Of a DNA stretch of 62,057 nucleotides, positions 1 through 62,057 are shown piece after piece. Source of the stretch: a virus (taxonomy: Duplodnaviria > Caudoviricetes). How positions within the stretch are numbered: position 1 is the stretch's first letter; the number at the start of each line of letters is the position of its first letter. The position numbers were made by a program, and so were the translations under genes. The notes below the pieces were generated by a model. The model did no database searches. It saw nothing but the letters and a program-made list of their open reading frames with translations, and was not told the DNA's origin. The DNA lies in IMG/VR virus record IMGVR_UViG_3300032267_000290, positions 1-62,057 of that record, one strand, 5' to 3'.

Positions 1-152
1 TAAAAATAGACGAGCGAGATGCCTACGCACTGGAGTACAAAGATGATCGTACCTTTTCTATGGAGGAAGTAGATGACATTCTTAGAGACGATCTTAATCG
101 CTTTGAGCGAGGTGTTGAACGCTTCTGTCCTGTCAAGCTCACTCAAGGTCAA
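1..152. repeat. Terminal overlap with 61906..62057 (circular genome/assembly junction)
   Basis: Bases 48-152 are identical to the window end; bases 1-47 differ from the end copy at 8 positions. Confidence 0.95.
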
Positions 153-347
153 TTCGATGCTCTTGTATCTTTTAGCTTTAATGTTGGTCTGGGAACACTA
201 CAGCGTAGCACCCTCCGTCAGAAGGTTATTCGGGGCGAAATGGAAGAAGCAGCAGAAGAGTTCTTGAAATATACGCTGGCTGGGGGTAAAGTACTAAAAG
301 GTCTAGTAACCCGCAGGAACGATGAACGTGCCTTATTCTTAAGTTAA
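1..347 (+). CDS. Endolysin, GH24 lysozyme, C-terminal part
   Basis: [17 protein letters not shown]...[14 protein letters not shown], typical GH24 C-terminus. Confidence 0.9.
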
Positions 348-348
348 T

Positions 349-2394
349 ATGCCACTACAGAAACTACAATTCAAACCAGGTTTAAACAGAGACCAAACAA
401 ACTACACCAACGAGGGTGGGTTCTTTGAGTGCAATAAGGTGCGCTTTCGTTCTGGCTATCCTCAAAAAATTGGCGGTTGGTTACGCTACGGGACATTTAC
501 AGTAGTAGGTATTTGCCGTCAGATGTTTAACTGGATTACCACGGCTTCGGATAACTATCTAGCCCTTGGGACGTCTAAAAAACTTTACATTGAAGCGGGT
601 CAGATTCTAAATGACATTACCCCTATACGGCAGACTTTTACTAGTCCAACTACCAATAACTGTTTTACCACTGTCAATCTTTCTAAAACCGTCACCGTTG
701 CAATTACATCCCATGGAGCTTCAGACGGAGACTATGTAACCTTTTCAGGAGCTACAGCGGTAGGCGGGATTTCTGCGACCACTCTAAATACTGAGTTTAT
801 TATTACCTTAATAGACTCAAACTCCTTTACGATTACCGCTGCGACTGCGGCTACGTCTTCGACTTCTGGCGGTGGCACGGGAATTACAGCAGCTTTTCAG
901 ATTAGCGTAGGAAATAATAATGCTGCATATGGAAACGGTTGGGGTGCAGGTACATGGAGTCGTGGAGCTTGGGGTTCTGGAAGCGCTACGCCAGTCGTTC
1001 TTTCTCAACGAGATTGGTTTTTACAAAACTTTGACAATGATTTAGTCGCTAATATTCGTAATGGCGTTATCTATTATTGGAAATATTCAGGTGGTCCATC
1101 AACTAGAGCTACCCCACTGGCTACTACAACCATAGACGGTGTTGCTCCTGCTGATGTTCCTACACAAGCAACGCAAGTTCTAGTTTCTCAAAACGACAAA
1201 CACTTACTTTGTTTTGGTGCTACCCCTTATGGAGGAGGTTCATTTGACCCTCTATTAATTCGCTGGGCAACCCAAGATCAGCCTAATGTATGGACACCTT
1301 TAGTTACAAACTCGGCAGGTTTTATACGGGTTTCTCGTGGTTCAGCCATTGTTTGTGCAGTAGCAACCCGCCAAGAGATTTTGGTTTATACCGAGGGAAC
1401 TTTAAATTCTCTCCAGTTCGTAGGCACCACAGACGTCTTTAGTCTTAATGAGCTTTCGGATAATATCTCAATCCTTAGCCCCCGTTCAGTTGTAGTCGTA
1501 AATAACACGGCTTATTGGTTTGGACATGACAAATTCTATGCCTATACAGGACGGGTTGAGACTTTACCTTGTTCCTTAAGAAATCATGTTTTTCAAGATC
1601 TAAACTACAGTCAAGCCGACCAGATTGTTTCTGGATCGAATGAGGGCTGGAACGAGGTCTGGTGGTTCTACCCAACGGCAGACAGTCAAATTAATAACGC
1701 CTACGTCATCTACAACCACTTAGAAAAAATTTGGTACTACGGCACGATAGACCGTACTGCGTGGTCAGATTCGTCTCTAAGGGAATACCCTCAAGCTGTT
1801 ACAGGAACCTATGTTACAGGTTCTATTGCTTCTACGACTTTGACAGTCACTGCGGTCTCGGTAGGCGTCTTACAAGTCGGCTCTGTCATTACTGGAACGG
1901 GCGTAGCTACAGGAACCACAATAACGGCTCTAGGCACTGGGACTGGCGGGATTGGGACTTACACAGTCAATATTTCTCAGAGTGTCGTATCAACTGCTAT
2001 TACGGCTGACAGTATTATTTATAACCATGAGCAGGGACTAAATGACGGCACGAATGCGATGACATCGTTTATTTCGTCTTCAGACTTTGACCTGGTAGAT
2101 GGGGATCAGTTTATCCTAACTAAACGAATTATCCCTGACCTTAGTTTTACGGGATCGACTGCCACTTTGCCTGCGGTCACAATGTATATCAAACCACGGA
2201 ACTTTCCTGGCAATGCATATTCCAATACAGACTCCGAGCAGGTCATCGAGACTTCCGTAGACATATATACCGAACAGATCTTCATGCGGGCTAGGGCTAG
2301 GCAGATGGCTATTCAGATTGAATCAACCGACTTAAACGTCCAATGGCAGTTAGGTAGTCCAAGATTGGATGGCAGACCAGATGGGCGCAGATAA
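349..2394 (+). CDS. Tail nozzle / packaged-DNA stabilisation protein (P22 gp10 / tubular-B-like) with inserted Thr/Gly-rich domains
   Basis: 681 aa, beta-rich, ends in RARARQ..I.I...WQLG..RLD...DGRR; lies just before the internal virion proteins. Confidence 0.7.
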
Positions 2395-2690
2395 TGGCAA
2401 TGCAAAAGTTCCGAGCGCCAGCCTTGCCGCTTGCGACACCAGAATACGACCAACAGCAACTGTCTCAGTTAATCGGGGTTTTAAGACTATATTTCACCCA
2501 GTTAGACTCAAACGTGCCTTTACAGGCAGACGGGATCAGACTGTTAAATTTGCCAACATCGGGGTACAATTTGCCAGACGGCACTGTATTTCAAGTTGGC
2601 GAAGACTTGCGGATTGTTGTACCTTATATTTCTTATCTATTTGGAGTATCAGCCACAGCTAGTGTGGGGACGGTAACGGTAACGGTATGA
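2394..2690 (+). CDS. Virion structural protein (hypothetical)
   Basis: Coupled ORF; LP.ATPEYD...LRLYF N-terminus typical of the gene after the nozzle. Confidence 0.6.
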   Translation: MAMQKFRAPALPLATPEYDQQQLSQLIGVLRLYFTQLDSNVPLQADGIRLLNLPTSGYNLPDGTVFQVGEDLRIVVPYISYLFGVSATASVGTVTVTV

Positions 2691-3052
2691 AACCATCAGA
2701 AATTATCCTAAACGATAAAGAATCCATAAAAGCTGGAGCCGAAAAGGTATTGGCGTCTGTACAAAAATTAGTAGGTTCTGGACATGGTGTTTTGTTGCAG
2801 AACAACAATTCTGTTTTGTTGTTGGTTCGTCTTGGAGACGGTTTGGTTGAGCTTCATCTGTATACTTTAGATAAACCAATAACTGTAGCAAAATCTATTA
2901 AATACTTTATTCAAAAGATTAAGGCATCTGACCTAAAGGCGGTTTATGGAACAGCCCCTATGGACTCACCTGTCGTACAAATGCTTAATATAAGTGGAGT
3001 TAAAGTAGAAAAATCAAATTTGCCAAACTTTCAATGGATGGCTAAAGTATGA
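2687..3052 (+). CDS. Hypothetical protein (position of the GNAT-like virion assembly gene in podoviruses)
   Basis: ATGA-coupled ORF; function inferred from synteny only. Confidence 0.5.
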   Translation: MKPSEIILNDKESIKAGAEKVLASVQKLVGSGHGVLLQNNNSVLLLVRLGDGLVELHLYTLDKPITVAKSIKYFIQKIKASDLKAVYGTAPMDSPVVQMLNISGVKVEKSNLPNFQWMAKV

Positions 3053-5694
3053 GATACCACCTAGAATCCACTCTTCCTATTCACGCTTTCCAACCTTTAG
3101 GCGGAAGACATAACCCGTTTAAACACGGAATGACTTTAGAAGGCGGTGGTGGTGGAATAATTAGTAGTATTGGTGATGCATTTAGTGGAGTTGGTGACGC
3201 ACTTAGTGGTGTTTTTGAATCAATTGATAGTAATTTAGTTAACCTAGATAAAACGGTTGGTGATGTAGTACCTGGAGGTTGGGCAACAGTTGCGGCTATA
3301 GCGGTTCCTTATGCTGCTCCTTATTTTACTGGTGCAGCACTAACTGCTGGACAAGCGGCTGCATTATCTGCTGGTACAAGAGCAGCTACTGGAGCAATTA
3401 AAGGTGAAGATCCAGAAGATATTTTGAAAGGTGCCGCTTTAGCTGCCGCAGGTTCATATGGTTTAAGTTCTTTAGGCGGTTCTGATGTAGCCAGAGATTT
3501 TGATTATGTACCTGAAGTAGCTAGAGATTTTGATTATATTCCTGAATCTGTTCCATTAGAAAAAGCAATACAAACATCACCTGAACCTGCTGTTCCTATA
3601 GAAGAGTTTGGTCCTACAGATACAGAATTAGGTCGAACTGAGATGTCAGATATAGACCCAACAAGGATGGAGGGAGTTAGATCATTAGTAGCTGAATCTG
3701 GAGTAGATCCAATGTCAGCTACAGGAGGTCGTTTTGATCCATTTATAGGTGTAAACCCAACAAGTAATATTTATACAGACCTACCCGTTGGATATGAGTT
3801 TATGGGTCCAAACGGAATGGAAATAGTTGGTCCTAATGGAAAAACATATTTACAAAAAGATTTATATAACGCTTTAAGTGATTTAAGTAACCCACAAACT
3901 GTTCCATTTGATTCTCCAACTTTAGATAAAAGTATTAATTTTGATAATTTTTCACAAAATGTAAAGTTAGATGCTAGACCTTATATATTAGATTACGACC
4001 CACAAATTTCAGCATTTCAACCTGCGGATAGTAATCAAGCACTACAAAGTCAGTACGAAACAAATATTAATGATTTAGGTGCTGGTACAAGTCCTTATGG
4101 AGAAGCAAATGAACTTTCCAGCATTAACGAATTAGTAAAAGATCCATTTGCAAATCCAAGACCAAATTTCTTAGATGACCCATTAAAAAACATTTCTAAT
4201 AGAACGTCTGATGCACTTGAGTATGTTAAAAATGCTCCAGAAAATGCATACAAATACTTAAGAGATACCCCAATAAAAGAAATGGGGTCTGATCTTTATG
4301 ACTTTACTGGAAGAAATTTACCTGCAATTGGTTTGGGAGCATTAGCTTTATCTAGCATGGGTGGACAACAGCCACAGCCTCAAGGTCAGCCTGCTACGGC
4401 TGATTCACGATACACAGGTGGTTATGGATCCTCTGGTTACACAGGTGGTTATGGATCCTCTGGTGGTGTTTCTGACCCTTATTTGTTAAGAAATCGAATA
4501 AACGCAGCTAATATTTACAATTATAGAAATCCATATACATCTCGATATGCCGAAGGAGGAGAGGTGAAACATTTTGCCTTGGGCGGTATTTCTAATGCTA
4601 TTACACGATTTACTCAACCTATTGAAAAAGCTATTATTCAACCTATAGGACAGGCTCTTCCTTTCTTAAAAGACGTAGCTCCTTATGCTGGAATCCTAGC
4701 CGCTCCGTTTATTGCTAGTCCTTTTGCTGCCGCAGGAGTTGGAGCTTTGTCTTCTGGATTTGGTAGACCAGGCACAGGATTTGATATGAAACGTGCCTTG
4801 ATGGGCGGTATAGCTGCTTATGGTGCATCCACTGTTGGTGCTGGTTTAGAGGCTGCTGGACAAGAAAATTATGCAATGCCTGATGGCGGAACTGGATTTA
4901 CAAGCGGCTCTATGGATGACGCCATAGGTGCTGTAAAAGAATCTCCTAAGTCTTTCTTTAGAGACACTGACGCAATGCAAAAAGGCGTTGGTAATTTGCT
5001 TGGCTCTGATTCTAAAGCGGCAGCAGCACGATTTGGAACTGAAGCTGGAGTATTTAAATCAGGAGTTCCATTAGTTATGGGAACGTCTGGAATGATGGCT
5101 ATAGATGAAGCCAGTAAGATGCGAGAAGAAGCAGAACGTTCTGCTGGAGTAGGGAGGCAAGAACAGGCGGATATGTTAGCTAGAATATCCAAGGGCAGAA
5201 AACGGGCAGAAGACGCTGTAAGGGCAAACCCTTATATGTATGCTATGGGCGGCTCAGTAGATGATGAACTAGGCGGAGACTACTCTGCTATGGGTATGGA
5301 TCAGGGCAATATGCAAAAAGGTCTGTTTGGTCTTGGCTATGCTGCTGGCGGTATGCCAAGTCTAGCTTTAAGTAGACTTTCTCAACCAGCCTTTAATGAG
5401 GGTGCTGTAGGTGGTATGCAACAGTTTGCTACTGGCGGCTCTCCTCGATTTTTATCAGGCGGTGGAGATGGTATGAGTGACTCTATCCCAGCTACAATAG
5501 GTGGAACTCAAGAAGCTAGATTGGCTGATGGTGAGTTTGTTATTCCTGCTGATGTAGTGTCTCATCTTGGAAACGGGTCTTCCAAGGCTGGTGCAAAACA
5601 GTTATATTCCATGATGGATAGGGTAAGAAAAGCTCGTACAGGCAATGAAAAGCAAGGTCGTCAGATTAAACCTAATAAAATGATGCCCGCTTAA
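3049..5694 (+). CDS. Internal virion/ejection protein with repeated [YF]AxGG motifs
   Basis: 881 aa, Gly/Ala-rich; C-terminal GGGDGMSDSIPA...ARLADGEFVIPADVV domain. Confidence 0.7.
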   Translation: MRYHLESTLPIHAFQPLGGRHNPFKHGMTLEGGGGGIISSIGDAFSGVGDALSGVFESIDSNLVNLDKTVGDVVPGGWATVAAIAVPYAAPYFTGAALTAGQAAALSAGTRAATGAIKGEDPEDILKGAALAAAGSYGLSSLGGSDVARDFDYVPEVARDFDYIPESVPLEKAIQTSPEPAVPIEEFGPTDTELGRTEMSDIDPTRMEGVRSLVAESGVDPMSATGGRFDPFIGVNPTSNIYTDLPVGYEFMGPNGMEIVGPNGKTYLQKDLYNALSDLSNPQTVPFDSPTLDKSINFDNFSQNVKLDARPYILDYDPQISAFQPADSNQALQSQYETNINDLGAGTSPYGEANELSSINELVKDPFANPRPNFLDDPLKNISNRTSDALEYVKNAPENAYKYLRDTPIKEMGSDLYDFTGRNLPAIGLGALALSSMGGQQPQPQGQPATADSRYTGGYGSSGYTGGYGSSGGVSDPYLLRNRINAANIYNYRNPYTSRYAEGGEVKHFALGGISNAITRFTQPIEKAIIQPIGQALPFLKDVAPYAGILAAPFIASPFAAAGVGALSSGFGRPGTGFDMKRALMGGIAAYGASTVGAGLEAAGQENYAMPDGGTGFTSGSMDDAIGAVKESPKSFFRDTDAMQKGVGNLLGSDSKAAAARFGTEAGVFKSGVPLVMGTSGMMAIDEASKMREEAERSAGVGRQEQADMLARISKGRKRAEDAVRANPYMYAMGGSVDDELGGDYSAMGMDQGNMQKGLFGLGYAAGGMPSLALSRLSQPAFNEGAVGGMQQFATGGSPRFLSGGGDGMSDSIPATIGGTQEARLADGEFVIPADVVSHLGNGSSKAGAKQLYSMMDRVRKARTGNEKQGRQIKPNKMMPA
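4411..4464. repeat. Perfect 27-bp tandem duplication (YTGGYGSSG x2)
   Basis: tacacaggtggttatggatcctctggt occurs twice. Confidence 0.9.
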
Positions 5695-5704
5695 AGGATA
5701 AATT

Positions 5705-6610
5705 ATGGCTCAAACTACTACAGTAACAACAGGTCAACAATCAATTCCGCAGGAGTTAATGCCGTATTTTACTGGCGTTGATCAAGCCTATGGAATCCTG
5801 CCTAAAGCACAAGAAGTATTTGCTAGAAATTACGCTACAGCATATGGTAATCCTTTAGCCGCTCAAGGATTAGAGGGTGCTGGTCGTATTGCTGGACTGT
5901 CGGCTCAAGAAGAAACCGCAGGACAACAAATTGCGGCAATGCAACAACCAGCACAATTTACCACTGGGTATGGCGCTTACGGTCAGGGATTGGGTGCTTT
6001 AGGTTCTATGTTAAGTCCTGAGCAGACTCAAGCCTATATGTCGCCTTATGCTCAGAACGTTATTGACGTTAATAAAGCAGAAGCATTAAGGGATGCACAA
6101 AAAGGATTAATGGCACAAAACTTAGGTGCTGCCCGTCAAGGAACTTATGGTGGAGCTAGACAACTATTAGCCCAGACTGAAGCCGATAGAAATCTTCAGA
6201 CTAAGTTAGGTCAAATACAGGCTATGGGTTTACAAAACGCCTTTGAAGCCGCACAGAAAGCTCAGTTAGGTTCTGCTGCTACCTATGGTCAATTAGGTCA
6301 AGGATTAGGTCAGCAAGGTGCGTTACAGCAACAGACAGACCTAGCCCGCTCTACCGCTTTAGGAGCGTTTGGTGGTACAGAACGTAGTGTTGCACAGCAA
6401 CAATTAGACGCTCAGTATCAAGACCAAATGAGAGCTTTAGGTTTCCCAGAGCAACAGTTAGGTTCTTTTGCCAATATCCTCCGTGGCGTCCCATTAGGAG
6501 ATTCTGCTGGTACTCAAACCATGACCACTCCACCTCCTAGTTTTGCTAGTCAATTAGCTGGTATTGGTTTGGGAGGTCTTTCCTTATTTAATATGATGGG
6601 TCAAAAATGA
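5705..6610 (+). CDS. DNA ejection / pilot protein
   Basis: Gln/Ala/Gly-rich; YMSPY..NV and GTYGGARQ motifs; hydrophobic Gly-rich C-terminus. Confidence 0.7.
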   Translation: MAQTTTVTTGQQSIPQELMPYFTGVDQAYGILPKAQEVFARNYATAYGNPLAAQGLEGAGRIAGLSAQEETAGQQIAAMQQPAQFTTGYGAYGQGLGALGSMLSPEQTQAYMSPYAQNVIDVNKAEALRDAQKGLMAQNLGAARQGTYGGARQLLAQTEADRNLQTKLGQIQAMGLQNAFEAAQKAQLGSAATYGQLGQGLGQQGALQQQTDLARSTALGAFGGTERSVAQQQLDAQYQDQMRALGFPEQQLGSFANILRGVPLGDSAGTQTMTTPPPSFASQLAGIGLGGLSLFNMMGQK

Positions 6611-8460
6611 GCATCTTATCCGCCATCCGTCAGCAATCTGGTTCTATTGATGACCTAGCTAAACTCCCGCAAGCCATGATTATGCAGATGGCTCAACGCA
6701 AACAAATTTCTACTGAAATGGTAGCTCCTATCCTTGCCCGCAAAGCAGAAATGATAGACGCTGCTGCTAAATCCAAAGCTATGCAAGGCGGTCTTCCACA
6801 GACGTCCGTGATGGAACAGATTATTGCCCAGAACTCTGCGGCAGAACAACCACAACAGATGCCACAAATGGAAAACACTGGGGTAGCTCAATTGCCAGTA
6901 CCAGAGCGGTCTTATGCTGGTGGTGGAATTATTGCGTTTGCTAAAGGCAGTTTAATTGAAGATGATGACGATGACATAGATCCATATGATGACTATGTAA
7001 AAGCTAATGCTGCGGTTCAAAAAGCTAATGCAATGCCTGTTGCAAGGTCTGTTCTTCCACAAAGCTACGAAGCCGCCTTAGCTGAGAAAGGTCAAACCCC
7101 TGCCTCTGTCCGTAAAATGATGATGGAAGGACCTAAAAAAGGTGACTATGTTATGCCACCAATGGACGTTCCTAAACGTGGCGGTCATAAATATGAAGAT
7201 GCCGTTATCAAAGAAGCCCAGCGTCTAGGGGTAGACCCTAGCCTTGCGTTGCACGTTCTATACAAAGAAACAGGCAATTTAACAAATCCTGAAACAGCCA
7301 AGTCTAAAGCTGGTGCTATTGGTGTAATGCAACTAATGCCTAAAACTGCTAAAGGTCTAGGTGTAGATCCACTAAATCCAGAAGAGAACATTCGTGGCGG
7401 TGTAACGTATCTTAAGCAAATGTATGACAAGTACCAAGATCCTACCCTTGCTTTGGCTGCTTACAATGCTGGTCCTGGTCGGTTAGACAAAGCTTTAAAG
7501 AGCGGGCAAGGAATAGCTGGATTGCCACGGGAAACACAAAATTATGTAGTTGCCAGCCGTATGGCTAGTGGCGGAGAAGTTCAACATTTTGAAACTGGCG
7601 GTCAACCAAGAGTTGGTAGAGCTGGTCAAGCCACTGGTTCTAATTTTTTCCCAGAAAGCCAAAGAACTACAGCAGCTAAAAAGAATCGTACTGCCGATGC
7701 TATTCCAGAAGAACCAAAAAATCGTGGAACTCAAAATCAAATTCAGGGAGAGCAAGAAGAAAAAGCAGCGTTACCCATTGATTTTAAAACTGCTCCCGTT
7801 CTAATGGATAGTCCAACTTATGCAGAGTTAGGATATACACCTCCTGCTAATGCAACAGCAGCAACAGCAAAAACTCCAATGGAATTATTTTTAGAACAAA
7901 ATGCCGCAGATAGAGAAGCTCTTGGTAAACAACGTCTAGAAGATAGAAACATGGCTTTATTAGCCGCTGGTTTAGGGATGTTAGGCGGTGAGTCTCCTTA
8001 TGCTTTTGCCAATATTGGTAAGGGCGGATTGTCTGGCGTTTCTTATCTTTCTGATGCCAATAAACAAAGAGCGGCACAACAGGCTGCATTAGACAAAAAC
8101 CGAGTTGCTGCAATGCACTATGGAAACGTAGGCAAATATTATGAAAGTCAAATATTAGATAAAGAAGAAAGACAAAAACTAGGCGAACAAAGATTGCAAG
8201 AAACTGCATTTCAAAATGCTATTCGTTATAGAGATATGATGTTAAATAGACTTAAAGCAGAAGGATTTGATCCAGCATTAATAGCTGCTTTGCCTAATAC
8301 TGACCCACAAAAAAGAGCATTTAATCAACGTTTATCTGAAATTGAAAACGATCCTTATCTTTTAGAGCAATACCGTAAAGCTGGTATGCCACTAAAAGAA
8401 AAACCAGTTGCAGCTAGTAATGTAAGAAATTATGATTCTAAAGGTAAAGAAATCAAATAA
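6607..8460 (+). CDS. Internal virion protein with soluble lytic transglycosylase (SLT) domain
   Basis: KETG...SKAGAIGVMQLMPKTA...ENIRGG..YL...ALAAYNAGPG...ETQNYV. Confidence 0.85.
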   Translation: MSILSAIRQQSGSIDDLAKLPQAMIMQMAQRKQISTEMVAPILARKAEMIDAAAKSKAMQGGLPQTSVMEQIIAQNSAAEQPQQMPQMENTGVAQLPVPERSYAGGGIIAFAKGSLIEDDDDDIDPYDDYVKANAAVQKANAMPVARSVLPQSYEAALAEKGQTPASVRKMMMEGPKKGDYVMPPMDVPKRGGHKYEDAVIKEAQRLGVDPSLALHVLYKETGNLTNPETAKSKAGAIGVMQLMPKTAKGLGVDPLNPEENIRGGVTYLKQMYDKYQDPTLALAAYNAGPGRLDKALKSGQGIAGLPRETQNYVVASRMASGGEVQHFETGGQPRVGRAGQATGSNFFPESQRTTAAKKNRTADAIPEEPKNRGTQNQIQGEQEEKAALPIDFKTAPVLMDSPTYAELGYTPPANATAATAKTPMELFLEQNAADREALGKQRLEDRNMALLAAGLGMLGGESPYAFANIGKGGLSGVSYLSDANKQRAAQQAALDKNRVAAMHYGNVGKYYESQILDKEERQKLGEQRLQETAFQNAIRYRDMMLNRLKAEGFDPALIAALPNTDPQKRAFNQRLSEIENDPYLLEQYRKAGMPLKEKPVAASNVRNYDSKGKEIK

Positions 8461-8469
8461 GGGGTCAGT

Positions 8470-11400
8470 ATGGCAATTACCGCTCAATTATTTGACGGAA
8501 CTATTTTGCAGTTTCCAGATGATACGGATAAATCCGTTATTGATAGGACTGTAAAAAGGGTTACAGAAGAAAAACAAATAAAACCTGATACTGGTTTTAC
8601 TGGTGCTTTTTCAGCGGGAAAAGAACGTTTAAAAGGTGATGTAGCACTTCTGGCTGGCAAAACTGGACTAATGAGTCTAGAAGATGCTGAACGCTATAAA
8701 GAAGAAAAAGACGCTTTAGCTCAGAAAATGTTTAAACCAACCGAAGAAGGTTGGTCTCAGGCTCCATTTTTAAAGTTTAGAGAAACCCTAGGCGGTTCTC
8801 TTCCCTATATGGCTGCTCCATTAGCTGCTGGTGTTGGAGCTAAAGTTCTTGGTGTTGGTGCAGGTGTTGGTCTTGCTGGCGCTGGACTTGCCTCTTTAGG
8901 ACAGTTCACTGGATCTAACCTTTCCCGCCAAATAGAAACAGGCAAGTCTTTGGAAGAAGCCAGCCTTGGTAAGGCTGCTGCTGCCGCTGTTCCGCAGACA
9001 GCTTTAGACGTTGTTTCCTTAAGAATGATCCCATCGATTGGCAGACTCTTCGGTGCGGCTGGCAAAGAAGTCACTCCAGAACTAGCCAAGAAGATTGCCG
9101 AGCAAGGAATGCTTAGAACCACTGCCGCTTATGGTGCTGGTTCAGCCAAGTTAGCTGGTATTGAAGGTGCTACCGAAGTCGGGCAACAGTTCCTAGAACG
9201 CCTACAGGCTGGTTTAAACATCTCAGACCAACAAGCCAGAGATGAATACTTTGATAGCTTTATTGGCGGTGCAGTCCTTGGCGGTACATTAGCCGTACCT
9301 GGCACTTACTTAGAGCGTGGGGCTACCATCAGCAAGGGCAAGCAGATGGAAGAGGATCAAAAGCAACAAGCTATCCTTGACCGTAAAAAAGCTGAACAAG
9401 AAGCCGCCTTGGCAGAACGTCAACGCATACAAGAAACCCAACAAAAACTAGGGGTTGACACTAAGACTCTAGCCCTACCCGCTCCAGAGAAAAAGTACGT
9501 AGAGCCATCCGAAGACGATCCTTTATTTAATCCTTTGGGACGATTTAAGACTACTGACCTTAGTGCCAAGGAAATTGCAGAGATTAACCAACGCAGACAG
9601 GCGATGGGCAAGGCTCGTATTGGCAAGACTTTCTCTATTGAAGACTTGGCTGATGTCTTTACCCCAGAAGAGACTAAGACCGCAGAAGGTGTCCTAGGAC
9701 GCTTAGTAGCCTCTAGGACGGGTTTTCAGGCTGGAGATGACATATCCCCTGCAACTTTAAATTTAGCCGCCCAGCAACGTGGTATTTCTACCGATACTCA
9801 AGGCTTTAGAGACTTCCTAGAAAGAACCACTGGAACTAACAGTTTGGAGAATATGTCTCCTCCCCAGCGTTTGGCGGTTAAACAGGCTTTAGAAAACATC
9901 CCTGAAGGGGCAGAATCCCAAGTCCTACAGGCTGGTATTACTACGGTTAAACACTATACCCCTGAGCAATATACCCAGACCATTGGCGGTATCAATAAAG
10001 AATTTGCCGAAGTGGGCAATAAGCCTAACGGCAGAGAGAGCATACTTAAACAGATTGAGCAATATAGCGGTCTGACTAGACGGAAAGACCAGCAACGTCT
10101 TTTAGACCAAGCCATCCTTAGCGGTGACTTGGAGCGTGTCGTTGAGGTTCGGAACGTCAATGGTGTGGAAAAGAATGTGGAGATGATCCAAAAACCCACC
10201 CCAAGAAAAGAGCTGCCTGGCGGCATGGACATCCGTAGAGAAACGTTTAAACAGGGAGAGACTCCTGATCTTTATGAAATTCGCTCTGGCAGTCGGGTCA
10301 TCAACCAGAAGGAAACTGCTGAGGAAGCAGAAGAGGAACTGGTCATACATGAGAAAAACCGTCAGGCTAAAGTTATTGACCTAGAGAAAAAAATTGCCAG
10401 TTTACAGGCTGGTATTCAAAAGCGGGAAGCTGATTTACTTAATGATCGGTCATTGGGACAGGATCAGGACAATGCTTTCTTTATTAAGTCAGCCAACTAC
10501 TATGGTCAGGATCAGGTAGCCAACCAAGATATTGCCAACCTACGGCAACAACAGCAACAATTTGCCCAGCCTATTCAAATAGTGCCTGTTGGTACTAGAG
10601 CATTGACCCAAAGCAAGTTTACCTACTATGAAAAAGGTAAGCCAACTGTTAAGTTTGACAGCGAAGAACAGGCTGAAGCATATGGCATAAGCCGTTTAAA
10701 CGACCAGACATTGCAGCAGATCATTGATTCTGCCTCAGCACAGAAACAAACAGGCAGAGTAAAGCGTTATGTAAACTTAGCCCAAAAAGAACTAGACTCC
10801 CGCACTGGTAAGAAGCCCGCAGGTATTGAAATTACCACTAAACAGGGGCTAGAAGGTGCTGAACAACGTTTAGAGAAGCTTGGTCTTATTAAAGCAGAAG
10901 CACAAAAGAAGCTAACAGACAATATAGAGGCTCTTCGCAAGTCTTTAATGCCAGTCCTTAAACGTTTTGGTTTGGAAAAAATTGGTTTAGACATTGTTGA
11001 GAGCATTGAAAACGGCAAAGCAGATGGTTCTTACGTTAAAAACTTAATTACATTGGCTCTAGATGCTAAAGATGTCATGGGAACTCTCCGCCATGAGTCT
11101 ATCCATGCCCTTAAGGAGCTTGGTGGCTTTACCGATGCAGAATGGAAAGTCCTAACCAATAAAGCTAAGACGGAATGGGTTCAAAAGTTTATTAAAGATC
11201 GTGGTCTGTTTAAACGTTATCAAGACCAATACAAACAGGACTACGGCACATTAAAAGGCTTTGACGAGTACATTCAAGAAGAGGCTATTGCCGAGGCTTT
11301 CCGTTTCTACAGCAAAAACAAACTGCCAGCAGGCATGATTGGCAACATCATTGTTCGCTTACAGAAGTTCTTTGAAGCTCTCCGTAACTCCCTTAATAAA

Positions 11401-14400
11401 CTAGGCTTTACTACCGCCACAGACATCTTTAACAAGATTGAAGAAGGTGGCATTAAGACTCTTGAGCCTGTTAAAGAGGGTGAAGCCGTTAAATACGACA
11501 AAACAAGACGTATTGATATGGACTTTAAACAGGTCACCGAACGTATTCCTGAGTTACAAGAGGGAATGGCAAAGCTTGAGGCTGGAGAGATAACCGCCAA
11601 ACAATACGACAAGCTGGTTAATAAATACAAAACAATCATGCCGTATGATTTTGTTCCAAAACCAGCTACAAAAGCAGAGGCTATAGGTGCTATTGAAGAT
11701 AAAGAGACCTATGGTGTTCCATCTAAGACATTAAAAAATGGTCACCCAGTTGGCTTGAGACTAGATATTCCAGCATATAGTCGTTATGGGGTATGGGTTC
11801 CTACCATCCATGAACAAGCATCAGGATTTGGTGCTGGCAAAAAGATTGGGCATGAAAGCGTAGCCTCAGTAACTAATGCCACATTTGGTATGTCTGAAAA
11901 AGCTGCCGCAAGTATTGCTGGTGGAAAACCAAAAGGCACGATTGCCACCATTAAAGGTAGCTACAAAAAGATTAGTGAAAAAGATGCAGTTGCAAGAGCA
12001 GAAGAAGCTTTAAACGATCCAACATGGACACAGGTTGGTATGGATCCAGAACGTCATAGCTATTTCTATGACCGTAAAACAACCGAACCTGTTGTTTCTG
12101 CCGATGAAGTGATTCAGATTGGCCCGCTCGTGCTGGCAAAAAATGCGGTATATGCACCTAAATCACAGTTTAAGTATTCCTTAAGAACAGATAAAAAAGA
12201 AATTACACCTCTTAGTGTTGAGCAAGCCATCATTTACGATAATGAGTTAGAAGGCTTAATTAAAAAAATTGGCAACCGTATCGTTGGCATGAAGTCTGAA
12301 GAGACTTTGGAAGACGTTAAAAAAGCCGTTAAAAAGCTACAAAGCTATACCGCTCAGGGTTTAAAAGGCAAGGATTGGTACGAGCGTTCAGCAAAAGCAG
12401 TGCTTAGTGCGTTTAATAATGACGCAGTACTAGCAGAGAAGTTCTTTCAAGTTATTGCTATTACATCCGCCAACACTGAGGTTGCCGCAAACTTTACCAA
12501 AGCAGCTAATGCGTGGACTCAGTTTGCCGAAGGTAGACCAATCAAGATTGGTACAGAAAACGAAAACAAGAAGATCGATGCTCTTCTTAACTTTGGCGAA
12601 GAATGGGAAGGTCGCAAGACTAATACCTTCTATAGCAACCTAATGGAAGCAATGGATGGTAAAGACAGTGGTCGTTCCACTATTGACCTCCATATGACAA
12701 GAATGATATTTGGTAAAGACGTACCTACCGATGCCCAGTATGAGTTGGCAGAGAATATGGTGCGTTTACTAGCATCTAAACTTGATGTAGCACCACGTCA
12801 AATACAGGCGGCATCTTGGGTAACCCAAAAAGCCAAGACCATGTTTGAAGACTATCGTGCAAAGGGATGGAAAAAAGACCTAAGCGATGAGGAATTAAGC
12901 CAGTTTGCGTTTGAACGTGCTGTAGCAGACTACTCACATCAAATGCAAAAACGGGTTTCACAGTTGCCAATTACAGGGGCTTTGCTTGAGCCTTCTAAGG
13001 AAATTAAAACACGTGTACAGAATATTACTGGTGAAGTTATTCCTTCCGTGCAGTCAGAAATGGCTCAGGCTGAAGAACTTAACTTTAATTACAAAGAAAA
13101 GCTTACTAAAGAGATTGCCAACGCTAATACCGTTCAAGCAATTGCCAAATATATTGGTGTACAAAGCAAGATACGGGTAACTGTTGGCTCTGGAGCGTAT
13201 GCTAAAAAAGTCAATCCTAATCTAATCGTTCAAATTATTAATGACGATGCCGATGTAGCAGAAAAAGACGCTTTAGATATGGCAAACGCCATGTCCTACG
13301 TGTTTAAACAGGATGCTACCCCGTTTTTTAGAGCGGATCCTAAGTTAATAGACACCGATCAAATTGGCTTTAAACTTAAATTTGATACCGCTATGCTTAC
13401 ACCAGCACAGCAAAAGAAAATACTTGCCATTTTCCAAAAGAAATTTGGCAATGATGCTGGTTTTACTAGAATTCGCAGTAACGAGTTAGTTATAATTAAC
13501 TATCGTGGCGAGAACGGAAAACCGTTTTTAGTGCCAGATGAAGAGTTTATGCAAGGGCTTGCTGATATTCGTGATGCAATCAGCGAGGTTTCACCAATAG
13601 AATCCCAAGAAATGTTTGGGGCAAAATCGGAGTATCCATACCATGACTGGAAAGAAGAGCCTAGTGGAGTTGGGATTGTCGCTGGGATTCAAAATCGCAG
13701 ACCCGAACAGTCCGATATACAAAGAGGGCTTGACGATTTCCGTGAATCCTTTGTCGGATCAGTTAGAGAAACAATCAGACAATCGGGAAAAGAACCCAAG
13801 TTCTCCCTCAGAGCAGAAGAATTAGCTCCTGAGAGTAAGTATTCTCTAGCGTTGGGTAACATAGACCCAACCACGTTCTTAGTCTCAGAGAAAAACCCCA
13901 ACAACACGGGCAACCTAGCGTTTATGCCAGGTTCCGCACCATTTGCCAAATACCCTATTCGCCTACCTGTTGGTACGCATGATGACATTAGCGATCAAGG
14001 CTATGGAGCAAATCACATCCTTAGACGGATGCAGACTGACGTTAAACGTAGACCCGCTGAGGTTACCAAAGAACGTTTAGAAGATTTAATCCTTCACATT
14101 GAGGATCTTGGCAAACGGTTTAAACGGGTATATCGCAGCGGACCTCAGTTAGTTCTTTACGACCCACTGACTGACGATGCTATGTTTGTCAAACCTCTGT
14201 CTGACCATTACGAAGTACAAAGTATGTACAGTGATGCCCGTATTCCAACCAAATACGGTGATGCCGCTTGGTCTGGCAAGAATATACAACCGATAGAGGC
14301 TAAGAAATTTGAAGAAAAGCAACGTGGCATTCTGGTGCAAGCCAGCAAAGAAGGTCGTGTTGAGCCTAAACCTATTGGTATTAAGGTAAAACGTGTCATT

Positions 14401-17400
14401 ACACCAAATCAAATAGAGGCAGAGGCAGAGAAGAAAGTAGAGCCAACCAAGGGAACTCTGTCGCTTAAGAAAAAGATGTCTTTAAAGGTTCCTGATACCC
14501 CAGAGGTTGATGCGTTTATGAACCGCAAAGAGGGTAAGTCTAAGATTGTTGATGAGAATGGCACTCCAAAGATCATGTATCACGGCACTGCCCGTGATAT
14601 TACGGAGTTTAAACCTAAGCAAGCTAACGCTATTTTCTTAACTGATAATCCTCGTTTTGCTGAAGGTTTCACTGATGCCAGTGAAGCCTATATGGTTAAG
14701 GAATTAAAAGACAGATTGTCTAGCGAAGAGTTGCAAAAACTTGCAAAAGAAGCTGATAAACGGGCTAAGAAAAGCGGTGATCTTCCAGAGGAGGAGATGG
14801 CTAGAGTATTAAGAGAGCAGTTGCCTAGTCGTGCCAATATCATTCCAACATATGTTTATTCTAGAAAACCGTTTGATTTTGAAAATGATAACGATGTTGA
14901 AGAGGTTTTAAATAATCTTGAAACTGAATCATTGGCAGTTGAATTGGATAGACGTGCTTTAAGAAATGGCAATTGGTCAGAAATTGAAAAACCACGTTTT
15001 CAAAAAGCAATTAAAGCCGCTGGTTTTGATGCTTTTTATGTAAAAGAAGGCGGTCAAAAGAACCTTGCGGTCTATGACTCAAGTCAGATCAAGTCTGCGT
15101 TTAACGTTGCTCCTACCGCAGAATCTAAAGACATCCGCTATTCCTTTAACGTTGCTCCAGAGAGCCATACCAAGCTAGAGCAAGTTAATACTTACGGTAA
15201 AACGCTTATCGATACAATTACCAGCATCTTTAAGATGTTTAAAGACCCTGAAGAAAGAATGAAAGCTCGTATTGCTTTTATAGATCCTAACTCTAGCTTG
15301 GCAAGAAGCCTACAAGATCAAGAGATTTATAAAAACGGAGTGCTTCGTGCCGACCTATTGGCTAGAGCCAAAGCAACATTAATCAACATAATTCGTAACG
15401 GTTTGCAGACTGGTATACCAATTACTAATTCAGACGGCACTCTTATTATTGAAATAGATGAAGTTAACAATTTAGCAAACAGTCGAATTTTAGCTGACCG
15501 TTTAGACGACAACTACTACGTCAAGGGTTCTGAATTAAGCGGTCGTGCATTTGTGGCTGAAGTGGCTCGTGCCTTGCGTGGCAAAGAAATTATGGAAGAA
15601 GACCGTATCCATAATGCCAATACTGGCGAAAAAAGAAATCGTGAGAAACAGGTAACTCAAAAGCAGATTGACTGGGCAGAGCAACAATTAAAGAACGTCC
15701 CAGAAATGCAAGAAATCTTTGACATCTGGAAAAAAGTCAATACAGGGCTTATCAACCTCTGGGAGAGCGTAGGACTGTTTAGCAAGAAAGAGGCTGACAC
15801 TTACCGTGCCAAGAAGTTCTACGTGTCTCTAGCGGCTTCTAATACCGATTTAGAGACCATGATGGAGAGTCAGCTAGGCTTTACTGCGGCTGGTCTAAAG
15901 TCTACCCCTAAAGTTAAAAAACTAGAGGGTGCTGAGTACTTGCGGGACAAGAACGGTAAGGTTGTTTTGGACGAAAATGGCAATCCCGTGCCGTTAAAAC
16001 GCAACATTTGGGAAAACATTGATAAGCAATACGCATCCATGTTGGCGGGTGCTTACCAAAATCAAGTCCGCAAAGTCGCTGTTACCCAGTTAATTGATGC
16101 TGGTGCCGCCAGAATACCCACCAAGAAACGTAATGGTGTTGATGTAGGCAATCCTGATGCAGAAGGAATCAACCTACGCTATAAAGATCCTACCAATCCA
16201 TTTGCAGACTCTAAGGGTGTGGTTCATGTCATAGTAGATAACGCTACTGACCTTTCCGCCTTTGAGTCCATGCACTACGAACTTGGACCTGTCTTGAAGT
16301 TCTTTGGCGGGGCTACCAACATTCTTCGTGCGGGTGCTTTATTAAACCCCATGTTCTGGATACGTCAGTTAATTCGTGATCCAATCCATGCCAGCATCGT
16401 AGCCAATGGCGGTATCGTTACTCCATTCCACTCGGCTAAGGAATACATAAATATCCTTCGTAAAGACTCGGAAGAGGCTAAGATTCTTGCCTCCCGTGGT
16501 GTTATTGGACAGTACGATAGTACCCTTGATCTACAGACATTCCTTAATCAAGTCGGCACAGAAAAGGTTGATCCAAGCAATCTTGAAAAGGTGTTCCACA
16601 AGTTAATGCTGATGCATGAGGCATCCGATGCGGCAACTCGTGTAGCCATCTTCAAGAAAGAAAAGCAATCTGCTCTAGATAAAGGTATGACCGAGGAAGA
16701 GGCAGTTAATTATGGAGTTATGAAGTCTCGTGAGGCTATTAACTTCCTAGTACATGGAAACTCTAAGGTTCTAAATGCCGCTCGTCAAATGATCCCATTC
16801 TTGTCGGCATCCATCACTTCCTTGGATACCGTATACCGTGCCGCTACAGGCTACAACTTGCCAGCTTCTGAGAAAGAAGCAGCTAAGAAGCTGTTTAAAC
16901 AGCGAGCTGCGTTAATGTTTGGAGCTTCAGTCGCCTACGCTATGTTGATGCAAGACGATGAGGAATATCAGAAACAACCTAACTATGTCAAAGATAACAA
17001 CTGGCTGATTAAAAACCCCCTCTCAGATGGATTCATTAAAGTTCCTGTCCCATACGAGGTTGGCTTCCTGTTCAAGGTCGTGCCAGAGGTAGCAATACGC
17101 TATGCCTACGGCAATGACACAGGCAAAGAGATGATCAAAGCCTATAAAGACGGCTTGTTACATAACCTCCCAACAGGCGGTGTGCCAGTACCACAGGCTA
17201 TCAAACCAGCTTTAGAGAATTTTGTTAACTACTCATTCTTTACTGGTAACCCAGTAGAAAGCATTGGTGATGCCAGACTTCCAGTAGAGGCTCGTGGACG
17301 TAACGCTAGTGAAACGGCTAAGTTCCTCAGCGGGGCTGGACTCGGATTTGTAGGTCTGTCTCCCGCCAAGATCGACAATTTAGTCCAAGGCTACTTTGCT

Positions 17401-17853
17401 GAAGCTGGTACGTTTATGTTTACGTTGGCAGATGAGCTTGTTTACACGCTTCAAGGAAAAGACGGAGCAGCAAGAAACCTAGAGAAACAGCCATTCTTCA
17501 AAGCGTTTATGACTGATCCTAACGCAGATAAGGCAGTGGCTAACTTCTTTGATATTCAACAGACGGCTAACCGTACTGCCCAAGGATTTAATGAACTGAA
17601 GAACTCAGGTCGTTTGGAAGAGGCTAGAGAAATGGTAGAGGACGAGGAGAAGAAGATGCTCATCGCCTCCGCACCAACTCTTAGAAAATTCAGCGAGAAC
17701 ATGAGCAAGGTTCGCAGACAAATTGAAATAGTTAAAAATGACCAGAGCAGAACACCAGAAGAGCGTAGAGAACTCGTTAACAAATTGACGGCACAGTACA
17801 ACATCATTGCCCAACAAGGGGTTAAAGCGGCAGATACACTAGGTATTCGTTAA
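8470..17853 (+). CDS. Giant polyvalent internal virion protein (zincin HExxH, HhH/DUF7178-like, PBECR-like, ART-PolyVal, LPD38-like domains)
   Basis: 3127 aa; HESIH..EEAIAE; WY..TIDLHM..QAASW; GYGANHI; SKIVDENGTPKIMYHGT..QIKSA; C-terminal DNNWLI..KVPVPYEVG. Confidence 0.8.
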   Translation: MAITAQLFDGTILQFPDDTDKSVIDRTVKRVTEEKQIKPDTGFTGAFSAGKERLKGDVALLAGKTGLMSLEDAERYKEEKDALAQKMFKPTEEGWSQAPFLKFRETLGGSLPYMAAPLAAGVGAKVLGVGAGVGLAGAGLASLGQFTGSNLSRQIETGKSLEEASLGKAAAAAVPQTALDVVSLRMIPSIGRLFGAAGKEVTPELAKKIAEQGMLRTTAAYGAGSAKLAGIEGATEVGQQFLERLQAGLNISDQQARDEYFDSFIGGAVLGGTLAVPGTYLERGATISKGKQMEEDQKQQAILDRKKAEQEAALAERQRIQETQQKLGVDTKTLALPAPEKKYVEPSEDDPLFNPLGRFKTTDLSAKEIAEINQRRQAMGKARIGKTFSIEDLADVFTPEETKTAEGVLGRLVASRTGFQAGDDISPATLNLAAQQRGISTDTQGFRDFLERTTGTNSLENMSPPQRLAVKQALENIPEGAESQVLQAGITTVKHYTPEQYTQTIGGINKEFAEVGNKPNGRESILKQIEQYSGLTRRKDQQRLLDQAILSGDLERVVEVRNVNGVEKNVEMIQKPTPRKELPGGMDIRRETFKQGETPDLYEIRSGSRVINQKETAEEAEEELVIHEKNRQAKVIDLEKKIASLQAGIQKREADLLNDRSLGQDQDNAFFIKSANYYGQDQVANQDIANLRQQQQQFAQPIQIVPVGTRALTQSKFTYYEKGKPTVKFDSEEQAEAYGISRLNDQTLQQIIDSASAQKQTGRVKRYVNLAQKELDSRTGKKPAGIEITTKQGLEGAEQRLEKLGLIKAEAQKKLTDNIEALRKSLMPVLKRFGLEKIGLDIVESIENGKADGSYVKNLITLALDAKDVMGTLRHESIHALKELGGFTDAEWKVLTNKAKTEWVQKFIKDRGLFKRYQDQYKQDYGTLKGFDEYIQEEAIAEAFRFYSKNKLPAGMIGNIIVRLQKFFEALRNSLNKLGFTTATDIFNKIEEGGIKTLEPVKEGEAVKYDKTRRIDMDFKQVTERIPELQEGMAKLEAGEITAKQYDKLVNKYKTIMPYDFVPKPATKAEAIGAIEDKETYGVPSKTLKNGHPVGLRLDIPAYSRYGVWVPTIHEQASGFGAGKKIGHESVASVTNATFGMSEKAAASIAGGKPKGTIATIKGSYKKISEKDAVARAEEALNDPTWTQVGMDPERHSYFYDRKTTEPVVSADEVIQIGPLVLAKNAVYAPKSQFKYSLRTDKKEITPLSVEQAIIYDNELEGLIKKIGNRIVGMKSEETLEDVKKAVKKLQSYTAQGLKGKDWYERSAKAVLSAFNNDAVLAEKFFQVIAITSANTEVAANFTKAANAWTQFAEGRPIKIGTENENKKIDALLNFGEEWEGRKTNTFYSNLMEAMDGKDSGRSTIDLHMTRMIFGKDVPTDAQYELAENMVRLLASKLDVAPRQIQAASWVTQKAKTMFEDYRAKGWKKDLSDEELSQFAFERAVADYSHQMQKRVSQLPITGALLEPSKEIKTRVQNITGEVIPSVQSEMAQAEELNFNYKEKLTKEIANANTVQAIAKYIGVQSKIRVTVGSGAYAKKVNPNLIVQIINDDADVAEKDALDMANAMSYVFKQDATPFFRADPKLIDTDQIGFKLKFDTAMLTPAQQKKILAIFQKKFGNDAGFTRIRSNELVIINYRGENGKPFLVPDEEFMQGLADIRDAISEVSPIESQEMFGAKSEYPYHDWKEEPSGVGIVAGIQNRRPEQSDIQRGLDDFRESFVGSVRETIRQSGKEPKFSLRAEELAPESKYSLALGNIDPTTFLVSEKNPNNTGNLAFMPGSAPFAKYPIRLPVGTHDDISDQGYGANHILRRMQTDVKRRPAEVTKERLEDLILHIEDLGKRFKRVYRSGPQLVLYDPLTDDAMFVKPLSDHYEVQSMYSDARIPTKYGDAAWSGKNIQPIEAKKFEEKQRGILVQASKEGRVEPKPIGIKVKRVITPNQIEAEAEKKVEPTKGTLSLKKKMSLKVPDTPEVDAFMNRKEGKSKIVDENGTPKIMYHGTARDITEFKPKQANAIFLTDNPRFAEGFTDASEAYMVKELKDRLSSEELQKLAKEADKRAKKSGDLPEEEMARVLREQLPSRANIIPTYVYSRKPFDFENDNDVEEVLNNLETESLAVELDRRALRNGNWSEIEKPRFQKAIKAAGFDAFYVKEGGQKNLAVYDSSQIKSAFNVAPTAESKDIRYSFNVAPESHTKLEQVNTYGKTLIDTITSIFKMFKDPEERMKARIAFIDPNSSLARSLQDQEIYKNGVLRADLLARAKATLINIIRNGLQTGIPITNSDGTLIIEIDEVNNLANSRILADRLDDNYYVKGSELSGRAFVAEVARALRGKEIMEEDRIHNANTGEKRNREKQVTQKQIDWAEQQLKNVPEMQEIFDIWKKVNTGLINLWESVGLFSKKEADTYRAKKFYVSLAASNTDLETMMESQLGFTAAGLKSTPKVKKLEGAEYLRDKNGKVVLDENGNPVPLKRNIWENIDKQYASMLAGAYQNQVRKVAVTQLIDAGAARIPTKKRNGVDVGNPDAEGINLRYKDPTNPFADSKGVVHVIVDNATDLSAFESMHYELGPVLKFFGGATNILRAGALLNPMFWIRQLIRDPIHASIVANGGIVTPFHSAKEYINILRKDSEEAKILASRGVIGQYDSTLDLQTFLNQVGTEKVDPSNLEKVFHKLMLMHEASDAATRVAIFKKEKQSALDKGMTEEEAVNYGVMKSREAINFLVHGNSKVLNAARQMIPFLSASITSLDTVYRAATGYNLPASEKEAAKKLFKQRAALMFGASVAYAMLMQDDEEYQKQPNYVKDNNWLIKNPLSDGFIKVPVPYEVGFLFKVVPEVAIRYAYGNDTGKEMIKAYKDGLLHNLPTGGVPVPQAIKPALENFVNYSFFTGNPVESIGDARLPVEARGRNASETAKFLSGAGLGFVGLSPAKIDNLVQGYFAEAGTFMFTLADELVYTLQGKDGAARNLEKQPFFKAFMTDPNADKAVANFFDIQQTANRTAQGFNELKNSGRLEEAREMVEDEEKKMLIASAPTLRKFSENMSKVRRQIEIVKNDQSRTPEERRELVNKLTAQYNIIAQQGVKAADTLGIR

Positions 17854-18114
17854 GAGATGTTCCGTGAATACGGATAAGTCCTCCTCAGATAACTCATACT
17901 TCGCTTCAAATGCTTTGCGTCCAAGTCCGTGAACACCAGTATTTCCTCGGTGGTGTTCAGGACATAGCGGGATAACAGGAGCATTGTCTCGTCTACCACC
18001 TCTTCTAATGTGATGTAATTCTGCTGGTGTTCCTTCGTATCCAAGATGCCAACAGAGGATGCATCCGAGTCTTGCAACTTTCCCATACCGCTCTTTCTCC
18101 GCCTTGGTAGCCAT
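17839..18114 (-). CDS. Ref-like / HNH-type Zn-binding nuclease
   Basis: GCILC...ELHH...IPLCPEHH motif. Confidence 0.7.
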   Translation of the reverse strand: MATKAEKERYGKVARLGCILCWHLGYEGTPAELHHIRRGGRRDNAPVIPLCPEHHRGNTGVHGLGRKAFEAKYELSEEDLSVFTEHLLTNT

Positions 18115-18116
18115 GT

Positions 18117-18383
18117 TTAAACTTTGATCCGCTTCGCTATTTCACGGTTGATATACCAAGCCGCTTTGCGTAAGTCTTCGACTGCGTTGCCCTTTTCATC
18201 TGCCCGCCATATGTATTTCATGGCATTACCAAGGTTAAATCCCATATGTTCGGTGACTTGAATACACTCTACCCCCGATGGGTGTGACGTGTAATGTTTA
18301 GGATGGTTTACCAAATCTTCTTTTTTCATCACAGTATCATCACTGTACTGCACCCATCCAGCAAAAGGTATTGGTTCTTTCAT
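18117..18383 (-). CDS. DUF3310 (SaV-like) protein
   Basis: VNHPKHY...ECI...GNAMKYIWR...KG..EDLRKA.WY. Confidence 0.85.
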   Translation of the reverse strand: MKEPIPFAGWVQYSDDTVMKKEDLVNHPKHYTSHPSGVECIQVTEHMGFNLGNAMKYIWRADEKGNAVEDLRKAAWYINREIAKRIKV

Positions 18384-18477
18384 TCACGATCTCCAAGATA
18401 AATAAGTAAAAAAACAACAAGAAGAAAAATACAAACCATCAGTCCTATACCAGCAAAAAATACAACAAAAAAAGTGG

Positions 18478-18750
18478 TCATCGTTTAAACTCCCAAAGCT
18501 CCATCATATTAGTAAGTTGATTGCTAATACTTCTAAGAGATTCTTTTAGATGTCTGTTCTCATCATATAGCTTCTGCCCTGTTTCGCTCAGGGATTGAAT
18601 GACTTTCTTTTGAACGTCAATCTCTTCAAGTAATTCATTAACCATCTTCTTGTGGGCAATAAACTCGCCCAAGGTTTGATGACTAGCACCGCCATCAACG
18701 ATGTGTGGTGGTGAGGAATTCTGTCTGTCTTCGGTTGTAAATGTAGTCAT
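18478..18750 (-). CDS. Hypothetical coiled-coil protein
   Basis: ORF coupled to the upstream gene by ATGA overlap. Confidence 0.6.
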   Translation of the reverse strand: MTTFTTEDRQNSSPPHIVDGGASHQTLGEFIAHKKMVNELLEEIDVQKKVIQSLSETGQKLYDENRHLKESLRSISNQLTNMMELWEFKR

Positions 18751-18893
18751 TTCTCTTGTTCCTTATTTATTATCTGATGTAAATACATTCGTATAGCTAT
18801 TGACATATTTATTCCATGCTTTTTAAAAATTGCGTTAGCCAATTCTTTTGTTTTTGTATCCACCCTTACTCTAATCATGTAATCTTTTTTCAT
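18747..18893 (-). CDS. RelB/DinJ-like ribbon-helix-helix micro-protein (48 aa, not in ORF track)
   Basis: MKKDYMIRVRVDTKTKELANAIFKKHGINMSIAIRMYLHQIINKEQEK; ATGA-coupled on both sides. Confidence 0.7.
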   Translation of the reverse strand: MKKDYMIRVRVDTKTKELANAIFKKHGINMSIAIRMYLHQIINKEQEK

Positions 18894-19102
18894 TTCTCTT
18901 GTGCCTTTTTATTAGTTTCATTCACAATAAGATAAACCTTTTCTCCTTCAATCTTGCGACCAGTAACCCATTCTTCTTTTGCGTCTTCAATCATGTGCGT
19001 ACGCAATGCAATGCGAATAGCGTCTTTTTCACTTTTAGCTTCCACCTCATATAACAACGTATTAAATTGAGTTTCGTATAAAATAACTTCGTATGCGTTC
19101 AT
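18890..19102 (-). CDS. Hypothetical protein
   Basis: ORF in tightly packed operon; ends KAQEK. Confidence 0.65.
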   Translation of the reverse strand: MNAYEVILYETQFNTLLYEVEAKSEKDAIRIALRTHMIEDAKEEWVTGRKIEGEKVYLIVNETNKKAQEK

Positions 19103-19327
19103 TTAGTGTGCCATCAAGATTATGGTTAGCACAAACAGAAGGAACGCAATGTAGACACGCTTAAACCAATACTCTTTATTAAGAATGCGTGGGTCTTGGA
19201 TAAGGTAGCTTTGCAATTCCAACATATCATCGTCATTTTCTACATATGGCGGGTTTACTAGTTTATTTAAATAAACTTCATTGCCTATTTTGATCTTGCC
19301 GTTGTTATATGGTGTAACTTTCATCAT
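19103..19327 (-). CDS. Hypothetical membrane protein
   Basis: C-terminal hydrophobic helix. Confidence 0.6.
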   Translation of the reverse strand: MMKVTPYNNGKIKIGNEVYLNKLVNPPYVENDDDMLELQSYLIQDPRILNKEYWFKRVYIAFLLFVLTIILMAH

Positions 19328-19749
19328 TCCCCCATTTGTTTGCCGTATTTAAACAATAACTCTTTTGGAACCAAAAATGCTTTTTTCTTGGATGTATCTC
19401 CCTGACCAACAAACTCTACATACTGTAGTTTATTTTGAAAAATACAATTTACGATGCTCATGGGCTTCATAATGATAAAAACATGGTCATCATGAAATAC
19501 CCAAAAATCTGCGGTAGTAGTGCTAAGGGCTGACAACTGACCGTTCATTTCTATCTCTATAACAACATTCCCAGTCTCGTTGCTCATGGGGTCATATTTC
19601 ACTTCGACTGACTTGTGTAACTCAGGAATCCAAATGTCATAGCCCTTAAATTTGTTAATTAAACTAGCCGATGGATATTTCTTTTGAATGGCATCCAATA
19701 CCTTCAACTCTATATCTAAGCCTCTTTCTAAGTCTTCTTGAAATGTCAT
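19324..19749 (-). CDS. PD-(D/E)XK nuclease-fold protein
   Basis: G..E...YDI...VEVKYD...TGNV.IE motif. Confidence 0.65.
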   Translation of the reverse strand: MTFQEDLERGLDIELKVLDAIQKKYPSASLINKFKGYDIWIPELHKSVEVKYDPMSNETGNVVIEIEMNGQLSALSTTTADFWVFHDDHVFIIMKPMSIVNCIFQNKLQYVEFVGQGDTSKKKAFLVPKELLFKYGKQMGE

Positions 19750-20675
19750 AAAAGCTCCAATGATTGTTGCGAAAGACGTGCATCTTGTAGCTTCTTGTAC
19801 TCCTTGTTCAGCTCGCAGCCCAAGTACTGCCTGTTTAAACGTTGAGCTACGGCAGCGCTGGTTCCAGAACCCATGAACGGATCAAACACAATATCTCTGG
19901 GGCGACTACCCGCAAGGATGCAAGGCTCAATCAAATCCGTTGGGAATGTGGCAAAGTGTGCGCCATGAAAAGGTTTGGTGGTAACAGTCCATACAGACCG
20001 TTTGTTAGCCATTTCGTAAGACTTCTCTAGTCCCGAATGGGGACTAAGTCCTGATCCTTCGTTATGGTATTTGCCATCTGTCCTATCCCTCGTACCCCAA
20101 TCTTCTTTAACAGGCTCTTTGATAGCTTCGTTGTCAAAGTAATACTTGGGGTTCTTGGTTAATAAAAAGATGTATTCGTGGCTCTTCGTGCATCGATCTT
20201 TGACTGACTCAGGCATAGGGTTAGGTTTGTTCCAAATGATGTCTTGACGTAGATACCAACCATCCTCCTGTAAGGCAAAGGCGACTCGCCAAGGGATGCC
20301 TATAAGGTCTTTTTCCTTTAGTCCCTCTTGCTTGTTTCCCCGCCTAGCACAGACTTGCGGTAAGTCTTGGAGGTTATTGGAGACAGTTTGTTTAACCAAA
20401 GACTGTCCCTTACCACCACGATAGTTGTAGTAACTATCCCCAAGGTTTAGCCACAGCGTCCCGTCATCCGCCAGCAGATCCTTAACCCGTTTAAACACGC
20501 TAACGATAGCCGCCACGTAGTCGTCTACGGTTTGCTCAAGTCCAATTTGTCCATCGTGACCATAGTCTCGTAGACCAAAATAAGGGGGAGAGGTGACACA
20601 CGTCTGCACCTTCACCCCCTCTGAGATCCACTGATCCATGATGGTTCGGCAATCGCCAAATTGAATTTGATTCAT
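19746..20675 (-). CDS. DNA N4-cytosine/N6-adenine methyltransferase (beta class)
   Basis: TSPPY motif IV, HFATFP, DPFMGSGT motif I. Confidence 0.92.
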   Translation of the reverse strand: MNQIQFGDCRTIMDQWISEGVKVQTCVTSPPYFGLRDYGHDGQIGLEQTVDDYVAAIVSVFKRVKDLLADDGTLWLNLGDSYYNYRGGKGQSLVKQTVSNNLQDLPQVCARRGNKQEGLKEKDLIGIPWRVAFALQEDGWYLRQDIIWNKPNPMPESVKDRCTKSHEYIFLLTKNPKYYFDNEAIKEPVKEDWGTRDRTDGKYHNEGSGLSPHSGLEKSYEMANKRSVWTVTTKPFHGAHFATFPTDLIEPCILAGSRPRDIVFDPFMGSGTSAAVAQRLNRQYLGCELNKEYKKLQDARLSQQSLELL

Positions 20676-20866
20676 TTTGGTTTGACTCTTCTTTTAATGG
20701 CAACAATCCCTTCTGCACGTGGTTTACGTGCCTCAAGCATATCGTCAGCTAAAGCGTAAGCACCAACTGCTAATCCATCTAGCTTATTGTTGTTACGCAT
20801 TAATAGTCCAGTCAGAGCGAATCCCGCAAGCAAATCACGTAGATACTCTTTGTCCTGATCGGTCAT
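20672..20866 (-). CDS. Conserved phage hypothetical protein
   Basis: LRD..AG.AL.GL...AY.LAD.MLEAR pattern. Confidence 0.7.
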   Translation of the reverse strand: MTDQDKEYLRDLLAGFALTGLLMRNNNKLDGLAVGAYALADDMLEARKPRAEGIVAIKRRVKPK

Positions 20867-21183
20867 TTTTTCTCTCTCAAGAATTTTTCAATGTCATCAC
20901 AAACCACTCTTGCGAACGACTTGCCTGATGGGAACATCATGGTTGCACCTTGACAATTGTTAACAATTTTCATTGCCTCATTTAAACCCGCATTGAATCC
21001 TGAATTAAACAAATCGCTTGAGTCAGACATACGCATTTGAAATGCCTCCCTTGATAACTGACTAACGCTCATGTTTTCTTTTTTGGAGAAAGCTTTTACG
21101 CTATCACGCTCTTTGGGATCAAGATAAACCATTAGCGGAACAACAGTTTTAAAACGGCTCGGCTTCTTCAATCCATCGTTCAT
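20863..21183 (-). CDS. CopG/RHH-like DNA-binding protein
   Basis: LMVYLD.KE....K......MSVSQL.RE. Confidence 0.55.
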   Translation of the reverse strand: MNDGLKKPSRFKTVVPLMVYLDPKERDSVKAFSKKENMSVSQLSREAFQMRMSDSSDLFNSGFNAGLNEAMKIVNNCQGATMMFPSGKSFARVVCDDIEKFLREKK

Positions 21184-21562
21184 AATCTTCTACCATTTCA
21201 TCAAATAATTTTTGGGCATCTTTATTGCCATTGAGTTCAGTTCGGGAATGAATGCCACAGATCTGATGGATTGCCTCTACGGCATCAGCCTCTCCATCAA
21301 TCGATAAACCATTTGCTCTTTTTAACCACAGATGGAATTTCGTACTGCGACCCAACATACCCGCCTTTTTTAATCGATTGTCATAATGCGTTGCAGTTTC
21401 GTTATCTTGGATACGCACCATTGCGACACCGTATCTAGCCCCAACAAAGTCCCGCAATAATTCTTCGGGGGCTTCATCAGGGTGGATACTAAGTGTTAAA
21501 ACAAACCCAGTGCGATCTTGTTTAAGAGCAACTTTCACTGCCTCAAACTGAAGAGCGTTCAT
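21149..21562 (-). CDS. Hypothetical protein
   Basis: Coupled ORF, 137 aa. Confidence 0.7.
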   Translation of the reverse strand: MNALQFEAVKVALKQDRTGFVLTLSIHPDEAPEELLRDFVGARYGVAMVRIQDNETATHYDNRLKKAGMLGRSTKFHLWLKRANGLSIDGEADAVEAIHQICGIHSRTELNGNKDAQKLFDEMVEDYERWIEEAEPF

Positions 21563-21825
21563 CTGTTCTCCAGTTTGTTCTCAAGATAACTAATAACGGC
21601 TTTGTATTGGACGGCTTGATGCTCAAGGTTGTCGATTACATTGTGCAAGTTTTGTCGAATTTTTTCTAATTCAACAATCTTGGCTAATGATCGGCTCTCT
21701 ACATCAAACTGTTTAAACGTGTTAGCTTTTTTAGCCGCTGGTCTTCCACGCTTCGCTTTGTTTTTAGAACCTAATGGTCTGCCACGTTTTTTTGCCATTG
21801 GTTTTTTAGAATTCAATGTCATCAT
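21559..21825 (-). CDS. AT-hook-containing small DNA-binding protein with C-terminal coiled coil
   Basis: KKRGRPLGSKNKAKRGRPAAKK. Confidence 0.65.
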   Translation of the reverse strand: MMTLNSKKPMAKKRGRPLGSKNKAKRGRPAAKKANTFKQFDVESRSLAKIVELEKIRQNLHNVIDNLEHQAVQYKAVISYLENKLENR

Positions 21826-22096
21826 CTAGCTCCTCTGATTTGGTTTGTTGTGGTTGTGTCTTGCCATCTTCATATGGCTTTTGCGCCCTGATGTCTAGAT
21901 AAACTAAACCTGATTTGGCGGTTGTTTTCCATCCTGATAATTCCACCTTAATGCAATTATTAATCACTTCATAGGTGTTTAAGTCCAATAAAACAGTGCC
22001 ACGATAATCGGGTGCTTTAGGGTTTGTCTTTGTTTTGTTAGCAAAGATCGCCCCTTTATTTGGTTGATCTTCAAATGGTTTTTTGTACATCATCAC
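21806..22096 (-). CDS. Single-stranded DNA-binding protein (DUF736-like)
   Basis: KAPDYRG...LSGW...KSG..YL; acidic DDDIEF tail; follows ERF. Confidence 0.7.
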   Translation of the reverse strand: MMMYKKPFEDQPNKGAIFANKTKTNPKAPDYRGTVLLDLNTYEVINNCIKVELSGWKTTAKSGLVYLDIRAQKPYEDGKTQPQQTKSEELDDDIEF

Positions 22097-22707
22097 TCCT
22101 TAAATTTAGATTTGTACTGTGCAAACGCAGATTGCACTTGTTTAAACAAATCAGGATTGCTGACTTTCATCTGATCAATGCCCGCCTGATTCTTTTTCCA
22201 AAAACTGCTAAGTTCCTTGAGGCTCTCGCACGTATCACCAAAGGTAATAAGTACTTCTGCAAGGGCATCTAAGTTCTGCTCAGGCTCTTGGGGCTTTGCC
22301 TTAACTTCAACAGGCTTTATTTCTACTGCTTGCGATCCTGTTACGGCATCCAATGCATCATGCTCAACGATGGCTAAAGCAGTAACGTACAGATACCTAC
22401 GCTGATACGTTTCTACTGCACCAATGTTTTGCACTTCGTGACATCCCTTTAACTGGGCAGAACCCATAGGTGAGGTAAACGTTACACTGCTACCGTCTTC
22501 GATGTCATACACCACCATTGTTGCAAGGTCTTGCGTAAACGAAATCACATCGCATAAGCCATGCTTTTTAAATAAACCTTGAATGGCGGGCAAAAAGTCA
22601 CCCAATTCAAAGTATTTATATCCCGCAAATTTGTTATGACCTGATTTGCTTAGTGGCATTGTTTGAAGTTCATTACGAACCTCGACTAGTTTTCTACAGA
22701 CTTTCAA
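22093..22707 (-). CDS. ERF-family ssDNA annealing protein
   Basis: KSGHNKFAGYKYFEL.D and QNIGAVETYQRRYLY..AL.I motifs; TTG start. Confidence 0.85.
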   Translation of the reverse strand: MKVCRKLVEVRNELQTMPLSKSGHNKFAGYKYFELGDFLPAIQGLFKKHGLCDVISFTQDLATMVVYDIEDGSSVTFTSPMGSAQLKGCHEVQNIGAVETYQRRYLYVTALAIVEHDALDAVTGSQAVEIKPVEVKAKPQEPEQNLDALAEVLITFGDTCESLKELSSFWKKNQAGIDQMKVSNPDLFKQVQSAFAQYKSKFKE

Positions 22708-23593
22708 TTAAACCCCCCTGCTCCTTTTGATTTTGATATTGACTACACCACTGCGATACTCCGCAGAAGTTCCCTGTACAACGTACTGCCTCACCCTTAC
22801 GGATTTCTATAAAGCCTTTGTCTTTCTCAGGCATTTCTTTTAACAAGGCATCTGCCTCGTCTTGTGTATCAAACACACGAATTGCAGTCTTACGACCATC
22901 CTTTTTGACCGCATACGTGGTTTGTCTAACCCAACGCTCCTCTTCAGTACATAAAGGCAACTCCTCGCCCCAATCAGCATTGACCTTGGAATCCCTGTGC
23001 ATCTCGACTCGTTCCTTGATAAAAGCCTCAGTGCGATCAAATGTCCACATTGGAATGTCAACTATTTGGATAGGTGCTTGTGGATAGTCAGGTTTGTTCT
23101 GAGCATCCCGCCTAGACCAATCTCGGATCAAGGCACAGATCTTCAAGCCTTTAACAGGCTTTTTCTTAACCCGCTCCACCAAGTACTTATAGATGTTCTG
23201 TTGTTGTTCCCACTCAGGCTTGTCGTTCATCAATGCCCATGCGGACGTGAACTTATAGTCTGTAATGGTGATGCCATCTGCCTCGTCCTTTTGGAGGTCA
23301 ATCGCCCCCGACAGGATGATGCCATTGACACCCGCAGAAAGACGTTCCTCATTGGTGTGACCCGATACCTCAGAACGCTCGGCTACAACGTGCAGAGCAG
23401 TGCCTAGGAGCATCCAAAGCATATCGGATACATCTTGCTCTATCTCTTCAAAATGCTTGCGTCTGAGCCTCTGTATGCGAGGCGGGGAGATGATTTCTGT
23501 GACTGAATAGTCTGACTGACCCTTGGTGTAGTAATCTCTACTGGCGAGTGCAACTAATGTTTCTGGTACATTGAATTTGTTTGTGATCTTCAT
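22694..23593 (-). CDS. PD-(D/E)XK (Cas4-like) exonuclease
   Basis: GTALH...E...SGAID...DYK motifs plus C-terminal Cys cluster. Confidence 0.8.
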   Translation of the reverse strand: MKITNKFNVPETLVALASRDYYTKGQSDYSVTEIISPPRIQRLRRKHFEEIEQDVSDMLWMLLGTALHVVAERSEVSGHTNEERLSAGVNGIILSGAIDLQKDEADGITITDYKFTSAWALMNDKPEWEQQQNIYKYLVERVKKKPVKGLKICALIRDWSRRDAQNKPDYPQAPIQIVDIPMWTFDRTEAFIKERVEMHRDSKVNADWGEELPLCTEEERWVRQTTYAVKKDGRKTAIRVFDTQDEADALLKEMPEKDKGFIEIRKGEAVRCTGNFCGVSQWCSQYQNQKEQGGLIESL

Positions 23594-23613
23594 TTAAGCC
23601 CTCCTATGACTAA

Positions 23614-23642
23614 ATACTAATACAACTATTTAACAAATGCAA
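23614..23642 (-). promoter_or_regulatory. Sigma70-type promoter for the leftward recombination operon
   Basis: TTGCAT-17 nt-TAGTAT on minus strand, ~20 nt before the exonuclease start. Confidence 0.65.
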
Positions 23643-24008
23643 ACACTATTTTTAAAAATATTTGGTGAACCCGCAAGTAAAGCTAACTCACGGAAAATGG
23701 TCTACGTGCGTGGAAAGCCAATGTTTATCAAGTCCGCCAAGGCGTTGTCGTATGCTAAAGCGTTTAAACAGCAATGCGTTATTTCCGACAGCGAAGTTTT
23801 TGAATGTGATGTGGCGGTAACCATTCGCATTTGGTACGCATCACGTAGACCTGACTTGGACGAGAGTTTAATACTGGATTTGCTACAAGAGGTGGCATAT
23901 AAGAATGACCGACAGGTCAAAGAGAAACACATATATTGGGGTTTGGATAAGGAGAACCCTAGGTGTGAGATAGAAGTAAGCGAAATAAAAAAAGCCACTA
24001 TCGCTTGA
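23637..24008 (+). CDS. rusA: RusA-like Holliday junction resolvase
   Basis: GEPASKAN...RRPDLD..ILDLLQ...YKNDRQV...K....NPRCEIEV. Confidence 0.8.
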   Translation: MQTLFLKIFGEPASKANSRKMVYVRGKPMFIKSAKALSYAKAFKQQCVISDSEVFECDVAVTIRIWYASRRPDLDESLILDLLQEVAYKNDRQVKEKHIYWGLDKENPRCEIEVSEIKKATIA

Positions 24009-24022
24009 AGAGTAGTGGCTTT
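23987..24022 (-). terminator. Intrinsic terminator (possibly bidirectional; overlaps the rusA stop)
   Basis: Minus strand AAAGCCACTA-12 nt-TAGTGGC followed by T7. Confidence 0.8.
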
Positions 24023-24084
24023 CCGACCTACTGGTCTATGACTAGGGGGCTTAATCGAAGTCATTGTTGAGCCGATGAATGCTC
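23987..24084 (-). ncRNA. Candidate ~98-nt sRNA with anti-RBS loop (UUAAGCCCCCU)
   Basis: Own promoter and intrinsic terminator; four hairpins; loop complementary to the RBS of ~10 phage genes. Confidence 0.65.
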
Positions 24085-24090
24085 AGGGGT

Positions 24091-24120
24091 ATATTACACC
24101 ATCTGAAAAATGTTTGTCAA
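24091..24120 (-). promoter_or_regulatory. Sigma70-type promoter of the candidate sRNA
   Basis: TTGACA-18 nt-TAATAT on minus strand. Confidence 0.65.
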
Positions 24121-24190
24121 ACAGTAACGTTCTCCTTGTTTTGTCATAATTTTCAAAGAAAATGGATGGATGTTCATGTGAGGTGAACTT

Positions 24191-24220
24191 TGGGGGAGAA
24201 TTTAACTCCCCCGTTTTTTT
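24191..24220 (+). terminator. Intrinsic terminator
   Basis: GGGGGAG-7 nt-CTCCCCC, then G and T7. Confidence 0.75.
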
Positions 24221-24357
24221 ACTCGGCATTAAGTAACTTAGCCCGTTTAAACGATCTACGAGCTGCTGCGTAGCCAGGCAAAAGCTCATCTCAGCCAGGC
24301 ACGATTCATTCGTTTAAACATATGATTAGGATTTACACGTACTTGCATCAAAACACC

Positions 24358-24386
24358 TTGCAATTTATTTTTTATAAATTTAATAT
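24358..24386 (+). promoter_or_regulatory. Sigma70-type promoter for HNH/primase-helicase
   Basis: TTGCAA-17 nt-TAATAT. Confidence 0.65.
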
Positions 24387-24622
24387 TGAAACCTGTTTCG
24401 TTTGACGATGAAAAACGGTAGGGACGAAACGGTATTGCTGATACTACGGTTAGTGCATTAGACATCAGACAGGGATGGCGAAGAAAGAATCCCTTGCACG
24501 AAAAGTCTTTCGGGTCAACCGATACCAATGTGGGCATAGGTTGTGAAGGCAGACCAGTTTAGGCTAGGTCTGCCCTCCCCAAGAGGGCAGTATGTATATA
24601 TATATAGAAAAAGATTATTTTT

Positions 24623-24898
24623 ATGCCATACGTTAACAAACCACGTCCTTATAAAAAGGAATACACCCAACAAAAGTCTAGAGATGAGCAACCATCTCGA
24701 AATGCAAGGGCGAGGGCTAGGTATGACATGGATAAGCGTGGGGTAGACAGAAAAGGAAAAGACATTGATCATGTCGTTCCACTCTCAAAAGGAGGTACTA
24801 ACTCAAGTAAAAATTTGAAATTGAAATCACCAAAATCAAATCGATCTTTTACACGGAATAGCGATCACACTGTTAAAATAAACAAACCAAAGAAGTAA
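24623..24898 (+). CDS. Small HNH endonuclease
   Basis: DIDHVVPLSKGGTN..KNL......NRS. Confidence 0.8.
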   Translation: MPYVNKPRPYKKEYTQQKSRDEQPSRNARARARYDMDKRGVDRKGKDIDHVVPLSKGGTNSSKNLKLKSPKSNRSFTRNSDHTVKINKPKK

Positions 24899-24918
24899 AA
24901 CTTAGAGGGGCTTAAAAT

Positions 24919-26604
24919 ATGAATGCGGTAGCGGAGTTTGTGTCTTCATTGCACGTGGATAATCATCTACGTACCATATGTCCGAATTGTTCTCAGGACA
25001 GAAAAAAATCTCATTTAAAAGAACTAAACATTGACCGCAAGGAAGATGCTTTGGTCTATTACTGTCAACACTGCCAAATCAGCGGGGCGGTTCCATTTAA
25101 AACAAAATCTTACAGACACTCGGAGAGTAATGTGCATCCCATTAGAAATTTAGAAACAACAAAACTAGAAAACAAACATTTTGACTTTTTAAAATCTCGT
25201 GGTATTTCTGCCAACACCGCAGAGAAGATGCAGTTGTTCCCTGCCGAAAAATACTTTCAGCGTTTAAACAAGAAGACAGACGCAATCGGCTTCCCATATT
25301 TCCGTAACGGGGTATACGTGTCTGCCAAGTATCGGAGCATCGAGGCGAAGGACTTTACGCAAGACGTGGGCGGTGCAAACGACTTTTTTGGCATAGACCA
25401 TATCGATACGACCAAGCCAGTAATCATTGTTGAGGGTGAGATTGATGCTTTGACTTTGCTTGAGTGTGGCTTGACCAACGTGGTTTCTGTGCCAAGTGGC
25501 GCACCGATGAAAGTCTCGGATGGAAAGGTGGATGCCTCGGAGGATAAGAAGTTTTCTTTTGTGTGGAATGCGTTTGACGTGCTTGAGAAAGTACCCCACG
25601 TCACGATAGCGACCGACACCGACACTGCGGGTCAGGCTTTGGCTGAGGAATTGGCGAGAAGGATTGGCAAAGACAAATGCAGAATCTCTCATTTCAAATA
25701 CAAAGATTTAAATGAGGCTTACCTTGCCGAGGGCAAGGAACTGGTCATAAAAATTATCGAGGAGGCAGAGCCGTACCCAGTTGCGGGTTTGTCTTCAGCC
25801 TCCAAGTTTGCTGACCGTTTAAACGACTTGTGGGGGAAGGGGACGGGGAAGGGCTTGTCTACTGGTTACTCCAACGTGGATGAAATCTATACGGTGGCTC
25901 AGGGTCAACTGACCATCGTAACTGGATACCCCTCATGCGGTAAGTCTAACTTTGTGGATCAAATGATGGTCAACTTGGGGAGGAATCACGATTGGAAGTT
26001 TGCGGTCTGCTCGTTTGAGAATCAGCCTGAGATTCATATCTCCCGCCTCATGGAGATCTACAAGGAAAAGCGGTTCTTTGATGGCACAAAGCGAATGACT
26101 CAGGACGAGAAGGACGAGGCATTTAAATGGGTGGAAGAGCATTTCCTCTTCTTAGATTCCGAGGGAGTAGAACCCGCCACGATTGAATCAATCTTGGAGC
26201 GGGCAAAGGTTGCGGTGGTTCGCATGGGAATCCGAGGTCTTGTTATCGATCCTTACAACTACATCGACAACAAAGGCGGTCAGGCAGAGACAGAATTTAT
26301 ATCGGGGATGTTGACCCGCATACAAGCGTTTGCTAAGGCTTATGGGGTTCATGTATGGTTCGTAGCCCATCCAAGCAAAATAACACGCTCAGGGATGGAT
26401 TTACCACGTCCTGATGGTATGGCTATATCAGGATCTATGGCATGGTGGGCAAAGGCAGACTGCGGGATCACAGTGCATCGCACCAAGGAGAACGTAGAGA
26501 TTGCGGTTTGGAAGTGTCGCTATCGGTGGGTAGGTACTCAAGGGGAAACTGCTTTAGGGTACGACAAGGTCACAGGTACGTACTTTGAACAAGAGGCATT
26601 CTAG
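24919..26604 (+). CDS. T7 gp4/Twinkle-like primase-helicase
   Basis: CPNC..CQHC zinc finger, TOPRIM EGEID and DTD, SF4 helicase GYPSCGKS, VIDPY, VAHP. Confidence 0.92.
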   Translation: MNAVAEFVSSLHVDNHLRTICPNCSQDRKKSHLKELNIDRKEDALVYYCQHCQISGAVPFKTKSYRHSESNVHPIRNLETTKLENKHFDFLKSRGISANTAEKMQLFPAEKYFQRLNKKTDAIGFPYFRNGVYVSAKYRSIEAKDFTQDVGGANDFFGIDHIDTTKPVIIVEGEIDALTLLECGLTNVVSVPSGAPMKVSDGKVDASEDKKFSFVWNAFDVLEKVPHVTIATDTDTAGQALAEELARRIGKDKCRISHFKYKDLNEAYLAEGKELVIKIIEEAEPYPVAGLSSASKFADRLNDLWGKGTGKGLSTGYSNVDEIYTVAQGQLTIVTGYPSCGKSNFVDQMMVNLGRNHDWKFAVCSFENQPEIHISRLMEIYKEKRFFDGTKRMTQDEKDEAFKWVEEHFLFLDSEGVEPATIESILERAKVAVVRMGIRGLVIDPYNYIDNKGGQAETEFISGMLTRIQAFAKAYGVHVWFVAHPSKITRSGMDLPRPDGMAISGSMAWWAKADCGITVHRTKENVEIAVWKCRYRWVGTQGETALGYDKVTGTYFEQEAF

Positions 26605-26694
26605 GTTTAAACCCAACCCGCCAGAAAAAAGATGCTGGTACATTGACTGCCCGTTTAAACGCTCAGTGCATCATAAGTGGTGAATCTGAGGACG

Positions 26695-26730
26695 AAAAAA
26701 AACCCCCGATGACCGAAGTCAAAGGGGGTT
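26695..26730 (-). terminator. Intrinsic terminator between convergent operons
   Basis: AACCCCC...GGGGGTT stem with TTCG-capped inner stem; T-run on minus strand. Confidence 0.75.
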
Positions 26731-26735
26731 AATTA

Positions 26736-27044
26736 TTAATGCATGGTCAGATCAGCGATACGATCAAACACCCGCTCCACATAGGCATGGATCGGTTCAT
26801 CGGGATTGGCATCCCGAATCTCAACTAAAGTATCAAAGGCTTTGTTTAAATCTTTTAAAGCCTTTGCTTTGCCAATCTTATCTTCTTTCAATAAATGCTC
26901 AACTACCATTACGTTGAGGACGGTTTTATTTAAAAGCATTTGAGTTTGTATATCCAATTTAATACTCCAATCTAGATTCAACAATTGATTCGACACCCTC
27001 ATCGAACCGCTTACGAAGAATAGCAAGGACTGCTTTGTCATCAT
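26736..27044 (-). CDS. Hypothetical protein (true start probably downstream of the track start)
   Basis: Last ORF of leftward operon. Confidence 0.55.
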   Translation of the reverse strand: MMTKQSLLFFVSGSMRVSNQLLNLDWSIKLDIQTQMLLNKTVLNVMVVEHLLKEDKIGKAKALKDLNKAFDTLVEIRDANPDEPIHAYVERVFDRIADLTMH

Positions 27045-27240
27045 TCCGAGCGAGTGCTTTTAGCAAATCGGATTGGTCATCGAAGAGTCTTTCAAATATC
27101 TCAAACTCATCGGGTGTGACCATCCCACTGCCAATCTCTTTTAACAACACAGAGCGTTCCTCTGCCCACACCTCCTCATGATCACATTGCTCGTCTATGT
27201 AATCCTCTGCACAACTTTGTAACCAACGATCAGGATTCAT
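26959..27240 (-). CDS. Acidic hypothetical protein
   Basis: GGAG RBS; coupled ORF. Confidence 0.65.
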   Translation of the reverse strand: MNPDRWLQSCAEDYIDEQCDHEEVWAEERSVLLKEIGSGMVTPDEFEIFERLFDDQSDLLKALARNDDKAVLAILRKRFDEGVESIVESRLEY

Positions 27241-27394
27241 CGTTCAACTCCTTTGCTAAATTAATTAATTGGCTAGGTGTATAGCCATCCAATACCAACT
27301 GCACAAGATTATCTACAGTGAATCCAACGAAGTAGTCGTATACCCTGACTGCATTGTCATCACCAACTAAGTCTTTCAATTGTTCATAGGTCAT
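27230..27394 (-). CDS. Hypothetical protein (start MTYEQ)
   Basis: AAGGAG RBS before ATG at 27394. Confidence 0.6.
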   Translation of the reverse strand: MTYEQLKDLVGDDNAVRVYDYFVGFTVDNLVQLVLDGYTPSQLINLAKELNDES

Positions 27395-27524
27395 TCTTAC
27401 GCTCCTTAATTTCACGCTCAAGTATTTGTTTAAACAACATCCAACGTGAAGATTTTTTGTAGCCCTCACGTTGGTGTTCTCTGCGTACAACTTTTGCTAT
27501 TGGTGGTTTACGTTCGACTGTCAC
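27384..27524 (-). CDS. Small basic hypothetical protein (46 aa, GTG start)
   Basis: GTGA overlap with upstream ORF; fills the operon gap. Confidence 0.45.
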   Translation of the reverse strand: MTVERKPPIAKVVRREHQREGYKKSSRWMLFKQILEREIKERKNDL

Positions 27525-27610
27525 ACTGCACCATGTATTAAATTGGCAACGAATGCAATTAACATTAAGTACAACGCAATGTCAAATAGGCGGTCAACGA
27601 AATGTTTCAT
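27521..27610 (-). CDS. 29-aa membrane peptide
   Basis: MKHFVDRLFDIALYLMLIAFVANLIHGAV; RBS GGAGGGCTTA. Confidence 0.55.
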   Translation of the reverse strand: MKHFVDRLFDIALYLMLIAFVANLIHGAV

Positions 27611-27611
27611 A

Positions 27612-27827
27612 CTAAGCCCTCCAAGATGCATCATCGATGCGTTGTGCCTCAGCATCATCCTCGTCCTCGTCAAGATCTGCTAAGTACTCAGGTCTCGCAT
27701 CTTTAAAAAACGTAACAATGAAATTTCCATCAGCATCCCAATCCATTTTCCAATCGGCATGACCAAATTCAAGATTAGAAAATTCGTCCAACAAATCTGT
27801 ATTACAAGAAAAATGATGGCTACGCAT
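27612..27827 (-). CDS. Highly acidic small protein
   Basis: RBS AGGGGGGCTTA; Asp/Glu-rich. Confidence 0.65.
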   Translation of the reverse strand: MRSHHFSCNTDLLDEFSNLEFGHADWKMDWDADGNFIVTFFKDARPEYLADLDEDEDDAEAQRIDDASWRA

Positions 27828-27842
27828 AATAAGCCCCCCTAT

Positions 27843-27998
27843 TTAAACTGCAAAGAAAATGGCACGTAACGCTTGATAGCGTGTCGCACCTTTGTGCCGA
27901 AGAATCCAGTACGCATACTTGTAACCGAACGTACGAATATTCTGTGCGACCTTGAATGGATACAACTCTTGCTCTAAAAACATACAAACTTTATTCAT
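27843..27998 (-). CDS. Hypothetical protein (51 aa, not in ORF track)
   Basis: MNKVCMFLEQELYPF...; RBS AGGGGGCTTA. Confidence 0.6.
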   Translation of the reverse strand: MNKVCMFLEQELYPFKVAQNIRTFGYKYAYWILRHKGATRYQALRAIFFAV

Positions 27999-28019
27999 GT
28001 AAGCCCCCTGTTTAAACGG

Positions 28020-28262
28020 TTAATGTATTGATTCTCCATCAGCTTGTTGGTTTAAATCGTTGATGACATAAACCGAAGTGATGGTCTCTAAAACGTCTTG
28101 CAAAAATTCTTCATATGGAATGCCATTACAAATACCAACATTTGCAATTGATACCGCTAATGCATCAACAACCAATTTTAAATTTTTGTTGTCACACGCA
28201 TTGCCAATGCTATTGATAAGCGAAGAGAACTGGTTCGGATCGTGTTTCATTTTTACCTCCAA
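28020..28262 (-). CDS. Hypothetical protein (likely start MKHDP)
   Basis: GGAGG RBS. Confidence 0.6.
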   Translation of the reverse strand: MEVKMKHDPNQFSSLINSIGNACDNKNLKLVVDALAVSIANVGICNGIPYEEFLQDVLETITSVYVINDLNQQADGESIH

Positions 28263-28265
28263 TTT

Positions 28266-28289
28266 AAAAACAGGGGGTCACCCCCCTGT
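28266..28289 (-). terminator. Intrinsic terminator after the vWA gene
   Basis: ACAGGGGG-GTGA-CCCCCTGT followed by TTTT on minus strand. Confidence 0.6.
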
Positions 28290-28290
28290 G

Positions 28291-29094
28291 TTAACGCAAC
28301 TCCTTGAGCAACTTGTTAAAGGATGTTGATGCAAGACCGCTGACATCCTTTACATTCTCTGCCACATCAAAGCATTTCGCAACCTTGGTGTTGCCGATAC
28401 CAATTGCAATGACCTTGATGTTTAACTTGTTAGCAAGGGTCTGTACTTTCTTCATGCGATCAACATCGTAACCATCGGCATCTGTCAGGAGGAAGAGGAT
28501 CTTACGTTGCTCTTCTTGACGAGACAGATCTTCCAGTGCCAACGTGAGCGATGCGTAGTCAGGTGTACCGCCATCCGCACACTGATCAATCGAACCCAAC
28601 TTAGCGGATGCTTTCGATAACGACTCTTTCCATGTTTTAAATGGAATGAATTGTGTGTACTCGGTAACGACACGTGACCACTCAGCACGACAGGTGTAAC
28701 CATCGGCATCTCTAGTGCCTCGGAATCCAGTAACACTGAACGATACGTCAGCCTTGTCAAGGATCTTGCCCAACTGAATTGCAATCTCCTGTGCAGTCTT
28801 GATACGCTCACCGCCATAGTCGTTCATCGAACCTGAGCAATCGATCAGTACAGACACCGCAGACTTGGTAGCCTCAACGTGTTGCCGTCTGCTGAAGATT
28901 GATGTACTGCCAGTGGCAAAGCGTGTAAACGCTCTGCGATCTAAGCGACCATTTTCTTCATGTGTTGACCAACCAACCAAGTCAACCGAGCGAAGTAGGC
29001 GAATGATGTTTGCACGTACACCGCCTAGACCGCCATGCTGAGTATTGAACAGGTAAGAGAACTTGCTCTCACATTCTGCTTTGTTAAGAATCAT
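28291..29094 (-). CDS. CobT-C-like von Willebrand A domain protein
   Basis: GRLD..., MIDAS LIDCSGSM, GGTP, LTDA, IAIGIG; GGAGG RBS before ATG 29094. Confidence 0.85.
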   Translation of the reverse strand: MILNKAECESKFSYLFNTQHGGLGGVRANIIRLLRSVDLVGWSTHEENGRLDRRAFTRFATGSTSIFSRRQHVEATKSAVSVLIDCSGSMNDYGGERIKTAQEIAIQLGKILDKADVSFSVTGFRGTRDADGYTCRAEWSRVVTEYTQFIPFKTWKESLSKASAKLGSIDQCADGGTPDYASLTLALEDLSRQEEQRKILFLLTDADGYDVDRMKKVQTLANKLNIKVIAIGIGNTKVAKCFDVAENVKDVSGLASTSFNKLLKELR

Positions 29095-29095
29095 G

Positions 29096-30118
29096 TTACC
29101 TCCAAGTAAATTTTGCGAACTGTGGTTTAGCGACATTAGGAATATCGCCACCGCTCTGTACATCAGAATCAGCCAACTCACCCTCGATGAAATCAGATGG
29201 CTCAGGATCACGACCACCCCCGAAGTCAGACTTGCCACGACCCTTGGATGGTTTGTCAGAGGGTTTGTCGGTAGGCTTATCGCCATCCTTACCACCCTCA
29301 TCACTGCCCCGATCATCGCCCTCATCACCGCCTTGATCGTCACCTTGATCGTCACCCTTGTCGGTAGGCTTTTCACCTTGAGTGCCACCCTCACCCTTTT
29401 CACCACCCTCACGCTCTTCACCATCGTCAGGCTCAGGCTTGTCGGTAGGCTTGTCACCATTACCACCGCCACCCTCTTCATCCTGTTGCAAACGCTTATA
29501 CAACTCGATTGCAATCTCAGCGATACGCTGAGTGTTGGTGGCTAACTGTGCCTCACCCAATGCCCAGTGCAAATCACTAGCCCAAGGTGCATCATCGATA
29601 ATGCTTGGCACGTTGATGTGATAGCCGTTTAAACGTCTACCCTCGATGGCGAGTAGGAACGGTACGTTTTTAAGATCGTCTGCCTCAACGTAACCATTCT
29701 TAGCAAGCACTGAATTAGTAAGGTCTTCAAACAAGGCACGGCTGTTTGGTGCGTAGCCTGATTCGATAACCTTGAGTTCGATGCGAGGATCTTCAAGACC
29801 ATTGATTAGGTTAGCAACGAACCCGCCATGCTCTCTACGAGCGTTATCCCAAGGATCGTTATCGGTAAACCAAGCATGACCCAACTCATGCAAGGCATAA
29901 CCGATTAGGTTATTGAACTTGGCACGAGGAATGTCGGATGCCTCGTTGATTGCGGGGAACAGGATCTTAGCATCGACACCATGTTGACCACGTTCAAAGA
30001 TGATGCCCGCAGTAGTACCTGACCACACGAAGTTAAGGCGATCAAAGCGACCACCCGCATTCTTGAACACACGCTCTAGTGTGGATTCGACACCACGTTT
30101 AGCATTGATTGCAAGCAT
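29096..30118 (-). CDS. CobT-N-like zincin (HExxH) protein with acidic low-complexity tail
   Basis: GYALHELGHAWFT...NGLEDPRIE; DKPTDKP and GDDQ repeats. Confidence 0.8.
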   Translation of the reverse strand: MLAINAKRGVESTLERVFKNAGGRFDRLNFVWSGTTAGIIFERGQHGVDAKILFPAINEASDIPRAKFNNLIGYALHELGHAWFTDNDPWDNARREHGGFVANLINGLEDPRIELKVIESGYAPNSRALFEDLTNSVLAKNGYVEADDLKNVPFLLAIEGRRLNGYHINVPSIIDDAPWASDLHWALGEAQLATNTQRIAEIAIELYKRLQQDEEGGGGNGDKPTDKPEPDDGEEREGGEKGEGGTQGEKPTDKGDDQGDDQGGDEGDDRGSDEGGKDGDKPTDKPSDKPSKGRGKSDFGGGRDPEPSDFIEGELADSDVQSGGDIPNVAKPQFAKFTWR

Positions 30119-31587
30119 TACTTACCTCCCAAAAAAGATTTGAAATTGTTAACGTCAATCACCGCAGAGAACACACCACGCAACTCAGCCTCGCAATCAG
30201 CGGGAAACTTATTGATGATTGCATTCTCAAAGGCGATACCAACTGGCACACCCTTGCTTACTGCTCTCGCCCAAGCAAACAACTGGCGAAGACTAGGTGG
30301 CTGAGTCAGCACACCCGCACGTGCTTTCTCACGAGCCACATTGGCAAAGCGAATCAGCACAGTAGATGCATCGATGTTTAAACCAGTACGACTCGATACC
30401 AGTGCAACCTCCTGATTCTCAGGCAAGTACTCAAAGCGGAGCGTGTAACCAAAGCGATCAATGAATGCAGTATTCTGATCACGCACACCCGCAAAGTTAC
30501 CTGACGTATCGCCATGACCATTACTGTTGTCGGCACAGAAGAACGCAACATGACTAGCAACAGGAATGCGTTGACCTGTCTCGCTGATCACAATCGAACG
30601 ATGCGGGCTACGCTCACAGAGGGAATGCAGAATCGCAATTGACTGCGGGCGGGCAAAGCCAACCTCGTCAACTAAAACGATAGCACCTGTGTACTGGATC
30701 GCTTGGGTGATGACACCCGCTTTCCATACGACACTGCCATTCTCGATACTGTTAGCACCGATGAAGTCGGCACGTTCAATCGCCTCGTCAAAATTCACAC
30801 GAAACAATCTACGTCCGAGACGTGAGGCTAACTGGGTAACGAACTCGGTCTTGCCAGTGCCACGCTCACCCGCCAACCATGTGTTATCAGGCAGAGCATC
30901 GTCCAGTGCAACCAAGGCTTGGTGCAAGTGACGTGGTGCAAACACGTAGTCAGCGACACGAGCGGGAGCGGATGGGTCATCGAATACCTCGATCTCTAAC
31001 TCGGAGAAATCAATCGTCTCACCGTTGTAATCGTAGGACAGGACACCATCGAACACGTCCTTGACCTTGACCCTACGTGTCACTGCAACGGTCTGTGCAA
31101 CCTCAGCAATGACCTCGACAGGGGTTGCCTTGCGGAACTTAGCAAACTGCTTGGACACCTCATCACGTAGGGTGTCAGTAATCAGTTTGGCATCAGGCTT
31201 TTCGATTGCATCCACCTTGACGTTTAAACGGGCAGTCAGGTCATCGAACTTCTTTTCGATAGCGGTAGACTGAATCATCAACCGATCAAGAGATTTACTG
31301 GCAACCTCACGCACTGCCTCAACCTTGGACAGGCTCTCATTGATCTGAGCCTGTGCTTTGGTAATTTGTTGGGCAACGTCAGTGGGCAAGCCAACTGTTA
31401 CGACAGGCTTGGCAGACTTGACCTGATCGATGGTCACGTTACCCGCATTGATCAAGGCAATGACCTGAGCGATAGCCTGTGCCTTGTCCTTGGGGGCAAA
31501 GCCTACGAGACCGTTAGCCTCTAGCACACCGTTTAACTGGGCGAGAGGGATGAGTGGTACTTGTTTTTCGATATTAAGATTGTTCAA
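30118..31587 (-). CDS. MoxR-family (CobS/CbbQ-like) AAA+ ATPase with N-terminal coiled coil
   Basis: Walker A GERGTGKT, Walker B LVDE, DRF, SLRQL. Confidence 0.88.
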   Translation of the reverse strand: MNNLNIEKQVPLIPLAQLNGVLEANGLVGFAPKDKAQAIAQVIALINAGNVTIDQVKSAKPVVTVGLPTDVAQQITKAQAQINESLSKVEAVREVASKSLDRLMIQSTAIEKKFDDLTARLNVKVDAIEKPDAKLITDTLRDEVSKQFAKFRKATPVEVIAEVAQTVAVTRRVKVKDVFDGVLSYDYNGETIDFSELEIEVFDDPSAPARVADYVFAPRHLHQALVALDDALPDNTWLAGERGTGKTEFVTQLASRLGRRLFRVNFDEAIERADFIGANSIENGSVVWKAGVITQAIQYTGAIVLVDEVGFARPQSIAILHSLCERSPHRSIVISETGQRIPVASHVAFFCADNSNGHGDTSGNFAGVRDQNTAFIDRFGYTLRFEYLPENQEVALVSSRTGLNIDASTVLIRFANVAREKARAGVLTQPPSLRQLFAWARAVSKGVPVGIAFENAIINKFPADCEAELRGVFSAVIDVNNFKSFLGGK

Positions 31588-31605
31588 TTTAAGCCCCTAT
31601 AAAAA

Positions 31606-32172
31606 TTAAAGTGATAACTGATGCCCATCAACTGGGCAAACTGGAAGACCAAGGCTTGCCCATTTACTGGTCAAGCGGATGGTGTAATTGCAATGTGGGC
31701 AAGATGCCTTGAGCATCCGAGTACCCTGAACCTTACGGTTAGCCTGAACGTTTAAACGACCATGTGGGTATGCACCCAAGCCCTCGATCAGACCGCCAAA
31801 ATTTTGGCGAAAGGTCTCGCCAATGACAGTGGATGTAGGCTTACCCTCAAGCCACACCTTACGAATGCACTCAACGAACCGCCCACGATGACCACAACCA
31901 TCGGTGGCAGAGTGCGACAACTCGTGAACCAAGATCCCGAATACTTCAAAGGGATCGTCAACCACTGGCGAGATCAGGATCTCATGGGTAGCATCTGTCG
32001 ATGCACTGTCAGACCAATGCTCACCGATAGCACGATTCAGACTACGTGCGTGCTTGCTTGGAAAGCCACAGGTCACCCTGACATTGGCGGGAATAGGAAA
32101 ACCATTGGCATCGAAAATGCCACGTAATTCTGATACCGCCTCGTTCAACCACTCTTCACGATTAATAGCCAT
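31606..32172 (-). CDS. SprT-like zinc metalloprotease with C-terminal Zn ribbon
   Basis: HELSH...GH.G.F; CPHC...CP; likely start MAINREEWL. Confidence 0.8.
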   Translation of the reverse strand: MAINREEWLNEAVSELRGIFDANGFPIPANVRVTCGFPSKHARSLNRAIGEHWSDSASTDATHEILISPVVDDPFEVFGILVHELSHSATDGCGHRGRFVECIRKVWLEGKPTSTVIGETFRQNFGGLIEGLGAYPHGRLNVQANRKVQGTRMLKASCPHCNYTIRLTSKWASLGLPVCPVDGHQLSL

Positions 32173-32275
32173 TTGCCACCCCCTTGTGTTTAGTTTTACG
32201 ACTGTACTTACGAGCGGTATGACTACCCGCACCGCACCGTTTAGCGTGCTTTGCTACAAAGTTTCTGATAGGCAT
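32162..32275 (-). CDS. 37-aa basic peptide (not in ORF track)
   Basis: MPIRNFVAKHAKRCGAGSHTARKYSRKTKHKGVANGY; RBS GGAGGGCTT. Confidence 0.6.
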   Translation of the reverse strand: MPIRNFVAKHAKRCGAGSHTARKYSRKTKHKGVANGY

Positions 32276-32337
32276 AAGCCCTCCTGTTAAAAGTTATAAG
32301 GCACATCCCTATGCCCCAAAGGGCATAAGGATAGGTC

Positions 32338-32592
32338 TTAAACCTCCGAGAACTGCACACTCGGATCGAGCCTCTGCAATTCCTCAGCGACTCGGATTAG
32401 TTTGTTATACCTACGACCAACCTCAGACCTAGGCAATTCGCCATCACAGGTCAGGTTCTCAGGTGACAACTCGTTGTCGATCCTACGTGCCAACCGCTCC
32501 CGATCAGCGGGAACAGACAGGTCATAGGGTTTTCTACCGAATATGGCATTCCAACTATTCTGCTCTGCAACATAACGTACTAATGAACTCAT
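32338..32592 (-). CDS. Conserved phage hypothetical protein (LSPENLTCDGE family)
   Basis: RBS AGGGGGCTT before MSSLVRY. Confidence 0.7.
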   Translation of the reverse strand: MSSLVRYVAEQNSWNAIFGRKPYDLSVPADRERLARRIDNELSPENLTCDGELPRSEVGRRYNKLIRVAEELQRLDPSVQFSEV

Positions 32593-32605
32593 AAAGCCCC
32601 CTTGG

Positions 32606-32812
32606 TTAGAGTGAAAAGAAGAAGTCAGCGGGAATAGCACCAACCTTGGTTTGGGTTAAGCCATCGAGACGATTCTCGATTTGGGTAGTAAAACGATGAT
32701 CGACAGACAGACCAGTAAGGTCTGAGACCCAAGCAATTTGATCCCTCTGCTTTGAGTATTCAAGGGCATTTTCAAGGGTAACGTACTGCTTAACGTATTC
32801 ACCGAATGTCAT
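32606..32812 (-). CDS. Hypothetical protein, first gene of the leftward operon
   Basis: RBS AGGAGGCTT. Confidence 0.65.
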   Translation of the reverse strand: MTFGEYVKQYVTLENALEYSKQRDQIAWVSDLTGLSVDHRFTTQIENRLDGLTQTKVGAIPADFFFSL

Positions 32813-33653
32813 AAAAGCCTCCTAAGTAAGATGCAAGATCGCATCCTCTAGCACCCTCCTCCAAGGATGCTATGAGATGTTATCTAGTGGATCGCTCCAC
32901 AACTTTTGGCACTCGCTGACGTTGTCACCGTCAGGTCAAAGCGGTCTCGGTGCTATCTCGTTCGCCACAATGGCTACTAGCCTTTCCCGTACAGTTATAG
33001 ACTTGATACGTCTCGCCCTTTGTTTTAGATCGATAGGCAATTAATACATTTCAATCGATCACCGCATTTATTTATTCACGCTCTCGGCTCGCACGTGTCG
33101 GTGGTTTCTCACCGATTTACTACAACTGCAACAACAGACTGAATGTTAGCACGAATGTTTAAACAGGTGTTAGCATCATGTTGTTAATCCCACACAGTTT
33201 ACTCAGGTATTACCCTCTATATAAGACTATCTATCGCCCAGTTTTAGGTCTTATACAAGACCCAAAAAACCCTCCCCGCCAAGCCTTGTTCTATAAGGGT
33301 GAGGCTCACCATTGAACGATCGGATGCTAGCACACCCACTTGCTCCAACAATAGCATTAACGTCTCCTAGACCCCTCTAATGCGGTTTAAACCGTATGTA
33401 TGGATATACAGTACTGAGCGGTCTCGGTCACAACTGGGATCAATTTTAGAAATCGGGTGGCTCATCACGTGAGCCTTAGCACGAAGTGCGACAGTCAAAT
33501 AAATGTGTGGTGAATGATTGATGACTGATAGAGATAGTAGAGGCTCATGCAGTGAGCCAGTGACAGGTGAAATAGAGAACACTCAGGAAACGATATTGAC
33601 ATCAGAATGGAACAAGCTCATCATATGAGCCAGTGATCGAAGTTTAAACGAGG

Positions 33654-34316
33654 ATGAGACCAGCGATGAAGACTAGCAAAAAACACAATGAATGCGACAG
33701 TCTGAGTATTAGCACAGAAAATAAGAACGATGCTATCAGTACAGGCGAGGGAATGAATGCCAAAGGCGATCAGCCAAGGGATTACAGGAAAGCAATAGAA
33801 GAGCAAGAGATAAAGGTAAAGAAGAATGGATTACCTGTAGGAGTGCATCTAGAGAATGGTGTAGAAACCAATGGCAGAGACAAAAGACTGTCACCAAGGG
33901 CTACGATGTTTGCTCATTATCTGATAGAGGGTCACACACCGATCAATGCTTATATGAGATCGTATAACTGCGAGAACTCAAGCCACGCAACAATCACAAG
34001 CAATGCGAACAAACTAATGCGGGATCCTAGAGTTACTTTACTTTTAGAGCCTCTCATGCATGCTCGAAAAGAAATGATCATGACAGATGAACGCATTGCA
34101 CGTCAGCACATCATGTCGCAACTGTATGACCACGCAGAGGACGAAGACACCCCGATCAGTATGCGACTACGCTCACTGGAACTAATGGGCAAGGCGGTAG
34201 GAATGTTCAGCGACAAAGTGGAACAGGTGACCGAAGTGATTGACGTAGATGCATTGAAGAAAGAACTGGAGTCATCACTGACACTGCTAGAGAATGCGAA
34301 CAAGCGTAAGCACTGA
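33654..34316 (+). CDS. terS: Terminase small subunit
   Basis: LSPR..MFA.....G.....AY...Y...ANKLM.DP.V and RLRSLELMGKAVGMF motifs; upstream of TerL. Confidence 0.7.
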   Translation: MRPAMKTSKKHNECDSLSISTENKNDAISTGEGMNAKGDQPRDYRKAIEEQEIKVKKNGLPVGVHLENGVETNGRDKRLSPRATMFAHYLIEGHTPINAYMRSYNCENSSHATITSNANKLMRDPRVTLLLEPLMHARKEMIMTDERIARQHIMSQLYDHAEDEDTPISMRLRSLELMGKAVGMFSDKVEQVTEVIDVDALKKELESSLTLLENANKRKH

Positions 34317-34555
34317 TGTCTTGCGTAGAGAACTGGCTCAATGCCTGCCCCTTGTTTAAACGTGCCATGCTCGACCCCACCGCTCCCCACCACCGCTGTT
34401 TTGCCTGCGTGCGTCCTACACGTCTATACACTGTGATCCACACATACAATCACACTCATATACCAATACGAACGTTCTCTATGTATAATGAAACAGGGGA
34501 AAGTGTATTCGTTACTAGATATGCTTCACATACATATCGCATGAGTACCCCTTAG

Positions 34556-34571
34556 TGTTCCACGTGAAACA
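34556..34571. promoter_or_regulatory. parS: parS site (ParB/Spo0J binding consensus)
   Basis: TGTTCCACGTGAAACA matches the TGTTNCACGTGAAACA consensus; intergenic. Confidence 0.75.
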
Positions 34572-34596
34572 TACCCCCCCTATATAAATTTTCAGT

Positions 34597-34625
34597 TGAC
34601 ATTGTTTAAACGCTATAGCAAACTA
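34597..34625 (+). promoter_or_regulatory. Possible promoter for the lexA-like/terL operon with GTTTAAAC in the spacer
   Basis: TTGACA-17 nt-CAAACT (weak -10). Confidence 0.4.
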
Positions 34626-34664
34626 CCCCCCGAACGTTTTCTATTTGTTCATACGGGGTATATA

Positions 34665-34808
34665 TTGAAAAATCAGTTAGTGGTTAGTAAATTAAAGAAT
34701 TTGATATTGAGTCTCATGGCGGTAGAGGCTGAATTGCGTGGCGGTGAAAAGGAAGACTTAAGTGCAGCCATAGCGAGTCTTAAGAAGGCAGTGGAGAAAC
34801 TGAAATGA
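34665..34808 (+). CDS. Small hypothetical protein (TTG start inferred)
   Basis: GGGG RBS; ATGA-coupled to the next gene. Confidence 0.45.
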   Translation: MKNQLVVSKLKNLILSLMAVEAELRGGEKEDLSAAIASLKKAVEKLK

Positions 34809-35035
34809 CAGAGCGTCAGATGGAAGTACTACGGTACATTGAGGACTTCATCAGAGTCAAAGGGTTTTCCCCTAGTTATGTGGATATAGCCACAGGATTG
34901 AACCTGAAGAGTAAAGCCAATATCCATAGACTAGTCCATAGACTAAAAGACATGGGCTTTTTAAAGCTTGACCCCCACAAGGTTAGGTCTGTTGAGCCTA
35001 TTGATAAAACCATTCAAAAGATGACCTCCCTGTGA
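34805..35035 (+). CDS. LexA N-terminal-type winged-HTH protein without peptidase domain
   Basis: MTERQ.EVL.YI......GFSPS..DIA..L.LKS...IH..V..L...GFL....K.RSVE. Confidence 0.8.
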   Translation: MTERQMEVLRYIEDFIRVKGFSPSYVDIATGLNLKSKANIHRLVHRLKDMGFLKLDPHKVRSVEPIDKTIQKMTSL

Positions 35036-36531
35036 TTCTTACTGAAGAAGAAATTAGGAAGTATCGTAATCTATTGGATCACCTGCCTGAAGGCTCCCCT
35101 CAGATCCCTAAGATTAAAAAGCTTTTAGAAGAGGACAAGAAGGAGAAATGCAGGCAAAACTTCATGCCCTTTGTCAAAGAGATGTGGTCTGCCTTTATTG
35201 CTGGGAAACATCACAAAGACATGGCGGATGCTTTTGAACGAGTCGCTAATGGGTCTTTAAAAAGACTTATCATCAATATGCCTCCCCGCCATACTAAGTC
35301 GGAGTTTGCTTCTTATCTGTTCCCCGCTTGGTATCTAGGTAAGTTTCCACATAAGAAAATCATTCAGACTGCTCATACAGCAGAATTGGCGACAAACTTC
35401 GGTCGTAAGGTCAGAAATCTTGTAGCGACCCCAGACTACCAAGCCCTATTTCCTACAAAACTCTCCTCAGACAGCAAAGCGGCAGGAAGATGGAACACCA
35501 ACAAAGGCGGGGATTACTTCGCTATCGGTGTTGGCGGTGCCGTAACAGGTAAAGGTGCGGACGTTTTAATCATTGATGACCCCCATTCCGAGCAGGAGGC
35601 GATGCAAGGGAACCCCGCAGTCTTTGACAGGGTCTACGAATGGTATTCTTCTGGTCCTCGTCAACGTCTACAGCCTGGCGGATCCATCATTATTGTTATG
35701 ACCCGCTGGTCTAAGCGGGACTTAACAGGACAAATCCTCAATAACTCCATCAAACGGGAGGGAGACGACTGGGAGCAGATTGAGTTTCCTGCCCTCATGC
35801 CCTCAGGAAAACCTTTATGGAGCGAGTTCTGGAGCAAAAAAGAACTAGAAGCCATCAAAAATGAGATCCCAGTCAGTAAATGGGAAGCCCAATACCAACA
35901 GAATCCAACCTCCGAAGAAGGAGCCATCATTAAACGGGAGATGTGGAAGATCTGGGAGAAGGACGAACCGCCAGTCTGTGAGTTCATTATCCAGTCTTGG
36001 GATACCGCTTTTGAAAAGAACAACAGGGCGGACTACTCCGCCTGTACAACATGGGGAGTCTTCTATAAAACGGACTCCAATGGCTATGACACGACCCACA
36101 TCATTCTTTTGGACGCATTTAAAGACCGTCTAGAGTTCCCTGAACTAAAGAAAAAAGCACAAGAGCTTTATAAGGATTGGACGCCAGACGCTCTGATCGT
36201 GGAGAAAAAGGCGGCAGGAGCGCCCCTCATCTATGAGATGCGTAGGATGGGAATACCATTACAGGAATATACACCAAGCAAAGGCTCTGATAAGATAGCC
36301 CGTGTAAACGCTATATCTGATCTGTTTGCTTCAGGTTTTGTCTGGTGTCCTAACAAGCGTTGGGCGGAAGAGGTGATGGAAGAATGTGCTTCTTTTCCCA
36401 ATGGCGAGCATGACGACCTTGTGGACTCCACCAGTCAAGCCTTGTTAAGATTTCGTCAGGGAGGATTTATCCGTTTAAACTCGGATGAGGAAGATCAATT
36501 TATGCCACGCAAAAAAGTGGCGTATTACTAA
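35032..36531 (+). CDS. terL: Terminase large subunit
   Basis: INMPPRHTKS, IIDDP, QSWDTA, HDDLVDSTSQAL. Confidence 0.95.
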   Translation: MILTEEEIRKYRNLLDHLPEGSPQIPKIKKLLEEDKKEKCRQNFMPFVKEMWSAFIAGKHHKDMADAFERVANGSLKRLIINMPPRHTKSEFASYLFPAWYLGKFPHKKIIQTAHTAELATNFGRKVRNLVATPDYQALFPTKLSSDSKAAGRWNTNKGGDYFAIGVGGAVTGKGADVLIIDDPHSEQEAMQGNPAVFDRVYEWYSSGPRQRLQPGGSIIIVMTRWSKRDLTGQILNNSIKREGDDWEQIEFPALMPSGKPLWSEFWSKKELEAIKNEIPVSKWEAQYQQNPTSEEGAIIKREMWKIWEKDEPPVCEFIIQSWDTAFEKNNRADYSACTTWGVFYKTDSNGYDTTHIILLDAFKDRLEFPELKKKAQELYKDWTPDALIVEKKAAGAPLIYEMRRMGIPLQEYTPSKGSDKIARVNAISDLFASGFVWCPNKRWAEEVMEECASFPNGEHDDLVDSTSQALLRFRQGGFIRLNSDEEDQFMPRKKVAYY

Positions 36532-36540
36532 GGACACGCT

Positions 36541-38979
36541 ATGTCAATTGAAAAAAGTCTATACCAAGCCCCTGTCGGGTTAGATTCTATTGTTGAAGAA
36601 CCCATTGAAATTGAGATTGTAGACCCTGAATCAGTGACTATCGGTATTGACGGGTTAGAGATTGAAATTGAACCAGCAGCAGAAACAGCCGAAGACTTCG
36701 ATGCCAACCTTGCCGAATACATGAGCGAGGGCGAACTAGCAGAAATAGCTGGCGACCTAATAGGCGACTTTGAAGACGACATTAGTGCCAGAAAAGACTG
36801 GATCCAGACCTATGTAGACGGTTTAGAGCTTTTAGGAATGAAGATCGAAGAGAGGACAGAACCGTGGGAAGGAGCCTGTGGAGTCTATCATCCACTACTT
36901 TCCGAAGCCTTAGTTAAGTTCCAATCCGAAACAATTATGGAGACCTTCCCTGCGGCAGGTCCTGTCAAAACCGTAATGGTTGGCAAAGAGACTCCAGAGA
37001 AGAAAGACGCTGCCCAGCGGGTTCAGGACGATATGAACTACCAATTAACGGACGTTATGGTCGAATACCGCCCAGAGCATGAAAGAATGATCTGGGGTCT
37101 AGGACTGGCAGGAAACGCCTTTAAGAAGGTTTATTTTGATCCAGCACTAGATCGTCAAGTCTCGATGTTTATCCCCGCTGAAGACATCGTAGTGCCGTAT
37201 GGAGCCTCTAGCCTTCAGTCGTCCCCTCGTGTCACCCATGTTATGAGAAAGACTGAGAACGAAGTCAAACGACTTCAGTTTGCTGGCTTTTACAGGGACG
37301 TAGAACTTCAAGAGCCTAGCGGAGCTTTAGACGAAGTCGAGAAGAAAATTGCCGAGAAGATGGGTTTTCGTGCAACTTCAGACGACCGCTACAAACTTTT
37401 GGAGATGCACGTAGACCTAGACCTGCCTGGTTATGAGGACAAGGAAGACGGAAAAGAGACTGGCATCGCCCTGCCGTATGTTATAACGATTGAAAAAGGG
37501 ACTCAGAAAGTCTTATCAATCCGCAGAAACTGGAGACCAGAAGATGAAACCAAACAAAAGCGGAATCATTTCGTCCATTATGGATACGTGCCAGGCTTTG
37601 GCTTTTATTGTTTTGGGCTTATCCACCTTGTCGGTGCTTTTGCTAAGTCTGGTACTTCTCTTATCCGACAACTTGTCGATGCTGGTACATTATCGAATCT
37701 GCCAGGCGGTTTCAAAACCAGAGGTCTGCGAGTTAAGGGAGACGACACACCCATCTCGCCAGGTGAGTTTAGAGACGTAGACGTGCCTTCGGGAGCCATT
37801 AAGGACAACTTAATGACGCTTCCTTACAAAGAACCCAGCCAAGTCTTGTATTCCCTACTAGGGACAATCGTAGAAGAGGGAAGAAGATTTGCCTCGGCAG
37901 GCGATATGAAAGTGGCGGATATGTCTGCCAACGCACCAGTCGGCACAACTTTGGCGATTCTGGAGCGGACTCTAAAAGTAATGAGTGCGGTACAAGCCCG
38001 TATTCACTACTCCATGAAACAGGAATTAGGTCTTTTAAAGGATATTATTCGTGACTACACGCCTGAAGAGTACAACTATGAGCCTGAAGAGGGCAGCCGC
38101 AAGGCGAAGAAGAGTGACTACGATATGGTTTCGGTCATTCCAGTCTCTGATCCTAATGCGGCAACGATGGCGCAGAAGATCGTACAGTACCAAGCAGTAC
38201 TCCAACTGGCTCAAAATGCGCCTCAGATCTACAACCTACCGCAACTACACAGACAAATGCTAGATGTGTTGGGAATTCGCAACGCTCAAAAGCTAATTCC
38301 CTTACAGGACGATCAAAAACCCAAGGATCCCATCACGGAAAACATGGATGTTTTGACTAACAAGCCTTTAAAAGCCTTTATTTACCAAGATCACGAGTCT
38401 CATATCATTGCTCACACCAATTTTATGAAAGATCCTCTAACGGCTCAGGTCATTGGACAGAATCCACAGGCTCAATTGATGGCTGCTGCTTTAAACGCCC
38501 ATATAGCCGAGCATTTTGGCTTTAAATACCGCCAGATGATCGAACAACAGCTTGGCGCTCCCCTTCCATACCTTAAAGATGATGACGAAACCATCCCAGA
38601 GGAGTACGAAGTTCAGCTTTCTAGACTGGTGGCTCAGGCTTCTGCCCAACTTCTCCAGCAAAATCAAGCTCAGGCGGCTCAACAACAAGCCCAGCAACAG
38701 GCTCAGGATCCAATTATCCAAATGCAACAGCAAGAACTCCAGATCAGAGCGCAAGACGTACAGAGAAAAGCTCAGAAAGATCAGGCGGACGTCCAACTCA
38801 AGCAAGAGCAGATCAGCGTTGAGCGGGAGCGGATTGCTGCTCAGGTAGAAATCGAGGGTCAGAAGGCAGGAATCAAGATGGCTGCCGATAAAGACAAGCT
38901 AGACCGTCAAAATGAAATAGAAGCTACCAGAATGGGCATTGATATTGCCAAATCCAGAGACTTAGGAGGCAGTAAATGA
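36541..38979 (+). CDS. Portal protein
   Basis: 812 aa directly after TerL; Gln-rich C-terminal coiled coil (P22-type barrel). Confidence 0.85.
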   Translation: MSIEKSLYQAPVGLDSIVEEPIEIEIVDPESVTIGIDGLEIEIEPAAETAEDFDANLAEYMSEGELAEIAGDLIGDFEDDISARKDWIQTYVDGLELLGMKIEERTEPWEGACGVYHPLLSEALVKFQSETIMETFPAAGPVKTVMVGKETPEKKDAAQRVQDDMNYQLTDVMVEYRPEHERMIWGLGLAGNAFKKVYFDPALDRQVSMFIPAEDIVVPYGASSLQSSPRVTHVMRKTENEVKRLQFAGFYRDVELQEPSGALDEVEKKIAEKMGFRATSDDRYKLLEMHVDLDLPGYEDKEDGKETGIALPYVITIEKGTQKVLSIRRNWRPEDETKQKRNHFVHYGYVPGFGFYCFGLIHLVGAFAKSGTSLIRQLVDAGTLSNLPGGFKTRGLRVKGDDTPISPGEFRDVDVPSGAIKDNLMTLPYKEPSQVLYSLLGTIVEEGRRFASAGDMKVADMSANAPVGTTLAILERTLKVMSAVQARIHYSMKQELGLLKDIIRDYTPEEYNYEPEEGSRKAKKSDYDMVSVIPVSDPNAATMAQKIVQYQAVLQLAQNAPQIYNLPQLHRQMLDVLGIRNAQKLIPLQDDQKPKDPITENMDVLTNKPLKAFIYQDHESHIIAHTNFMKDPLTAQVIGQNPQAQLMAAALNAHIAEHFGFKYRQMIEQQLGAPLPYLKDDDETIPEEYEVQLSRLVAQASAQLLQQNQAQAAQQQAQQQAQDPIIQMQQQELQIRAQDVQRKAQKDQADVQLKQEQISVERERIAAQVEIEGQKAGIKMAADKDKLDRQNEIEATRMGIDIAKSRDLGGSK

Positions 38980-39161
38980 CGGAATTAGACGTTTTAATGG
39001 GTCAGATAGATGACAAAGCTGACCAATTAAAGAATGCTGTAGTGGTTGGAAACATGGATCACATACAGTATCAACGAGTTTGCGGGGAGATCCGAGGTCT
39101 GCTAATCGCAAAAGGTTACATATTAGACCTCAAAGACAAAATGGAGAGAATGAATGACTGA
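38976..39161 (+). CDS. Conserved hypothetical protein
   Basis: Y...CGEIRGL motif; coupled to portal. Confidence 0.7.
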   Translation: MTELDVLMGQIDDKADQLKNAVVVGNMDHIQYQRVCGEIRGLLIAKGYILDLKDKMERMND

Positions 39162-39564
39162 ATTACTAATCGGTACGAATCCCGATGATGTAAGTGATAT
39201 AACTGTTTTGCCCGAATCTAGCGAAGATAAAGCAAAACAACTTCCCAAACCCTCTGGTTACCGCATACTATGTGCAATTCCAGACGTAGAAAGAGAGTAC
39301 GAAAGTGGCATCGTAAAGGCAGACGAAACTGTTCGATACGATGAATTACTGACAACCGTGCTTTTTGTAGTTGATTTAGGACCTGACTGCTATAAGGATA
39401 CATCTCGGTTTCCTAGCGGTGCATGGTGTAAAAAGGGCGACTTTGTCCTTGTTAGACCCAATGCTGGTACTAGATTAGTCATTCACGGGCGGGAATTCCG
39501 CATTATTAATGACGATTCAATAGAAGCGGTAGTGGACGATCCACGTGGTATTAAACGTAAATAG
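39154..39564 (+). CDS. GroES-like co-chaperonin
   Basis: PSGYRIL...SGIV...VV.LGP...GDFV.....G...I.G.EFRIINDD.I.AVV. Confidence 0.85.
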   Translation: MTELLIGTNPDDVSDITVLPESSEDKAKQLPKPSGYRILCAIPDVEREYESGIVKADETVRYDELLTTVLFVVDLGPDCYKDTSRFPSGAWCKKGDFVLVRPNAGTRLVIHGREFRIINDDSIEAVVDDPRGIKRK

Positions 39565-39575
39565 GAGAAGGTACG

Positions 39576-40517
39576 ATGCCTGATTTTCAAAAAGACGAAT
39601 ACAAATTTCCAGATGAACAAGCCGAAACGAAGGCAGAATCTGAGAATTTTGAAATTGAAGTAGAAGACGATACCCCTGAAGAAGATAGGGACAAAAAGCC
39701 TTCTAGCCCAGAGTTTATCGAAGAACTTGAAAAAGACGAGCTAGAAGAATACTCAGACGCAGCCAAAAAGCGTATCCGAGAATTCAAGAAGATTTGGCAT
39801 GATGAACGCAGACGTGCAGACGCTGCCGAGCGTGAGCGCCAAGAAGCTCTTGAAGTTACCAAAAAACTGTATGAAGAGAACCGAAACCTAAAAGGTAAGG
39901 TAAATTCTACAGAGACGGTAGCAGTTAATTCCTTTAAAACCAATGCAGAGCATGAACTGTCAATGGCTAAAAAGGATTATCGGGAGGCTTATGAGTCTGG
40001 CGATGCCGAAAAATTGGTCGAAGCTCAGGAGAAAATGACTGCCGCAAAGATTAAGTTAGATCGTGTCCTTGATGCCACAGAAAATTTAAATCAAAGAAAA
40101 GCTTTACAAGAAAGAGAAAATGAAGTAAAAATACCTCAAGTAGAGCAACCTGTCGTTCGAGACCAGAAAGCAACGGCTTGGCAAGAGCGTAACTCTTGGT
40201 TTGGTCAGGATGATGAGATGACTAGTTTAGCTTTAGGGCTTCACGAGAAGCTTGTTAAAGAAAACGGTATGTCATACGCTACTACGGACGAGTATTACAA
40301 ACGTATAGACGAAACTATGCGTAAACGATTCCCCGAAAATTTCGAGGACGTAGAGGACGAAAAGCCTCGGTCGAAACCGAGTACTGTAGTCGCTCCTGCA
40401 AGTCGTAGCACATCTTCGAAAAAGATAAGGCTAAATACTTCCCAGCTTGCGATAGCAAAGAAGTTAGGACTAACGCCAGAGCAATACGCCCGTGAACTTT
40501 TAAAAATGGAGAATTAA
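39576..40517 (+). CDS. Capsid scaffolding protein
   Basis: Acidic coiled coil; C-terminal Q.AIAKKLGLTPEQYA. Confidence 0.75.
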   Translation: MPDFQKDEYKFPDEQAETKAESENFEIEVEDDTPEEDRDKKPSSPEFIEELEKDELEEYSDAAKKRIREFKKIWHDERRRADAAERERQEALEVTKKLYEENRNLKGKVNSTETVAVNSFKTNAEHELSMAKKDYREAYESGDAEKLVEAQEKMTAAKIKLDRVLDATENLNQRKALQERENEVKIPQVEQPVVRDQKATAWQERNSWFGQDDEMTSLALGLHEKLVKENGMSYATTDEYYKRIDETMRKRFPENFEDVEDEKPRSKPSTVVAPASRSTSSKKIRLNTSQLAIAKKLGLTPEQYARELLKMEN

Positions 40518-40519
40518 GC

Positions 40520-40963
40520 ATGACTAAGAAATTAGATAGAGAATTAGAAACCCGTGCAACAAGCGAACGTCCTCAACAGTGGGCGCCAGCAGAATTGCTG
40601 CCTGAACCCGACAAACAGGCTGGGTATGCGTATCGTTGGATTCGTACTTCAACGCTAAATCAGGCGGATCCCCGCAATCTCTCTGGGAAACTAAGAGAAG
40701 GTTGGGAACCTGTGGCACTTGAAGAACAACCCAAGTTTCAACTGTTAGTTGATCCCAATAGTCGTTTTAAGGACAACATTGAGATTGGCGGGTTATTGCT
40801 TTGCAAAACTCCAGAAGAGTTCGTTGAACAACGTAATAAACATTACCGAATTCAAGCCGAAAATCAAATGGAAGCTGTAGACAGTAATCTTATGCGCCAA
40901 AGTGACCCAAGGATGCCACTCTTTAAAGAGAGTAAGTCCACAACGACCTTTGGTAAAGGTTAA
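40520..40963 (+). CDS. Conserved head-module protein
   Basis: GYAYRWIR...REGWEPV...GGLLLCK. Confidence 0.7.
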   Translation: MTKKLDRELETRATSERPQQWAPAELLPEPDKQAGYAYRWIRTSTLNQADPRNLSGKLREGWEPVALEEQPKFQLLVDPNSRFKDNIEIGGLLLCKTPEEFVEQRNKHYRIQAENQMEAVDSNLMRQSDPRMPLFKESKSTTTFGKG

Positions 40964-40983
40964 TTTTAATTTAGGAGTTTAAT

Positions 40984-41592
40984 ATGGCTTATCCTACTGT
41001 AGATAAACCGTACGGACTAAAACCAGTCAATTTAATTGGCGGTCAAGTCTTTGCGGGAGCAACTCGTCAGATGGAAATTGCAAGTGGCTATGCTACTAGT
41101 ATTTTTTATGGCGATTTAGTAAAACGTATTTCTGATGGAACGATTGAAAAAGATACTGGCACAACTACAGCTACACCTTGTGGTGTATTTTTAGGTGTTA
41201 GTTTTACCAATTCTTCAACTGGTCAAGTTCAGCAACAACAGTTCTACCCAGCAAGTCAGTCAATCAAATCTGGAACAAAGATTTTTGCAGTCGTTGCGGA
41301 CGATCCTGACACATTGTTCCAAGTAGTTTCTTGTTCTTCAGGCACAACCGTGGCTGGAATGGGTATTTCTGCTATTGGTAATAACATTGCTCTGATTCAA
41401 AACTCTGGATCTACCACCACTGGTAACTCCGCTGTAGCGATTGATGAAGGTACGCAAGCTACTACCAATACTCTACCTATCCGCATTATTGATGTGGTAA
41501 GAGACACAGCAACGGGCACTGACACATTTGTTGAGTTTATCGTCAAGATAAATGCAACTATGCATCAGTACAACAACTCAACTGGCGTATAA
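40984..41592 (+). CDS. Capsid decoration/cement protein
   Basis: PYGLKPV, IFYGDLV, DDPD..F; immediately before MCP. Confidence 0.65.
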   Translation: MAYPTVDKPYGLKPVNLIGGQVFAGATRQMEIASGYATSIFYGDLVKRISDGTIEKDTGTTTATPCGVFLGVSFTNSSTGQVQQQQFYPASQSIKSGTKIFAVVADDPDTLFQVVSCSSGTTVAGMGISAIGNNIALIQNSGSTTTGNSAVAIDEGTQATTNTLPIRIIDVVRDTATGTDTFVEFIVKINATMHQYNNSTGV

Positions 41593-41604
41593 GGAGCTTA
41601 GAAA

Positions 41605-42516
41605 ATGGCTATTTCACGTGCACAACTACTGAAAGAGTTGCTTCCAGGCTTAAACGCTTTGTTTGGCTTGGAGTACGCAACGTATGGTGAACAACATAAA
41701 GAGATCTATGAAACTGAGACCTCTGAGCGTTCGTTCGAAGAAGAAACAAAACTGTCTGGCTTCTCCGCAGCACCAGTCAAAAACGAAGGTTCTGCCATCG
41801 CTTATGACAATGCTCAAGAGGCTTTCACAGCTCGCTATAACCACGAAACCATCGCCCTTGGCTTCTCTTTAACCGAAGAGGCAATCGAGGACAACTTGTA
41901 TGACAGCTTATCGGCTCGTTATACCAAGGCTTTGGCTCGTGCTATGGCATACACTAAGCAAACTAAAGCAGCTTCCGTTCTAAACAACGGTTTCTCTGCT
42001 GGCGTATATGCTGGTGGTGACGGTGTGGCTTTGTTCAGCACATCACACCCACTGGTTTCTGGTGGTGTAAACAGCAACACTCAATCTACCGCTGCTGATT
42101 TGAACGAAACTTCCTTGGAAGCTGCCGTTATTCAGATCGCTGCTTGGACAGATGAGCGTGGCTTGTTGATCGCTGCTAAACCACGTAAGTTAATCGTTCC
42201 ACCTGCACTCCAGTTCGTAGCTACCCGTCTCTTAGAGACTCAGTTGCGTGTTGGTACTACAGACAACGACATTAACGCTATCGTAAACAATGGTTCGATC
42301 CCAGAAGGTTATACAGTTAATAACTACCTGACCGACACCAATGCTTACTTCCTCTGTACTGATGTTCCAAATGGTATGAAGCACTTTGTTCGTACTCCTT
42401 TGAGCAACAGCATGGACGGTGACTTTGATACTGGTAACGTCCGTTACAAGTCTCGTGAGCGTTATTCTTTTGGATTCTCGGATCCACTAGGAATGTTTGG
42501 TTCACCAGGCGCTTAA
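41605..42516 (+). CDS. Major capsid protein (Mu gpT-like, HK97 fold)
   Basis: MAISRAQLLKELLPGLNALFGLEY...DFDTGNVRYKSRERYSFG.SDP. Confidence 0.92.
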   Translation: MAISRAQLLKELLPGLNALFGLEYATYGEQHKEIYETETSERSFEEETKLSGFSAAPVKNEGSAIAYDNAQEAFTARYNHETIALGFSLTEEAIEDNLYDSLSARYTKALARAMAYTKQTKAASVLNNGFSAGVYAGGDGVALFSTSHPLVSGGVNSNTQSTAADLNETSLEAAVIQIAAWTDERGLLIAAKPRKLIVPPALQFVATRLLETQLRVGTTDNDINAIVNNGSIPEGYTVNNYLTDTNAYFLCTDVPNGMKHFVRTPLSNSMDGDFDTGNVRYKSRERYSFGFSDPLGMFGSPGA

Positions 42517-42537
42517 TAAACACACTATAGTGTTTGG

Positions 42538-42560
42538 ACCCCTCTTCGGAGGGGTTTTTT
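42538..42560 (+). terminator. Intrinsic terminator after MCP
   Basis: ACCCCTC-TTCG-GAGGGGT followed by T5. Confidence 0.85.
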
Positions 42561-42618
42561 ATTTCATAATTCTTTCACAATTCTCTAATAACATGATTTG
42601 ATTGAAAAAAGGTATATT

Positions 42619-43578
42619 ATGGCTACGAAAGCTTGTACCGATGAAGAATTTATTGCCCTTTGGAGGCAACACCAATCTCCTGAAAAGGTTAGTCAGGTTA
42701 TCGGTGTTAGCACTCGCAATGTTTTAAAAAGGCGCAGAAGAGTAGAACAACAATATGACATTATTTTAGATGCATTATCTCCAAACGGAATGCCTAAGGT
42801 TTACATTCCCGATGAGCAAATGCAAGCCAATGTCACTCTTGATAATGGCACCATTTTAGTTGGCTCCGATTGCCACTACAATCCAGAGTACGTTACGACA
42901 GCCCACCGAGCGTTTGTTGAGTTTGTAAAGTATCTAAAACCTAAAATTGTGATTCTCAATGGTGATATAGCTGACTTTGCTAGTATTTCACAACATCATC
43001 GCATTGGCTGGCAGAAAAGTCCCACAGTCAAAGAAGAGTTAGATGAGATTCAAGACAGGCTTGGGGATATTGAGCAAGTAAGACCGCCAGGCTGTAAGCT
43101 GATGATTACGATTGGTAATCACGATTTAAGATTCTCAGGCAAACTTAGTAATGTCTTGCCAGCCTACGAGGGCATCAAGGGTTTTGATATTGCAGATCAC
43201 ACCCCGCATTGGAAGTGGTACTGGTCAATCATGGTCAATCAGACTTGCATGATAAAACATCGGTGGCATAACGGAGTTCATGCGGTCTACAACAATGCCA
43301 TTAAATCGGGAACGAGTTTCGTCAGCGGTCATCTACATTCTCTTAAAATTACCCCTTGGACAGATTACACAGGCACAAGATATGGCGTAGATACTGGCAC
43401 AATGGCTTGTATTAAGGATAATCAATTTAGTTATACAGAAAATAATCCAGTCAACTGGAGGGCGGGATTTGCAGTATTAACATTTATTAATGGCAAACTC
43501 ATGCCCCCAGAGCTGGCAGAGGTTGTCAACGAAGACGAGGGTTTAATTTATTTCCGTGGTAAGTTAATAAAAGTATGA
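42619..43578 (+). CDS. Calcineurin-like metallophosphoesterase with N-terminal HTH-like segment
   Basis: SDCH, NGDIAD, GNHD, H, GHLH motifs. Confidence 0.85.
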   Translation: MATKACTDEEFIALWRQHQSPEKVSQVIGVSTRNVLKRRRRVEQQYDIILDALSPNGMPKVYIPDEQMQANVTLDNGTILVGSDCHYNPEYVTTAHRAFVEFVKYLKPKIVILNGDIADFASISQHHRIGWQKSPTVKEELDEIQDRLGDIEQVRPPGCKLMITIGNHDLRFSGKLSNVLPAYEGIKGFDIADHTPHWKWYWSIMVNQTCMIKHRWHNGVHAVYNNAIKSGTSFVSGHLHSLKITPWTDYTGTRYGVDTGTMACIKDNQFSYTENNPVNWRAGFAVLTFINGKLMPPELAEVVNEDEGLIYFRGKLIKV

Positions 43579-43928
43579 AGTTAACACCCAAAATTATTGA
43601 AAATATCTATGCAATGCTGTATTGCACAGAGCCGTTTTCTGATTGGGGTTTACCCTTACCTGAAGAAATTAAGTTTATTGTAGATAGTGACCCTGAAACA
43701 ATGGGTACTTATCTCTATGATGATGGCGAAAAATACGCTCATACTATTACCATCTCTGACGCTAGGTGTGGGCATTTAGATACGGTCATTAGGACTATGG
43801 CTCACGAGATGATTCATGCCAGTCGCTGGGACACCATTACACAGGCTTGGACAAAACACGACAAAACTTTTAAAAACAGAGCAAAAATGGTAGCAACTGA
43901 GCTTGGATTTGACCCCCTTGAGTTGTAA
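43575..43928 (+). CDS. SprT-like HExxH metalloprotease
   Basis: TMAHEMIH...H...F. Confidence 0.7.
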   Translation: MKLTPKIIENIYAMLYCTEPFSDWGLPLPEEIKFIVDSDPETMGTYLYDDGEKYAHTITISDARCGHLDTVIRTMAHEMIHASRWDTITQAWTKHDKTFKNRAKMVATELGFDPLEL

Positions 43929-43974
43929 CATAAATGTTACCAAAAGGCATTTAATGTAAACAATATGAAACATT

Positions 43975-44199
43975 ATGACTTGGAACCTTAGATTTGTTAT
44001 CTTAGAAGATGAATTGACTTTAGAGCCTTATATGGAGCTACGAGAAGTCTTTTACGATGAAATGGGTAAGCCAATTGGTCACGCCCGTGCGACCGTAGGC
44101 GGGGACAATATGGAAGAAATTACCCAGTATTTAGATTGGGCATTAGAAGCGACCACCAAACCTGTATTACGACACAAAGACTTTGAAGGAAAATTATGA
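43975..44199 (+). CDS. Hypothetical protein
   Basis: MTWN.R...EVFYDE.G.P pattern. Confidence 0.65.
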   Translation: MTWNLRFVILEDELTLEPYMELREVFYDEMGKPIGHARATVGGDNMEEITQYLDWALEATTKPVLRHKDFEGKL

Positions 44200-44414
44200 A
44201 AATTTCATGCAAATTGATTAAAGAATTAGACGATGGTAGTGCTATTGTGTCTATTGAATTAGACCAAGAAGCTAAAGACTGGTTGATTGGAGAAGGCTTT
44301 ACAGTGATCATGAAAGAAGCCATCAAAATGAGCAAAACCTATGTCAGTCCAGAGATGCTAGAAAAGGCTAAAAAAGTATCCAAGAAGGGTAAGACAATAC
44401 CTAAAAAGAAATGA
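44196..44414 (+). CDS. Hypothetical protein
   Basis: Coupled ORF. Confidence 0.6.
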   Translation: MKISCKLIKELDDGSAIVSIELDQEAKDWLIGEGFTVIMKEAIKMSKTYVSPEMLEKAKKVSKKGKTIPKKK

Positions 44415-44557
44415 GTGCTAATCTCATTATTTTGACAGGCTTAATTTATACCTATATTGGTATAGAACAAGCCTTCAAAGGCAACACCCCTATGGCAATT
44501 TGTTACTTCTGCTACGCAGGTGCAAACGTTGGTTTATACATGATGGCAGCAAAATAA
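44411..44557 (+). CDS. 48-aa membrane protein (not in ORF track)
   Basis: MSANLIILTGLIYTYIGIEQAFKGN...; ATGA-coupled. Confidence 0.6.
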   Translation: MSANLIILTGLIYTYIGIEQAFKGNTPMAICYFCYAGANVGLYMMAAK

Positions 44558-44561
44558 AAAG

Positions 44562-44589
44562 TTGCAAGTATATAAAAAAGTAGTAAGAT
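44562..44589 (+). promoter_or_regulatory. Sigma70-type promoter
   Basis: TTGCAA-16 nt-TAAGAT. Confidence 0.55.
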
Positions 44590-44597
44590 GATGGAAA

Positions 44598-44652
44598 CTG
44601 GGAAACCAGCTTATTACACTGTCCCAGCAGACGCATACACGATTAATAAGCT
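44598..44652 (+). ncRNA. Pseudoknotted leader RNA (candidate Mu-gpT-DE-like element)
   Basis: CTGGGA/TCCCAG and AGCTTATTA/TAATAAGCT stems are interleaved. Confidence 0.55.
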
Positions 44653-44673
44653 AACTTTGTATGGAGAATTAAC

Positions 44674-45213
44674 ATGGCACGATCCACATTCCAAGGTCCA
44701 ATTCGTTCATTGGGCGGCATTTATCAACAAGGTCCAGCTACTATTGTTGAAATTACAACCAGCACTACCCTAAGCCCAGAGGCTCATGGCGGTCGTATTA
44801 TTTCTGTAGGCGGTTCTTTAGCTTCTGCTTTAACCTTGACCCTACCTGCTATTAACGCATCTGCAAACCCAACTACTTCTGGTCCTGGTCAAGATCCAAG
44901 CACCGCCAACAATGAAGGCGTTGTGTATACCATTTGGGTTCCAACCACAATTTCTACTTCTTCATTAAAGATTGGTACTGACGGCACAGACAAGTATGTA
45001 GGCGCTATATTGTCTATTGATACTGATACAACAGACGCAGCCCGTGGCTTCGTTGCTGGTGCAAGTGATGACTTTATTAACTTTAACGGCACAACTACTG
45101 GTGGTGTTGCAGGTACATTTGTACAGATTTACGCAATTACGTCATTAAAGTATATGGTTACAGGCACAGTGTTAGGCACAGGTACTGTTGCTACTCCGTT
45201 TGCTACTTCTTAA
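44674..45213 (+). CDS. Virion structural (head fibre/decoration-like) protein
   Basis: MARSTFQGPIRS N-terminus; Thr/Gly-rich; GGAG RBS. Confidence 0.65.
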   Translation: MARSTFQGPIRSLGGIYQQGPATIVEITTSTTLSPEAHGGRIISVGGSLASALTLTLPAINASANPTTSGPGQDPSTANNEGVVYTIWVPTTISTSSLKIGTDGTDKYVGAILSIDTDTTDAARGFVAGASDDFINFNGTTTGGVAGTFVQIYAITSLKYMVTGTVLGTGTVATPFATS

Positions 45214-45269
45214 TTAATCCAGCGGACTAGGGTTTTCCCTAGTCTACTCAACATCTTAGGAGATTAATT

Positions 45270-45785
45270 ATGGCAATGCAATATGATGTAAAACAGGCGC
45301 ATTTAAATTCTAGCGGGTATCTTGTAGATTATGGTACACGGGTCAAAGGAATATCTTTTACAGGTGGAGCTTCTGCTGGCTATGTAATTTTATTCGATGC
45401 TTCAAGCGTTCCCGTATCATCAAGCGTAACGTATGCACAAAGTGGTACAACCGTAACAGTAACTAAAACAGCTCATGGACTTACTACTGGTACAGTTATT
45501 GGTATTCATTTTGTACAGAATGGTTCTGGTGTTTCAGCTACTGACGGCACATATAGCATTACTAGAGTAGATGCAAATTCGTTTACTCTGACTGATATTA
45601 ATTCACGCACAATTACAAGTACTGCGGCTGTATATGCTGTTGGTAGATGGATTCTTACCTACGAAAGCTTTGCTGGCGATTATTTTAGTAATACCCCAAT
45701 TATTCCAGGTGAAGGAATACGTGCAAATACATCGGTATATGCAGAAATTTCCAATATGGATTCGATACAAATTTATTATGGCTAA
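45270..45785 (+). CDS. Virion structural protein with inserted TVTVT..HGL domain
   Basis: MAMQYDVK...PGEGI......YYG. Confidence 0.65.
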   Translation: MAMQYDVKQAHLNSSGYLVDYGTRVKGISFTGGASAGYVILFDASSVPVSSSVTYAQSGTTVTVTKTAHGLTTGTVIGIHFVQNGSGVSATDGTYSITRVDANSFTLTDINSRTITSTAAVYAVGRWILTYESFAGDYFSNTPIIPGEGIRANTSVYAEISNMDSIQIYYG

Positions 45786-46098
45786 GACTCCTGCGTGGCA
45801 ACGCAAAGAGGGCAAAAACCCTGAAGGCGGTTTAAACGCCAAGGGTAGAGCTTCGTATAACGCAGCCAATCCTGATAAGCCTGGACTTAAGCGTCCTCAG
45901 CCAGAAGGTGGATCAAGAAAGAAATCTTTCTGCGCCAGAATGTCAGGTATGAAGAAAAAGCTCACATCTGCTAAAACAGCCAACGACCCAGATAGCCGCA
46001 TCAACAAGTCATTACGTGCTTGGAACTGCAAAGAAGGCGGGTCTGTTCGTGGTGGTGGCTGCGAAATACGTGGCAAGACTAAAGGGAAAATGGTATGA
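45778..46098 (+). CDS. Basic protein (DUF6321-like)
   Basis: MAKTPAWQRKEGKNPEGGLNAKGR...RKKSFCARM...SLRAWNC. Confidence 0.7.
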   Translation: MAKTPAWQRKEGKNPEGGLNAKGRASYNAANPDKPGLKRPQPEGGSRKKSFCARMSGMKKKLTSAKTANDPDSRINKSLRAWNCKEGGSVRGGGCEIRGKTKGKMV

Positions 46099-46328
46099 AT
46101 ATGTTAGAACTTTGGACTGGTGGTCTTACTATTTTTATTGCTTTTATTGGATATGTCATGCACGAAAAGTTCAATGATCTAAAACGAATTGATATTCTTT
46201 TGAATAAAACCCGTGAGGAGGTAGCTCGTGATAACGCAACTAAAGCAGAAGTTGAACGTATTGTTGAACACATGGATGCAAGGTTTAACAAACTTGAAGA
46301 CAAAATTGACCAGCTTATTAAAAGGTAA
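46095..46328 (+). CDS. Small membrane-anchored coiled-coil protein
   Basis: N-terminal TM helix; RFNKLEDKID. Confidence 0.65.
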   Translation: MNMLELWTGGLTIFIAFIGYVMHEKFNDLKRIDILLNKTREEVARDNATKAEVERIVEHMDARFNKLEDKIDQLIKR

Positions 46329-46331
46329 ATA

Positions 46332-46766
46332 ATGCCAAGTGTTTCAAAAAAACAACACAATTTCATGGCAGCAGTGGCTAATAATCCCAAGTTTGCCAAA
46401 AAAGCAGGAGTACCTTCTTCTATTGGGAAGGAATTTTTAACTGCCGACAAAGGCAAAACGTTTAAACGGGGTGGTGAGATGAAAGAATCCAAGATGATGG
46501 TTAAAAAAGAAGTTGATTTTATGAAAAAGAAAGGCGCTCCAAAGTCCATGATTAAACATGAAATGGGCGAAATGAAGGGCATGAAAAATGGCGGTATGGC
46601 ATCTATGAAAAAAGTAGCTACTAAAGCCGTCAAAGGACATGAGAAGCGTATGCACGGCATGGCTGGTGGCGGTAAAGTAGGTCAGCTATCTAAATCTGAT
46701 GGATGTGCCACTAAAGGCAAATCTAAAGGCAAAATGGTCAAAATGAAATACGGTGGAGCTTGCTAA
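46332..46766 (+). CDS. Lys/Met-rich basic protein
   Basis: MPSVSKKQHNFMAAVA; repeated xKxGG; DGCATKGKSKG. Confidence 0.7.
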   Translation: MPSVSKKQHNFMAAVANNPKFAKKAGVPSSIGKEFLTADKGKTFKRGGEMKESKMMVKKEVDFMKKKGAPKSMIKHEMGEMKGMKNGGMASMKKVATKAVKGHEKRMHGMAGGGKVGQLSKSDGCATKGKSKGKMVKMKYGGAC

Positions 46767-46767
46767 C

Positions 46768-47208
46768 ATGGCTAATTTCCCAGACCTTAATGATGACGGT
46801 AAAGTAACCCGTGCTGACGTTTTAAAAGGGCGTGGCGTTTTTAAAAAGGGTGGCAAAGTGAAAAAAATGCGTAAATTTGCAGAAGGTGGTGATACAGGTT
46901 TTGAACCAAAATCAAGTGCATTAAAAATGATGTCTGAATATATGCGTTCTGAACCAAAAAGCGATTTAGACCAATTGCGTTCTAATATTAAATCAACTGG
47001 TCGTGGAATGGCATCAGCAGCAAAATCCGCAGCAGGGGCTACTCCAATGGCATCTGGTATGCGTATGGGTCTTAAAAGTGTTGGGAATATGGCTAAAGAT
47101 ATGCCTAAATCGTATGAAGAAGAAAAAGGCATGAAAAAAGGCGGTAAAGTTTCTTCTGCATCTAAGCGGGCTGATGGTATTGCCATTAGAGGCAAAACAC
47201 GTATATGA
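46768..47208 (+). CDS. Lys/Met-rich basic protein with EF-hand-like DLNDDGKVTRADVL
   Basis: GGAG RBS; RADGIAIRGKTR C-terminus. Confidence 0.7.
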   Translation: MANFPDLNDDGKVTRADVLKGRGVFKKGGKVKKMRKFAEGGDTGFEPKSSALKMMSEYMRSEPKSDLDQLRSNIKSTGRGMASAAKSAAGATPMASGMRMGLKSVGNMAKDMPKSYEEEKGMKKGGKVSSASKRADGIAIRGKTRI

Positions 47209-47477
47209 GACCTTCTCGTGGCATGGGTGCCATATCTCCTTCTAAAATGCCAAAGGCTAAAAAGAAAGCCCGCAGGGATGATACTGACTTTACGCAATAC
47301 AAAGAGGGCGGTAAGGTCAATGCTGCGGGTAATTACACTAAACCTAGTTTGCGTAAGCGGATTGTTTCTCAGGTAAAAGCAGCTGCAACACATGGTACTG
47401 GCGCAGGTCAATGGTCAGCTCGTAAAGCGCAGTTGGTAGCTAAAAAATATAAGGCGGCTGGCGGTGGCTATAAATGA
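47205..47477 (+). CDS. Basic protein (DUF5872 N-half-like)
   Basis: NYTKP.LR...GQWSARKAQL.AKKYKAAGGGY. Confidence 0.7.
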   Translation: MRPSRGMGAISPSKMPKAKKKARRDDTDFTQYKEGGKVNAAGNYTKPSLRKRIVSQVKAAATHGTGAGQWSARKAQLVAKKYKAAGGGYK

Positions 47478-47725
47478 GTGGTTTAGCAAAATCTCAGCGT
47501 TCTTTAAAGGCTTGGGGAGACCAGAAATGGACAACCAAGTCAGGGAAGAAGTCGTCCGAGACGGGGGAAAGATACCTGCCAAAAAAGGCAATCGAAGCCC
47601 TAAGCCCACAGGAGTACGCAGCAACAACACGAGCAAAACGGGCAGGAAAAGCACGGGGGCAGCAATTCGTGCCGCAGCCGTCAAAGGTAAAGCAAAAAGT
47701 AAAGCCGTATCGAAAGGTTAAATGA
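47474..47725 (+). CDS. Basic protein (DUF5872 C-half-like)
   Basis: QRSLKAW..QKW.T...ERYLPKKA...LS..EYAAT. Confidence 0.7.
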   Translation: MSGLAKSQRSLKAWGDQKWTTKSGKKSSETGERYLPKKAIEALSPQEYAATTRAKRAGKARGQQFVPQPSKVKQKVKPYRKVK

Positions 47726-47928
47726 TGAAAGACTTTATAGAGCGACAAATGGAAGTATCGGATCGTCTCTTTAAAGTTATGTTTGAAGATCATAAGGAAC
47801 GCATGAAAGAAATTGTCACATGGGCAGAAATGAACGCAGGACTCATGAGAAAATTACAGGAACGTGACGCTGAAATTGCCAAATTAAAAGCACAATTAAA
47901 TGACTACATCAGGAACGACAAACTTTAA
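47722..47928 (+). CDS. Hypothetical coiled-coil protein
   Basis: Coupled ORF. Confidence 0.55.
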   Translation: MMKDFIERQMEVSDRLFKVMFEDHKERMKEIVTWAEMNAGLMRKLQERDAEIAKLKAQLNDYIRNDKL

Positions 47929-48826
47929 TCTAGACCTCAATAACCTCATTGAAGAGGCATTTGAGCGTTGTGGTACGGAACTTCGTACGGGTTACGATAT
48001 GCGGACTGCCCGCAGGTCTTTGAACCTATTGACTGTAGAGTGGGCTAACCGTGGTATTAACCTCTGGACTATTGAGCAGGGGCAGGTTGCAATGGTTACT
48101 GGGCAAGGGATTTATCCTATTCCAGTTAATACAATTGACCTTTTAGACCATGTAGTTCGCCAGAATAACGGTGTTACTAGTAACCAGATTGACATCAACA
48201 TTACCCGTATTTCGGAGTCTACCTACTCTACAATCCCCAATAAGCTAACAACTGGGCGTCCTATTCAAGTCTGGTTTAACCGCCAATCAGGACAGTCTAA
48301 TACGACCGCTGTGACCTTAAACGGCACAATTAATGCTACGACCACATCTATTACCGTTAGTGATGCCAGCGCCCTTCCTATCGGTGGATTTATAAAGATT
48401 GATAACGAAACGATTAGTTATGCCAACGTAGTAGGGAATGTCCTAACAAACTGCTATCGTGGTCAGAACGGCACTACAGCTGCAAGTCATACGACAGGTG
48501 CAGCAATTACGATACAGAACCTTCCTTCCATTAATGTTTGGCCCACACCTGACGCTGGCGGTGGTCCATATACATTTGTGTATTGGAGGTTGCGTAGGAT
48601 TCAGGATGCTGGGTCTAATGGAACGGTAGAGCCTGATATTCCCTTTCGCTTACTACCTTGTATGGTGGCAGGATTGGCTTTCTATATGGCTCAAAAGCTA
48701 CCAGACGGACAGGCACGGGTGCAATTTTTAAAGCAAGAATACGAGGAGCAGTGGCTCATGGCTTCTACGGAGGACAGAGAGAAAGCCGCTTCTAGGTTCG
48801 TACCTAGGACGACATTCTATGCCTAA
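47900..48826 (+). CDS. Head-tail adaptor / tubular-A-like protein
   Basis: IEEAFERCG...ARRSLNL...WAN.G.NLW; P.R.LPC.VAGLA.Y. Confidence 0.7.
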   Translation: MTTSGTTNFNLDLNNLIEEAFERCGTELRTGYDMRTARRSLNLLTVEWANRGINLWTIEQGQVAMVTGQGIYPIPVNTIDLLDHVVRQNNGVTSNQIDINITRISESTYSTIPNKLTTGRPIQVWFNRQSGQSNTTAVTLNGTINATTTSITVSDASALPIGGFIKIDNETISYANVVGNVLTNCYRGQNGTTAASHTTGAAITIQNLPSINVWPTPDAGGGPYTFVYWRLRRIQDAGSNGTVEPDIPFRLLPCMVAGLAFYMAQKLPDGQARVQFLKQEYEEQWLMASTEDREKAASRFVPRTTFYA

Positions 48827-49241
48827 TAAGTACAGTAGTGGCAAATTTGCAATTGCCGAATGTGACCGATGCGGTCAGCGGTATAAGCTAAAGGAGCTTA
48901 AAAAGTTAATTGTTAAACAACAATTAAAGAATATTAAAGTGTGTCCTACCTGTTGGGATCCAGATCAACCGCAGTTGTCATTAGGTATGTATCCAGTTGA
49001 TGACCCACAGGCTGTACGGGAGCCACGCCCTGATGTAAGCTATACGGTATCTGGAACAAGTGGTTTGCAATTAAATGGATCTAACGACAATACGTTACAA
49101 GGTGTTGGTTATCCAGAGGGCGGTAGTAGAATATTTCAATGGGGATGGAACCCTGTTGGTGGTGCTAGAGATGACGGACTAACTCCTAATGATCTTGCCC
49201 CAAGCTGTTTGGTAGGAAGTGTAACGGTAACAACAACATAA
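48819..49241 (+). CDS. Zn-finger conserved phage protein
   Basis: CDRCG...VCPTCWDPDQPQL...DPQA...PRPD. Confidence 0.7.
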   Translation: MPNKYSSGKFAIAECDRCGQRYKLKELKKLIVKQQLKNIKVCPTCWDPDQPQLSLGMYPVDDPQAVREPRPDVSYTVSGTSGLQLNGSNDNTLQGVGYPEGGSRIFQWGWNPVGGARDDGLTPNDLAPSCLVGSVTVTTT

Positions 49242-49251
49242 GGAGTTGAAA

Positions 49252-49458
49252 ATGTTTAAGAAAGACGCAGACGGAGTAGCCAAAAAAGGCAAGACTGAAG
49301 GCAAAAATTTAGGTGACTCAGGTCCTACTGTTCTTGGTATGAAAGCCAAACCCAAGATGGGTGGTAAAAACCAAATGGACATGAAGAAAATGGGACGTAA
49401 TCTAGCCAAGGTTAAGAACCAAGGCATGATGCGTAAAAGTGCTGGAAGGGGTCGATAA
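49252..49458 (+). CDS. Lys/Met-rich basic protein
   Basis: AGGAG RBS; DADGVAKKGKTEG. Confidence 0.65.
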   Translation: MFKKDADGVAKKGKTEGKNLGDSGPTVLGMKAKPKMGGKNQMDMKKMGRNLAKVKNQGMMRKSAGRGR

Positions 49459-49727
49459 TGGCTAATTACTCTAAAAAAGTAATGGGTAAGGAAGTTGGAG
49501 ACGCTAAAGTCTATGCTCCTCCCCATACCATGAAAGGCAAGACAATCTCTGCCAAAGGCTTGTCTTCCAAAGGCATGACTGGCGCTCAAGATATGGCTAC
49601 TATGGACATTTCCGTTGATGGTATTAGCAAAAATCATGGTAAGGGCGTTAATACGTACGGCAAGATTGAGATGCGTGGTGCTGGTGCAGCAACTAAGGGT
49701 CGTATGTCTAGCGGGAAGATGGGATGA
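49458..49727 (+). CDS. Lys/Met-rich basic protein
   Basis: MRGAGAATKG motif. Confidence 0.65.
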   Translation: MANYSKKVMGKEVGDAKVYAPPHTMKGKTISAKGLSSKGMTGAQDMATMDISVDGISKNHGKGVNTYGKIEMRGAGAATKGRMSSGKMG

Positions 49728-50383
49728 ACTATACGCAGTTAACTGCCGCAATTAAAGGATTTGCTGAGAATGATTTCCCAGCAACAGTAGGCTCTTTTAC
49801 GTCTGCTGACCAGATTGCTAGGTTTGTCCAGCTTGCCGAGCAACGCATTTATAACACGGTGCAGATGCCTGCTTTCCGTAAGAACGTTACAGGATCTACA
49901 AGCAGCGGTAATAAGTATTTAGCAACCCCGTCTGATTGGCTGGCTACCTTTAGTCTTGCGGTGATTAATGCGGTGAATGAGTACCACTACCTACTTAACA
50001 AAGATGTTAACTTTATCCGTGAATCCTACCCAGACACGGATGCGGCTTTTTATGGAGAGCCTCAGTATTACGCTATTTTTGACAATAACACCTTTATATT
50101 AGGACCTACTCCAGACGCCAATTACGCTGTAGAACTTCATTATTTCTACTACCCAGCGTCTATTGTTACCGCAGGGACTTCCTGGCTTGGAGATAACTTT
50201 GATTCGGTATTGTTATATGGCGCTCTTATAGAAGCCGCTAACTTTATGAAGTCAGACGCTGATGCGGTTACTTTGTATAAAACAAGATATGACGCAGCCA
50301 TGGCAGATCTGAAACAATTAGGCGATGCTAAAGAACGTCAAGATGCCTACAGAAGTGGACAAGTGAGGTATCCAGTCAAATGA
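49724..50383 (+). CDS. Tail/adaptor structural protein
   Basis: MNY..L...FV..AEQRI...P.YYA...GPTPD..Y...LLYGAL.EA. Confidence 0.7.
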   Translation: MNYTQLTAAIKGFAENDFPATVGSFTSADQIARFVQLAEQRIYNTVQMPAFRKNVTGSTSSGNKYLATPSDWLATFSLAVINAVNEYHYLLNKDVNFIRESYPDTDAAFYGEPQYYAIFDNNTFILGPTPDANYAVELHYFYYPASIVTAGTSWLGDNFDSVLLYGALIEAANFMKSDADAVTLYKTRYDAAMADLKQLGDAKERQDAYRSGQVRYPVK

Positions 50384-50667
50384 TTAGCGTACAAGGGCTA
50401 GGCGAGTCTAGCGGGATTCAAGTAGCAACTAAAGACTTTGGCGGATTTACCCCAGAAGAGGTTGCTGAACGGGCATTAGATAGAATTATTCAGGTAGGGG
50501 ATCAGTCTCATCCTTTGGTTCGGGAGCAGGCGATTGCTTTTAGAAATCATATTCGGGAAATCCTAGTCTTTTACATGAATGAAGCGGTAAAATTTGATCG
50601 TGTAACACTAGCTCATAAGCTACGGGAAGCGGGTCATCCTGAACTAATTAAACTTTTAGAGGAGTAA
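50380..50667 (+). CDS. Conserved hypothetical protein
   Basis: G.TPEE.AE.A..RII.V. Confidence 0.65.
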   Translation: MISVQGLGESSGIQVATKDFGGFTPEEVAERALDRIIQVGDQSHPLVREQAIAFRNHIREILVFYMNEAVKFDRVTLAHKLREAGHPELIKLLEE

Positions 50668-50670
50668 ATC

Positions 50671-51108
50671 ATGGCATTTACAGGTAATTTCATGTGTACC
50701 AGCTTCAAAGTAGAGCTGATGCGAGCAGTTCATAACTTCACAACTGGCACAGGTAACACGTTTAAACTGGCTCTGTATGACAACTCAGCGTCATTCACGG
50801 CTGCGACTACTGCGTATACAGCCACAAACGAAGTAGCTGCTTCTGGTACTTATTCTGCTGGTGGTGGGACATTAACAAACGTAACTCCTACATCTTCTGG
50901 AACTACAGCGTTTACTGACTTTGCTGACTTATCGTTTACGTCTGCAACCATTACTGCATACGGAGCAATGATTTATAACGACTCAGCAGCTGGCGATCCT
51001 TCAGTTTGTATTCTAGACTTTGGTGGTGCTAAGACTTCCACAGCAGGTACGTTTACGATTATTTTCCCAACAGCAGACGCAAGCAACGCAATTATTCGTA
51101 TTGCCTAG
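50671..51108 (+). CDS. Tail-associated structural protein
   Basis: MCTSFKVEL...FKLALY...LDFGG.KTS..GTFTI.FP. Confidence 0.7.
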   Translation: MAFTGNFMCTSFKVELMRAVHNFTTGTGNTFKLALYDNSASFTAATTAYTATNEVAASGTYSAGGGTLTNVTPTSSGTTAFTDFADLSFTSATITAYGAMIYNDSAAGDPSVCILDFGGAKTSTAGTFTIIFPTADASNAIIRIA

Positions 51109-51117
51109 GAGCTTTAA

Positions 51118-53121
51118 ATGGCTCTCGTAGTTGCAGACCGTGTCTGGGAAACGACATCTACATCAGGTACTGGCACTCTTACATTAAGCGGTGCGGTATC
51201 TGGCTATCAAACCTTTGCCGCTATTGGCAACGGGAATACGACCTATTACACCATTACTAACGGAACGGCTTGGGAAGTTGGTCTTGGTACCTATACATCC
51301 TCTGGAACTACATTAAGCCGAGATACCGTTTTATCTTCTTCTTCTGGTGGTTCAAAGATTAATGTTACCCCAGGTAGCTTTGTATTTGTTGATTATCCCG
51401 CAAGCAAAGCAGTATATGAGGATGCAAGTGATAATGTTACTGGGTACTCTATTTCAGGTGGCTCAATCAACAACACTACTATCGGTGCTACTACCCCATC
51501 TACGGGCGTATTTACTACTGTAGACATTGCCACTAGCGGAACAGATGCAGAAATAGCCCCAAACACAGGCATTACTGGCTGGAATTACTCAGGTTTAAGT
51601 AAATCTATTACGGCTGAAGAAACTAACCCAACGGGATTATTTATTAGTTCTGATGGTGTAAATATGTATGTTAATGGTTCTACAGGTGACGATGTAAACC
51701 AATACACGCTTTCAACTGCATGGGATGTATCAACAGCAACTTTTGTAAGGTTGTTTTCTACTGCATCACAAGATTCTACTCCACAAGATGTGTTTTTTAA
51801 GCCTGATGGTTTGTCAATGTTTATTATGGGGGCAACAAATGATACTGTTTTTCAATATACATTATCTTCTGCCTTTGATATTTCTACTGCATCCTACGCC
51901 TCTAAATCGTTTAGCGTAACATCCCAAGAATCATCACCAACTGGTTTATGGTTTAAGCCTGATGGCACAGTAATGTATGTTATTGGAACAAGTTCTGACA
52001 CAGTATTTCAATACACTTTAGGAACGGCTTGGGATGTTTCTACGGCATCTTACGCAAGTATTTCATTTAGCGTTGCATCACAAGAATCAGCCCCATCACA
52101 AGTAAACCTAAGTGCCGATGGTTTAACCATGTGGATTCTTGGTTCTACTGGTGACGATATTTCCGAATATGCTCTTGGAACTGCATGGAATGTCAGTACA
52201 GCAACTTTTGTAAATAACTTTTATATTGGCTTTCAAGATACTGCCCCTACAGGTTTGTTTATTGATTCTACTGCCGCCAATCGTGTTTACATAGTTGGTC
52301 AAACAAATGACACAGTATTTCAATACAACACCGCAACAAACTCAATAAGTGCAGTAACCGATGTATTTAATACAACTAGCAACGCTAGGGTACAAGGTAA
52401 CTTAGCAGTACAGTCTAACGCTTATGTAGATGGTGCATTAACTGTTCAAGGAAATATTACTACTAGCGGTTCAACATCATTATCAACAACTACTGTTAGT
52501 GGTACGTTATCAGCTACAAGTACACTTAGCGGTACAAGTACAATAACATTAAGTGGTACAACATCAAGCACAACCACTCTTGGAACTTCAGCCACAACTG
52601 GAACAACCACTATTGGTGGTACTTCTCAAACTGGTGCAATTACTGTTGGTCAATCAACAGCCGCACAAACATTAAATTTAGGTACTGGTGCTACTGCTAA
52701 TGCAACAACAAAAACATTAAACATTGGTACGGCTGGTGTATCAGGCTCTACTACTGCTATCAACATTGGTTCTGCGGTATCAGGAGCAACTAGCACAACT
52801 ACCCTAAACGGATTAGTAATTGATAGTATTACTGCGGCTGTAAGTGCTGCTGGCACTACACAGGGAACTGCTACTGGATTAGTTTCTAATATCAATAATG
52901 TGACTGTAGTTACTGCTGCGGCTGCTGGAGTAAGACTGCCAACTGCGGTAGCTGGTATGCGTATCTTAATTAGAAACTCTGATAGTGCGGATACTTTAAG
53001 TATTTACCCAGCAACAGGCGGTACGATTAATGCTTTAGCGGCTAATGCTGCATTTACCTTAGCTGCTGGCTCAACTATTGAGTTAATGGCTACTACCACT
53101 ACTCAGTGGTATACATTCTAG
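51118..53121 (+). CDS. Tail fibre/appendage protein with beta-propeller repeats
   Basis: MAL...DRV.ET...GTG N-terminus; 4x QY.L..AWDVSTA blades. Confidence 0.75.
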   Translation: MALVVADRVWETTSTSGTGTLTLSGAVSGYQTFAAIGNGNTTYYTITNGTAWEVGLGTYTSSGTTLSRDTVLSSSSGGSKINVTPGSFVFVDYPASKAVYEDASDNVTGYSISGGSINNTTIGATTPSTGVFTTVDIATSGTDAEIAPNTGITGWNYSGLSKSITAEETNPTGLFISSDGVNMYVNGSTGDDVNQYTLSTAWDVSTATFVRLFSTASQDSTPQDVFFKPDGLSMFIMGATNDTVFQYTLSSAFDISTASYASKSFSVTSQESSPTGLWFKPDGTVMYVIGTSSDTVFQYTLGTAWDVSTASYASISFSVASQESAPSQVNLSADGLTMWILGSTGDDISEYALGTAWNVSTATFVNNFYIGFQDTAPTGLFIDSTAANRVYIVGQTNDTVFQYNTATNSISAVTDVFNTTSNARVQGNLAVQSNAYVDGALTVQGNITTSGSTSLSTTTVSGTLSATSTLSGTSTITLSGTTSSTTTLGTSATTGTTTIGGTSQTGAITVGQSTAAQTLNLGTGATANATTKTLNIGTAGVSGSTTAINIGSAVSGATSTTTLNGLVIDSITAAVSAAGTTQGTATGLVSNINNVTVVTAAAAGVRLPTAVAGMRILIRNSDSADTLSIYPATGGTINALAANAAFTLAAGSTIELMATTTTQWYTF

Positions 53122-53134
53122 ATGCTTAAATGAA

Positions 53135-53767
53135 ATGTTTGGTCATAACCCAATTGCCTCCAACCCGTTTTCATCAGCGGGAATATCACAACTTGTATTT
53201 CTTACAGGGGTATCAGGCACAGGGCAATTAGGTAGTGCAACTGTAACGGCAGATGCAAATGTATCTGTAACGGGTGTAAGTGGTACTGGTCAAGTAGGGT
53301 CTGTAACGAATACAGCCTCAGCTTCTGTAACGTTAACGGGTGTTTCTGGTACAGCTTTATTAGGTACTGCAACTGTTTTACCCAGTATTGAAGTTAACGT
53401 AACAGGCGTTTCTGGTACTGGAAATGTAGGTTCTGTAGTTGTTACACCGTCTGTAGAGGTCTTAGTTACGGGCGTAGCGGGTACGATACAACAGGGTAGC
53501 GTATCCATAACGGGTACGGCAGTCGTTAATTTAGTAGGTGTAGCGGGGACGGTACAGCTAGGAACGGTTGTTGTAGAGCCAGGAGTTCCTGTCCCAGTTA
53601 CAGGGTTACAGGCTACAGGTAGCGTTGGAAGCGTTGCTATTACTGGGACTTCTAATGTATTCCCAATAGGGGTACAGGGCGTAGGACAGGTTGGGCAAGT
53701 CTTGGTTTGGAGCGTTATTAATGACAACCAAAGCCCAGACTGGACAATAATTAGGACGGCTGCATGA
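53135..53767 (+). CDS. Gly/Val/Thr-repeat tail protein
   Basis: Repeated V.VTGV.GTG.VG.V units. Confidence 0.7.
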   Translation: MFGHNPIASNPFSSAGISQLVFLTGVSGTGQLGSATVTADANVSVTGVSGTGQVGSVTNTASASVTLTGVSGTALLGTATVLPSIEVNVTGVSGTGNVGSVVVTPSVEVLVTGVAGTIQQGSVSITGTAVVNLVGVAGTVQLGTVVVEPGVPVPVTGLQATGSVGSVAITGTSNVFPIGVQGVGQVGQVLVWSVINDNQSPDWTIIRTAA

Positions 53768-54129
53768 GCAATGTAAGCATAGCCCTAGGGGGATTTGGTA
53801 GTCAAGGCTGGGGTGATGCGGCTTGGGGATTTGGTAATGTATCCGTTGTTGCCACAGGATTTGTAGGATCTGTTTCTATAGTAGGTACAGGTAACGTCAA
53901 TGTTACAGGTTCACAGGCTTTAGGACAGGTAGGTAGCGTAACAGTAGGGGAGGGAATAGGAGTCTTTGTAGTGGGCGTTAGCTGTACGGCAAGCGTCACT
54001 TCGGTTTCTGTTTGGATTACGATAAATGATAACCAAACACCAAGCTGGGTACCTATAAATGACTCGCAATCTTCCCCTTGGAATGATATTATTGACACAC
54101 AATCGCCCAATTGGGCTGAGATAGCATAA
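53764..54129 (+). CDS. Gly/Val/Thr-repeat tail protein (paralog of the upstream gene)
   Basis: Same repeat; shared W..IND.Q.P.W C-terminus. Confidence 0.65.
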   Translation: MSNVSIALGGFGSQGWGDAAWGFGNVSVVATGFVGSVSIVGTGNVNVTGSQALGQVGSVTVGEGIGVFVVGVSCTASVTSVSVWITINDNQTPSWVPINDSQSSPWNDIIDTQSPNWAEIA

Positions 54130-54137
54130 GGATAATT

Positions 54138-55139
54138 ATGGCATCCACATATAGCGACCTAAAAATAGAGCTAATTGGTACTGGCGAACAGACTGGTACT
54201 TGGGGTACCACGACCAACAACAACTTTTCTATAGCCTTAAGCGAGGCTATTACAGGCTCGGCAGACGTAGCTTTTTCAAGTGCAGACGTCACTGTTACCC
54301 TAACAGATACAAATGCCTCCCAAACTGCCCGTAATCTGCGTTTAAACCTAACAGGCACTTCAGGCGGGGCAAGGCAATTAATCCTTGGTTCAGGCTGCCA
54401 GATTGAGAAATTATACTTAATAAACAACGGGTTAGCCGATGCCGTCACAGTTAAGAACACGTCAGGTACAGGCATAGCCGTTGCAGCTGGTAAGTCAATG
54501 TTTGTCTACAACAATGGTACTAACGTAGTAGACGCAGTTACTTATTTAACTTCTTTGACCCTTGGCACAGCCCTTCCAGTAGCTTCAGGCGGCTCTGGCG
54601 CAGCTACTCTAACTGGAGTCTTAAAAGGCAACGGCACTTCAGCGTTTACCGCAGCCACAGCAGGAACAGACTATGTAGCACCTGGAACTGCAACGACATT
54701 TACAGCCCTACAGACCTTTGCTGGTACGTCTTCTAACGCAGACCTCAAGACTTCTAATATTATTGAGACCGCCACAATATCAGCCACAGCAGCAACAGGC
54801 ACCATTAACTACGACATTACAACTCAGTCAGTCCTGTACTACACAACCAATGCGTCAGCAAACTGGACGGTCAACTTCCGTGGTTCATCGGGTACATCAC
54901 TTAATACTGTTATGGCTACAGGCGAGTCTATGTCTGTCACTTTCTTGGTTACTCAGGGTGCAACAGCTTATTACAACTCGGCAGTCCAAGTAGACGGCTC
55001 TTCAGTCACTCCTAAATGGCAAGGCGGTTCTGCCCCAACAAGTGGTAATGCCTCTTCTATTGATTCATATACTTACGTAATTATTAAAACGGGAAGCGCC
55101 GCATTTACCATAATCGCAGCTCAAACCAGATTTGCTTAA
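54138..55139 (+). CDS. Tail fibre proximal protein
   Basis: MASTYS.LKIELI.TGEQ.GTWG.TTN.N. Confidence 0.7.
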   Translation: MASTYSDLKIELIGTGEQTGTWGTTTNNNFSIALSEAITGSADVAFSSADVTVTLTDTNASQTARNLRLNLTGTSGGARQLILGSGCQIEKLYLINNGLADAVTVKNTSGTGIAVAAGKSMFVYNNGTNVVDAVTYLTSLTLGTALPVASGGSGAATLTGVLKGNGTSAFTAATAGTDYVAPGTATTFTALQTFAGTSSNADLKTSNIIETATISATAATGTINYDITTQSVLYYTTNASANWTVNFRGSSGTSLNTVMATGESMSVTFLVTQGATAYYNSAVQVDGSSVTPKWQGGSAPTSGNASSIDSYTYVIIKTGSAAFTIIAAQTRFA

Positions 55140-55149
55140 GGTCTCATAG

Positions 55150-58100
55150 ATGCCACGTTTATCTAAAATTGGTGCAGCAGCCCTAGCAGCCTTTGGATGG
55201 ACAACGGGTGCGGCTGCCGTTACTGCAAGTTACCTTCAAGTAGCAGGAGGGGGCGGTAGTTCTTTTGGTGGCGGCGGGGCAGGTGGTTACTTAGCAGGCG
55301 CAATATCGCTTAATCTAACTCTTTCATACACAGTTACCGTTGGTGCTGGTGGCGCACAAGCTATAAGCACGGCAGCAGGAACAAACGGTGGAAATTCATC
55401 TATAACTGGCTTAACAGCTTCTGTTGGTGGTGGCGGTGGTGGCGCACTGCCTGGCAATGGTGTTTTGGGTGGATCGGGAGGTGGTGGTGTAGGATCTGGA
55501 ACGTCAGGCGGCGCAGCTACATCAGGTCAAGGTAACGCAGGTGGCGCTGGAACTGCAGCAACATTTAATGCTGGTGGTGGTGGAGGTGGATCTGGTGGTG
55601 TTGGTGGTAATTCATCAGGTGGAACAACTGGTGGTAACGCAGGTATTGGCACAGCATCTTCCATTTCAGGCACATCCGTAACATACGCAGGTGGTGGATC
55701 TGGCGCATCTACAAACGGGGGCGGTCAAGGTTCAACAACGGCAGGTGGTGGGTCTGCAGCCAATTTAGGTGGTGGCGGCAACTGCGATGGTGCAGCATTT
55801 AGTAACGGTGGTTCAGGCGTAGTCATCATCTCCTATGTAGGCGCACAACAATTCGGTGGCGGTATTGTCACATCTAGTGGCGGTTATACCATTCACACAT
55901 TCAATACATCTGGAACTCTTTCCCCATTGTCTTCATTGACAGCAAACTATTTAATTGTAGCTGGTGGCGGTTCAGGTGCTGACTATGGTGGTGGTGGAGC
56001 TGGTGGTCTGCGTTCTACAGTTACAAATACTGGTGGGGGCGGTAGCTTAGAATCTGCATTAACAATTGACACCAACTCAACATATTTAGTAACAGTAGGT
56101 GCTGGTGGAACGGGTGGTAGTGTTGGAACAAACGGATCTAATTCAACATTTTTATCTATTTCGTCAACTGGCGGTGGGCGTGGTGCAAACAACACTACTC
56201 CTACGGTAAATGGTTCTAGCGGAGGTTCTGGTGGTGGTGGTAGATGGACAGGCGGTACGGGAGGTGCTGGTACTACAAACCAAGGCTTTGCTGGAGGAAA
56301 CGGTGGTGCAGTTTCGGGTAGCTACCCTGCTGGTGGTGGTGGTGGAGCAGGTGCGGTTGGTGGAAATGGTACATCAGGCGGCAATGGAGGAGCTGGCGGT
56401 GCTGGTGTTGCATCATCCATCTCAGGTTCTTCTGTAACTTATGCTGGTGGTGGTGGAGGTGGTTGCGCTCCCGACCCTAGTAGTGGGGTTGGAGGTGCTG
56501 GTGGTTCAGGTGGGGGTGGTACTGGTGGTACAAGCGGAAGTGGACAAACGGCAGGAAGTACAAACACAGGTAGTGGTGGTGGTGGCGCTGGGTATAGTGG
56601 TTCTTCTGGAGGAGCAGGTGGCTCAGGTGTAGTAATCATCTCTTACGCTGGTGCTACTCAGCTTATGGCTGGCGGTACAGTTACTGTAGCTGGCGGTAAT
56701 GTAATCCACACATTCACATCAAGCGGATACCTTGCCCCAATATATAGTGCAAACAACTCCCTACGCTTTCGTAAATCTGCTAATGGTTATTTAAGCAGGA
56801 CAATGAATGCAAGCTCAACAACATACACAGTATCTGCTTGGGTTAAGCGAGGTCTTTTGAGTGGATACCAGTATATTTTTGCAAGCGGTCCAAATTCAGC
56901 TTCAAATGATAAAGGCATAGCATTTGATACCTCAACCAATCAAATTTATGCTTGGAATGGTAGCAGTCAAGCATTATCAACTGCGGTTTTTCGTGACCCA
57001 GCCGCTTGGTATCATGTTGTAATGTCTGTGAATTCGGGAACAGCATCTGTTTATGTAAATAATGTAAACACAGGTATTTCTCAGTCAAGTATGTCTTTGG
57101 GTACATATGGTCGGATTGGTAGATTCAATGATTCAAGCTCTGCCAATGATTTTGACGGCTACATGGCTGAATTTAACCTCATTGATGGTCAAGCCCTAAC
57201 ACCAAACAGCTTCGGTACATTTAACGGACTTGGTGTCTGGCAACCTATCCGCTACGGTGGCTCATATGGTACAAACGGATTCTACTTGCCGTTTCCAAAT
57301 GACACTACAGGCGCATCTTTATCTGCTAATTATTTAGTAGTCGCTGGAGGTGGTGGAGGTGGAAGAGATGCGGCTTCTGGTGCAAATAACGCTGGTGGAG
57401 GTGGTGGTGCAGGTGGTTATTTAGCTTCTACAACTTCTTTATCTGCAACACAGTCTTACATTATTACAGTGGGTGCTGGAGGCGCTGGAGGTGGAGCAAA
57501 TTCTAGCGGTTCTTCTGGTAGCAACTCTGTATTTAACGCACTTACATCTATTGGTGGAGGCGGTGGCGCTCGTAATACTGCTGGTTTATCTGGTGGTAGT
57601 GGAGGCGGTGGTGCGGCTAGTTCTAATGCTGGTGGTGCTGGAACATCTGGGCAAGGTAACAATGGTGGTAGTGCTAATGGCTTCCCATCAGGCGGTGGCG
57701 GAGGTGCTGGTGCAGTAGGTAATAGTGGTAGTGGCACTAACTCAGGTGGCGCTGGCTTATCCTCAAGCATTTCAGGCTCTTCAGTAACTTATGCTGGTGG
57801 TGGCGGTGGCGCACAATATAACGGTGCGGCAGGAGCTGGAGGCGCAGGAGGTGGTGGTGCTGGTAGTGTTAATGCTGGCAACGCTACTTCTGGTACTGCT
57901 AATACTGGTGGCGGAGGCGGTGGTGTAGGCTCTGACGCAAGTGGCGTAACTGGAAGTTCTGGTTCGGGTGGCTCAGGTATTGTTATTGTTTCTTACGCTG
58001 GTGGTCCACGATACACAGGCGGAACAATTACATCTTCTGGCGGTAATACAATCCATACATTTACATCGTCTGGCGTATTAACAAGCGTATTTAACGACTT

Positions 58101-59784
58101 TAGCCCTAACGGTAATAACTGGACTGGCAATAATATTAATGTGTCAACACTAGACTCTACTTATGACAGCATGACCGATGTACCTACGCTGACAAGTGCT
58201 ACTGCGGCTAATTATGCGGTTTTAAACCCTTTAAGCAATAGCTATACAGGAACAACTGTTCTTTCAATTACTGACGGAAATTTAAATTTTTCTGATTCAA
58301 GTAGTAGCAATAGAGTTGCTATTGGTTCTATGACTTCGCCAACTGGAAAGTGGTATTTTGAAATGACATCATCTTCTACAGGCACTTATGCCGTAGGTTT
58401 GATGGATAAAATTTCTAATGCTGGTTCTTTTTATAGAAACAACGGAGCTTACTCATCATCATTTGGCGGTGGTGGAACTTTTGGCTATTCATCTTGGACT
58501 ACTGGCGATGTAATTGGTGTTGCTTGGGATGCTGATGCTGGAAAACTTTGGTTTGCTAAAAACAATACTTGGCAATCAGGTAGTCCCTCTGCTGGAACAA
58601 GCCCAACAAATACATTTACTGCTGGATTATCTTTATTTGCGGATATATATACAGACAATTCTGCTGGCACAAAGTCAGGTTCGTTTAACTTTGGTCAAAG
58701 ACCATTCGTCTACACCCCACCAACAGGCTTTAATAGACTAAACACATTTAACTTACCTACTCCTACGATTGGTGCTACTGCGGCTACAACAGCGAATAAG
58801 TATTTCAATGCTGTAACTTATACTGGTGCAGGTGCGGGAACAGTAATTACAAGTGGCTTTTACCCTGATTTTGCTTGGATGAAAAACAGGACTGCGGCAT
58901 TTAGTAATTTTGTGCAAGATTCGGTTCGTGGTGGTAGCTTGTATTTGCTTACAAATACTACTGACGCTGATGCAACAATTTCACCATCTTCTACATTTAG
59001 TAGCACAGGCATAACCATAAATGGACTTAGTTCTTACGCTTCTAATTCATCGTATAACTATGTTTTATGGGCATGGAAAGCAAACGCAGGAACTAATGTA
59101 TCCAACACAGCAGGTTCTATTACATCTACAGTAAGTGCTAATACAACTGCTGGATTTAGTGTTGTTACTTATACAGGCACAGGAGCAAATGCCACAGTAG
59201 GTCATGGCTTAGGTGTAGCACCTAGTATGGTAATTCTGAAAGCAAGAAATGCTACGGAAGATTGGATTGTATATCACTCAAGTATTGGTGCAACAAATTA
59301 TCTTCAATTAAATCTTACTTCAGCAGCAAGTTCTGGGTCAGGAACTTGGAATAGTACTGCTCCAACTAGTTCAGTTTTTTCTCTTGGTAATGCTGGTAAT
59401 ACAAATGGGTCAGGATTTACTTTTGTAGCCTACTGCTTTGCACCTATCGCTGGCTACTCTGCATTTGGTAGCTATACATCTAATAATTCTACTGATGGTC
59501 CATTTATTTACACAGGGTTTAGACCTAGGTATGTGCTGATAAAAGCATATTCAAATGCTGGAGAAAGCTGGAATATATTTGATTCTGCTAGAGGTTCGTA
59601 TAATGTAAATACGGCAGTTTTGTTTGCGGATGCTTCTAGCGCAGAGGCGACAAACAGTTCAATAGATTTTTTATCTAACGGCTTCAAATTGCGGTCGGCT
59701 ACTGGCGGTGTTAATTACAGTAGTTATTCATACATCTACATGGCATTTGCCGAAAACCCCTTTAAATATAGTAATGCCAGATGA
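55150..59784 (+). CDS. Large Gly-rich tail fibre/receptor-binding protein with LamG- and SPRY-like domains
   Basis: Three Gly-rich modules; NSLRF..RDPAAWYHVV (LamG); GKWYFE..GDVIGVA.D (SPRY). Confidence 0.8.
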   Translation: MPRLSKIGAAALAAFGWTTGAAAVTASYLQVAGGGGSSFGGGGAGGYLAGAISLNLTLSYTVTVGAGGAQAISTAAGTNGGNSSITGLTASVGGGGGGALPGNGVLGGSGGGGVGSGTSGGAATSGQGNAGGAGTAATFNAGGGGGGSGGVGGNSSGGTTGGNAGIGTASSISGTSVTYAGGGSGASTNGGGQGSTTAGGGSAANLGGGGNCDGAAFSNGGSGVVIISYVGAQQFGGGIVTSSGGYTIHTFNTSGTLSPLSSLTANYLIVAGGGSGADYGGGGAGGLRSTVTNTGGGGSLESALTIDTNSTYLVTVGAGGTGGSVGTNGSNSTFLSISSTGGGRGANNTTPTVNGSSGGSGGGGRWTGGTGGAGTTNQGFAGGNGGAVSGSYPAGGGGGAGAVGGNGTSGGNGGAGGAGVASSISGSSVTYAGGGGGGCAPDPSSGVGGAGGSGGGGTGGTSGSGQTAGSTNTGSGGGGAGYSGSSGGAGGSGVVIISYAGATQLMAGGTVTVAGGNVIHTFTSSGYLAPIYSANNSLRFRKSANGYLSRTMNASSTTYTVSAWVKRGLLSGYQYIFASGPNSASNDKGIAFDTSTNQIYAWNGSSQALSTAVFRDPAAWYHVVMSVNSGTASVYVNNVNTGISQSSMSLGTYGRIGRFNDSSSANDFDGYMAEFNLIDGQALTPNSFGTFNGLGVWQPIRYGGSYGTNGFYLPFPNDTTGASLSANYLVVAGGGGGGRDAASGANNAGGGGGAGGYLASTTSLSATQSYIITVGAGGAGGGANSSGSSGSNSVFNALTSIGGGGGARNTAGLSGGSGGGGAASSNAGGAGTSGQGNNGGSANGFPSGGGGGAGAVGNSGSGTNSGGAGLSSSISGSSVTYAGGGGGAQYNGAAGAGGAGGGGAGSVNAGNATSGTANTGGGGGGVGSDASGVTGSSGSGGSGIVIVSYAGGPRYTGGTITSSGGNTIHTFTSSGVLTSVFNDFSPNGNNWTGNNINVSTLDSTYDSMTDVPTLTSATAANYAVLNPLSNSYTGTTVLSITDGNLNFSDSSSSNRVAIGSMTSPTGKWYFEMTSSSTGTYAVGLMDKISNAGSFYRNNGAYSSSFGGGGTFGYSSWTTGDVIGVAWDADAGKLWFAKNNTWQSGSPSAGTSPTNTFTAGLSLFADIYTDNSAGTKSGSFNFGQRPFVYTPPTGFNRLNTFNLPTPTIGATAATTANKYFNAVTYTGAGAGTVITSGFYPDFAWMKNRTAAFSNFVQDSVRGGSLYLLTNTTDADATISPSSTFSSTGITINGLSSYASNSSYNYVLWAWKANAGTNVSNTAGSITSTVSANTTAGFSVVTYTGTGANATVGHGLGVAPSMVILKARNATEDWIVYHSSIGATNYLQLNLTSAASSGSGTWNSTAPTSSVFSLGNAGNTNGSGFTFVAYCFAPIAGYSAFGSYTSNNSTDGPFIYTGFRPRYVLIKAYSNAGESWNIFDSARGSYNVNTAVLFADASSAEATNSSIDFLSNGFKLRSATGGVNYSSYSYIYMAFAENPFKYSNAR

Positions 59785-60248
59785 GAATTCGTAAACCACG
59801 CATAGATTTGATTGGTTTTGAGAATGACTACGGAATAGTAGTTAGGACAGACTCGCCAAGTAAATGGGTTATTCAATGCAAGTCTTGCGGTCAAGAACAT
59901 GAACAAGACTCCAGACAAATACAAAATAACAGTAATCCAAGGTCGTGCCAAAATTTTGAGCCATATAACAAATTATTTCAAGATAGGCGTGACGGCATTA
60001 TTCGCAGACAATACGGCATTACATTGCAAGAATATTATGATATGTTAGAACAACAGGATTATAAATGCGCTATCTGTGGCAATGAAGATGAGGTTGAAGG
60101 CAGAAAATTAGCTATTGACCATTGCCATACAAGTGGGGCAGTTCGTGGGTTACTGTGCGGAAAATGTAACCGTGGATTAGGATTATTTTATGACAATCAA
60201 GACTTGCTTGAAAAAGCAAAACAATACTTAAACGCTAACGCACGATAG
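59781..60248 (+). CDS. Endonuclease VII-family (homing-type) endonuclease
   Basis: YGIT...Y..M...Q...CAIC...LAIDHCH..G.VRGLLC..CN.GLG. Confidence 0.88.
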   Translation: MRIRKPRIDLIGFENDYGIVVRTDSPSKWVIQCKSCGQEHEQDSRQIQNNSNPRSCQNFEPYNKLFQDRRDGIIRRQYGITLQEYYDMLEQQDYKCAICGNEDEVEGRKLAIDHCHTSGAVRGLLCGKCNRGLGLFYDNQDLLEKAKQYLNANAR

Positions 60249-60260
60249 GAGCAATAAAAT

Positions 60261-60605
60261 ATGGCACACTTTGCAAAAGTCGAAAACGGTTTAGTAACTC
60301 AGGTTATCGTTGCCGAGCCAGACTTCATTTCAACAGGCGCACTGGGAGACCCAGCATCTTGGGTACAGACTTCTTATAACACCCATGCCAACCAGCACCC
60401 AGAAGGAAGACCGCTGCGTGGTAACTACGCTGGTATAGGTTATACATACGACAAACTTAATGATGTGTTTATTGCACCCCAGCCATTCCCAAGCTGGATT
60501 CTTAATATTGGCACATGGACATGGGAAGCCCCAGTACCGTATCCAAACGATAACAAACGCTATTCGTGGCAAGAGGTAACAGTATCTTGGGTAGAAACCG
60601 AATGA
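60261..60605 (+). CDS. Tail-fibre-associated protein
   Basis: MAHFAK...WVQTSYN...R.NYAGIGYTYD...FI.PQPFPSW. Confidence 0.7.
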   Translation: MAHFAKVENGLVTQVIVAEPDFISTGALGDPASWVQTSYNTHANQHPEGRPLRGNYAGIGYTYDKLNDVFIAPQPFPSWILNIGTWTWEAPVPYPNDNKRYSWQEVTVSWVETE

Positions 60606-60811
60606 AAGCAACTTACGAAGCTCAAATAGTTGATGGTTTAGTACAACCTAAACATGAAGTAGAAGTGGTTTGTGCTGCGTGTGGGTATGACTTAGATGCG
60701 TCTGAGTTAGAGGCAGATACTTGTGCCGATTGCAGTGCGCCCTTGAACTTAAAACAACATATTTCTATCCATGCAACTTCAGTCCCTGCCGCTGGCGGAG
60801 AGGTATTTTAA
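60602..60811 (+). CDS. Small Zn-ribbon protein
   Basis: CAAC...CADC; ATGA-coupled. Confidence 0.6.
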   Translation: MKATYEAQIVDGLVQPKHEVEVVCAACGYDLDASELEADTCADCSAPLNLKQHISIHATSVPAAGGEVF

Positions 60812-60819
60812 ATTGAGTT

Positions 60820-61272
60820 ATGACGGACGAACTCGGACTATCGGCTGGAGCCAAAGGTATCAGCGAAGGGATTAAGACTGGCAGGGAAGCTGGTCGTGAG
60901 ATCGGCAAGAACATTGAAGAGATACAGAAAGAAGCGGTAGATGTTGCAAGGCAGCAAACTCAAGCAAAGATTCGTGAGCGTAGAGAAGCAGAGTTTAGGA
61001 AGGAACGGGCAATATTTAAAGCCCTTGATGAGTACCGACACCGTAAGCAAATATCGGAAGAGGAGTACAAGTTAAGGGTGGAGTTTATAAAGAAGTACGG
61101 TACTAAAGAGTGGGACAAAGTAATTCAGATTAAGAATGAGATTGAGAAGATAGAAAAAGCAGACAAAGAGTACTTTGATGCTGAGTTGTCAAAGGTTAGA
61201 TGGGTGCAGTTCTGGTGCTTTTTGGCAGCGGGCTGGATTGCTTATTACATAGTATGGGGTGGTAAACAATGA
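60820..61272 (+). CDS. Coiled-coil membrane protein (lysis module)
   Basis: C-terminal TM helix; precedes holin and lysozyme. Confidence 0.55.
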   Translation: MTDELGLSAGAKGISEGIKTGREAGREIGKNIEEIQKEAVDVARQQTQAKIRERREAEFRKERAIFKALDEYRHRKQISEEEYKLRVEFIKKYGTKEWDKVIQIKNEIEKIEKADKEYFDAELSKVRWVQFWCFLAAGWIAYYIVWGGKQ

Positions 61273-61751
61273 TTACTTTATTTACAACATTAATATCGTT
61301 CCTATCGGGTGGACTACCTAGCCTATTAGGGTTTTTTCAAGACAAGTCCGACAAAAAGCACGAGATGGAAATGGCTCGTTTGCAAACCGAACGGGAACTC
61401 CAGATGGCAGAGCGTGGTTTTCAAGCCCAAGCCCATGTAGAAGAGATTAAGACTCAACAGATTGAGATGCAGACCCAAGCCCAAGAAAGAGCGTCTTTGT
61501 ATGCTCATGACATTGAGATTGGCAAAGGTGCATCCCAGTGGGTTACAAATTCACGGGCAATGGTAAGACCAGCTATTACCTACGGGATGTTCTTGATGTT
61601 CATGTTCGTAGAACTGTTTGGGTTCTGGTTTGCGTTCCATCGGGAAGTGCCATTTGACGTAGCCCTAAACCTCCTATGGGATGATGAAACCCAGATTATC
61701 TGGGCAAGTATTGTTTCTTTTTGGTTTGGGACTCAGGCATTTAAGAAGTAA
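61269..61751 (+). CDS. Holin-like protein
   Basis: TM segments; VRP.ITY and IVSFWFG motifs; directly before endolysin. Confidence 0.65.
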   Translation: MITLFTTLISFLSGGLPSLLGFFQDKSDKKHEMEMARLQTERELQMAERGFQAQAHVEEIKTQQIEMQTQAQERASLYAHDIEIGKGASQWVTNSRAMVRPAITYGMFLMFMFVELFGFWFAFHREVPFDVALNLLWDDETQIIWASIVSFWFGTQAFKK

Positions 61752-61775
61752 TGTGTATAAAAAACTCAAAAAATT

Positions 61776-62057
61776 ATGCACGTTAGCAAAAAATGTATAG
61801 AAATGATTAAGCACCACGAAGGCGTTCGTCAGCGTCCATATCGGTGTCCCGCAAAATTGTGGACGATTGGTGTGGGTCATGTACTCTACCCACGGCAGGG
61901 TGCGTTAAAAATAGACGAACGGGATGCCTATCCACTGGAATATAAGGATGACCGTACCTTTTCTATGGAGGAAGTAGATGACATTCTTAGAGACGATCTT
62001 AATCGCTTTGAGCGAGGTGTTGAACGCTTCTGTCCTGTCAAGCTCACTCAAGGTCAA
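61776..62057 (+). CDS. Endolysin, GH24 phage lysozyme, N-terminal part (continues across the junction to 347; ~158 aa total)
   Basis: MHVSKKCIEMIKHHEGVRQRPYRCPAKLWTIGVGH carries the E-x8-C-x5-T catalytic pattern; in frame with MEEVDD at 61965. Confidence 0.9.
   Translation, partial: MHVSKKCIEMIKHHEGVRQRPYRCPAKLWTIGVGHVLYPRQGALKIDERDAYPLEYKDDRTFSMEEVDDILRDDLNRFERGVERFCPVKLTQGQ
61906..62057. repeat. Terminal overlap with 1..152
   Basis: Direct sequence comparison of the two ends. Confidence 0.95.

Follow-up and report, generated by a model that had tools for sequence, protein, structure and literature searches.

The complete genome of an uncultured phage, 62,057 bp long and analysed here over its full length (the window), contains 40 exact copies of the palindromic octamer GTTTAAAC, mostly in its early half. 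This word is enriched, is under selection at the level of the DNA and is retained in place in relatives. Word and SprT-ZnR, a gene at 31606-32172 on the minus strand, are associated in both directions across unrelated phages. The encoded protein has a body modelled as a SprT-type fold, and the arrays occur irrespective of its protease motif. From these sequence comparisons, we consider it fairly probable that the copies are docking sites for the early protein SprT-ZnR, aimed at clearing or excluding host DNA-bound proteins.

Results and Discussion

By count, GTTTAAAC is the top-ranked 8-mer of the window and it is over-represented 22- to 28-fold. An initial annotation had listed 39 positions, all of which are correct; its total was short by one, the copy at 14607 having been overlooked. 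Markov expectations for orders 0 to 6 amount to 1.45, 1.79, 1.84, 3.28, 5.96, 12.95 and 21.6 copies, all built from the window's own k-mers, with the highest orders already including the word's own 6- and 7-mers. The order 0 value, as well as roughly 1.5-1.8 copies from composition overall, agrees with the one to two copies previously estimated from a single-base model. In dinucleotide-preserving shuffles (n=100) a mean of 1.67 copies (sd 1.25) and a largest value of 5 were obtained, compared to the 40 observed.

A compositional or coding artefact, in which codon usage, amino-acid content or a repeated element would yield the word, can be regarded as practically negligible. The proteins themselves do account for a rise in the expected number, from about 1.8 copies to 5.7. 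However, when synonymous codons were permuted inside each of 84 crude gene calls (1000 shuffles; in-gene mean 5.7, sd 2.05), the largest count was 14 as compared to 32 observed, and eight sites lie outside genes. Since the site flanks are unique, the word is not a mobile repeat. The artefact was rejected, as shuffles, Markov models and codon-preserving null are all exceeded; the enrichment thus persists in the Markov and codon-preserving check that had been proposed for it. The 12 one-mismatch variants of GTTTAAAC occur 37 times compared to 38 expected, none of them being enriched or depleted. A pyrimidine (Y) precedes the site at -1 in 32 of 40 cases and a purine (R) follows at +1 in 30 of 40. 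The preferred form is YGTTTAAACR, an 8-bp palindrome that extends weakly to 10 bp.

The sites are unevenly distributed. Under the order 1 model, 24 copies compared to 0.42 expected fall in 17854-34700, nine compared to 0.29 in 8470-17853, five compared to 0.82 in 34701-62057, and two compared to 0.24 in 1-8469. This recount agrees with the 24 copies in 18.1-34.6 kb and 5 in 35-62 kb given in the initial annotation, and corresponds to a density gap of about 7-fold between the halves of one molecule whose GC is even. Eight of the 40 sites are found at most 25 nt from a gene boundary, with 3.9 expected by chance. Two of three codon phases described earlier do occur inside genes (15 sites as x-L-N and 17 as x-F-K-x), whereas the third, V-stop, is confined to gene ends, for example at 18115. 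All GTTTAAAC sites are listed below; fractions denote the aligned relatives in which a site is intact.

380..387, CDS 349-2394(+)
3117..3124, CDS 3049-5694(+)
8730..8737, giant polyvalent-protein gene 8470-17853(+)
9212..9219, same giant gene
10245..10252, same giant gene
10694..10701, same giant gene
11208..11215, same giant gene
13302..13309, same giant gene
14118..14125, same giant gene
14607..14614, same giant gene; absent from the first list; intact in distant relatives G064 and G006
16893..16900, same giant gene
18115..18122, minus-strand gene junction GTT TAA AC ATG; TAA is the stop of 18117-18383, next start 18114
18483..18490, CDS 18478-18750(-)
19833..19840, methyltransferase gene 19746-20675(-)
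20489..20496, methyltransferase gene 19746-20675(-)
21711..21718, CDS 21559-21825(-)
22140..22147, ERF gene 22093-22707(-); 2/6
23762..23769, RusA gene; 22/23
24245..24252, CDS 24083-24289(-); 3/3
24312..24319, CDS 24286-24537(-); 5/5
25262..25269, primase/helicase gene; 13/28
25817..25824, primase/helicase gene; 30/39
26605..26612, immediately past the primase stop codon; 3/3
26653..26660, intergenic; 3/3
27428..27435, CDS 27230-27490(-); 2/5
28010..28017, divergent gap 27988-28077; 3/3
29627..29634, between 29514 and 29629; 54/56
30376..30383, AAA_5 ATPase gene; 5/66, a young site
31222..31229, AAA_5 ATPase gene; 17/18
31750..31757, within the SprT-ZnR gene itself; 25/33
33157..33164, intergenic; 9/10
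33385..33392, CDS 33367-33582(-); 7/7
33642..33649, divergent early/late gap, 12 nt before the small-terminase start; 7/7
34354..34361, CDS 34316-34555(+); 6/6
34604..34611, CDS 34596-34808(+), 8 nt in; 10/10
36473..36480, large-terminase gene, R-L-N codons CGT TTA AAC; 20/51
45830..45837, intergenic
46460..46467, CDS 46079-46660(-)
50760..50767, CDS 50671-51108(+)
54340..54347, CDS 54138-55139(+)

In relatives, the rate at which GTTTAAAC is retained in place is 4-7 times that of other 8-mers. In the alignments, which covered 20 of the 40 sites, 78 of 164 sites were intact at an HSP identity of 60-70% (0.48, compared to 0.067 for other 8-mers), 60 of 101 at 70-75% (compared to 0.101) and 50 of 55 at 75-85% (0.91, compared to 0.227). 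Together with the codon-preserving null, this positional conservation backs the earlier claim that selection acts on the DNA.

SprT-ZnR is the single gene that tracks GTTTAAAC across unrelated phages. Starting from the gene, 45 of 45 and 55 of 55 IMG/VR loci of closer relatives, in which SprT-ZnR is 53-100% identical, were found to contain 3-25 copies, with at most 0.56 expected in any of these 100 loci. All 11 protein clusters formed at 50% identity come with 1.2-30 copies per 10 kb, and Methylophilales phage Venkman contains 34 copies compared to 1.4 expected. Of 39 terminase-family contigs, 14 have the gene, with 17, 17, 9, 11, 28, 18, 16, 14, 24, 2, 8, 4, 0 and 2 copies; the remaining 25 together contain 11 copies in 650 kb. 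Five named terminase relatives, none of which has the gene, contain 3, 1, 0, 2 and 0 copies.

Starting from the word, 72 viral contigs were chosen solely by the pattern GTTTAAAC-N30-60-GTTTAAAC from the first 80 loci among the matches listed, a sample that is not random and includes relatives of the window. In this sample from the first 80 loci listed, the gene was present in 27 of 32 word-rich and in 4 of 40 word-poor contigs, for an odds ratio of 48.6 (p = 8.6e-11). The five word-rich contigs without it are all fragments, 18-31% complete; among the complete genomes, it occurs in 5/5 word-rich and 0/4 word-poor ones. Genome G085 (29 sites) has SprT-ZnR as its sole gene in common with the window, and G068 (41 sites) shows weak terminase and fibre matches in addition to SprT-ZnR by profile. 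Much of the association is underlain by shared ancestry: of 200 unique proteins, 159 fall into a single cluster by single linkage at 50% identity. A search of genome_contigs gave a 4.6-kb contig within a MAG bin as the sole match, and no description of the word-gene pair was found in the literature searched. The second SprT-like gene of the window does not track GTTTAAAC.

That the word is read by some other phage or host factor, its co-occurrence with SprT-ZnR being incidental (both might, for instance, be adapted to the same host system), appears quite unlikely. The link of SprT-ZnR to the word is one of association, and eight gene-bearing loci are without the word: 7 of 82 distant loci (L219, L220, L225, L236, L238, L247 and L273) as well as G028 contain neither GTTTAAAC nor GTGTAAAC. 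In the ep3-like proteobacterial group just 1-5 copies per 20 kb are found, and the window itself has no site directly upstream of the SprT-ZnR gene. The word type is also not predictable from the tail of the protein, where no residue cleanly separates 109 GTTTAAAC-type from 20 GTGTAAAC-type sequences. On the other hand, carriers range over GC 29-70% and over hosts from Actinobacteria to Proteobacteria, which makes a single host factor unlikely. No other window gene is common to the enriched genomes (primase ranks next with 5 of 24 loci; G085 shares none), none of the neighbouring gene families is found in every one of the 14 loci scanned, and the densest arrays are still accompanied by genes for the tail only. 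Among the possibilities raised in the initial annotation, the association thus favours a binding site, with a phage-encoded protein as candidate binder. A recombination hotspot, likewise raised there, is neither favoured nor disfavoured by the data: the word is palindromic, and its asymmetric variant in other lineages is without strand preference (29 vs 33).

A methylation mark had been suggested there as well. Either a HIP1-like by-product, methyltransferase-linked or repair-biased, or a mark for the phage N6/N4 methyltransferase at 19746-20675 seems very improbable to us. The window does encode a PF01555 methyltransferase, and GTTTAAAC is a type II restriction site, that of PmeI. Phages normally avoid restriction sites and do not accumulate them. 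Moreover, methyltransferases recognise HIP1 according to excerpts of PMC4390886 and PMC13756078. However, PF01555, the sole methyltransferase family of the window, does not track the word: of the first batch's 20 word-rich contigs one contained it, with the positive control of the search detected, and it was found in 0 of 3 complete word-rich genomes (G064, G068, G085). The neutral counts of near-cognate words, the density gap of about 7-fold within an even-GC molecule and the near absence of the word from related phages without the SprT-ZnR gene (0-3 copies each in the five named ones, 11 in 650 kb) also speak against this explanation.

According to the excerpted text of PMC5861425, HIP1 (GCGATCGC) and other cyanobacterial highly iterated palindromes are 15- to 300-fold over-represented, and the conservation of HIP1 sites between genomes argues for selection and against biased repair. 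Similar to HIP1 as portrayed in that excerpt, the phage word is a palindromic octamer far above compositional expectation inside and between genes, with sites conserved across genomes. In contrast to HIP1, which belongs to cellular chromosomes of one phylum and is recognised by orphan methyltransferases, it is a phage trait that spans several host phyla, is unevenly spread within the genome and follows one phage gene, not a methyltransferase. The HIP1 precedent invoked earlier therefore fits in its statistics and not in its biology.

Features of the candidate reader, all on the minus strand, are as follows.

31606..32172, SprT-ZnR gene, candidate word reader; 188 aa; phrog_6361
31771..32172, zincin domain, residues 1-134; model pLDDT 92.9
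31912..31926, HELSH zinc-binding motif (H83 E84 H87), then H95
31609..31737, C-terminal tail, residues 146-188, proposed DNA-reading module; RKVQGTRMLK then CPHC...CPVDGH zinc ribbon

The gene starts with ATG at 32172 and stops at 31606-31608; an alternative upstream GTG at 32232 is possible. Homologues occur in 164 phage records, the majority of them labelled 'SprT-like protease'. SprT-ZnR is unmatched by Pfam PF10263 (SprT-like) even at E up to 10, and in the nearest Atlas clusters PF10263 is found in 13-18% of members. With the modelled zincin body, the best fold match is SPRTN (6mdx_A, Z 8.5, rmsd 3.3, 98 aligned), followed by abylysin (4jiu_A, Z 8.1), selecase (4qhf_A, Z 7.7) and Wss1 (5xbn_A, Z 7.6), where a Z near 8 is middling for the tool and the top rows are all of one fold class. 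According to the model, the body is a minimal zincin or SprT domain. Across 29 aligned sequences, H87 and H95 do not vary, with H83 and E84 found in at least 90%. The tail consists of a basic KQxTRxxK arm and a subsequent zinc ribbon, for which generic zinc ribbons alone were matched in the fold search (best Z 3.3).

An intact HExxH is present in 248 of 254 full-length homologues. The six without it have 15.3 sites per 10 kb compared to 8.3 in the rest, and G079, with 42 sites over 19.8 kb, and G081, with 19 over 6.9 kb, encode tail-only proteins of 55-58 aa. Since lineages that lost the motif or retained only the tail (about 55 aa) have the densest arrays, the tail is the likely reader of GTTTAAAC, and proteolysis is less likely to be the essential activity. 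A homodimer model of SprT-ZnR scored 0.72; among proteins of solved structure, 20 of 30 pairs and 1 of 23 single chains attain this mark. The best of three controls scored 0.01. With a contact agreement of at least 88% and a partner pLDDT of at least 86, a symmetric homodimer is predicted.

SPRTN, Wss1 and SprT are DNA-dependent metalloproteases, as stated in an excerpt of PMC5127644. Similar to these, SprT-ZnR appears from its sequence to combine a small HExxH zincin body with a zinc-binding, putative DNA-contact module behind it; unlike them, it falls below PF10263, and in several phage lineages the catalytic motif, or even the entire body, has been lost. SPRTN, Wss1 and SprT become active against DNA-bound proteins once they bind DNA. 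To our knowledge, the known members bind DNA by structure and not by sequence, and we know of no cognate-site array.

Alternatively, SprT-ZnR might bind the sites and control transcription globally. By analogy with the stoperators of Cluster A mycobacteriophages, it would form a dispersed array of operators or roadblocks by which the early region is shut down or timed, and the zincin body would mainly be a dimerisation scaffold. We regard this as rather unlikely. The arrays do cluster in early regions of the window, Venkman, G068 and G095, the gene is often the first of the early operon, bordering the divergent gap that faces the terminase, and the divergent-gap sites 33642 and 28010 are intact in 7/7 and 3/3 relatives. 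In E. coli phage ep3, a copy lies 20 nt upstream of the gene. Arrays persist with catalytically dead and tail-only forms, and of 88 variant sites in high-GC phages, 26 lie between genes. Against transcription control, 32 of 40 sites lie inside genes, nine of them in one late 9.4-kb gene, and the HExxH conserved in nearly all homologues would be superfluous for a pure repressor. A scan of the window for promoter-like sequences was negative (16 matches compared to 31 in shuffles), and the sites 33157 and 34604, previously assigned to putative promoter spacers, are inside none of the matches. Finally, an asymmetric variant of the word is unbiased relative to the coding strand in 13 other loci (29 vs 33, p = 0.70), whereas stoperators function only in a single orientation with respect to transcription (PMC9283540, excerpt).

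In the same excerpt (PMC9283540), stoperators are asymmetric 13-mers, more than 20 per genome, which sit in promoters and short intergenic gaps and are bound by a monomeric L5 gp71-type immunity repressor with HTH and 'stoperator' domain. As in the stoperator system outlined there, a short sequence occurs more than 20 times across a phage genome, is kept by selection and has one phage-encoded candidate reader. Measured against that outline, the word differs in being a palindrome that lies mostly in genes and has an orientation-neutral asymmetric variant, and its candidate reader in being a zincin that ends in a zinc ribbon and is predicted to dimerise. Lysogeny genes were not seen in the window.

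A further analogy is offered by dispersed palindromes of cellular replicons. In SlmA-SBS, Noc-NBS and MatP-matS, a dimeric protein reads tens of dispersed palindromic sites of 12-14 bp, which are spread unevenly over the replicon and in this way carry information for division-site or domain organisation. By analogy, the phage word would share with them dispersed palindromes, uneven distribution and a predicted dimeric reader. It differs in forming a phage array of 8-bp sites, and nothing in our analysis ties this array to such roles.

Conclusion

In the docking reading that we prefer, the double-stranded phage DNA would carry 40 docking sites to which the phage's own SprT-ZnR binds. Two copies of the protein would pair via their zincin bodies, each tail reading one half of the palindrome. 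Selection maintains one site per about 0.8 kb across 8.4-34.7 kb, a stretch that contains early, replication and recombination genes as well as the giant ejected-protein gene. This stretch is probably packaged last and would, from the presumed entry order, enter the cell first. Binding would put a DNA-activated protease onto phage DNA and not onto host DNA; in lineages without catalysis, the bound protein alone would sit on the phage DNA. The most likely purpose would be to clear host DNA-bound proteins from the incoming genome or to exclude them from it.

Results and Discussion

The eight-letter palindrome GTTTAAAC, here called the word, is the most frequent 8-mer of the window's genome. All 39 positions given for it in the initial annotation are correct, and with one overlooked copy at 14607 the total amounts to 40. 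Markov models of orders 0 to 4 yield 1.45–5.96 expected copies and dinucleotide shuffles 1.67 (sd 1.25, largest 5). The G...C ends are present on 40 of the 100 TTTAAA hexamers. With Y preceding the word at 32 and R following it at 30 of the 40 sites a flank preference is visible; the flanks are otherwise unique, which excludes a repeated element. The enrichment persists under a codon-preserving null, in which synonymous codons were shuffled 1000 times within each of 84 crude gene calls: 5.7 copies (sd 2.05, largest 14) were obtained compared to 32 found in genes. Codon usage and amino-acid usage are both skewed in favour of the word, the in-gene reading being x-L-N 15 times and x-F-K-x 17 times. 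The enrichment is real, and neither composition nor coding explains it. The 12 one-mismatch variants are neither enriched nor depleted (37 observed, 38 expected) and give no sign of near-cognate words being converted; the selected object is the exact octamer.

The next commonest 8-mers, TGGTGGTG (31 copies) and GGTGGTGG (29), probably owe their abundance to glycine-rich repeats. GCTGGTGG, the E. coli Chi word, occurs 17 times between 6916 and 57997, mostly in 55345–57997, with all copies on the plus and 0 on the minus strand; 12 of the 17 lie inside a 1544-aa fibre-like gene.

The window is one contig comprising the entire virus record (62,057 bases, CheckV completeness 99%), and its gene content is of the tailed phage type:

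~33.6 kb through record end to 17.8 kb (+): small and large terminase, portal, capsid and fibre genes
8470–17853: polyvalent protein of 3127 aa with ART-PolyVal, LPD38 and DUF7178 domains
17.8–33.6 kb (mostly −): early block with RecA-dependent nuclease, N6/N4 methyltransferase, ERF, exonuclease, RusA, primase/helicase, VWA protein and AAA_5 ATPase

Judged by the large terminase, its closest named relatives are phage 023Pt_psg01 (59%), phage DSL-LC04, the Pelagibacter phages HTVC027P and HTVC023P, and Synechococcus phage MinM2. No near-identical phage was found in the phage collection searched.

The word is unevenly distributed along the genome at even GC, as had been noted initially.

Table. 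Density of the word along the genome
17.9–34.7 kb: 14.3 copies per 10 kb
Giant gene 8470–17853: 9.6 copies per 10 kb
Other 35.8 kb of late genes: ~2 per 10 kb (7 copies vs 1.07 expected)

The giant gene closes the late operon, yet its 9 sites in 9.4 kb correspond to an early-region-like density. Site spacing in 8.47–34.7 kb of the window genome has a coefficient of variation of 0.68, random placement giving 0.97 (sd 0.16); this regularity (p = 0.011) is suggestive only. The sites at 33157 and 34604 had been assigned to putative promoter spacers, but neither is inside any promoter-like match. A general association with promoters or terminators was also rejected, with 16 promoter-like matches versus 31 in shuffles in a scan of 17.5–35.5 kb. 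Once in the window (18114–18122) the word doubles as a gene junction, GTT TAA AC and then ATG, with TAA as stop codon. At least 7 of the 34 sites in phage Venkman are used in this way (locus L051: 1099, 2154, 2375, 2611, 3789, 4002, 6657). Such reuse allows site placement without cost.

Selection on the DNA itself, as suggested initially, was substantiated in relatives. The window was aligned to 100 relative loci (359 HSPs), which are not mutually independent and cover 20 of the 40 sites (22140–36473). Within these alignments, the window sites remain intact at a much higher rate than other 8-mers do.

Table. Intact sites in aligned relatives by HSP identity
60–70%: sites 78/164 (0.48); other 8-mers 0.067
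70–75%: sites 60/101 (0.59); other 8-mers 0.101
75–85%: sites 50/55 (0.91); other 8-mers 0.227
85–95%: sites 46/50 (0.92); other 8-mers 0.576

The exact DNA word is under purifying selection. Sites are also turned over: 5 of 66 relatives have the one at 30376 intact, and relatives carry sites absent from the window. The complete relatives G064 and G006 are too diverged for a genome-wide comparison of sites, with just 5 and 3 sites aligned.

Two SprT-type genes of the window are candidates for a partner of the word:

31606–32172 (−): SprT-ZnR, with SprT/Wss1-like zincin body (HELSH, then GH) and C-terminal CPHC...CPVDGH ribbon
31609–31737 (−): tail of SprT-ZnR (residues 146–188), with KQxTRxxK arm and zinc ribbon
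43575–43928: SprT-like protein of 117 aa (PF10263) lacking the ribbon

The gene at 43575–43928 was rejected, since each of the phage records bearing a homologue (MW202674, MW202713, MW202481) contains 0 copies of the word. It shares 4 nt with a calcineurin-like phosphoesterase gene (42598–43578); the same pair is adjacent in MW202674 (L001 8516–9822), and homologues are abundant in metagenomes (188 proteins).

SprT-ZnR matches phrog_6361 and no Pfam family, and an NCBIfam search with the family gave one weak SprT match only, to the Venkman protein. Homologues were found in 164 phage records, most of them labelled 'SprT-like protease'; the family is carried by cultured phages of Arthrobacter, Microbacterium, Streptomyces, Bordetella, Pseudomonas and E. 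coli. In IMG/VR loci with 53–100% identical SprT-ZnR, 45 of 45 and 55 of 55 have 3–25 copies of the word (expectation at most 0.56), and at 50% identity 11 of 11 SprT-ZnR clusters show 1.2–30 copies per 10 kb. The distant gene-bearing set comprised 82 non-redundant loci of 143 fetched. In 24 of them, the highest-scoring 8-mer is the word itself or a form of it shifted by one base. The exact word is missing in 18; the one-letter variant GTGTAAAC/GTTTACAC is enriched in 11 of these, and 7 of the 82 have neither. This variant reaches 14 copies in Microbacterium phage Percival (0.29 expected). Venkman contains 34 copies of the word (1.4 expected), chiefly within its first 15 kb, and the ep3-like proteobacterial group 1–5 copies at an expectation of ~0.1.

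Presence and absence of the gene could be compared within 39 contigs of the terminase family, each 10 kb or longer. The 14 contigs with SprT-ZnR contain 17, 17, 9, 11, 28, 18, 16, 14, 24, 2, 8, 4, 0 and 2 copies, compared to 11 copies in 650 kb for the 25 contigs without it. Low-count carriers have mixed or variant words, and one contig (G028) has none. The five named terminase relatives contain 3, 1, 0, 2 and 0 copies, and the gene was found in 0 of 5, the profile's positive controls being detected.

For the reverse direction, IMG/VR was scanned for two copies of the word 30–60 nt apart, giving at least 80 loci on 75 contigs, 72 of which were analyzed. Among the matches listed, SprT-ZnR occurs in 27 of 32 word-rich contigs, defined by 8 or more copies and a density of 4 or more per 10 kb, the 5 exceptions being fragments 18–31% complete, and in 4 of 40 word-poor contigs, those four with 4–6 copies. 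This corresponds to an odds ratio of 48.6 with p = 8.6e-11 for the 72 contigs among the matches listed, a value that overstates independence because the sample includes window relatives. Complete genomes among the matches listed carry the gene in 5 of 5 word-rich and 0 of 4 word-poor cases. SprT-ZnR is the only gene that contig G085 has in common with the window, and G068 shares almost nothing besides. The word is thus tied both ways to one phage gene family.

Apart from SprT-ZnR, the window proteins each occur in at most 5 of the 24 strongly enriched distant loci, and no neighbouring gene family recurs at all 14 diverse SprT-ZnR loci scanned. The window's methyltransferase was rejected as partner: in the first batch, 1 of 20 word-rich contigs contains PF01555, which leaves the proposal of a methylation mark unsupported. 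Recombination, also suggested at the outset, is not supported either. Two very small window proteins of DNA-binding type, a RelB-like one of 48 aa (18747–18893) and, directly before the large terminase, one of 76 aa with a LexA-DNA-binding winged helix (34805–35035), do not recur among the enriched distant loci.

Scanning cellular genome contigs with the single SprT-ZnR protein gave one match, the 4.6-kb contig L349 (JBMOHW010000174.1) from a Terrimicrobiaceae MAG bin, with 99% identity to the SprT-ZnR region. It is probably a mis-binned phage fragment and a weak host hint at best.

The family also reveals which part of the protein accompanies the array. HExxH is lacking in 6 of 254 full-length homologues in the DNA analyzed, being replaced by IVQLAH, VAMLCH, ILPLLK or VLPLLV, and the respective loci are richer in sites (median 15.3 vs 8.3 per 10 kb). 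One such carrier is G064, a complete 64-kb relative of the window phage with 49 sites. Two-piece matches skipping the catalytic helix were obtained for G080 (25 sites in 8.4 kb), G095 (43 in 33.9 kb) and G110 (31 in 17.4 kb), and tail-only matches for G079 (42 in 19.8 kb), G081 (19 in 6.9 kb) and G090 (15 in 8.6 kb), with the tail in G079 and G081 being a free-standing protein of 55–58 aa. Because catalytically altered and tail-only lineages keep their arrays, the tail is the constant partner of the array and the invariant part of the family. Its consensus reads [KR]K-x-Q-[STG]-T-R-[ML]-L-K, then C..C-x-Y-x-[IV]-R, then G-x-P-x-C-P, matching phrog_34373 and the end of phrog_6361 and no Pfam family. 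A recognition code was sought in the tail and rejected, as no column separates GTTTAAAC-type from GTGTAAAC-type proteins. With arrays persisting, and even at their densest, in lineages that lack the catalytic motif, binding must be important in its own right. Proteolysis would then be an added function in most lineages, including that of the window, where HELSH is intact.

The high-GC IMG/VR locus L258 encodes a second, tail-only paralogue besides the full-length protein. Directly downstream of SprT-ZnR in the window (28291–31587) are genes for an AAA_5 (MoxR/CbbQ-like) ATPase and a VWA/CobT-like protein. This trio recurs in G064, the AAA_5 and VWA adjacency being confined to close relatives; a DUF2201 VWA-like metallopeptidase is encoded 3 kb downstream of SprT-ZnR in locus L243. 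On the word-densest contigs (L475 5797–8203, L476 2220–4366) a free-standing ribbon gene is immediately followed by genes for proteins of ~260 aa (MTTFGMEFEV...) and ~280 aa (MCGIAGYC...), presumably an amidoligase and a class-II glutamine amidotransferase. A Pfam Amidoligase_2 gene is situated near SprT-ZnR in locus L314. Three word-dense contigs further share a protein of 226–230 aa (L475 11547–12227, L478 2574–3254, L479 762–1454), the C-terminus of which looks by eye like sigma-factor region 4; no counterpart was seen in the window.

The predicted structure of whole SprT-ZnR is confident (pLDDT 92.9). Residues 1–134 match SPRTN (Z 8.5), abylysin (Z 8.1), selecase (Z 7.7) and Wss1 (Z 7.6), and the tail alone (pLDDT 82) generic zinc ribbons only (best Z 3.3; desulforedoxin, MCM, ribosomal ribbons). 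Foldseek with the whole model gave no match at E of 0.001 or better, and searching the sequences of solved structures with the profile of the family gave no useful one. Prediction with two copies scored 0.72, compared to 0.01 for the best of 3 controls; of the proteins solved as pairs, 20 of 30 attain this mark, and of those solved as single chains, 1 of 23. Contact agreement between runs was at least 88%, partner pLDDT at least 86, and the predicted interface is symmetric (residues 3–7, 32–39, 53–72, 137–142, 163–181). The model supports dimer pairing without showing it and would fit the palindromic site.

Among the readings offered initially, the preferred one is a site bound by a phage protein. 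The word sites are fairly probably docking sites for SprT-ZnR via its tail. The tails of a dimer would read the two half-sites. As fourth gene of a leftward operon starting beside the terminase, SprT-ZnR is presumably made early. The site-dense 8.4–34.7 kb would, in a headful phage, be packaged last and injected first because it lies just upstream of the packaging start. Binding may put a DNA-activated protease on phage DNA.

A transcriptional role like that of stoperators, whose arrays follow a similar logic, is possible, but fits poorly: most word sites are intragenic, and the asymmetric variant has no orientation bias (29 vs 33), whereas stoperators are orientation-dependent (PMC9283540). 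The statistics of the word are like those of HIP1, whose sites are likewise conserved and unexplained (PMC5861425). The array is a member of neither group, neither HIP1-type palindromes nor stoperator arrays.

SprT-ZnR itself resembles SPRTN/Wss1. Beyond docking, we consider a sequence-addressed protease system conceivable, if rather unlikely. Here GTTTAAAC would be a 'self' address present dozens of times in the first-entering DNA, read by the zinc-ribbon tail of a Spartan/Wss1-like DNA-activated protease. Proteolysis of host proteins bound to DNA (silencers, trapped enzymes, complexes for restriction or other defence) would be limited to phage DNA. The pair would have spread through unrelated phages of several bacterial phyla with occasional one-letter address changes, and some lineages would have reduced it to a pure binding protein.

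Conclusion

A full-text literature search revealed no paper describing phage arrays of GTTTAAAC or GTGTAAAC, none on DNA binding by phage SprT-like proteins and no description of the word/SprT-ZnR pair; Elhai 2015 (PMC4390886) does not mention phages. The word exemplifies strong selection on DNA that takes precedence over the choice of codons, and even of amino acids, in phage genes. As a module of ~45 residues with a predicted specificity for 8 of 8 bases, the tail may be of interest as a DNA-targeting tool. If the tail reads the word, this would provide a second, mechanistically different case of genome-wide site arrays in phages after stoperators, the first SprT/Spartan-type protease aimed by DNA sequence and a testable function for the widespread 'SprT-like protease' family (164 phage records). 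Phages with very different hosts would then mark their own DNA by a compact, portable pair of protein and address.

What the first reader, a model, noticed from the sequence alone, without database searches (positions are those of the whole stretch)
23987..24120. Candidate phage sRNA whose loop is antisense to a shared RBS motif in ~10 early/replication genes
Seen: on the minus strand, TTGACA-18-TAATAT (24120-24091) precedes GAGCAUUCAUCGGCUCAACAAUGACUUCGAUUAAGCCCCCUAGUCAUAGACCAGUAGGUCGGAAAGCCACUACUCUUCAAGCGAUAGUGGCUUUUUUU. It folds into hairpin 1 (GAGC/GCUC), hairpin 2 (AUGACU/AGUCAU, 15-nt loop UCGAUUAAGCCCCCU), hairpin 3 (GACC/GGUC) and a U7 terminator. The loop complement overlaps the Shine-Dalgarno of: ERF (22707-17, GGGGGUUUAAU, one G-U), exonuclease (23594-606, UAGGAGGGCUUAA), primase-helicase (24907-15, GGGGCUUAA), MoxR ATPase (31589-97), and the ORFs starting at 27610, 27827, 27998 (AGGGGGCUUA, 10/10), 32275, 32592 and 32812. 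Complementarity extends into GCUU(A), beyond the 16S anti-SD. Established: trans-acting sRNAs with C-rich loops block SD sequences (e.g. S. aureus RNAIII, RsaE). Inference: one RNA acts as a master translational repressor of early and replication genes, either for the early-to-late switch or for dormancy/immunity in a phage with no CI-type repressor or integrase. I do not know of this being described for this phage group.
Basis: partly seen in the sequence, partly recalled or inferred. Interest (0 to 1): 0.92.

Follow-up and report, generated by a model that had tools for sequence, protein, structure and literature searches.

The report
Phage small RNA mirroring early-gene ribosome sites
This uncultured freshwater phage and dozens of its relatives carry a tiny non-coding RNA gene whose exposed loop is the mirror image of a private extension of the ribosome-binding sites of their replication and recombination genes, and loop and sites have changed together, so the RNA very probably switches those genes' translation off as a group.

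Summary
On the minus strand at 24120-23987 lie a near-consensus promoter, three hairpins and a U7 terminator (fold z = -4.1). The 15-nt loop of hairpin 2 is the complement of a G-rich Shine-Dalgarno plus GCTT(A) tag in front of exo, ERF, primase-helicase, an AAA ATPase and several small early ORFs. No late gene has it (7 of 34 early vs 0 of 51 late genes at <= -16 kcal/mol).

Relatives decide the matter. A covariance model finds one copy, same place and strand, in 56 of 80 primase loci and 60 of 80 RusA loci. 95% of stem cells pair and 14 of 18 pairs show compensatory changes. 39 of 46 distinct copies have a promoter at the right distance.

The loop varies between lineages, and the tag at the primase start is its exact complement in 56 of 57 loci. 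Twelve loci lacking the RNA lack the tag. Other genes follow.

No Rfam family matches and no paper found describes it. No transcript evidence was obtainable, and repression and its purpose are inferred. The scan's notes record analogous phage RNAs on other DNA.

The parts
24091..24120 (-). Promoter of the small RNA: -35 TTGACA (24120-24115), 18-nt spacer, -10 TAATAT (24096-24091)
   Evidence: 10 of 12 matches, the only minus-strand site in 23400-25000. In relatives, 39 of 46 distinct copies have >= 9 of 12 matches with the -10 ending 5-11 nt before the model start, against 2.6% of 5000 random windows.
23987..24084 (-). Small RNA, about 98 nt (predicted start near 24084, end in the U-run 23993-23987)
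   Evidence: Fold z = -4.07. Covariance-model hit at 23987-24064: 88.3 bits with R1, 76.1 bits with R2. It is the only copy in the 62-kb genome. No Rfam family matches.
24069..24084 (-). Hairpin 1 (GAGC/GCUC), a lineage-specific 5' addition
   Evidence: Present in the window. Absent from its closest relatives, where the -10 box is followed directly by hairpin 2. Another lineage has a different extra 5' hairpin (L139, L142, L145, L152).
24038..24064 (-). Hairpin 2: 6-bp stem AUGACU/AGUCAU enclosing the seed loop
   Evidence: All 5 modelled pairs show compensatory changes with 4-6 pair types each; 82% of cells pair.
24044..24058 (-). Seed loop UCGAUUAAGCCCCCU, with an anti-Shine-Dalgarno core (GCCCCC here, GCCUCC in most relatives) and a variable 5' extension
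   Evidence: G, C, C, -, C, C are the invariant columns in 38 sequences. Unpaired probability 0.49-1.0. The extension and the U/C position covary with the RBS tags.
24025..24036 (-). Hairpin 3 (GACC AGUA GGUC), followed by GG(A/U)AA
   Evidence: 100% of cells pair and 2 of 4 pairs show compensatory changes. Variants include GAUC/GAUC, GAGCC/GGCUC and CCAC/GUGG.
23987..24024 (-). Rho-independent terminator with U7; its loop holds the stop codon of the plus-strand RusA gene
   Evidence: 100% of cells pair and 7 of 9 pairs show compensatory changes. The U-run lies on the minus strand only.
23594..23606 (-). Target: RBS of the PD-(D/E)XK exonuclease gene (start 23593), UAGGAGGGCUUAA
   Evidence: Duplex with the loop -17.1 kcal/mol. 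Pfam PDDEXK_1. Orthologues in G003 and G005 carry their own phage's tag.
22708..22718 (-). Target: RBS of the ERF recombinase gene (start 22707), GGGGGGUUUAA
   Evidence: Duplex -22.9 kcal/mol, 15 contiguous pairs counting G-U. Pfam ERF.
24905..24915 (+). Target: RBS of the primase-helicase gene (start 24919), GAGGGGCUUAA
   Evidence: Duplex -16.0 kcal/mol, 9 contiguous pairs. The orthologous RBS is the complement of the loop in 56 of 57 loci that have the RNA.
31588..31598 (-). Target: RBS of the AAA_5/CbbQ_C ATPase gene (start 31587), AGGGGCUUAA
   Evidence: Duplex -17.3 kcal/mol. Pfam. Orthologues in G001, G002, G003 and G005 carry each phage's own tag.
27830..27839 (-). Target: RBS of the small ORF starting at 27827, GGGGGGCUUA
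   Evidence: Duplex -19.0 kcal/mol, 10 contiguous pairs.
28000..28009 (-). Target: RBS of the small ORF starting at 27998, AGGGGGCUUA (10 of 10)
   Evidence: (-19.3 kcal/mol).
32593..32601 (-). Target: RBS of the ORF starting at 32592, GGGGGCUUU
   Evidence: Duplex -17.5 kcal/mol, 9 contiguous pairs.
27613..27622 (-). Weaker tag copy: GGAGGGCUUA before an ATG at 27610 (29-codon ORF)
   Evidence: Sequence read. Two further weaker copies: 32276-32284 (GGAGGGCUU, start 32275) and 32813-32822 (GGAGGCUUUU, start 32812; -10.9 kcal/mol).
23637..24008 (+). RusA Holliday-junction resolvase gene, convergent neighbour and syntenic anchor of the RNA gene
   Evidence: Pfam RusA E = 1.6e-7, profile positions 3-123 of 124. 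298 relatives in IMG/VR. The RNA follows its stop codon in 60 of 80 loci.

Best explanation
A stand-alone gene for a trans-acting small RNA of about 75-100 nt lies between RusA and the primase operon. Host RNA polymerase transcribes it from its own sigma-70-type promoter, and it ends at an intrinsic terminator.

Hairpin 2 displays a loop made of an anti-Shine-Dalgarno core (GCCCCC in this phage, GCCUCC in most relatives) and a phage-specific 5' extension (UUAA here). A set of early genes carries the exact complement as an SD plus a private tag (GGGGGCUUAA) 0-4 nt before the start codon. These genes are exonuclease, ERF recombinase, primase-helicase, an AAA ATPase and several small ORFs.

Loop and tag pair over 9-15 nt, cover the SD, and so keep ribosomes off these mRNAs as a group. 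The tag adds nothing to pairing with the recalled 16S rRNA tail and serves as an address label for the RNA.

Shown: the gene's anatomy and conservation, the structure, restriction of the tag to early genes, and co-variation of loop and tag.

Inferred: that the RNA is made, that pairing represses, and its purpose. My preferred purpose is a gene-dosage-driven shut-off or negative feedback of replication and recombination proteins as infection proceeds. The existence of several loop/tag specificity classes also fits exclusion of related co-infecting phages.
For: (1) Anatomy in the window: promoter 10 of 12, three hairpins and U7, z = -4.07, open loop.

(2) A conserved gene. Model R1 hits 60 of 80 RusA loci at E <= 0.001, all on the strand opposite RusA just past its stop. 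Model R2 hits 56 of 80 primase loci plus the window, one copy each.

(3) Structure. 95.2% of 797 cells pair, against 76.8% when shuffled and 31-51% when slid. 14 of 18 pairs show compensatory changes; 0 of 500 shuffles reach any measure.

(4) Strand. Promoter in 39 of 46 distinct copies against 2.6% background. The U-run is on this strand. G-U cells number 28 against 12 A-C.

(5) It is not coding or an ORF's 3' end. The upstream minus-strand ORF has hits in only 9 of 80 loci, with split frames, and a plus-strand terminator sits inside it. No conserved plus-strand start codon follows the motif (strings).

(6) Targets are early genes only: 7 of 34 early against 0 of 51 late genes at <= -16 kcal/mol.

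(7) Co-variation at the orthologous primase start. Loop ..AA|GCC pairs with GGC|TT (32 rows)..TA|GCC with GGC|TA (20)..GA|GCC with GGC|TC (3)..TG|GCC with GGC|CA (1). GCCCCC pairs with GGGGC (7) against GCCUCC with GGAGGC. In all, 56 of 57 RNA-bearing loci match; 12 loci have neither RNA nor tag; 0 have the tag without the RNA.

(8) Other genes follow. The commonest 3-nt extension after GGRGGC is the complement of the phage's own loop: 26 of 61, 20 of 59, 3 of 7, 2 of 2 and 2 of 2.

(9) Six complete genomes. Start regions with >= 9 contiguous Watson-Crick matches to the own loop number 5/88, 4/91, 4/92, 5/98, 2/91 and 3/102, against 0.1-0.2% of random windows, with a dominant diagonal between loop classes. 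The sum is 23 against 4.3 +/- 2.3 with the extension shuffled (0 of 500). The hits are orthologues of exo, primase, the ATPase and gene 31606.
Against: No transcript evidence. The only RNA libraries holding the phage are unstranded assembled contigs that break inside the RNA gene, so neither expression, strand nor ends are shown.

The energy-based control failed. With the loop's extension shuffled but the C-rich core kept, 5.7 +/- 1.4 window genes still reach <= -16 kcal/mol against 8 observed (22 of 200 shuffles as high), and the five relatives behave similarly. Much of the predicted binding energy therefore comes from the core pairing with any G-rich SD.

Tree-aware tests are under-powered. 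There are only 4 independent pairs for presence/absence (3-4 the same way, none opposite, p = 0.125) and 2-3 for the AA/TA class (p = 0.5). Loop, primase, exo and the other targets lie in one early module, so co-inheritance by module exchange inflates the row counts.

One locus (L037) has the RNA but no tag at primase. G004 has only 1-2 matching genes. G001's exo site does not follow its loop.

My gene calls are crude home-made ORF calls. The host, and therefore its 16S tail and any chaperone, is unknown.
Confidence: 0.72

Rival explanations
1. The same RNA element is not an independent sRNA gene. It is the terminated leader (attenuator) of the leftward exo-ERF operon. Transcription from the 24120 promoter mostly stops at the U7 terminator, and read-through across antisense RusA supplies the exo mRNA. 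The anti-SD loop then acts in cis on its own transcript as well as in trans, much as c4 of P1 or the CI RNA of P4 come from the operon they control.
For: The exo and RusA start codons are only about 43 nt apart and divergent. This spacing holds in most of 80 loci (exo on the opposite strand in 80 of 80, N-terminus 42-80 nt from the RusA start in most), leaving no room for an exo promoter. The 24120 promoter is the only minus-strand sigma-70-like site found in 23400-25000.
Against: The terminator is long and GC-rich with U7 and is fully conserved, which suggests efficient stops. Read-through would need 370 nt of antisense RusA. Promoters of other types or weak ones inside RusA were not excluded. 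This rival changes the RNA's origin, not its pairing.
Confidence: 0.13
2. The C-rich loop is a general anti-Shine-Dalgarno decoy aimed at host mRNAs (host shut-off) or at any strong SD. The match to phage early genes only reflects their use of strong G-rich SDs.
For: With the extension shuffled, most of the predicted strong duplexes remain. The GCC-CC core is the invariant part of the RNA.
Against: The extension next to the core is not free. It is the exact complement of the spacer tag used in the same phage and switches with it between lineages (TTAA/TTA/TGA/TTG). Contiguous matches of >= 9 nt are 5 times more frequent than with a shuffled extension. In my recollection of the 16S tail, the tag does not pair with it, so it has no ribosomal explanation.
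Confidence: 0.06
3. The shared motif is a protein-binding site, either for a RegA-like translational repressor or for a DNA-binding protein. The copy between RusA and primase would be one more site, for example in the RusA 3' UTR on the plus strand, rather than an antisense partner.
For: On the plus strand the locus reads as one more copy of the tag. A plus-strand terminator at 24191-24220 implies that the RusA mRNA runs across it. Concerted change of all copies would also follow from a change in a protein's specificity.
Against: This does not explain the minus-strand promoter at a fixed distance (39 of 46), the minus-strand U-run, the excess of G-U over A-C cells (28 to 12), or why this one copy alone is framed by covarying stems followed by two more conserved hairpins. 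No candidate protein was identified.
Confidence: 0.05
4. Chance, or a relic: a decayed gene start (an orphan RBS cassette) next to an ordinary bidirectional terminator.
For: The window alone offers only modest statistics: 7-mers of the tag are about 2-fold enriched, and the 8-mer occurs 5 times against 1.6 expected.
Against: The element is kept in more than 50 distinct sequences from phages with 40-56% GC, without any ORF, with covarying stems and a promoter.
Confidence: 0.02

Closest known systems
c4 antisense RNA of phages P1 and P7 (immI region; Rfam RF01695)
   Same: A phage-encoded RNA of about 77 nt whose loop sequences pair with a phage mRNA around a ribosome-binding site and block translation. 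Loop and target differ together between P1 and P7, giving heteroimmunity (passages read in the review PMC12197685; the Rfam accession and further details are recalled).
   Different: No Rfam match here, even at E <= 10. c4 lies upstream of its single target operon, is processed from that transcript and uses two loops. This RNA has its own promoter and terminator and one seed loop, and it addresses about 7-10 dispersed genes on both strands through a shared SD tag. Those genes include replication and recombination genes rather than an antirepressor.
C-rich-loop sRNAs that occlude Shine-Dalgarno sequences (S. aureus RNAIII, RsaE/RoxS; the scan's notes also name CcsR/Cuckoo and 6C RNAs)
   Different: Those are chromosomal, act on host regulons, usually repeat the C-rich motif in several loops, and rely on the SD itself. 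Here the RNA is viral, has a single loop, and its specificity comes from a private extension beyond the SD that co-evolves with the targets. No Rfam family matched.
T4 RegB endoribonuclease and RegA translational repressor
   Same: Functional analogues: phage-made factors that shut down a set of early mRNAs by acting on their ribosome-binding sites (title and abstract of PMC3014915 seen in the listings; details recalled).
   Different: Those are proteins that recognise GGAG or AU-rich sites. Here recognition would be RNA-RNA pairing. No homology is implied.
Antisense RNAs that control plasmid replication (CopA of R1, RNAI of ColE1-type plasmids)
   Same: A constitutively made short hairpin RNA whose level follows gene dosage and which holds down synthesis of replication functions by loop-initiated pairing (recalled).
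   Different: Those are cis-encoded and fully complementary to a single target. This RNA is trans-encoded with a 9-15-nt seed and many targets.

Membership tests
c4 antisense RNA (Rfam RF01695) | Match to the family's covariance model | tested here: not met
   cmscan of the whole window at gathering scores, of 23800-24700 at E <= 10 and of 17 related loci gives no C4 hit. The only real hit is Betaproteobacteria-1 RNA, elsewhere.
c4 antisense RNA (Rfam RF01695) | Loop sequences complementary to a phage mRNA at its ribosome-binding site, covarying between related phages | tested here: met
c4 antisense RNA (Rfam RF01695) | Encoded upstream of, and processed from, the transcript of the operon it controls; two recognition loops (recalled definition) | tested here: not met
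   It has its own promoter and terminator and a single seed loop. A leader origin for the exo operon cannot be excluded.
Trans-acting base-pairing sRNA with intrinsic terminator (generic bacterial type) | Own promoter and Rho-independent terminator that bound a short non-coding transcript | tested here: met
   39 of 46; terminator helix pairs in 100% of cells; no conserved ORF. The transcript itself was not observed.
Trans-acting base-pairing sRNA with intrinsic terminator (generic bacterial type) | Conserved single-stranded seed with conserved or covarying complementarity to several mRNAs | tested here: met
Trans-acting base-pairing sRNA with intrinsic terminator (generic bacterial type) | Dependence on an RNA chaperone (Hfq or ProQ) | not testable with these tools
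   The host is unknown, and no binding data exist.
C-rich multi-loop sRNAs (RNAIII, RsaE/RoxS type) | C-rich motif unpaired in a hairpin loop, complementary to SD sequences | tested here: met
C-rich multi-loop sRNAs (RNAIII, RsaE/RoxS type) | Sequence and structure homology to those families, and repeated C-rich loops | tested here: not met
   No Rfam hit. Only hairpin 2 carries the motif.

The most novel reading that the evidence does not exclude
The loop/tag pairs form discrete specificity classes: UUAA, UUA, UGA or UUG next to the core, and a CCUCC or CCCCC core. These classes would act as translational immunity groups among co-circulating freshwater phages. A phage already in a cell would silence the replication and recombination genes of an incoming relative of its own class, and escape would drive coordinated re-tagging of a whole gene set. 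That would be an RNA-based, regulon-wide superinfection-exclusion code in phages with no recognisable repressor or integrase. Together with the analogous cases noted by this scan in unrelated phages, it would point to a widespread and so far undescribed layer of phage gene control.
Probability: 0.2. Interest if true: 0.92.

Novelty: new variant of a known kind. Interest (0 to 1): 0.8.

Why it matters
Regulation of a phage's own genes by a trans-acting RNA is known from a handful of classical cases, each with a single target (c4, sar, OOP, P4 CI). Here one RNA would address a whole functional gene set through a private tag appended to the Shine-Dalgarno sequence. Natural variation across more than 50 uncultured phages already supplies the compensatory-mutation experiment.

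If confirmed, this gives:
- a new Rfam-type RNA family;
- a simple rule for reading early/late gene classes and regulons from sequence in uncultured phages;
- a set of naturally orthogonal sRNA/RBS pairs useful for synthetic translation control;
- a testable hypothesis for how lytic phages time or limit replication functions, or exclude relatives, without protein repressors.

Tried and rejected
RNA evidence. The look-up of sequencing runs gave five RNA-library holders, all kept as assembled contigs. Laying four of them shows pieces of the early region. One is a 2,066-nt contig of X1 that begins inside the loop region of a close relative's RNA gene and runs to primase. Another is a 200-nt contig of X5 over 23848-24050. 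Contigs give neither strand, ends nor level, and DNA carry-over cannot be excluded, so I draw nothing from them.

Host. A genome-contig scan with a loop-plus-hairpin-3 pattern gave 9 stretches. Only one is a true copy by the model: a 2.9-kb contig in a bin labelled as an archaeon, probably a mis-binned phage piece. The other 8 are chance matches in high-GC genomes. This gives no host and no prophage context. The pattern covers only one sub-family (23 viral contigs).

Public phage records. Distant blastn of 22000-26000 found only two short ERF matches.

MAFFT plus RNAalifold on 38 sequences recovered only hairpin 3, because the alignment was not structure-aware. It was replaced by a hand-structured seed and covariance models.

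Energy-threshold counting as a test of the extension was rejected as uninformative (reported under evidence against) and replaced by contiguous-match counting.

The idea that the loop is the RBS of a plus-strand gene was rejected. No ORF of >= 40 codons on the plus strand lies between 24008 and 24543, and there is no conserved start codon after the motif in relatives.

The idea that GCTTAA merely reflects a TAA stop overlapping the next ATG was rejected, because the tag changes to CTAA, CTCA or CCAA with the loop.

Literature. Searches (phage / small RNA / anti-Shine-Dalgarno / translational repression; phage-encoded sRNA / Shine-Dalgarno / early genes; bacteriophage / CCUCC / sRNA) found no description of this RNA. 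One search found no paper on the Betaproteobacteria-1 motif in phages. One search was used for c4. I read only passages of PMC12197685; all other papers were seen as listings only. Supplements were not consulted.
Full report
WHAT IS THERE

The window is a whole, about 99% complete virus record of 62,057 bp. On the minus strand, TTGACA (24120-24115), an 18-nt spacer and TAATAT (24096-24091) precede a 98-nt stretch (24084-23987). This is the only minus-strand sigma-70-like site in 23400-25000.

The 98-nt stretch folds into four elements:
- hairpin 1;
- hairpin 2, a 6-bp stem with the 15-nt loop UCGAUUAAGCCCCCU;
- hairpin 3 (GACC/GGUC);
- a long terminator hairpin with U7.

The fold energy is -30.4 kcal/mol against -18.4 +/- 2.95 for shuffles (z = -4.07). 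The loop is predicted open.

SURROUNDINGS

The surroundings differ from what a reader without tools could see.
- The gene to the left is a plus-strand RusA resolvase (23637-24008). Its stop codon lies in the terminator loop, so the RNA gene is convergent with RusA.
- The minus-strand ORFs to the right (24083-24772) are not conserved as proteins: hits in 9, 30 and 35 of 80 loci, often split between frames. They overlap a plus-strand terminator (24191-24220), an Rfam RNA and the HNH gene.
- The RNA therefore sits alone in a non-coding gap. The conserved order is: exo (leftward), RusA (rightward), small RNA (leftward), then Betaproteobacteria-1 RNA, HNH and primase-helicase (all rightward).

THE TARGETS IN THE WINDOW

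With home-made ORF calls for 85 genes, the loop forms duplexes of <= -16 kcal/mol with the start regions of seven genes:
- exo;
- ERF;
- primase-helicase;
- an AAA_5/CbbQ_C ATPase;
- the ORFs starting at 27827, 27998 and 32592.

That is 7 of 34 genes in the early blocks and 0 of 51 in the two late blocks. Weaker copies precede the starts at 27610, 32275 and 32812. The exact 8-mer GGGGCTTA occurs five times against 1.6 expected. Apart from the RNA gene itself, every copy abuts a start codon.

IS IT A REAL, CONSERVED RNA GENE?

IMG/VR holds 172 relatives of the primase and 298 of RusA; the best 80 of each were fetched. The reverse complement of the DNA after RusA shows the same layout in most loci, even where the sequence has diverged completely: a promoter, a hairpin enclosing ..GAUUAAGCCUCC.., a short hairpin, then a terminator.
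- A covariance model built from nine copies finds the element in 60 of 80 RusA loci at E <= 0.001, always on the strand opposite RusA.
- A second model built from 47 copies finds exactly one copy in 56 of 80 primase loci and one in the window.
- On the 45 distinct rows, 95.2% of paired cells are standard pairs, against 76.8% when shuffled and 31-51% when slid. 14 of 18 pairs have changes on both sides, including all five pairs of hairpin 2. None of 500 shuffles reaches any measure. That alignment was fitted to the model's structure, which favours pairing. The slid controls and the many pair types per column argue that the signal is real.
- A promoter with >= 9 of 12 matches ends 5-11 nt before the model start in 39 of 46 distinct copies, against 2.6% of random windows. 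The exceptions, the window among them, have an extra 5' hairpin between promoter and hairpin 2.
- G-U cells outnumber A-C cells 28 to 12, and the U-run lies on this strand.
- No Rfam family matches in the window or in 17 related loci.

DO LOOP AND RBS TAG CHANGE TOGETHER?

This is the decisive test, and it comes out clearly. Only the core G-C-C-x-C-C is invariant. The bases 5' of it and the x position differ between lineages. The table shows the loop and the tag at the start of the orthologous primase-helicase gene.

| Loop | Tag at primase start | Rows |
|---|---|---|
| ..UUAA\|GCCUCC (incl. CUAA, AUAA) | GGAGGC\|UUA | 25 |
| ..UUAA/CUAA\|GCCCCC (the window's group) | (A)GGGGC\|UUA | 7 |
| ..UUA\|GCCUCC | GGAGGC\|UAA or UAU | 20 |
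| ..UGA\|GCCUCC | GGAGGC\|UCA | 3 |
| ..UUG\|GCCUCC | GGAGGC\|CAA | 1 |

One of the UGA rows is a 12-nt perfect match. In total, 56 of the 57 loci that have the RNA carry its complement. One locus (L037) has no such tag. Twelve loci with full upstream sequence have neither RNA nor tag. None has the tag without the RNA.

Other genes follow.
- Among de-duplicated GGRGGC sites in front of ORFs, the commonest following triplet is the complement of that phage's own loop: TTA 26 of 61 (TAA 4) for ..TAA loops, TAA 20 of 59 for ..TTA loops, TCA 3 of 7, TTT 2 of 2 and CAA 2 of 2.
- In the window and five complete relatives of 40-56% GC, start regions with >= 9 contiguous Watson-Crick matches to the own loop number 5/88, 4/91, 4/92, 5/98, 2/91 and 3/102. 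Random windows give 0.1-0.2%. Loops of other classes score 0-2, except among the three genomes that share a class.
- The genes hit are again orthologues of exo, primase, the ATPase and gene 31606.
- With the extension shuffled and the core kept, the summed count is 4.3 +/- 2.3 against 23 observed (0 of 500).

WEAKNESSES

- The same shuffle judged by an energy threshold is not significant (window 8 against 5.7 +/- 1.4, 22 of 200 as high). The C-rich core alone binds any G-rich SD well, and the extension adds specificity rather than most of the energy.
- On a quick primase tree, the traits change only about 5-6 times. The independent pairs (4 for presence, 2-3 for class) all go the predicted way but cannot reach significance (p = 0.125 and 0.5).
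- All partners lie in one early module, so many rows are not independent.
- Some expected targets do not match (exo in G001; few genes in G004).
- No usable transcript data exist.
- The host is unknown.

HOW IT MOST LIKELY WORKS

The RNA is made by the host polymerase from a strong constitutive-type promoter. Its loop pairs over 9-15 nt with the SD plus tag of the early replication and recombination mRNAs. Pairing over the SD excludes the 30S subunit; this is inference from the established behaviour of SD-occluding sRNAs.

It therefore looks like an address for the RNA rather than for the ribosome.

Purpose is open. My preferred reading rests on two points: the RNA gene is short and its dose rises with replication, and its targets are the replication and recombination proteins. 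I therefore favour a dosage-coupled shut-off or feedback of the early set.

The several discrete loop/tag classes are what one would expect if related phages compete in the same cells, as with P1/P7 heteroimmunity through c4. I rate that exclusion reading at about 0.2.

No integrase or CI-type repressor turned up among 20 early-region proteins scanned against PHROGs. Two of five relatives have direct terminal repeats. The one bacterial-genome scan found no prophage copy. Together these lean towards a lytic lifestyle.

A variant that I cannot exclude is that the RNA is the terminated leader of the exo-ERF operon, because the exo and RusA starts are only about 43 nt apart.

COMPARISON WITH WHAT IS KNOWN

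The closest known system is the c4 RNA of P1/P7. It is a phage RNA whose loops block a ribosome-binding site and covary with it (passages of PMC12197685). This RNA is not a member of that family:
- it has no model match;
- it has its own promoter and terminator;
- it has one loop;
- it has many dispersed targets.

It works like the C-rich-loop sRNAs of Firmicutes, but it is viral and uses a private extension. It is a functional analogue of T4 RegB/RegA. I found no paper that describes it.

The scan's own notes list analogous anti-SD RNAs with covarying tags in several unrelated phages. They are unchecked by me and are not evidence here. If they hold, this is one instance of a general and unpublished phage strategy.

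VERDICT

- Observation: confirmed.
- Interpretation: supported by comparative evidence.
- Expression, repression and purpose: untested.
- Novelty: a new variant of a known kind.
- Interest: 0.8.

Noticed in passing
window 24394-24515 (+); also L002, L008, L014, L015, L019, L020, L024, L026, L030, L037, L045, L052, L061, L066: The Rfam family Betaproteobacteria-1 RNA (RF02932) matches at 72.8 bits, between the small RNA gene and the HNH/primase genes and on the primase strand. The same hit lies about 400-520 nt (about 1,000 nt in L052) upstream of primase in 14 of 17 related loci scanned, including two that lack the small RNA (L020, L045). This orphan Rfam motif therefore seems to be a leader, origin or HNH-associated element of this phage family.
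   Followed up: partly
window 24191-24220 (+): A plus-strand intrinsic terminator (8-bp GC-rich stem, then T7) lies about 190 nt past the RusA stop. A RusA mRNA ending there would carry the full complement of the small RNA in its 3' UTR. It could act as a cis-antisense partner or sponge, and convergent transcription could interfere with the small RNA promoter.
   Followed up: no
window 24126-24131 and the 80 nt upstream of the RNA in relatives: The palindrome AACGTT (often GAACGTTC) lies near the small RNA promoter in 21 of 47 distinct copies, against 2.8% of random 80-nt windows. It sits mostly 45-53 nt before the model start, and inside the promoter spacer in others. It is a candidate operator that would make the RNA's synthesis regulated.
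   Followed up: partly
window 23594-23636: The start codons of exo (leftward) and RusA (rightward) are only 43 nt apart, and RusA has no Shine-Dalgarno sequence. exo is on the opposite strand in 80 of 80 RusA loci, and the tight spacing holds in most of them. This leaves no room for two promoters. The exo-ERF operon may be fed by read-through from the small RNA promoter.
   Followed up: partly
window 24083-24289, 24286-24537, 24515-24772 (-): Three head-to-tail minus-strand ORFs of 68-85 codons look like a small operon but are probably not genes. tblastn hits occur in only 9, 30 and 35 of 80 loci, often split into two frames. They overlap a plus-strand terminator, the Rfam RNA and the conserved plus-strand HNH gene (69 of 80 loci).
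   Followed up: yes
G001-G005 (complete or near-complete relatives): Relatives that share the RNA, RusA, exo and primase range from 39.8% to 55.6% GC and from 56 to 64 kb. Two have direct terminal repeats. The family evidently spans hosts of quite different base composition.
   Followed up: no
L162 (246-317 +): A 2.9-kb contig binned into a sediment genome labelled 'uncultured archaeon' carries a perfect copy of the small RNA (76.4 bits). It is most likely a phage fragment mis-binned into that genome.
   Followed up: partly
window 24069-24084 (-); L139, L142, L145, L152: The 5' end of the RNA is plastic. The window has an extra hairpin 1 that its nearest relatives lack. Another lineage has inserted a different hairpin between promoter and hairpin 2.
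   Followed up: no
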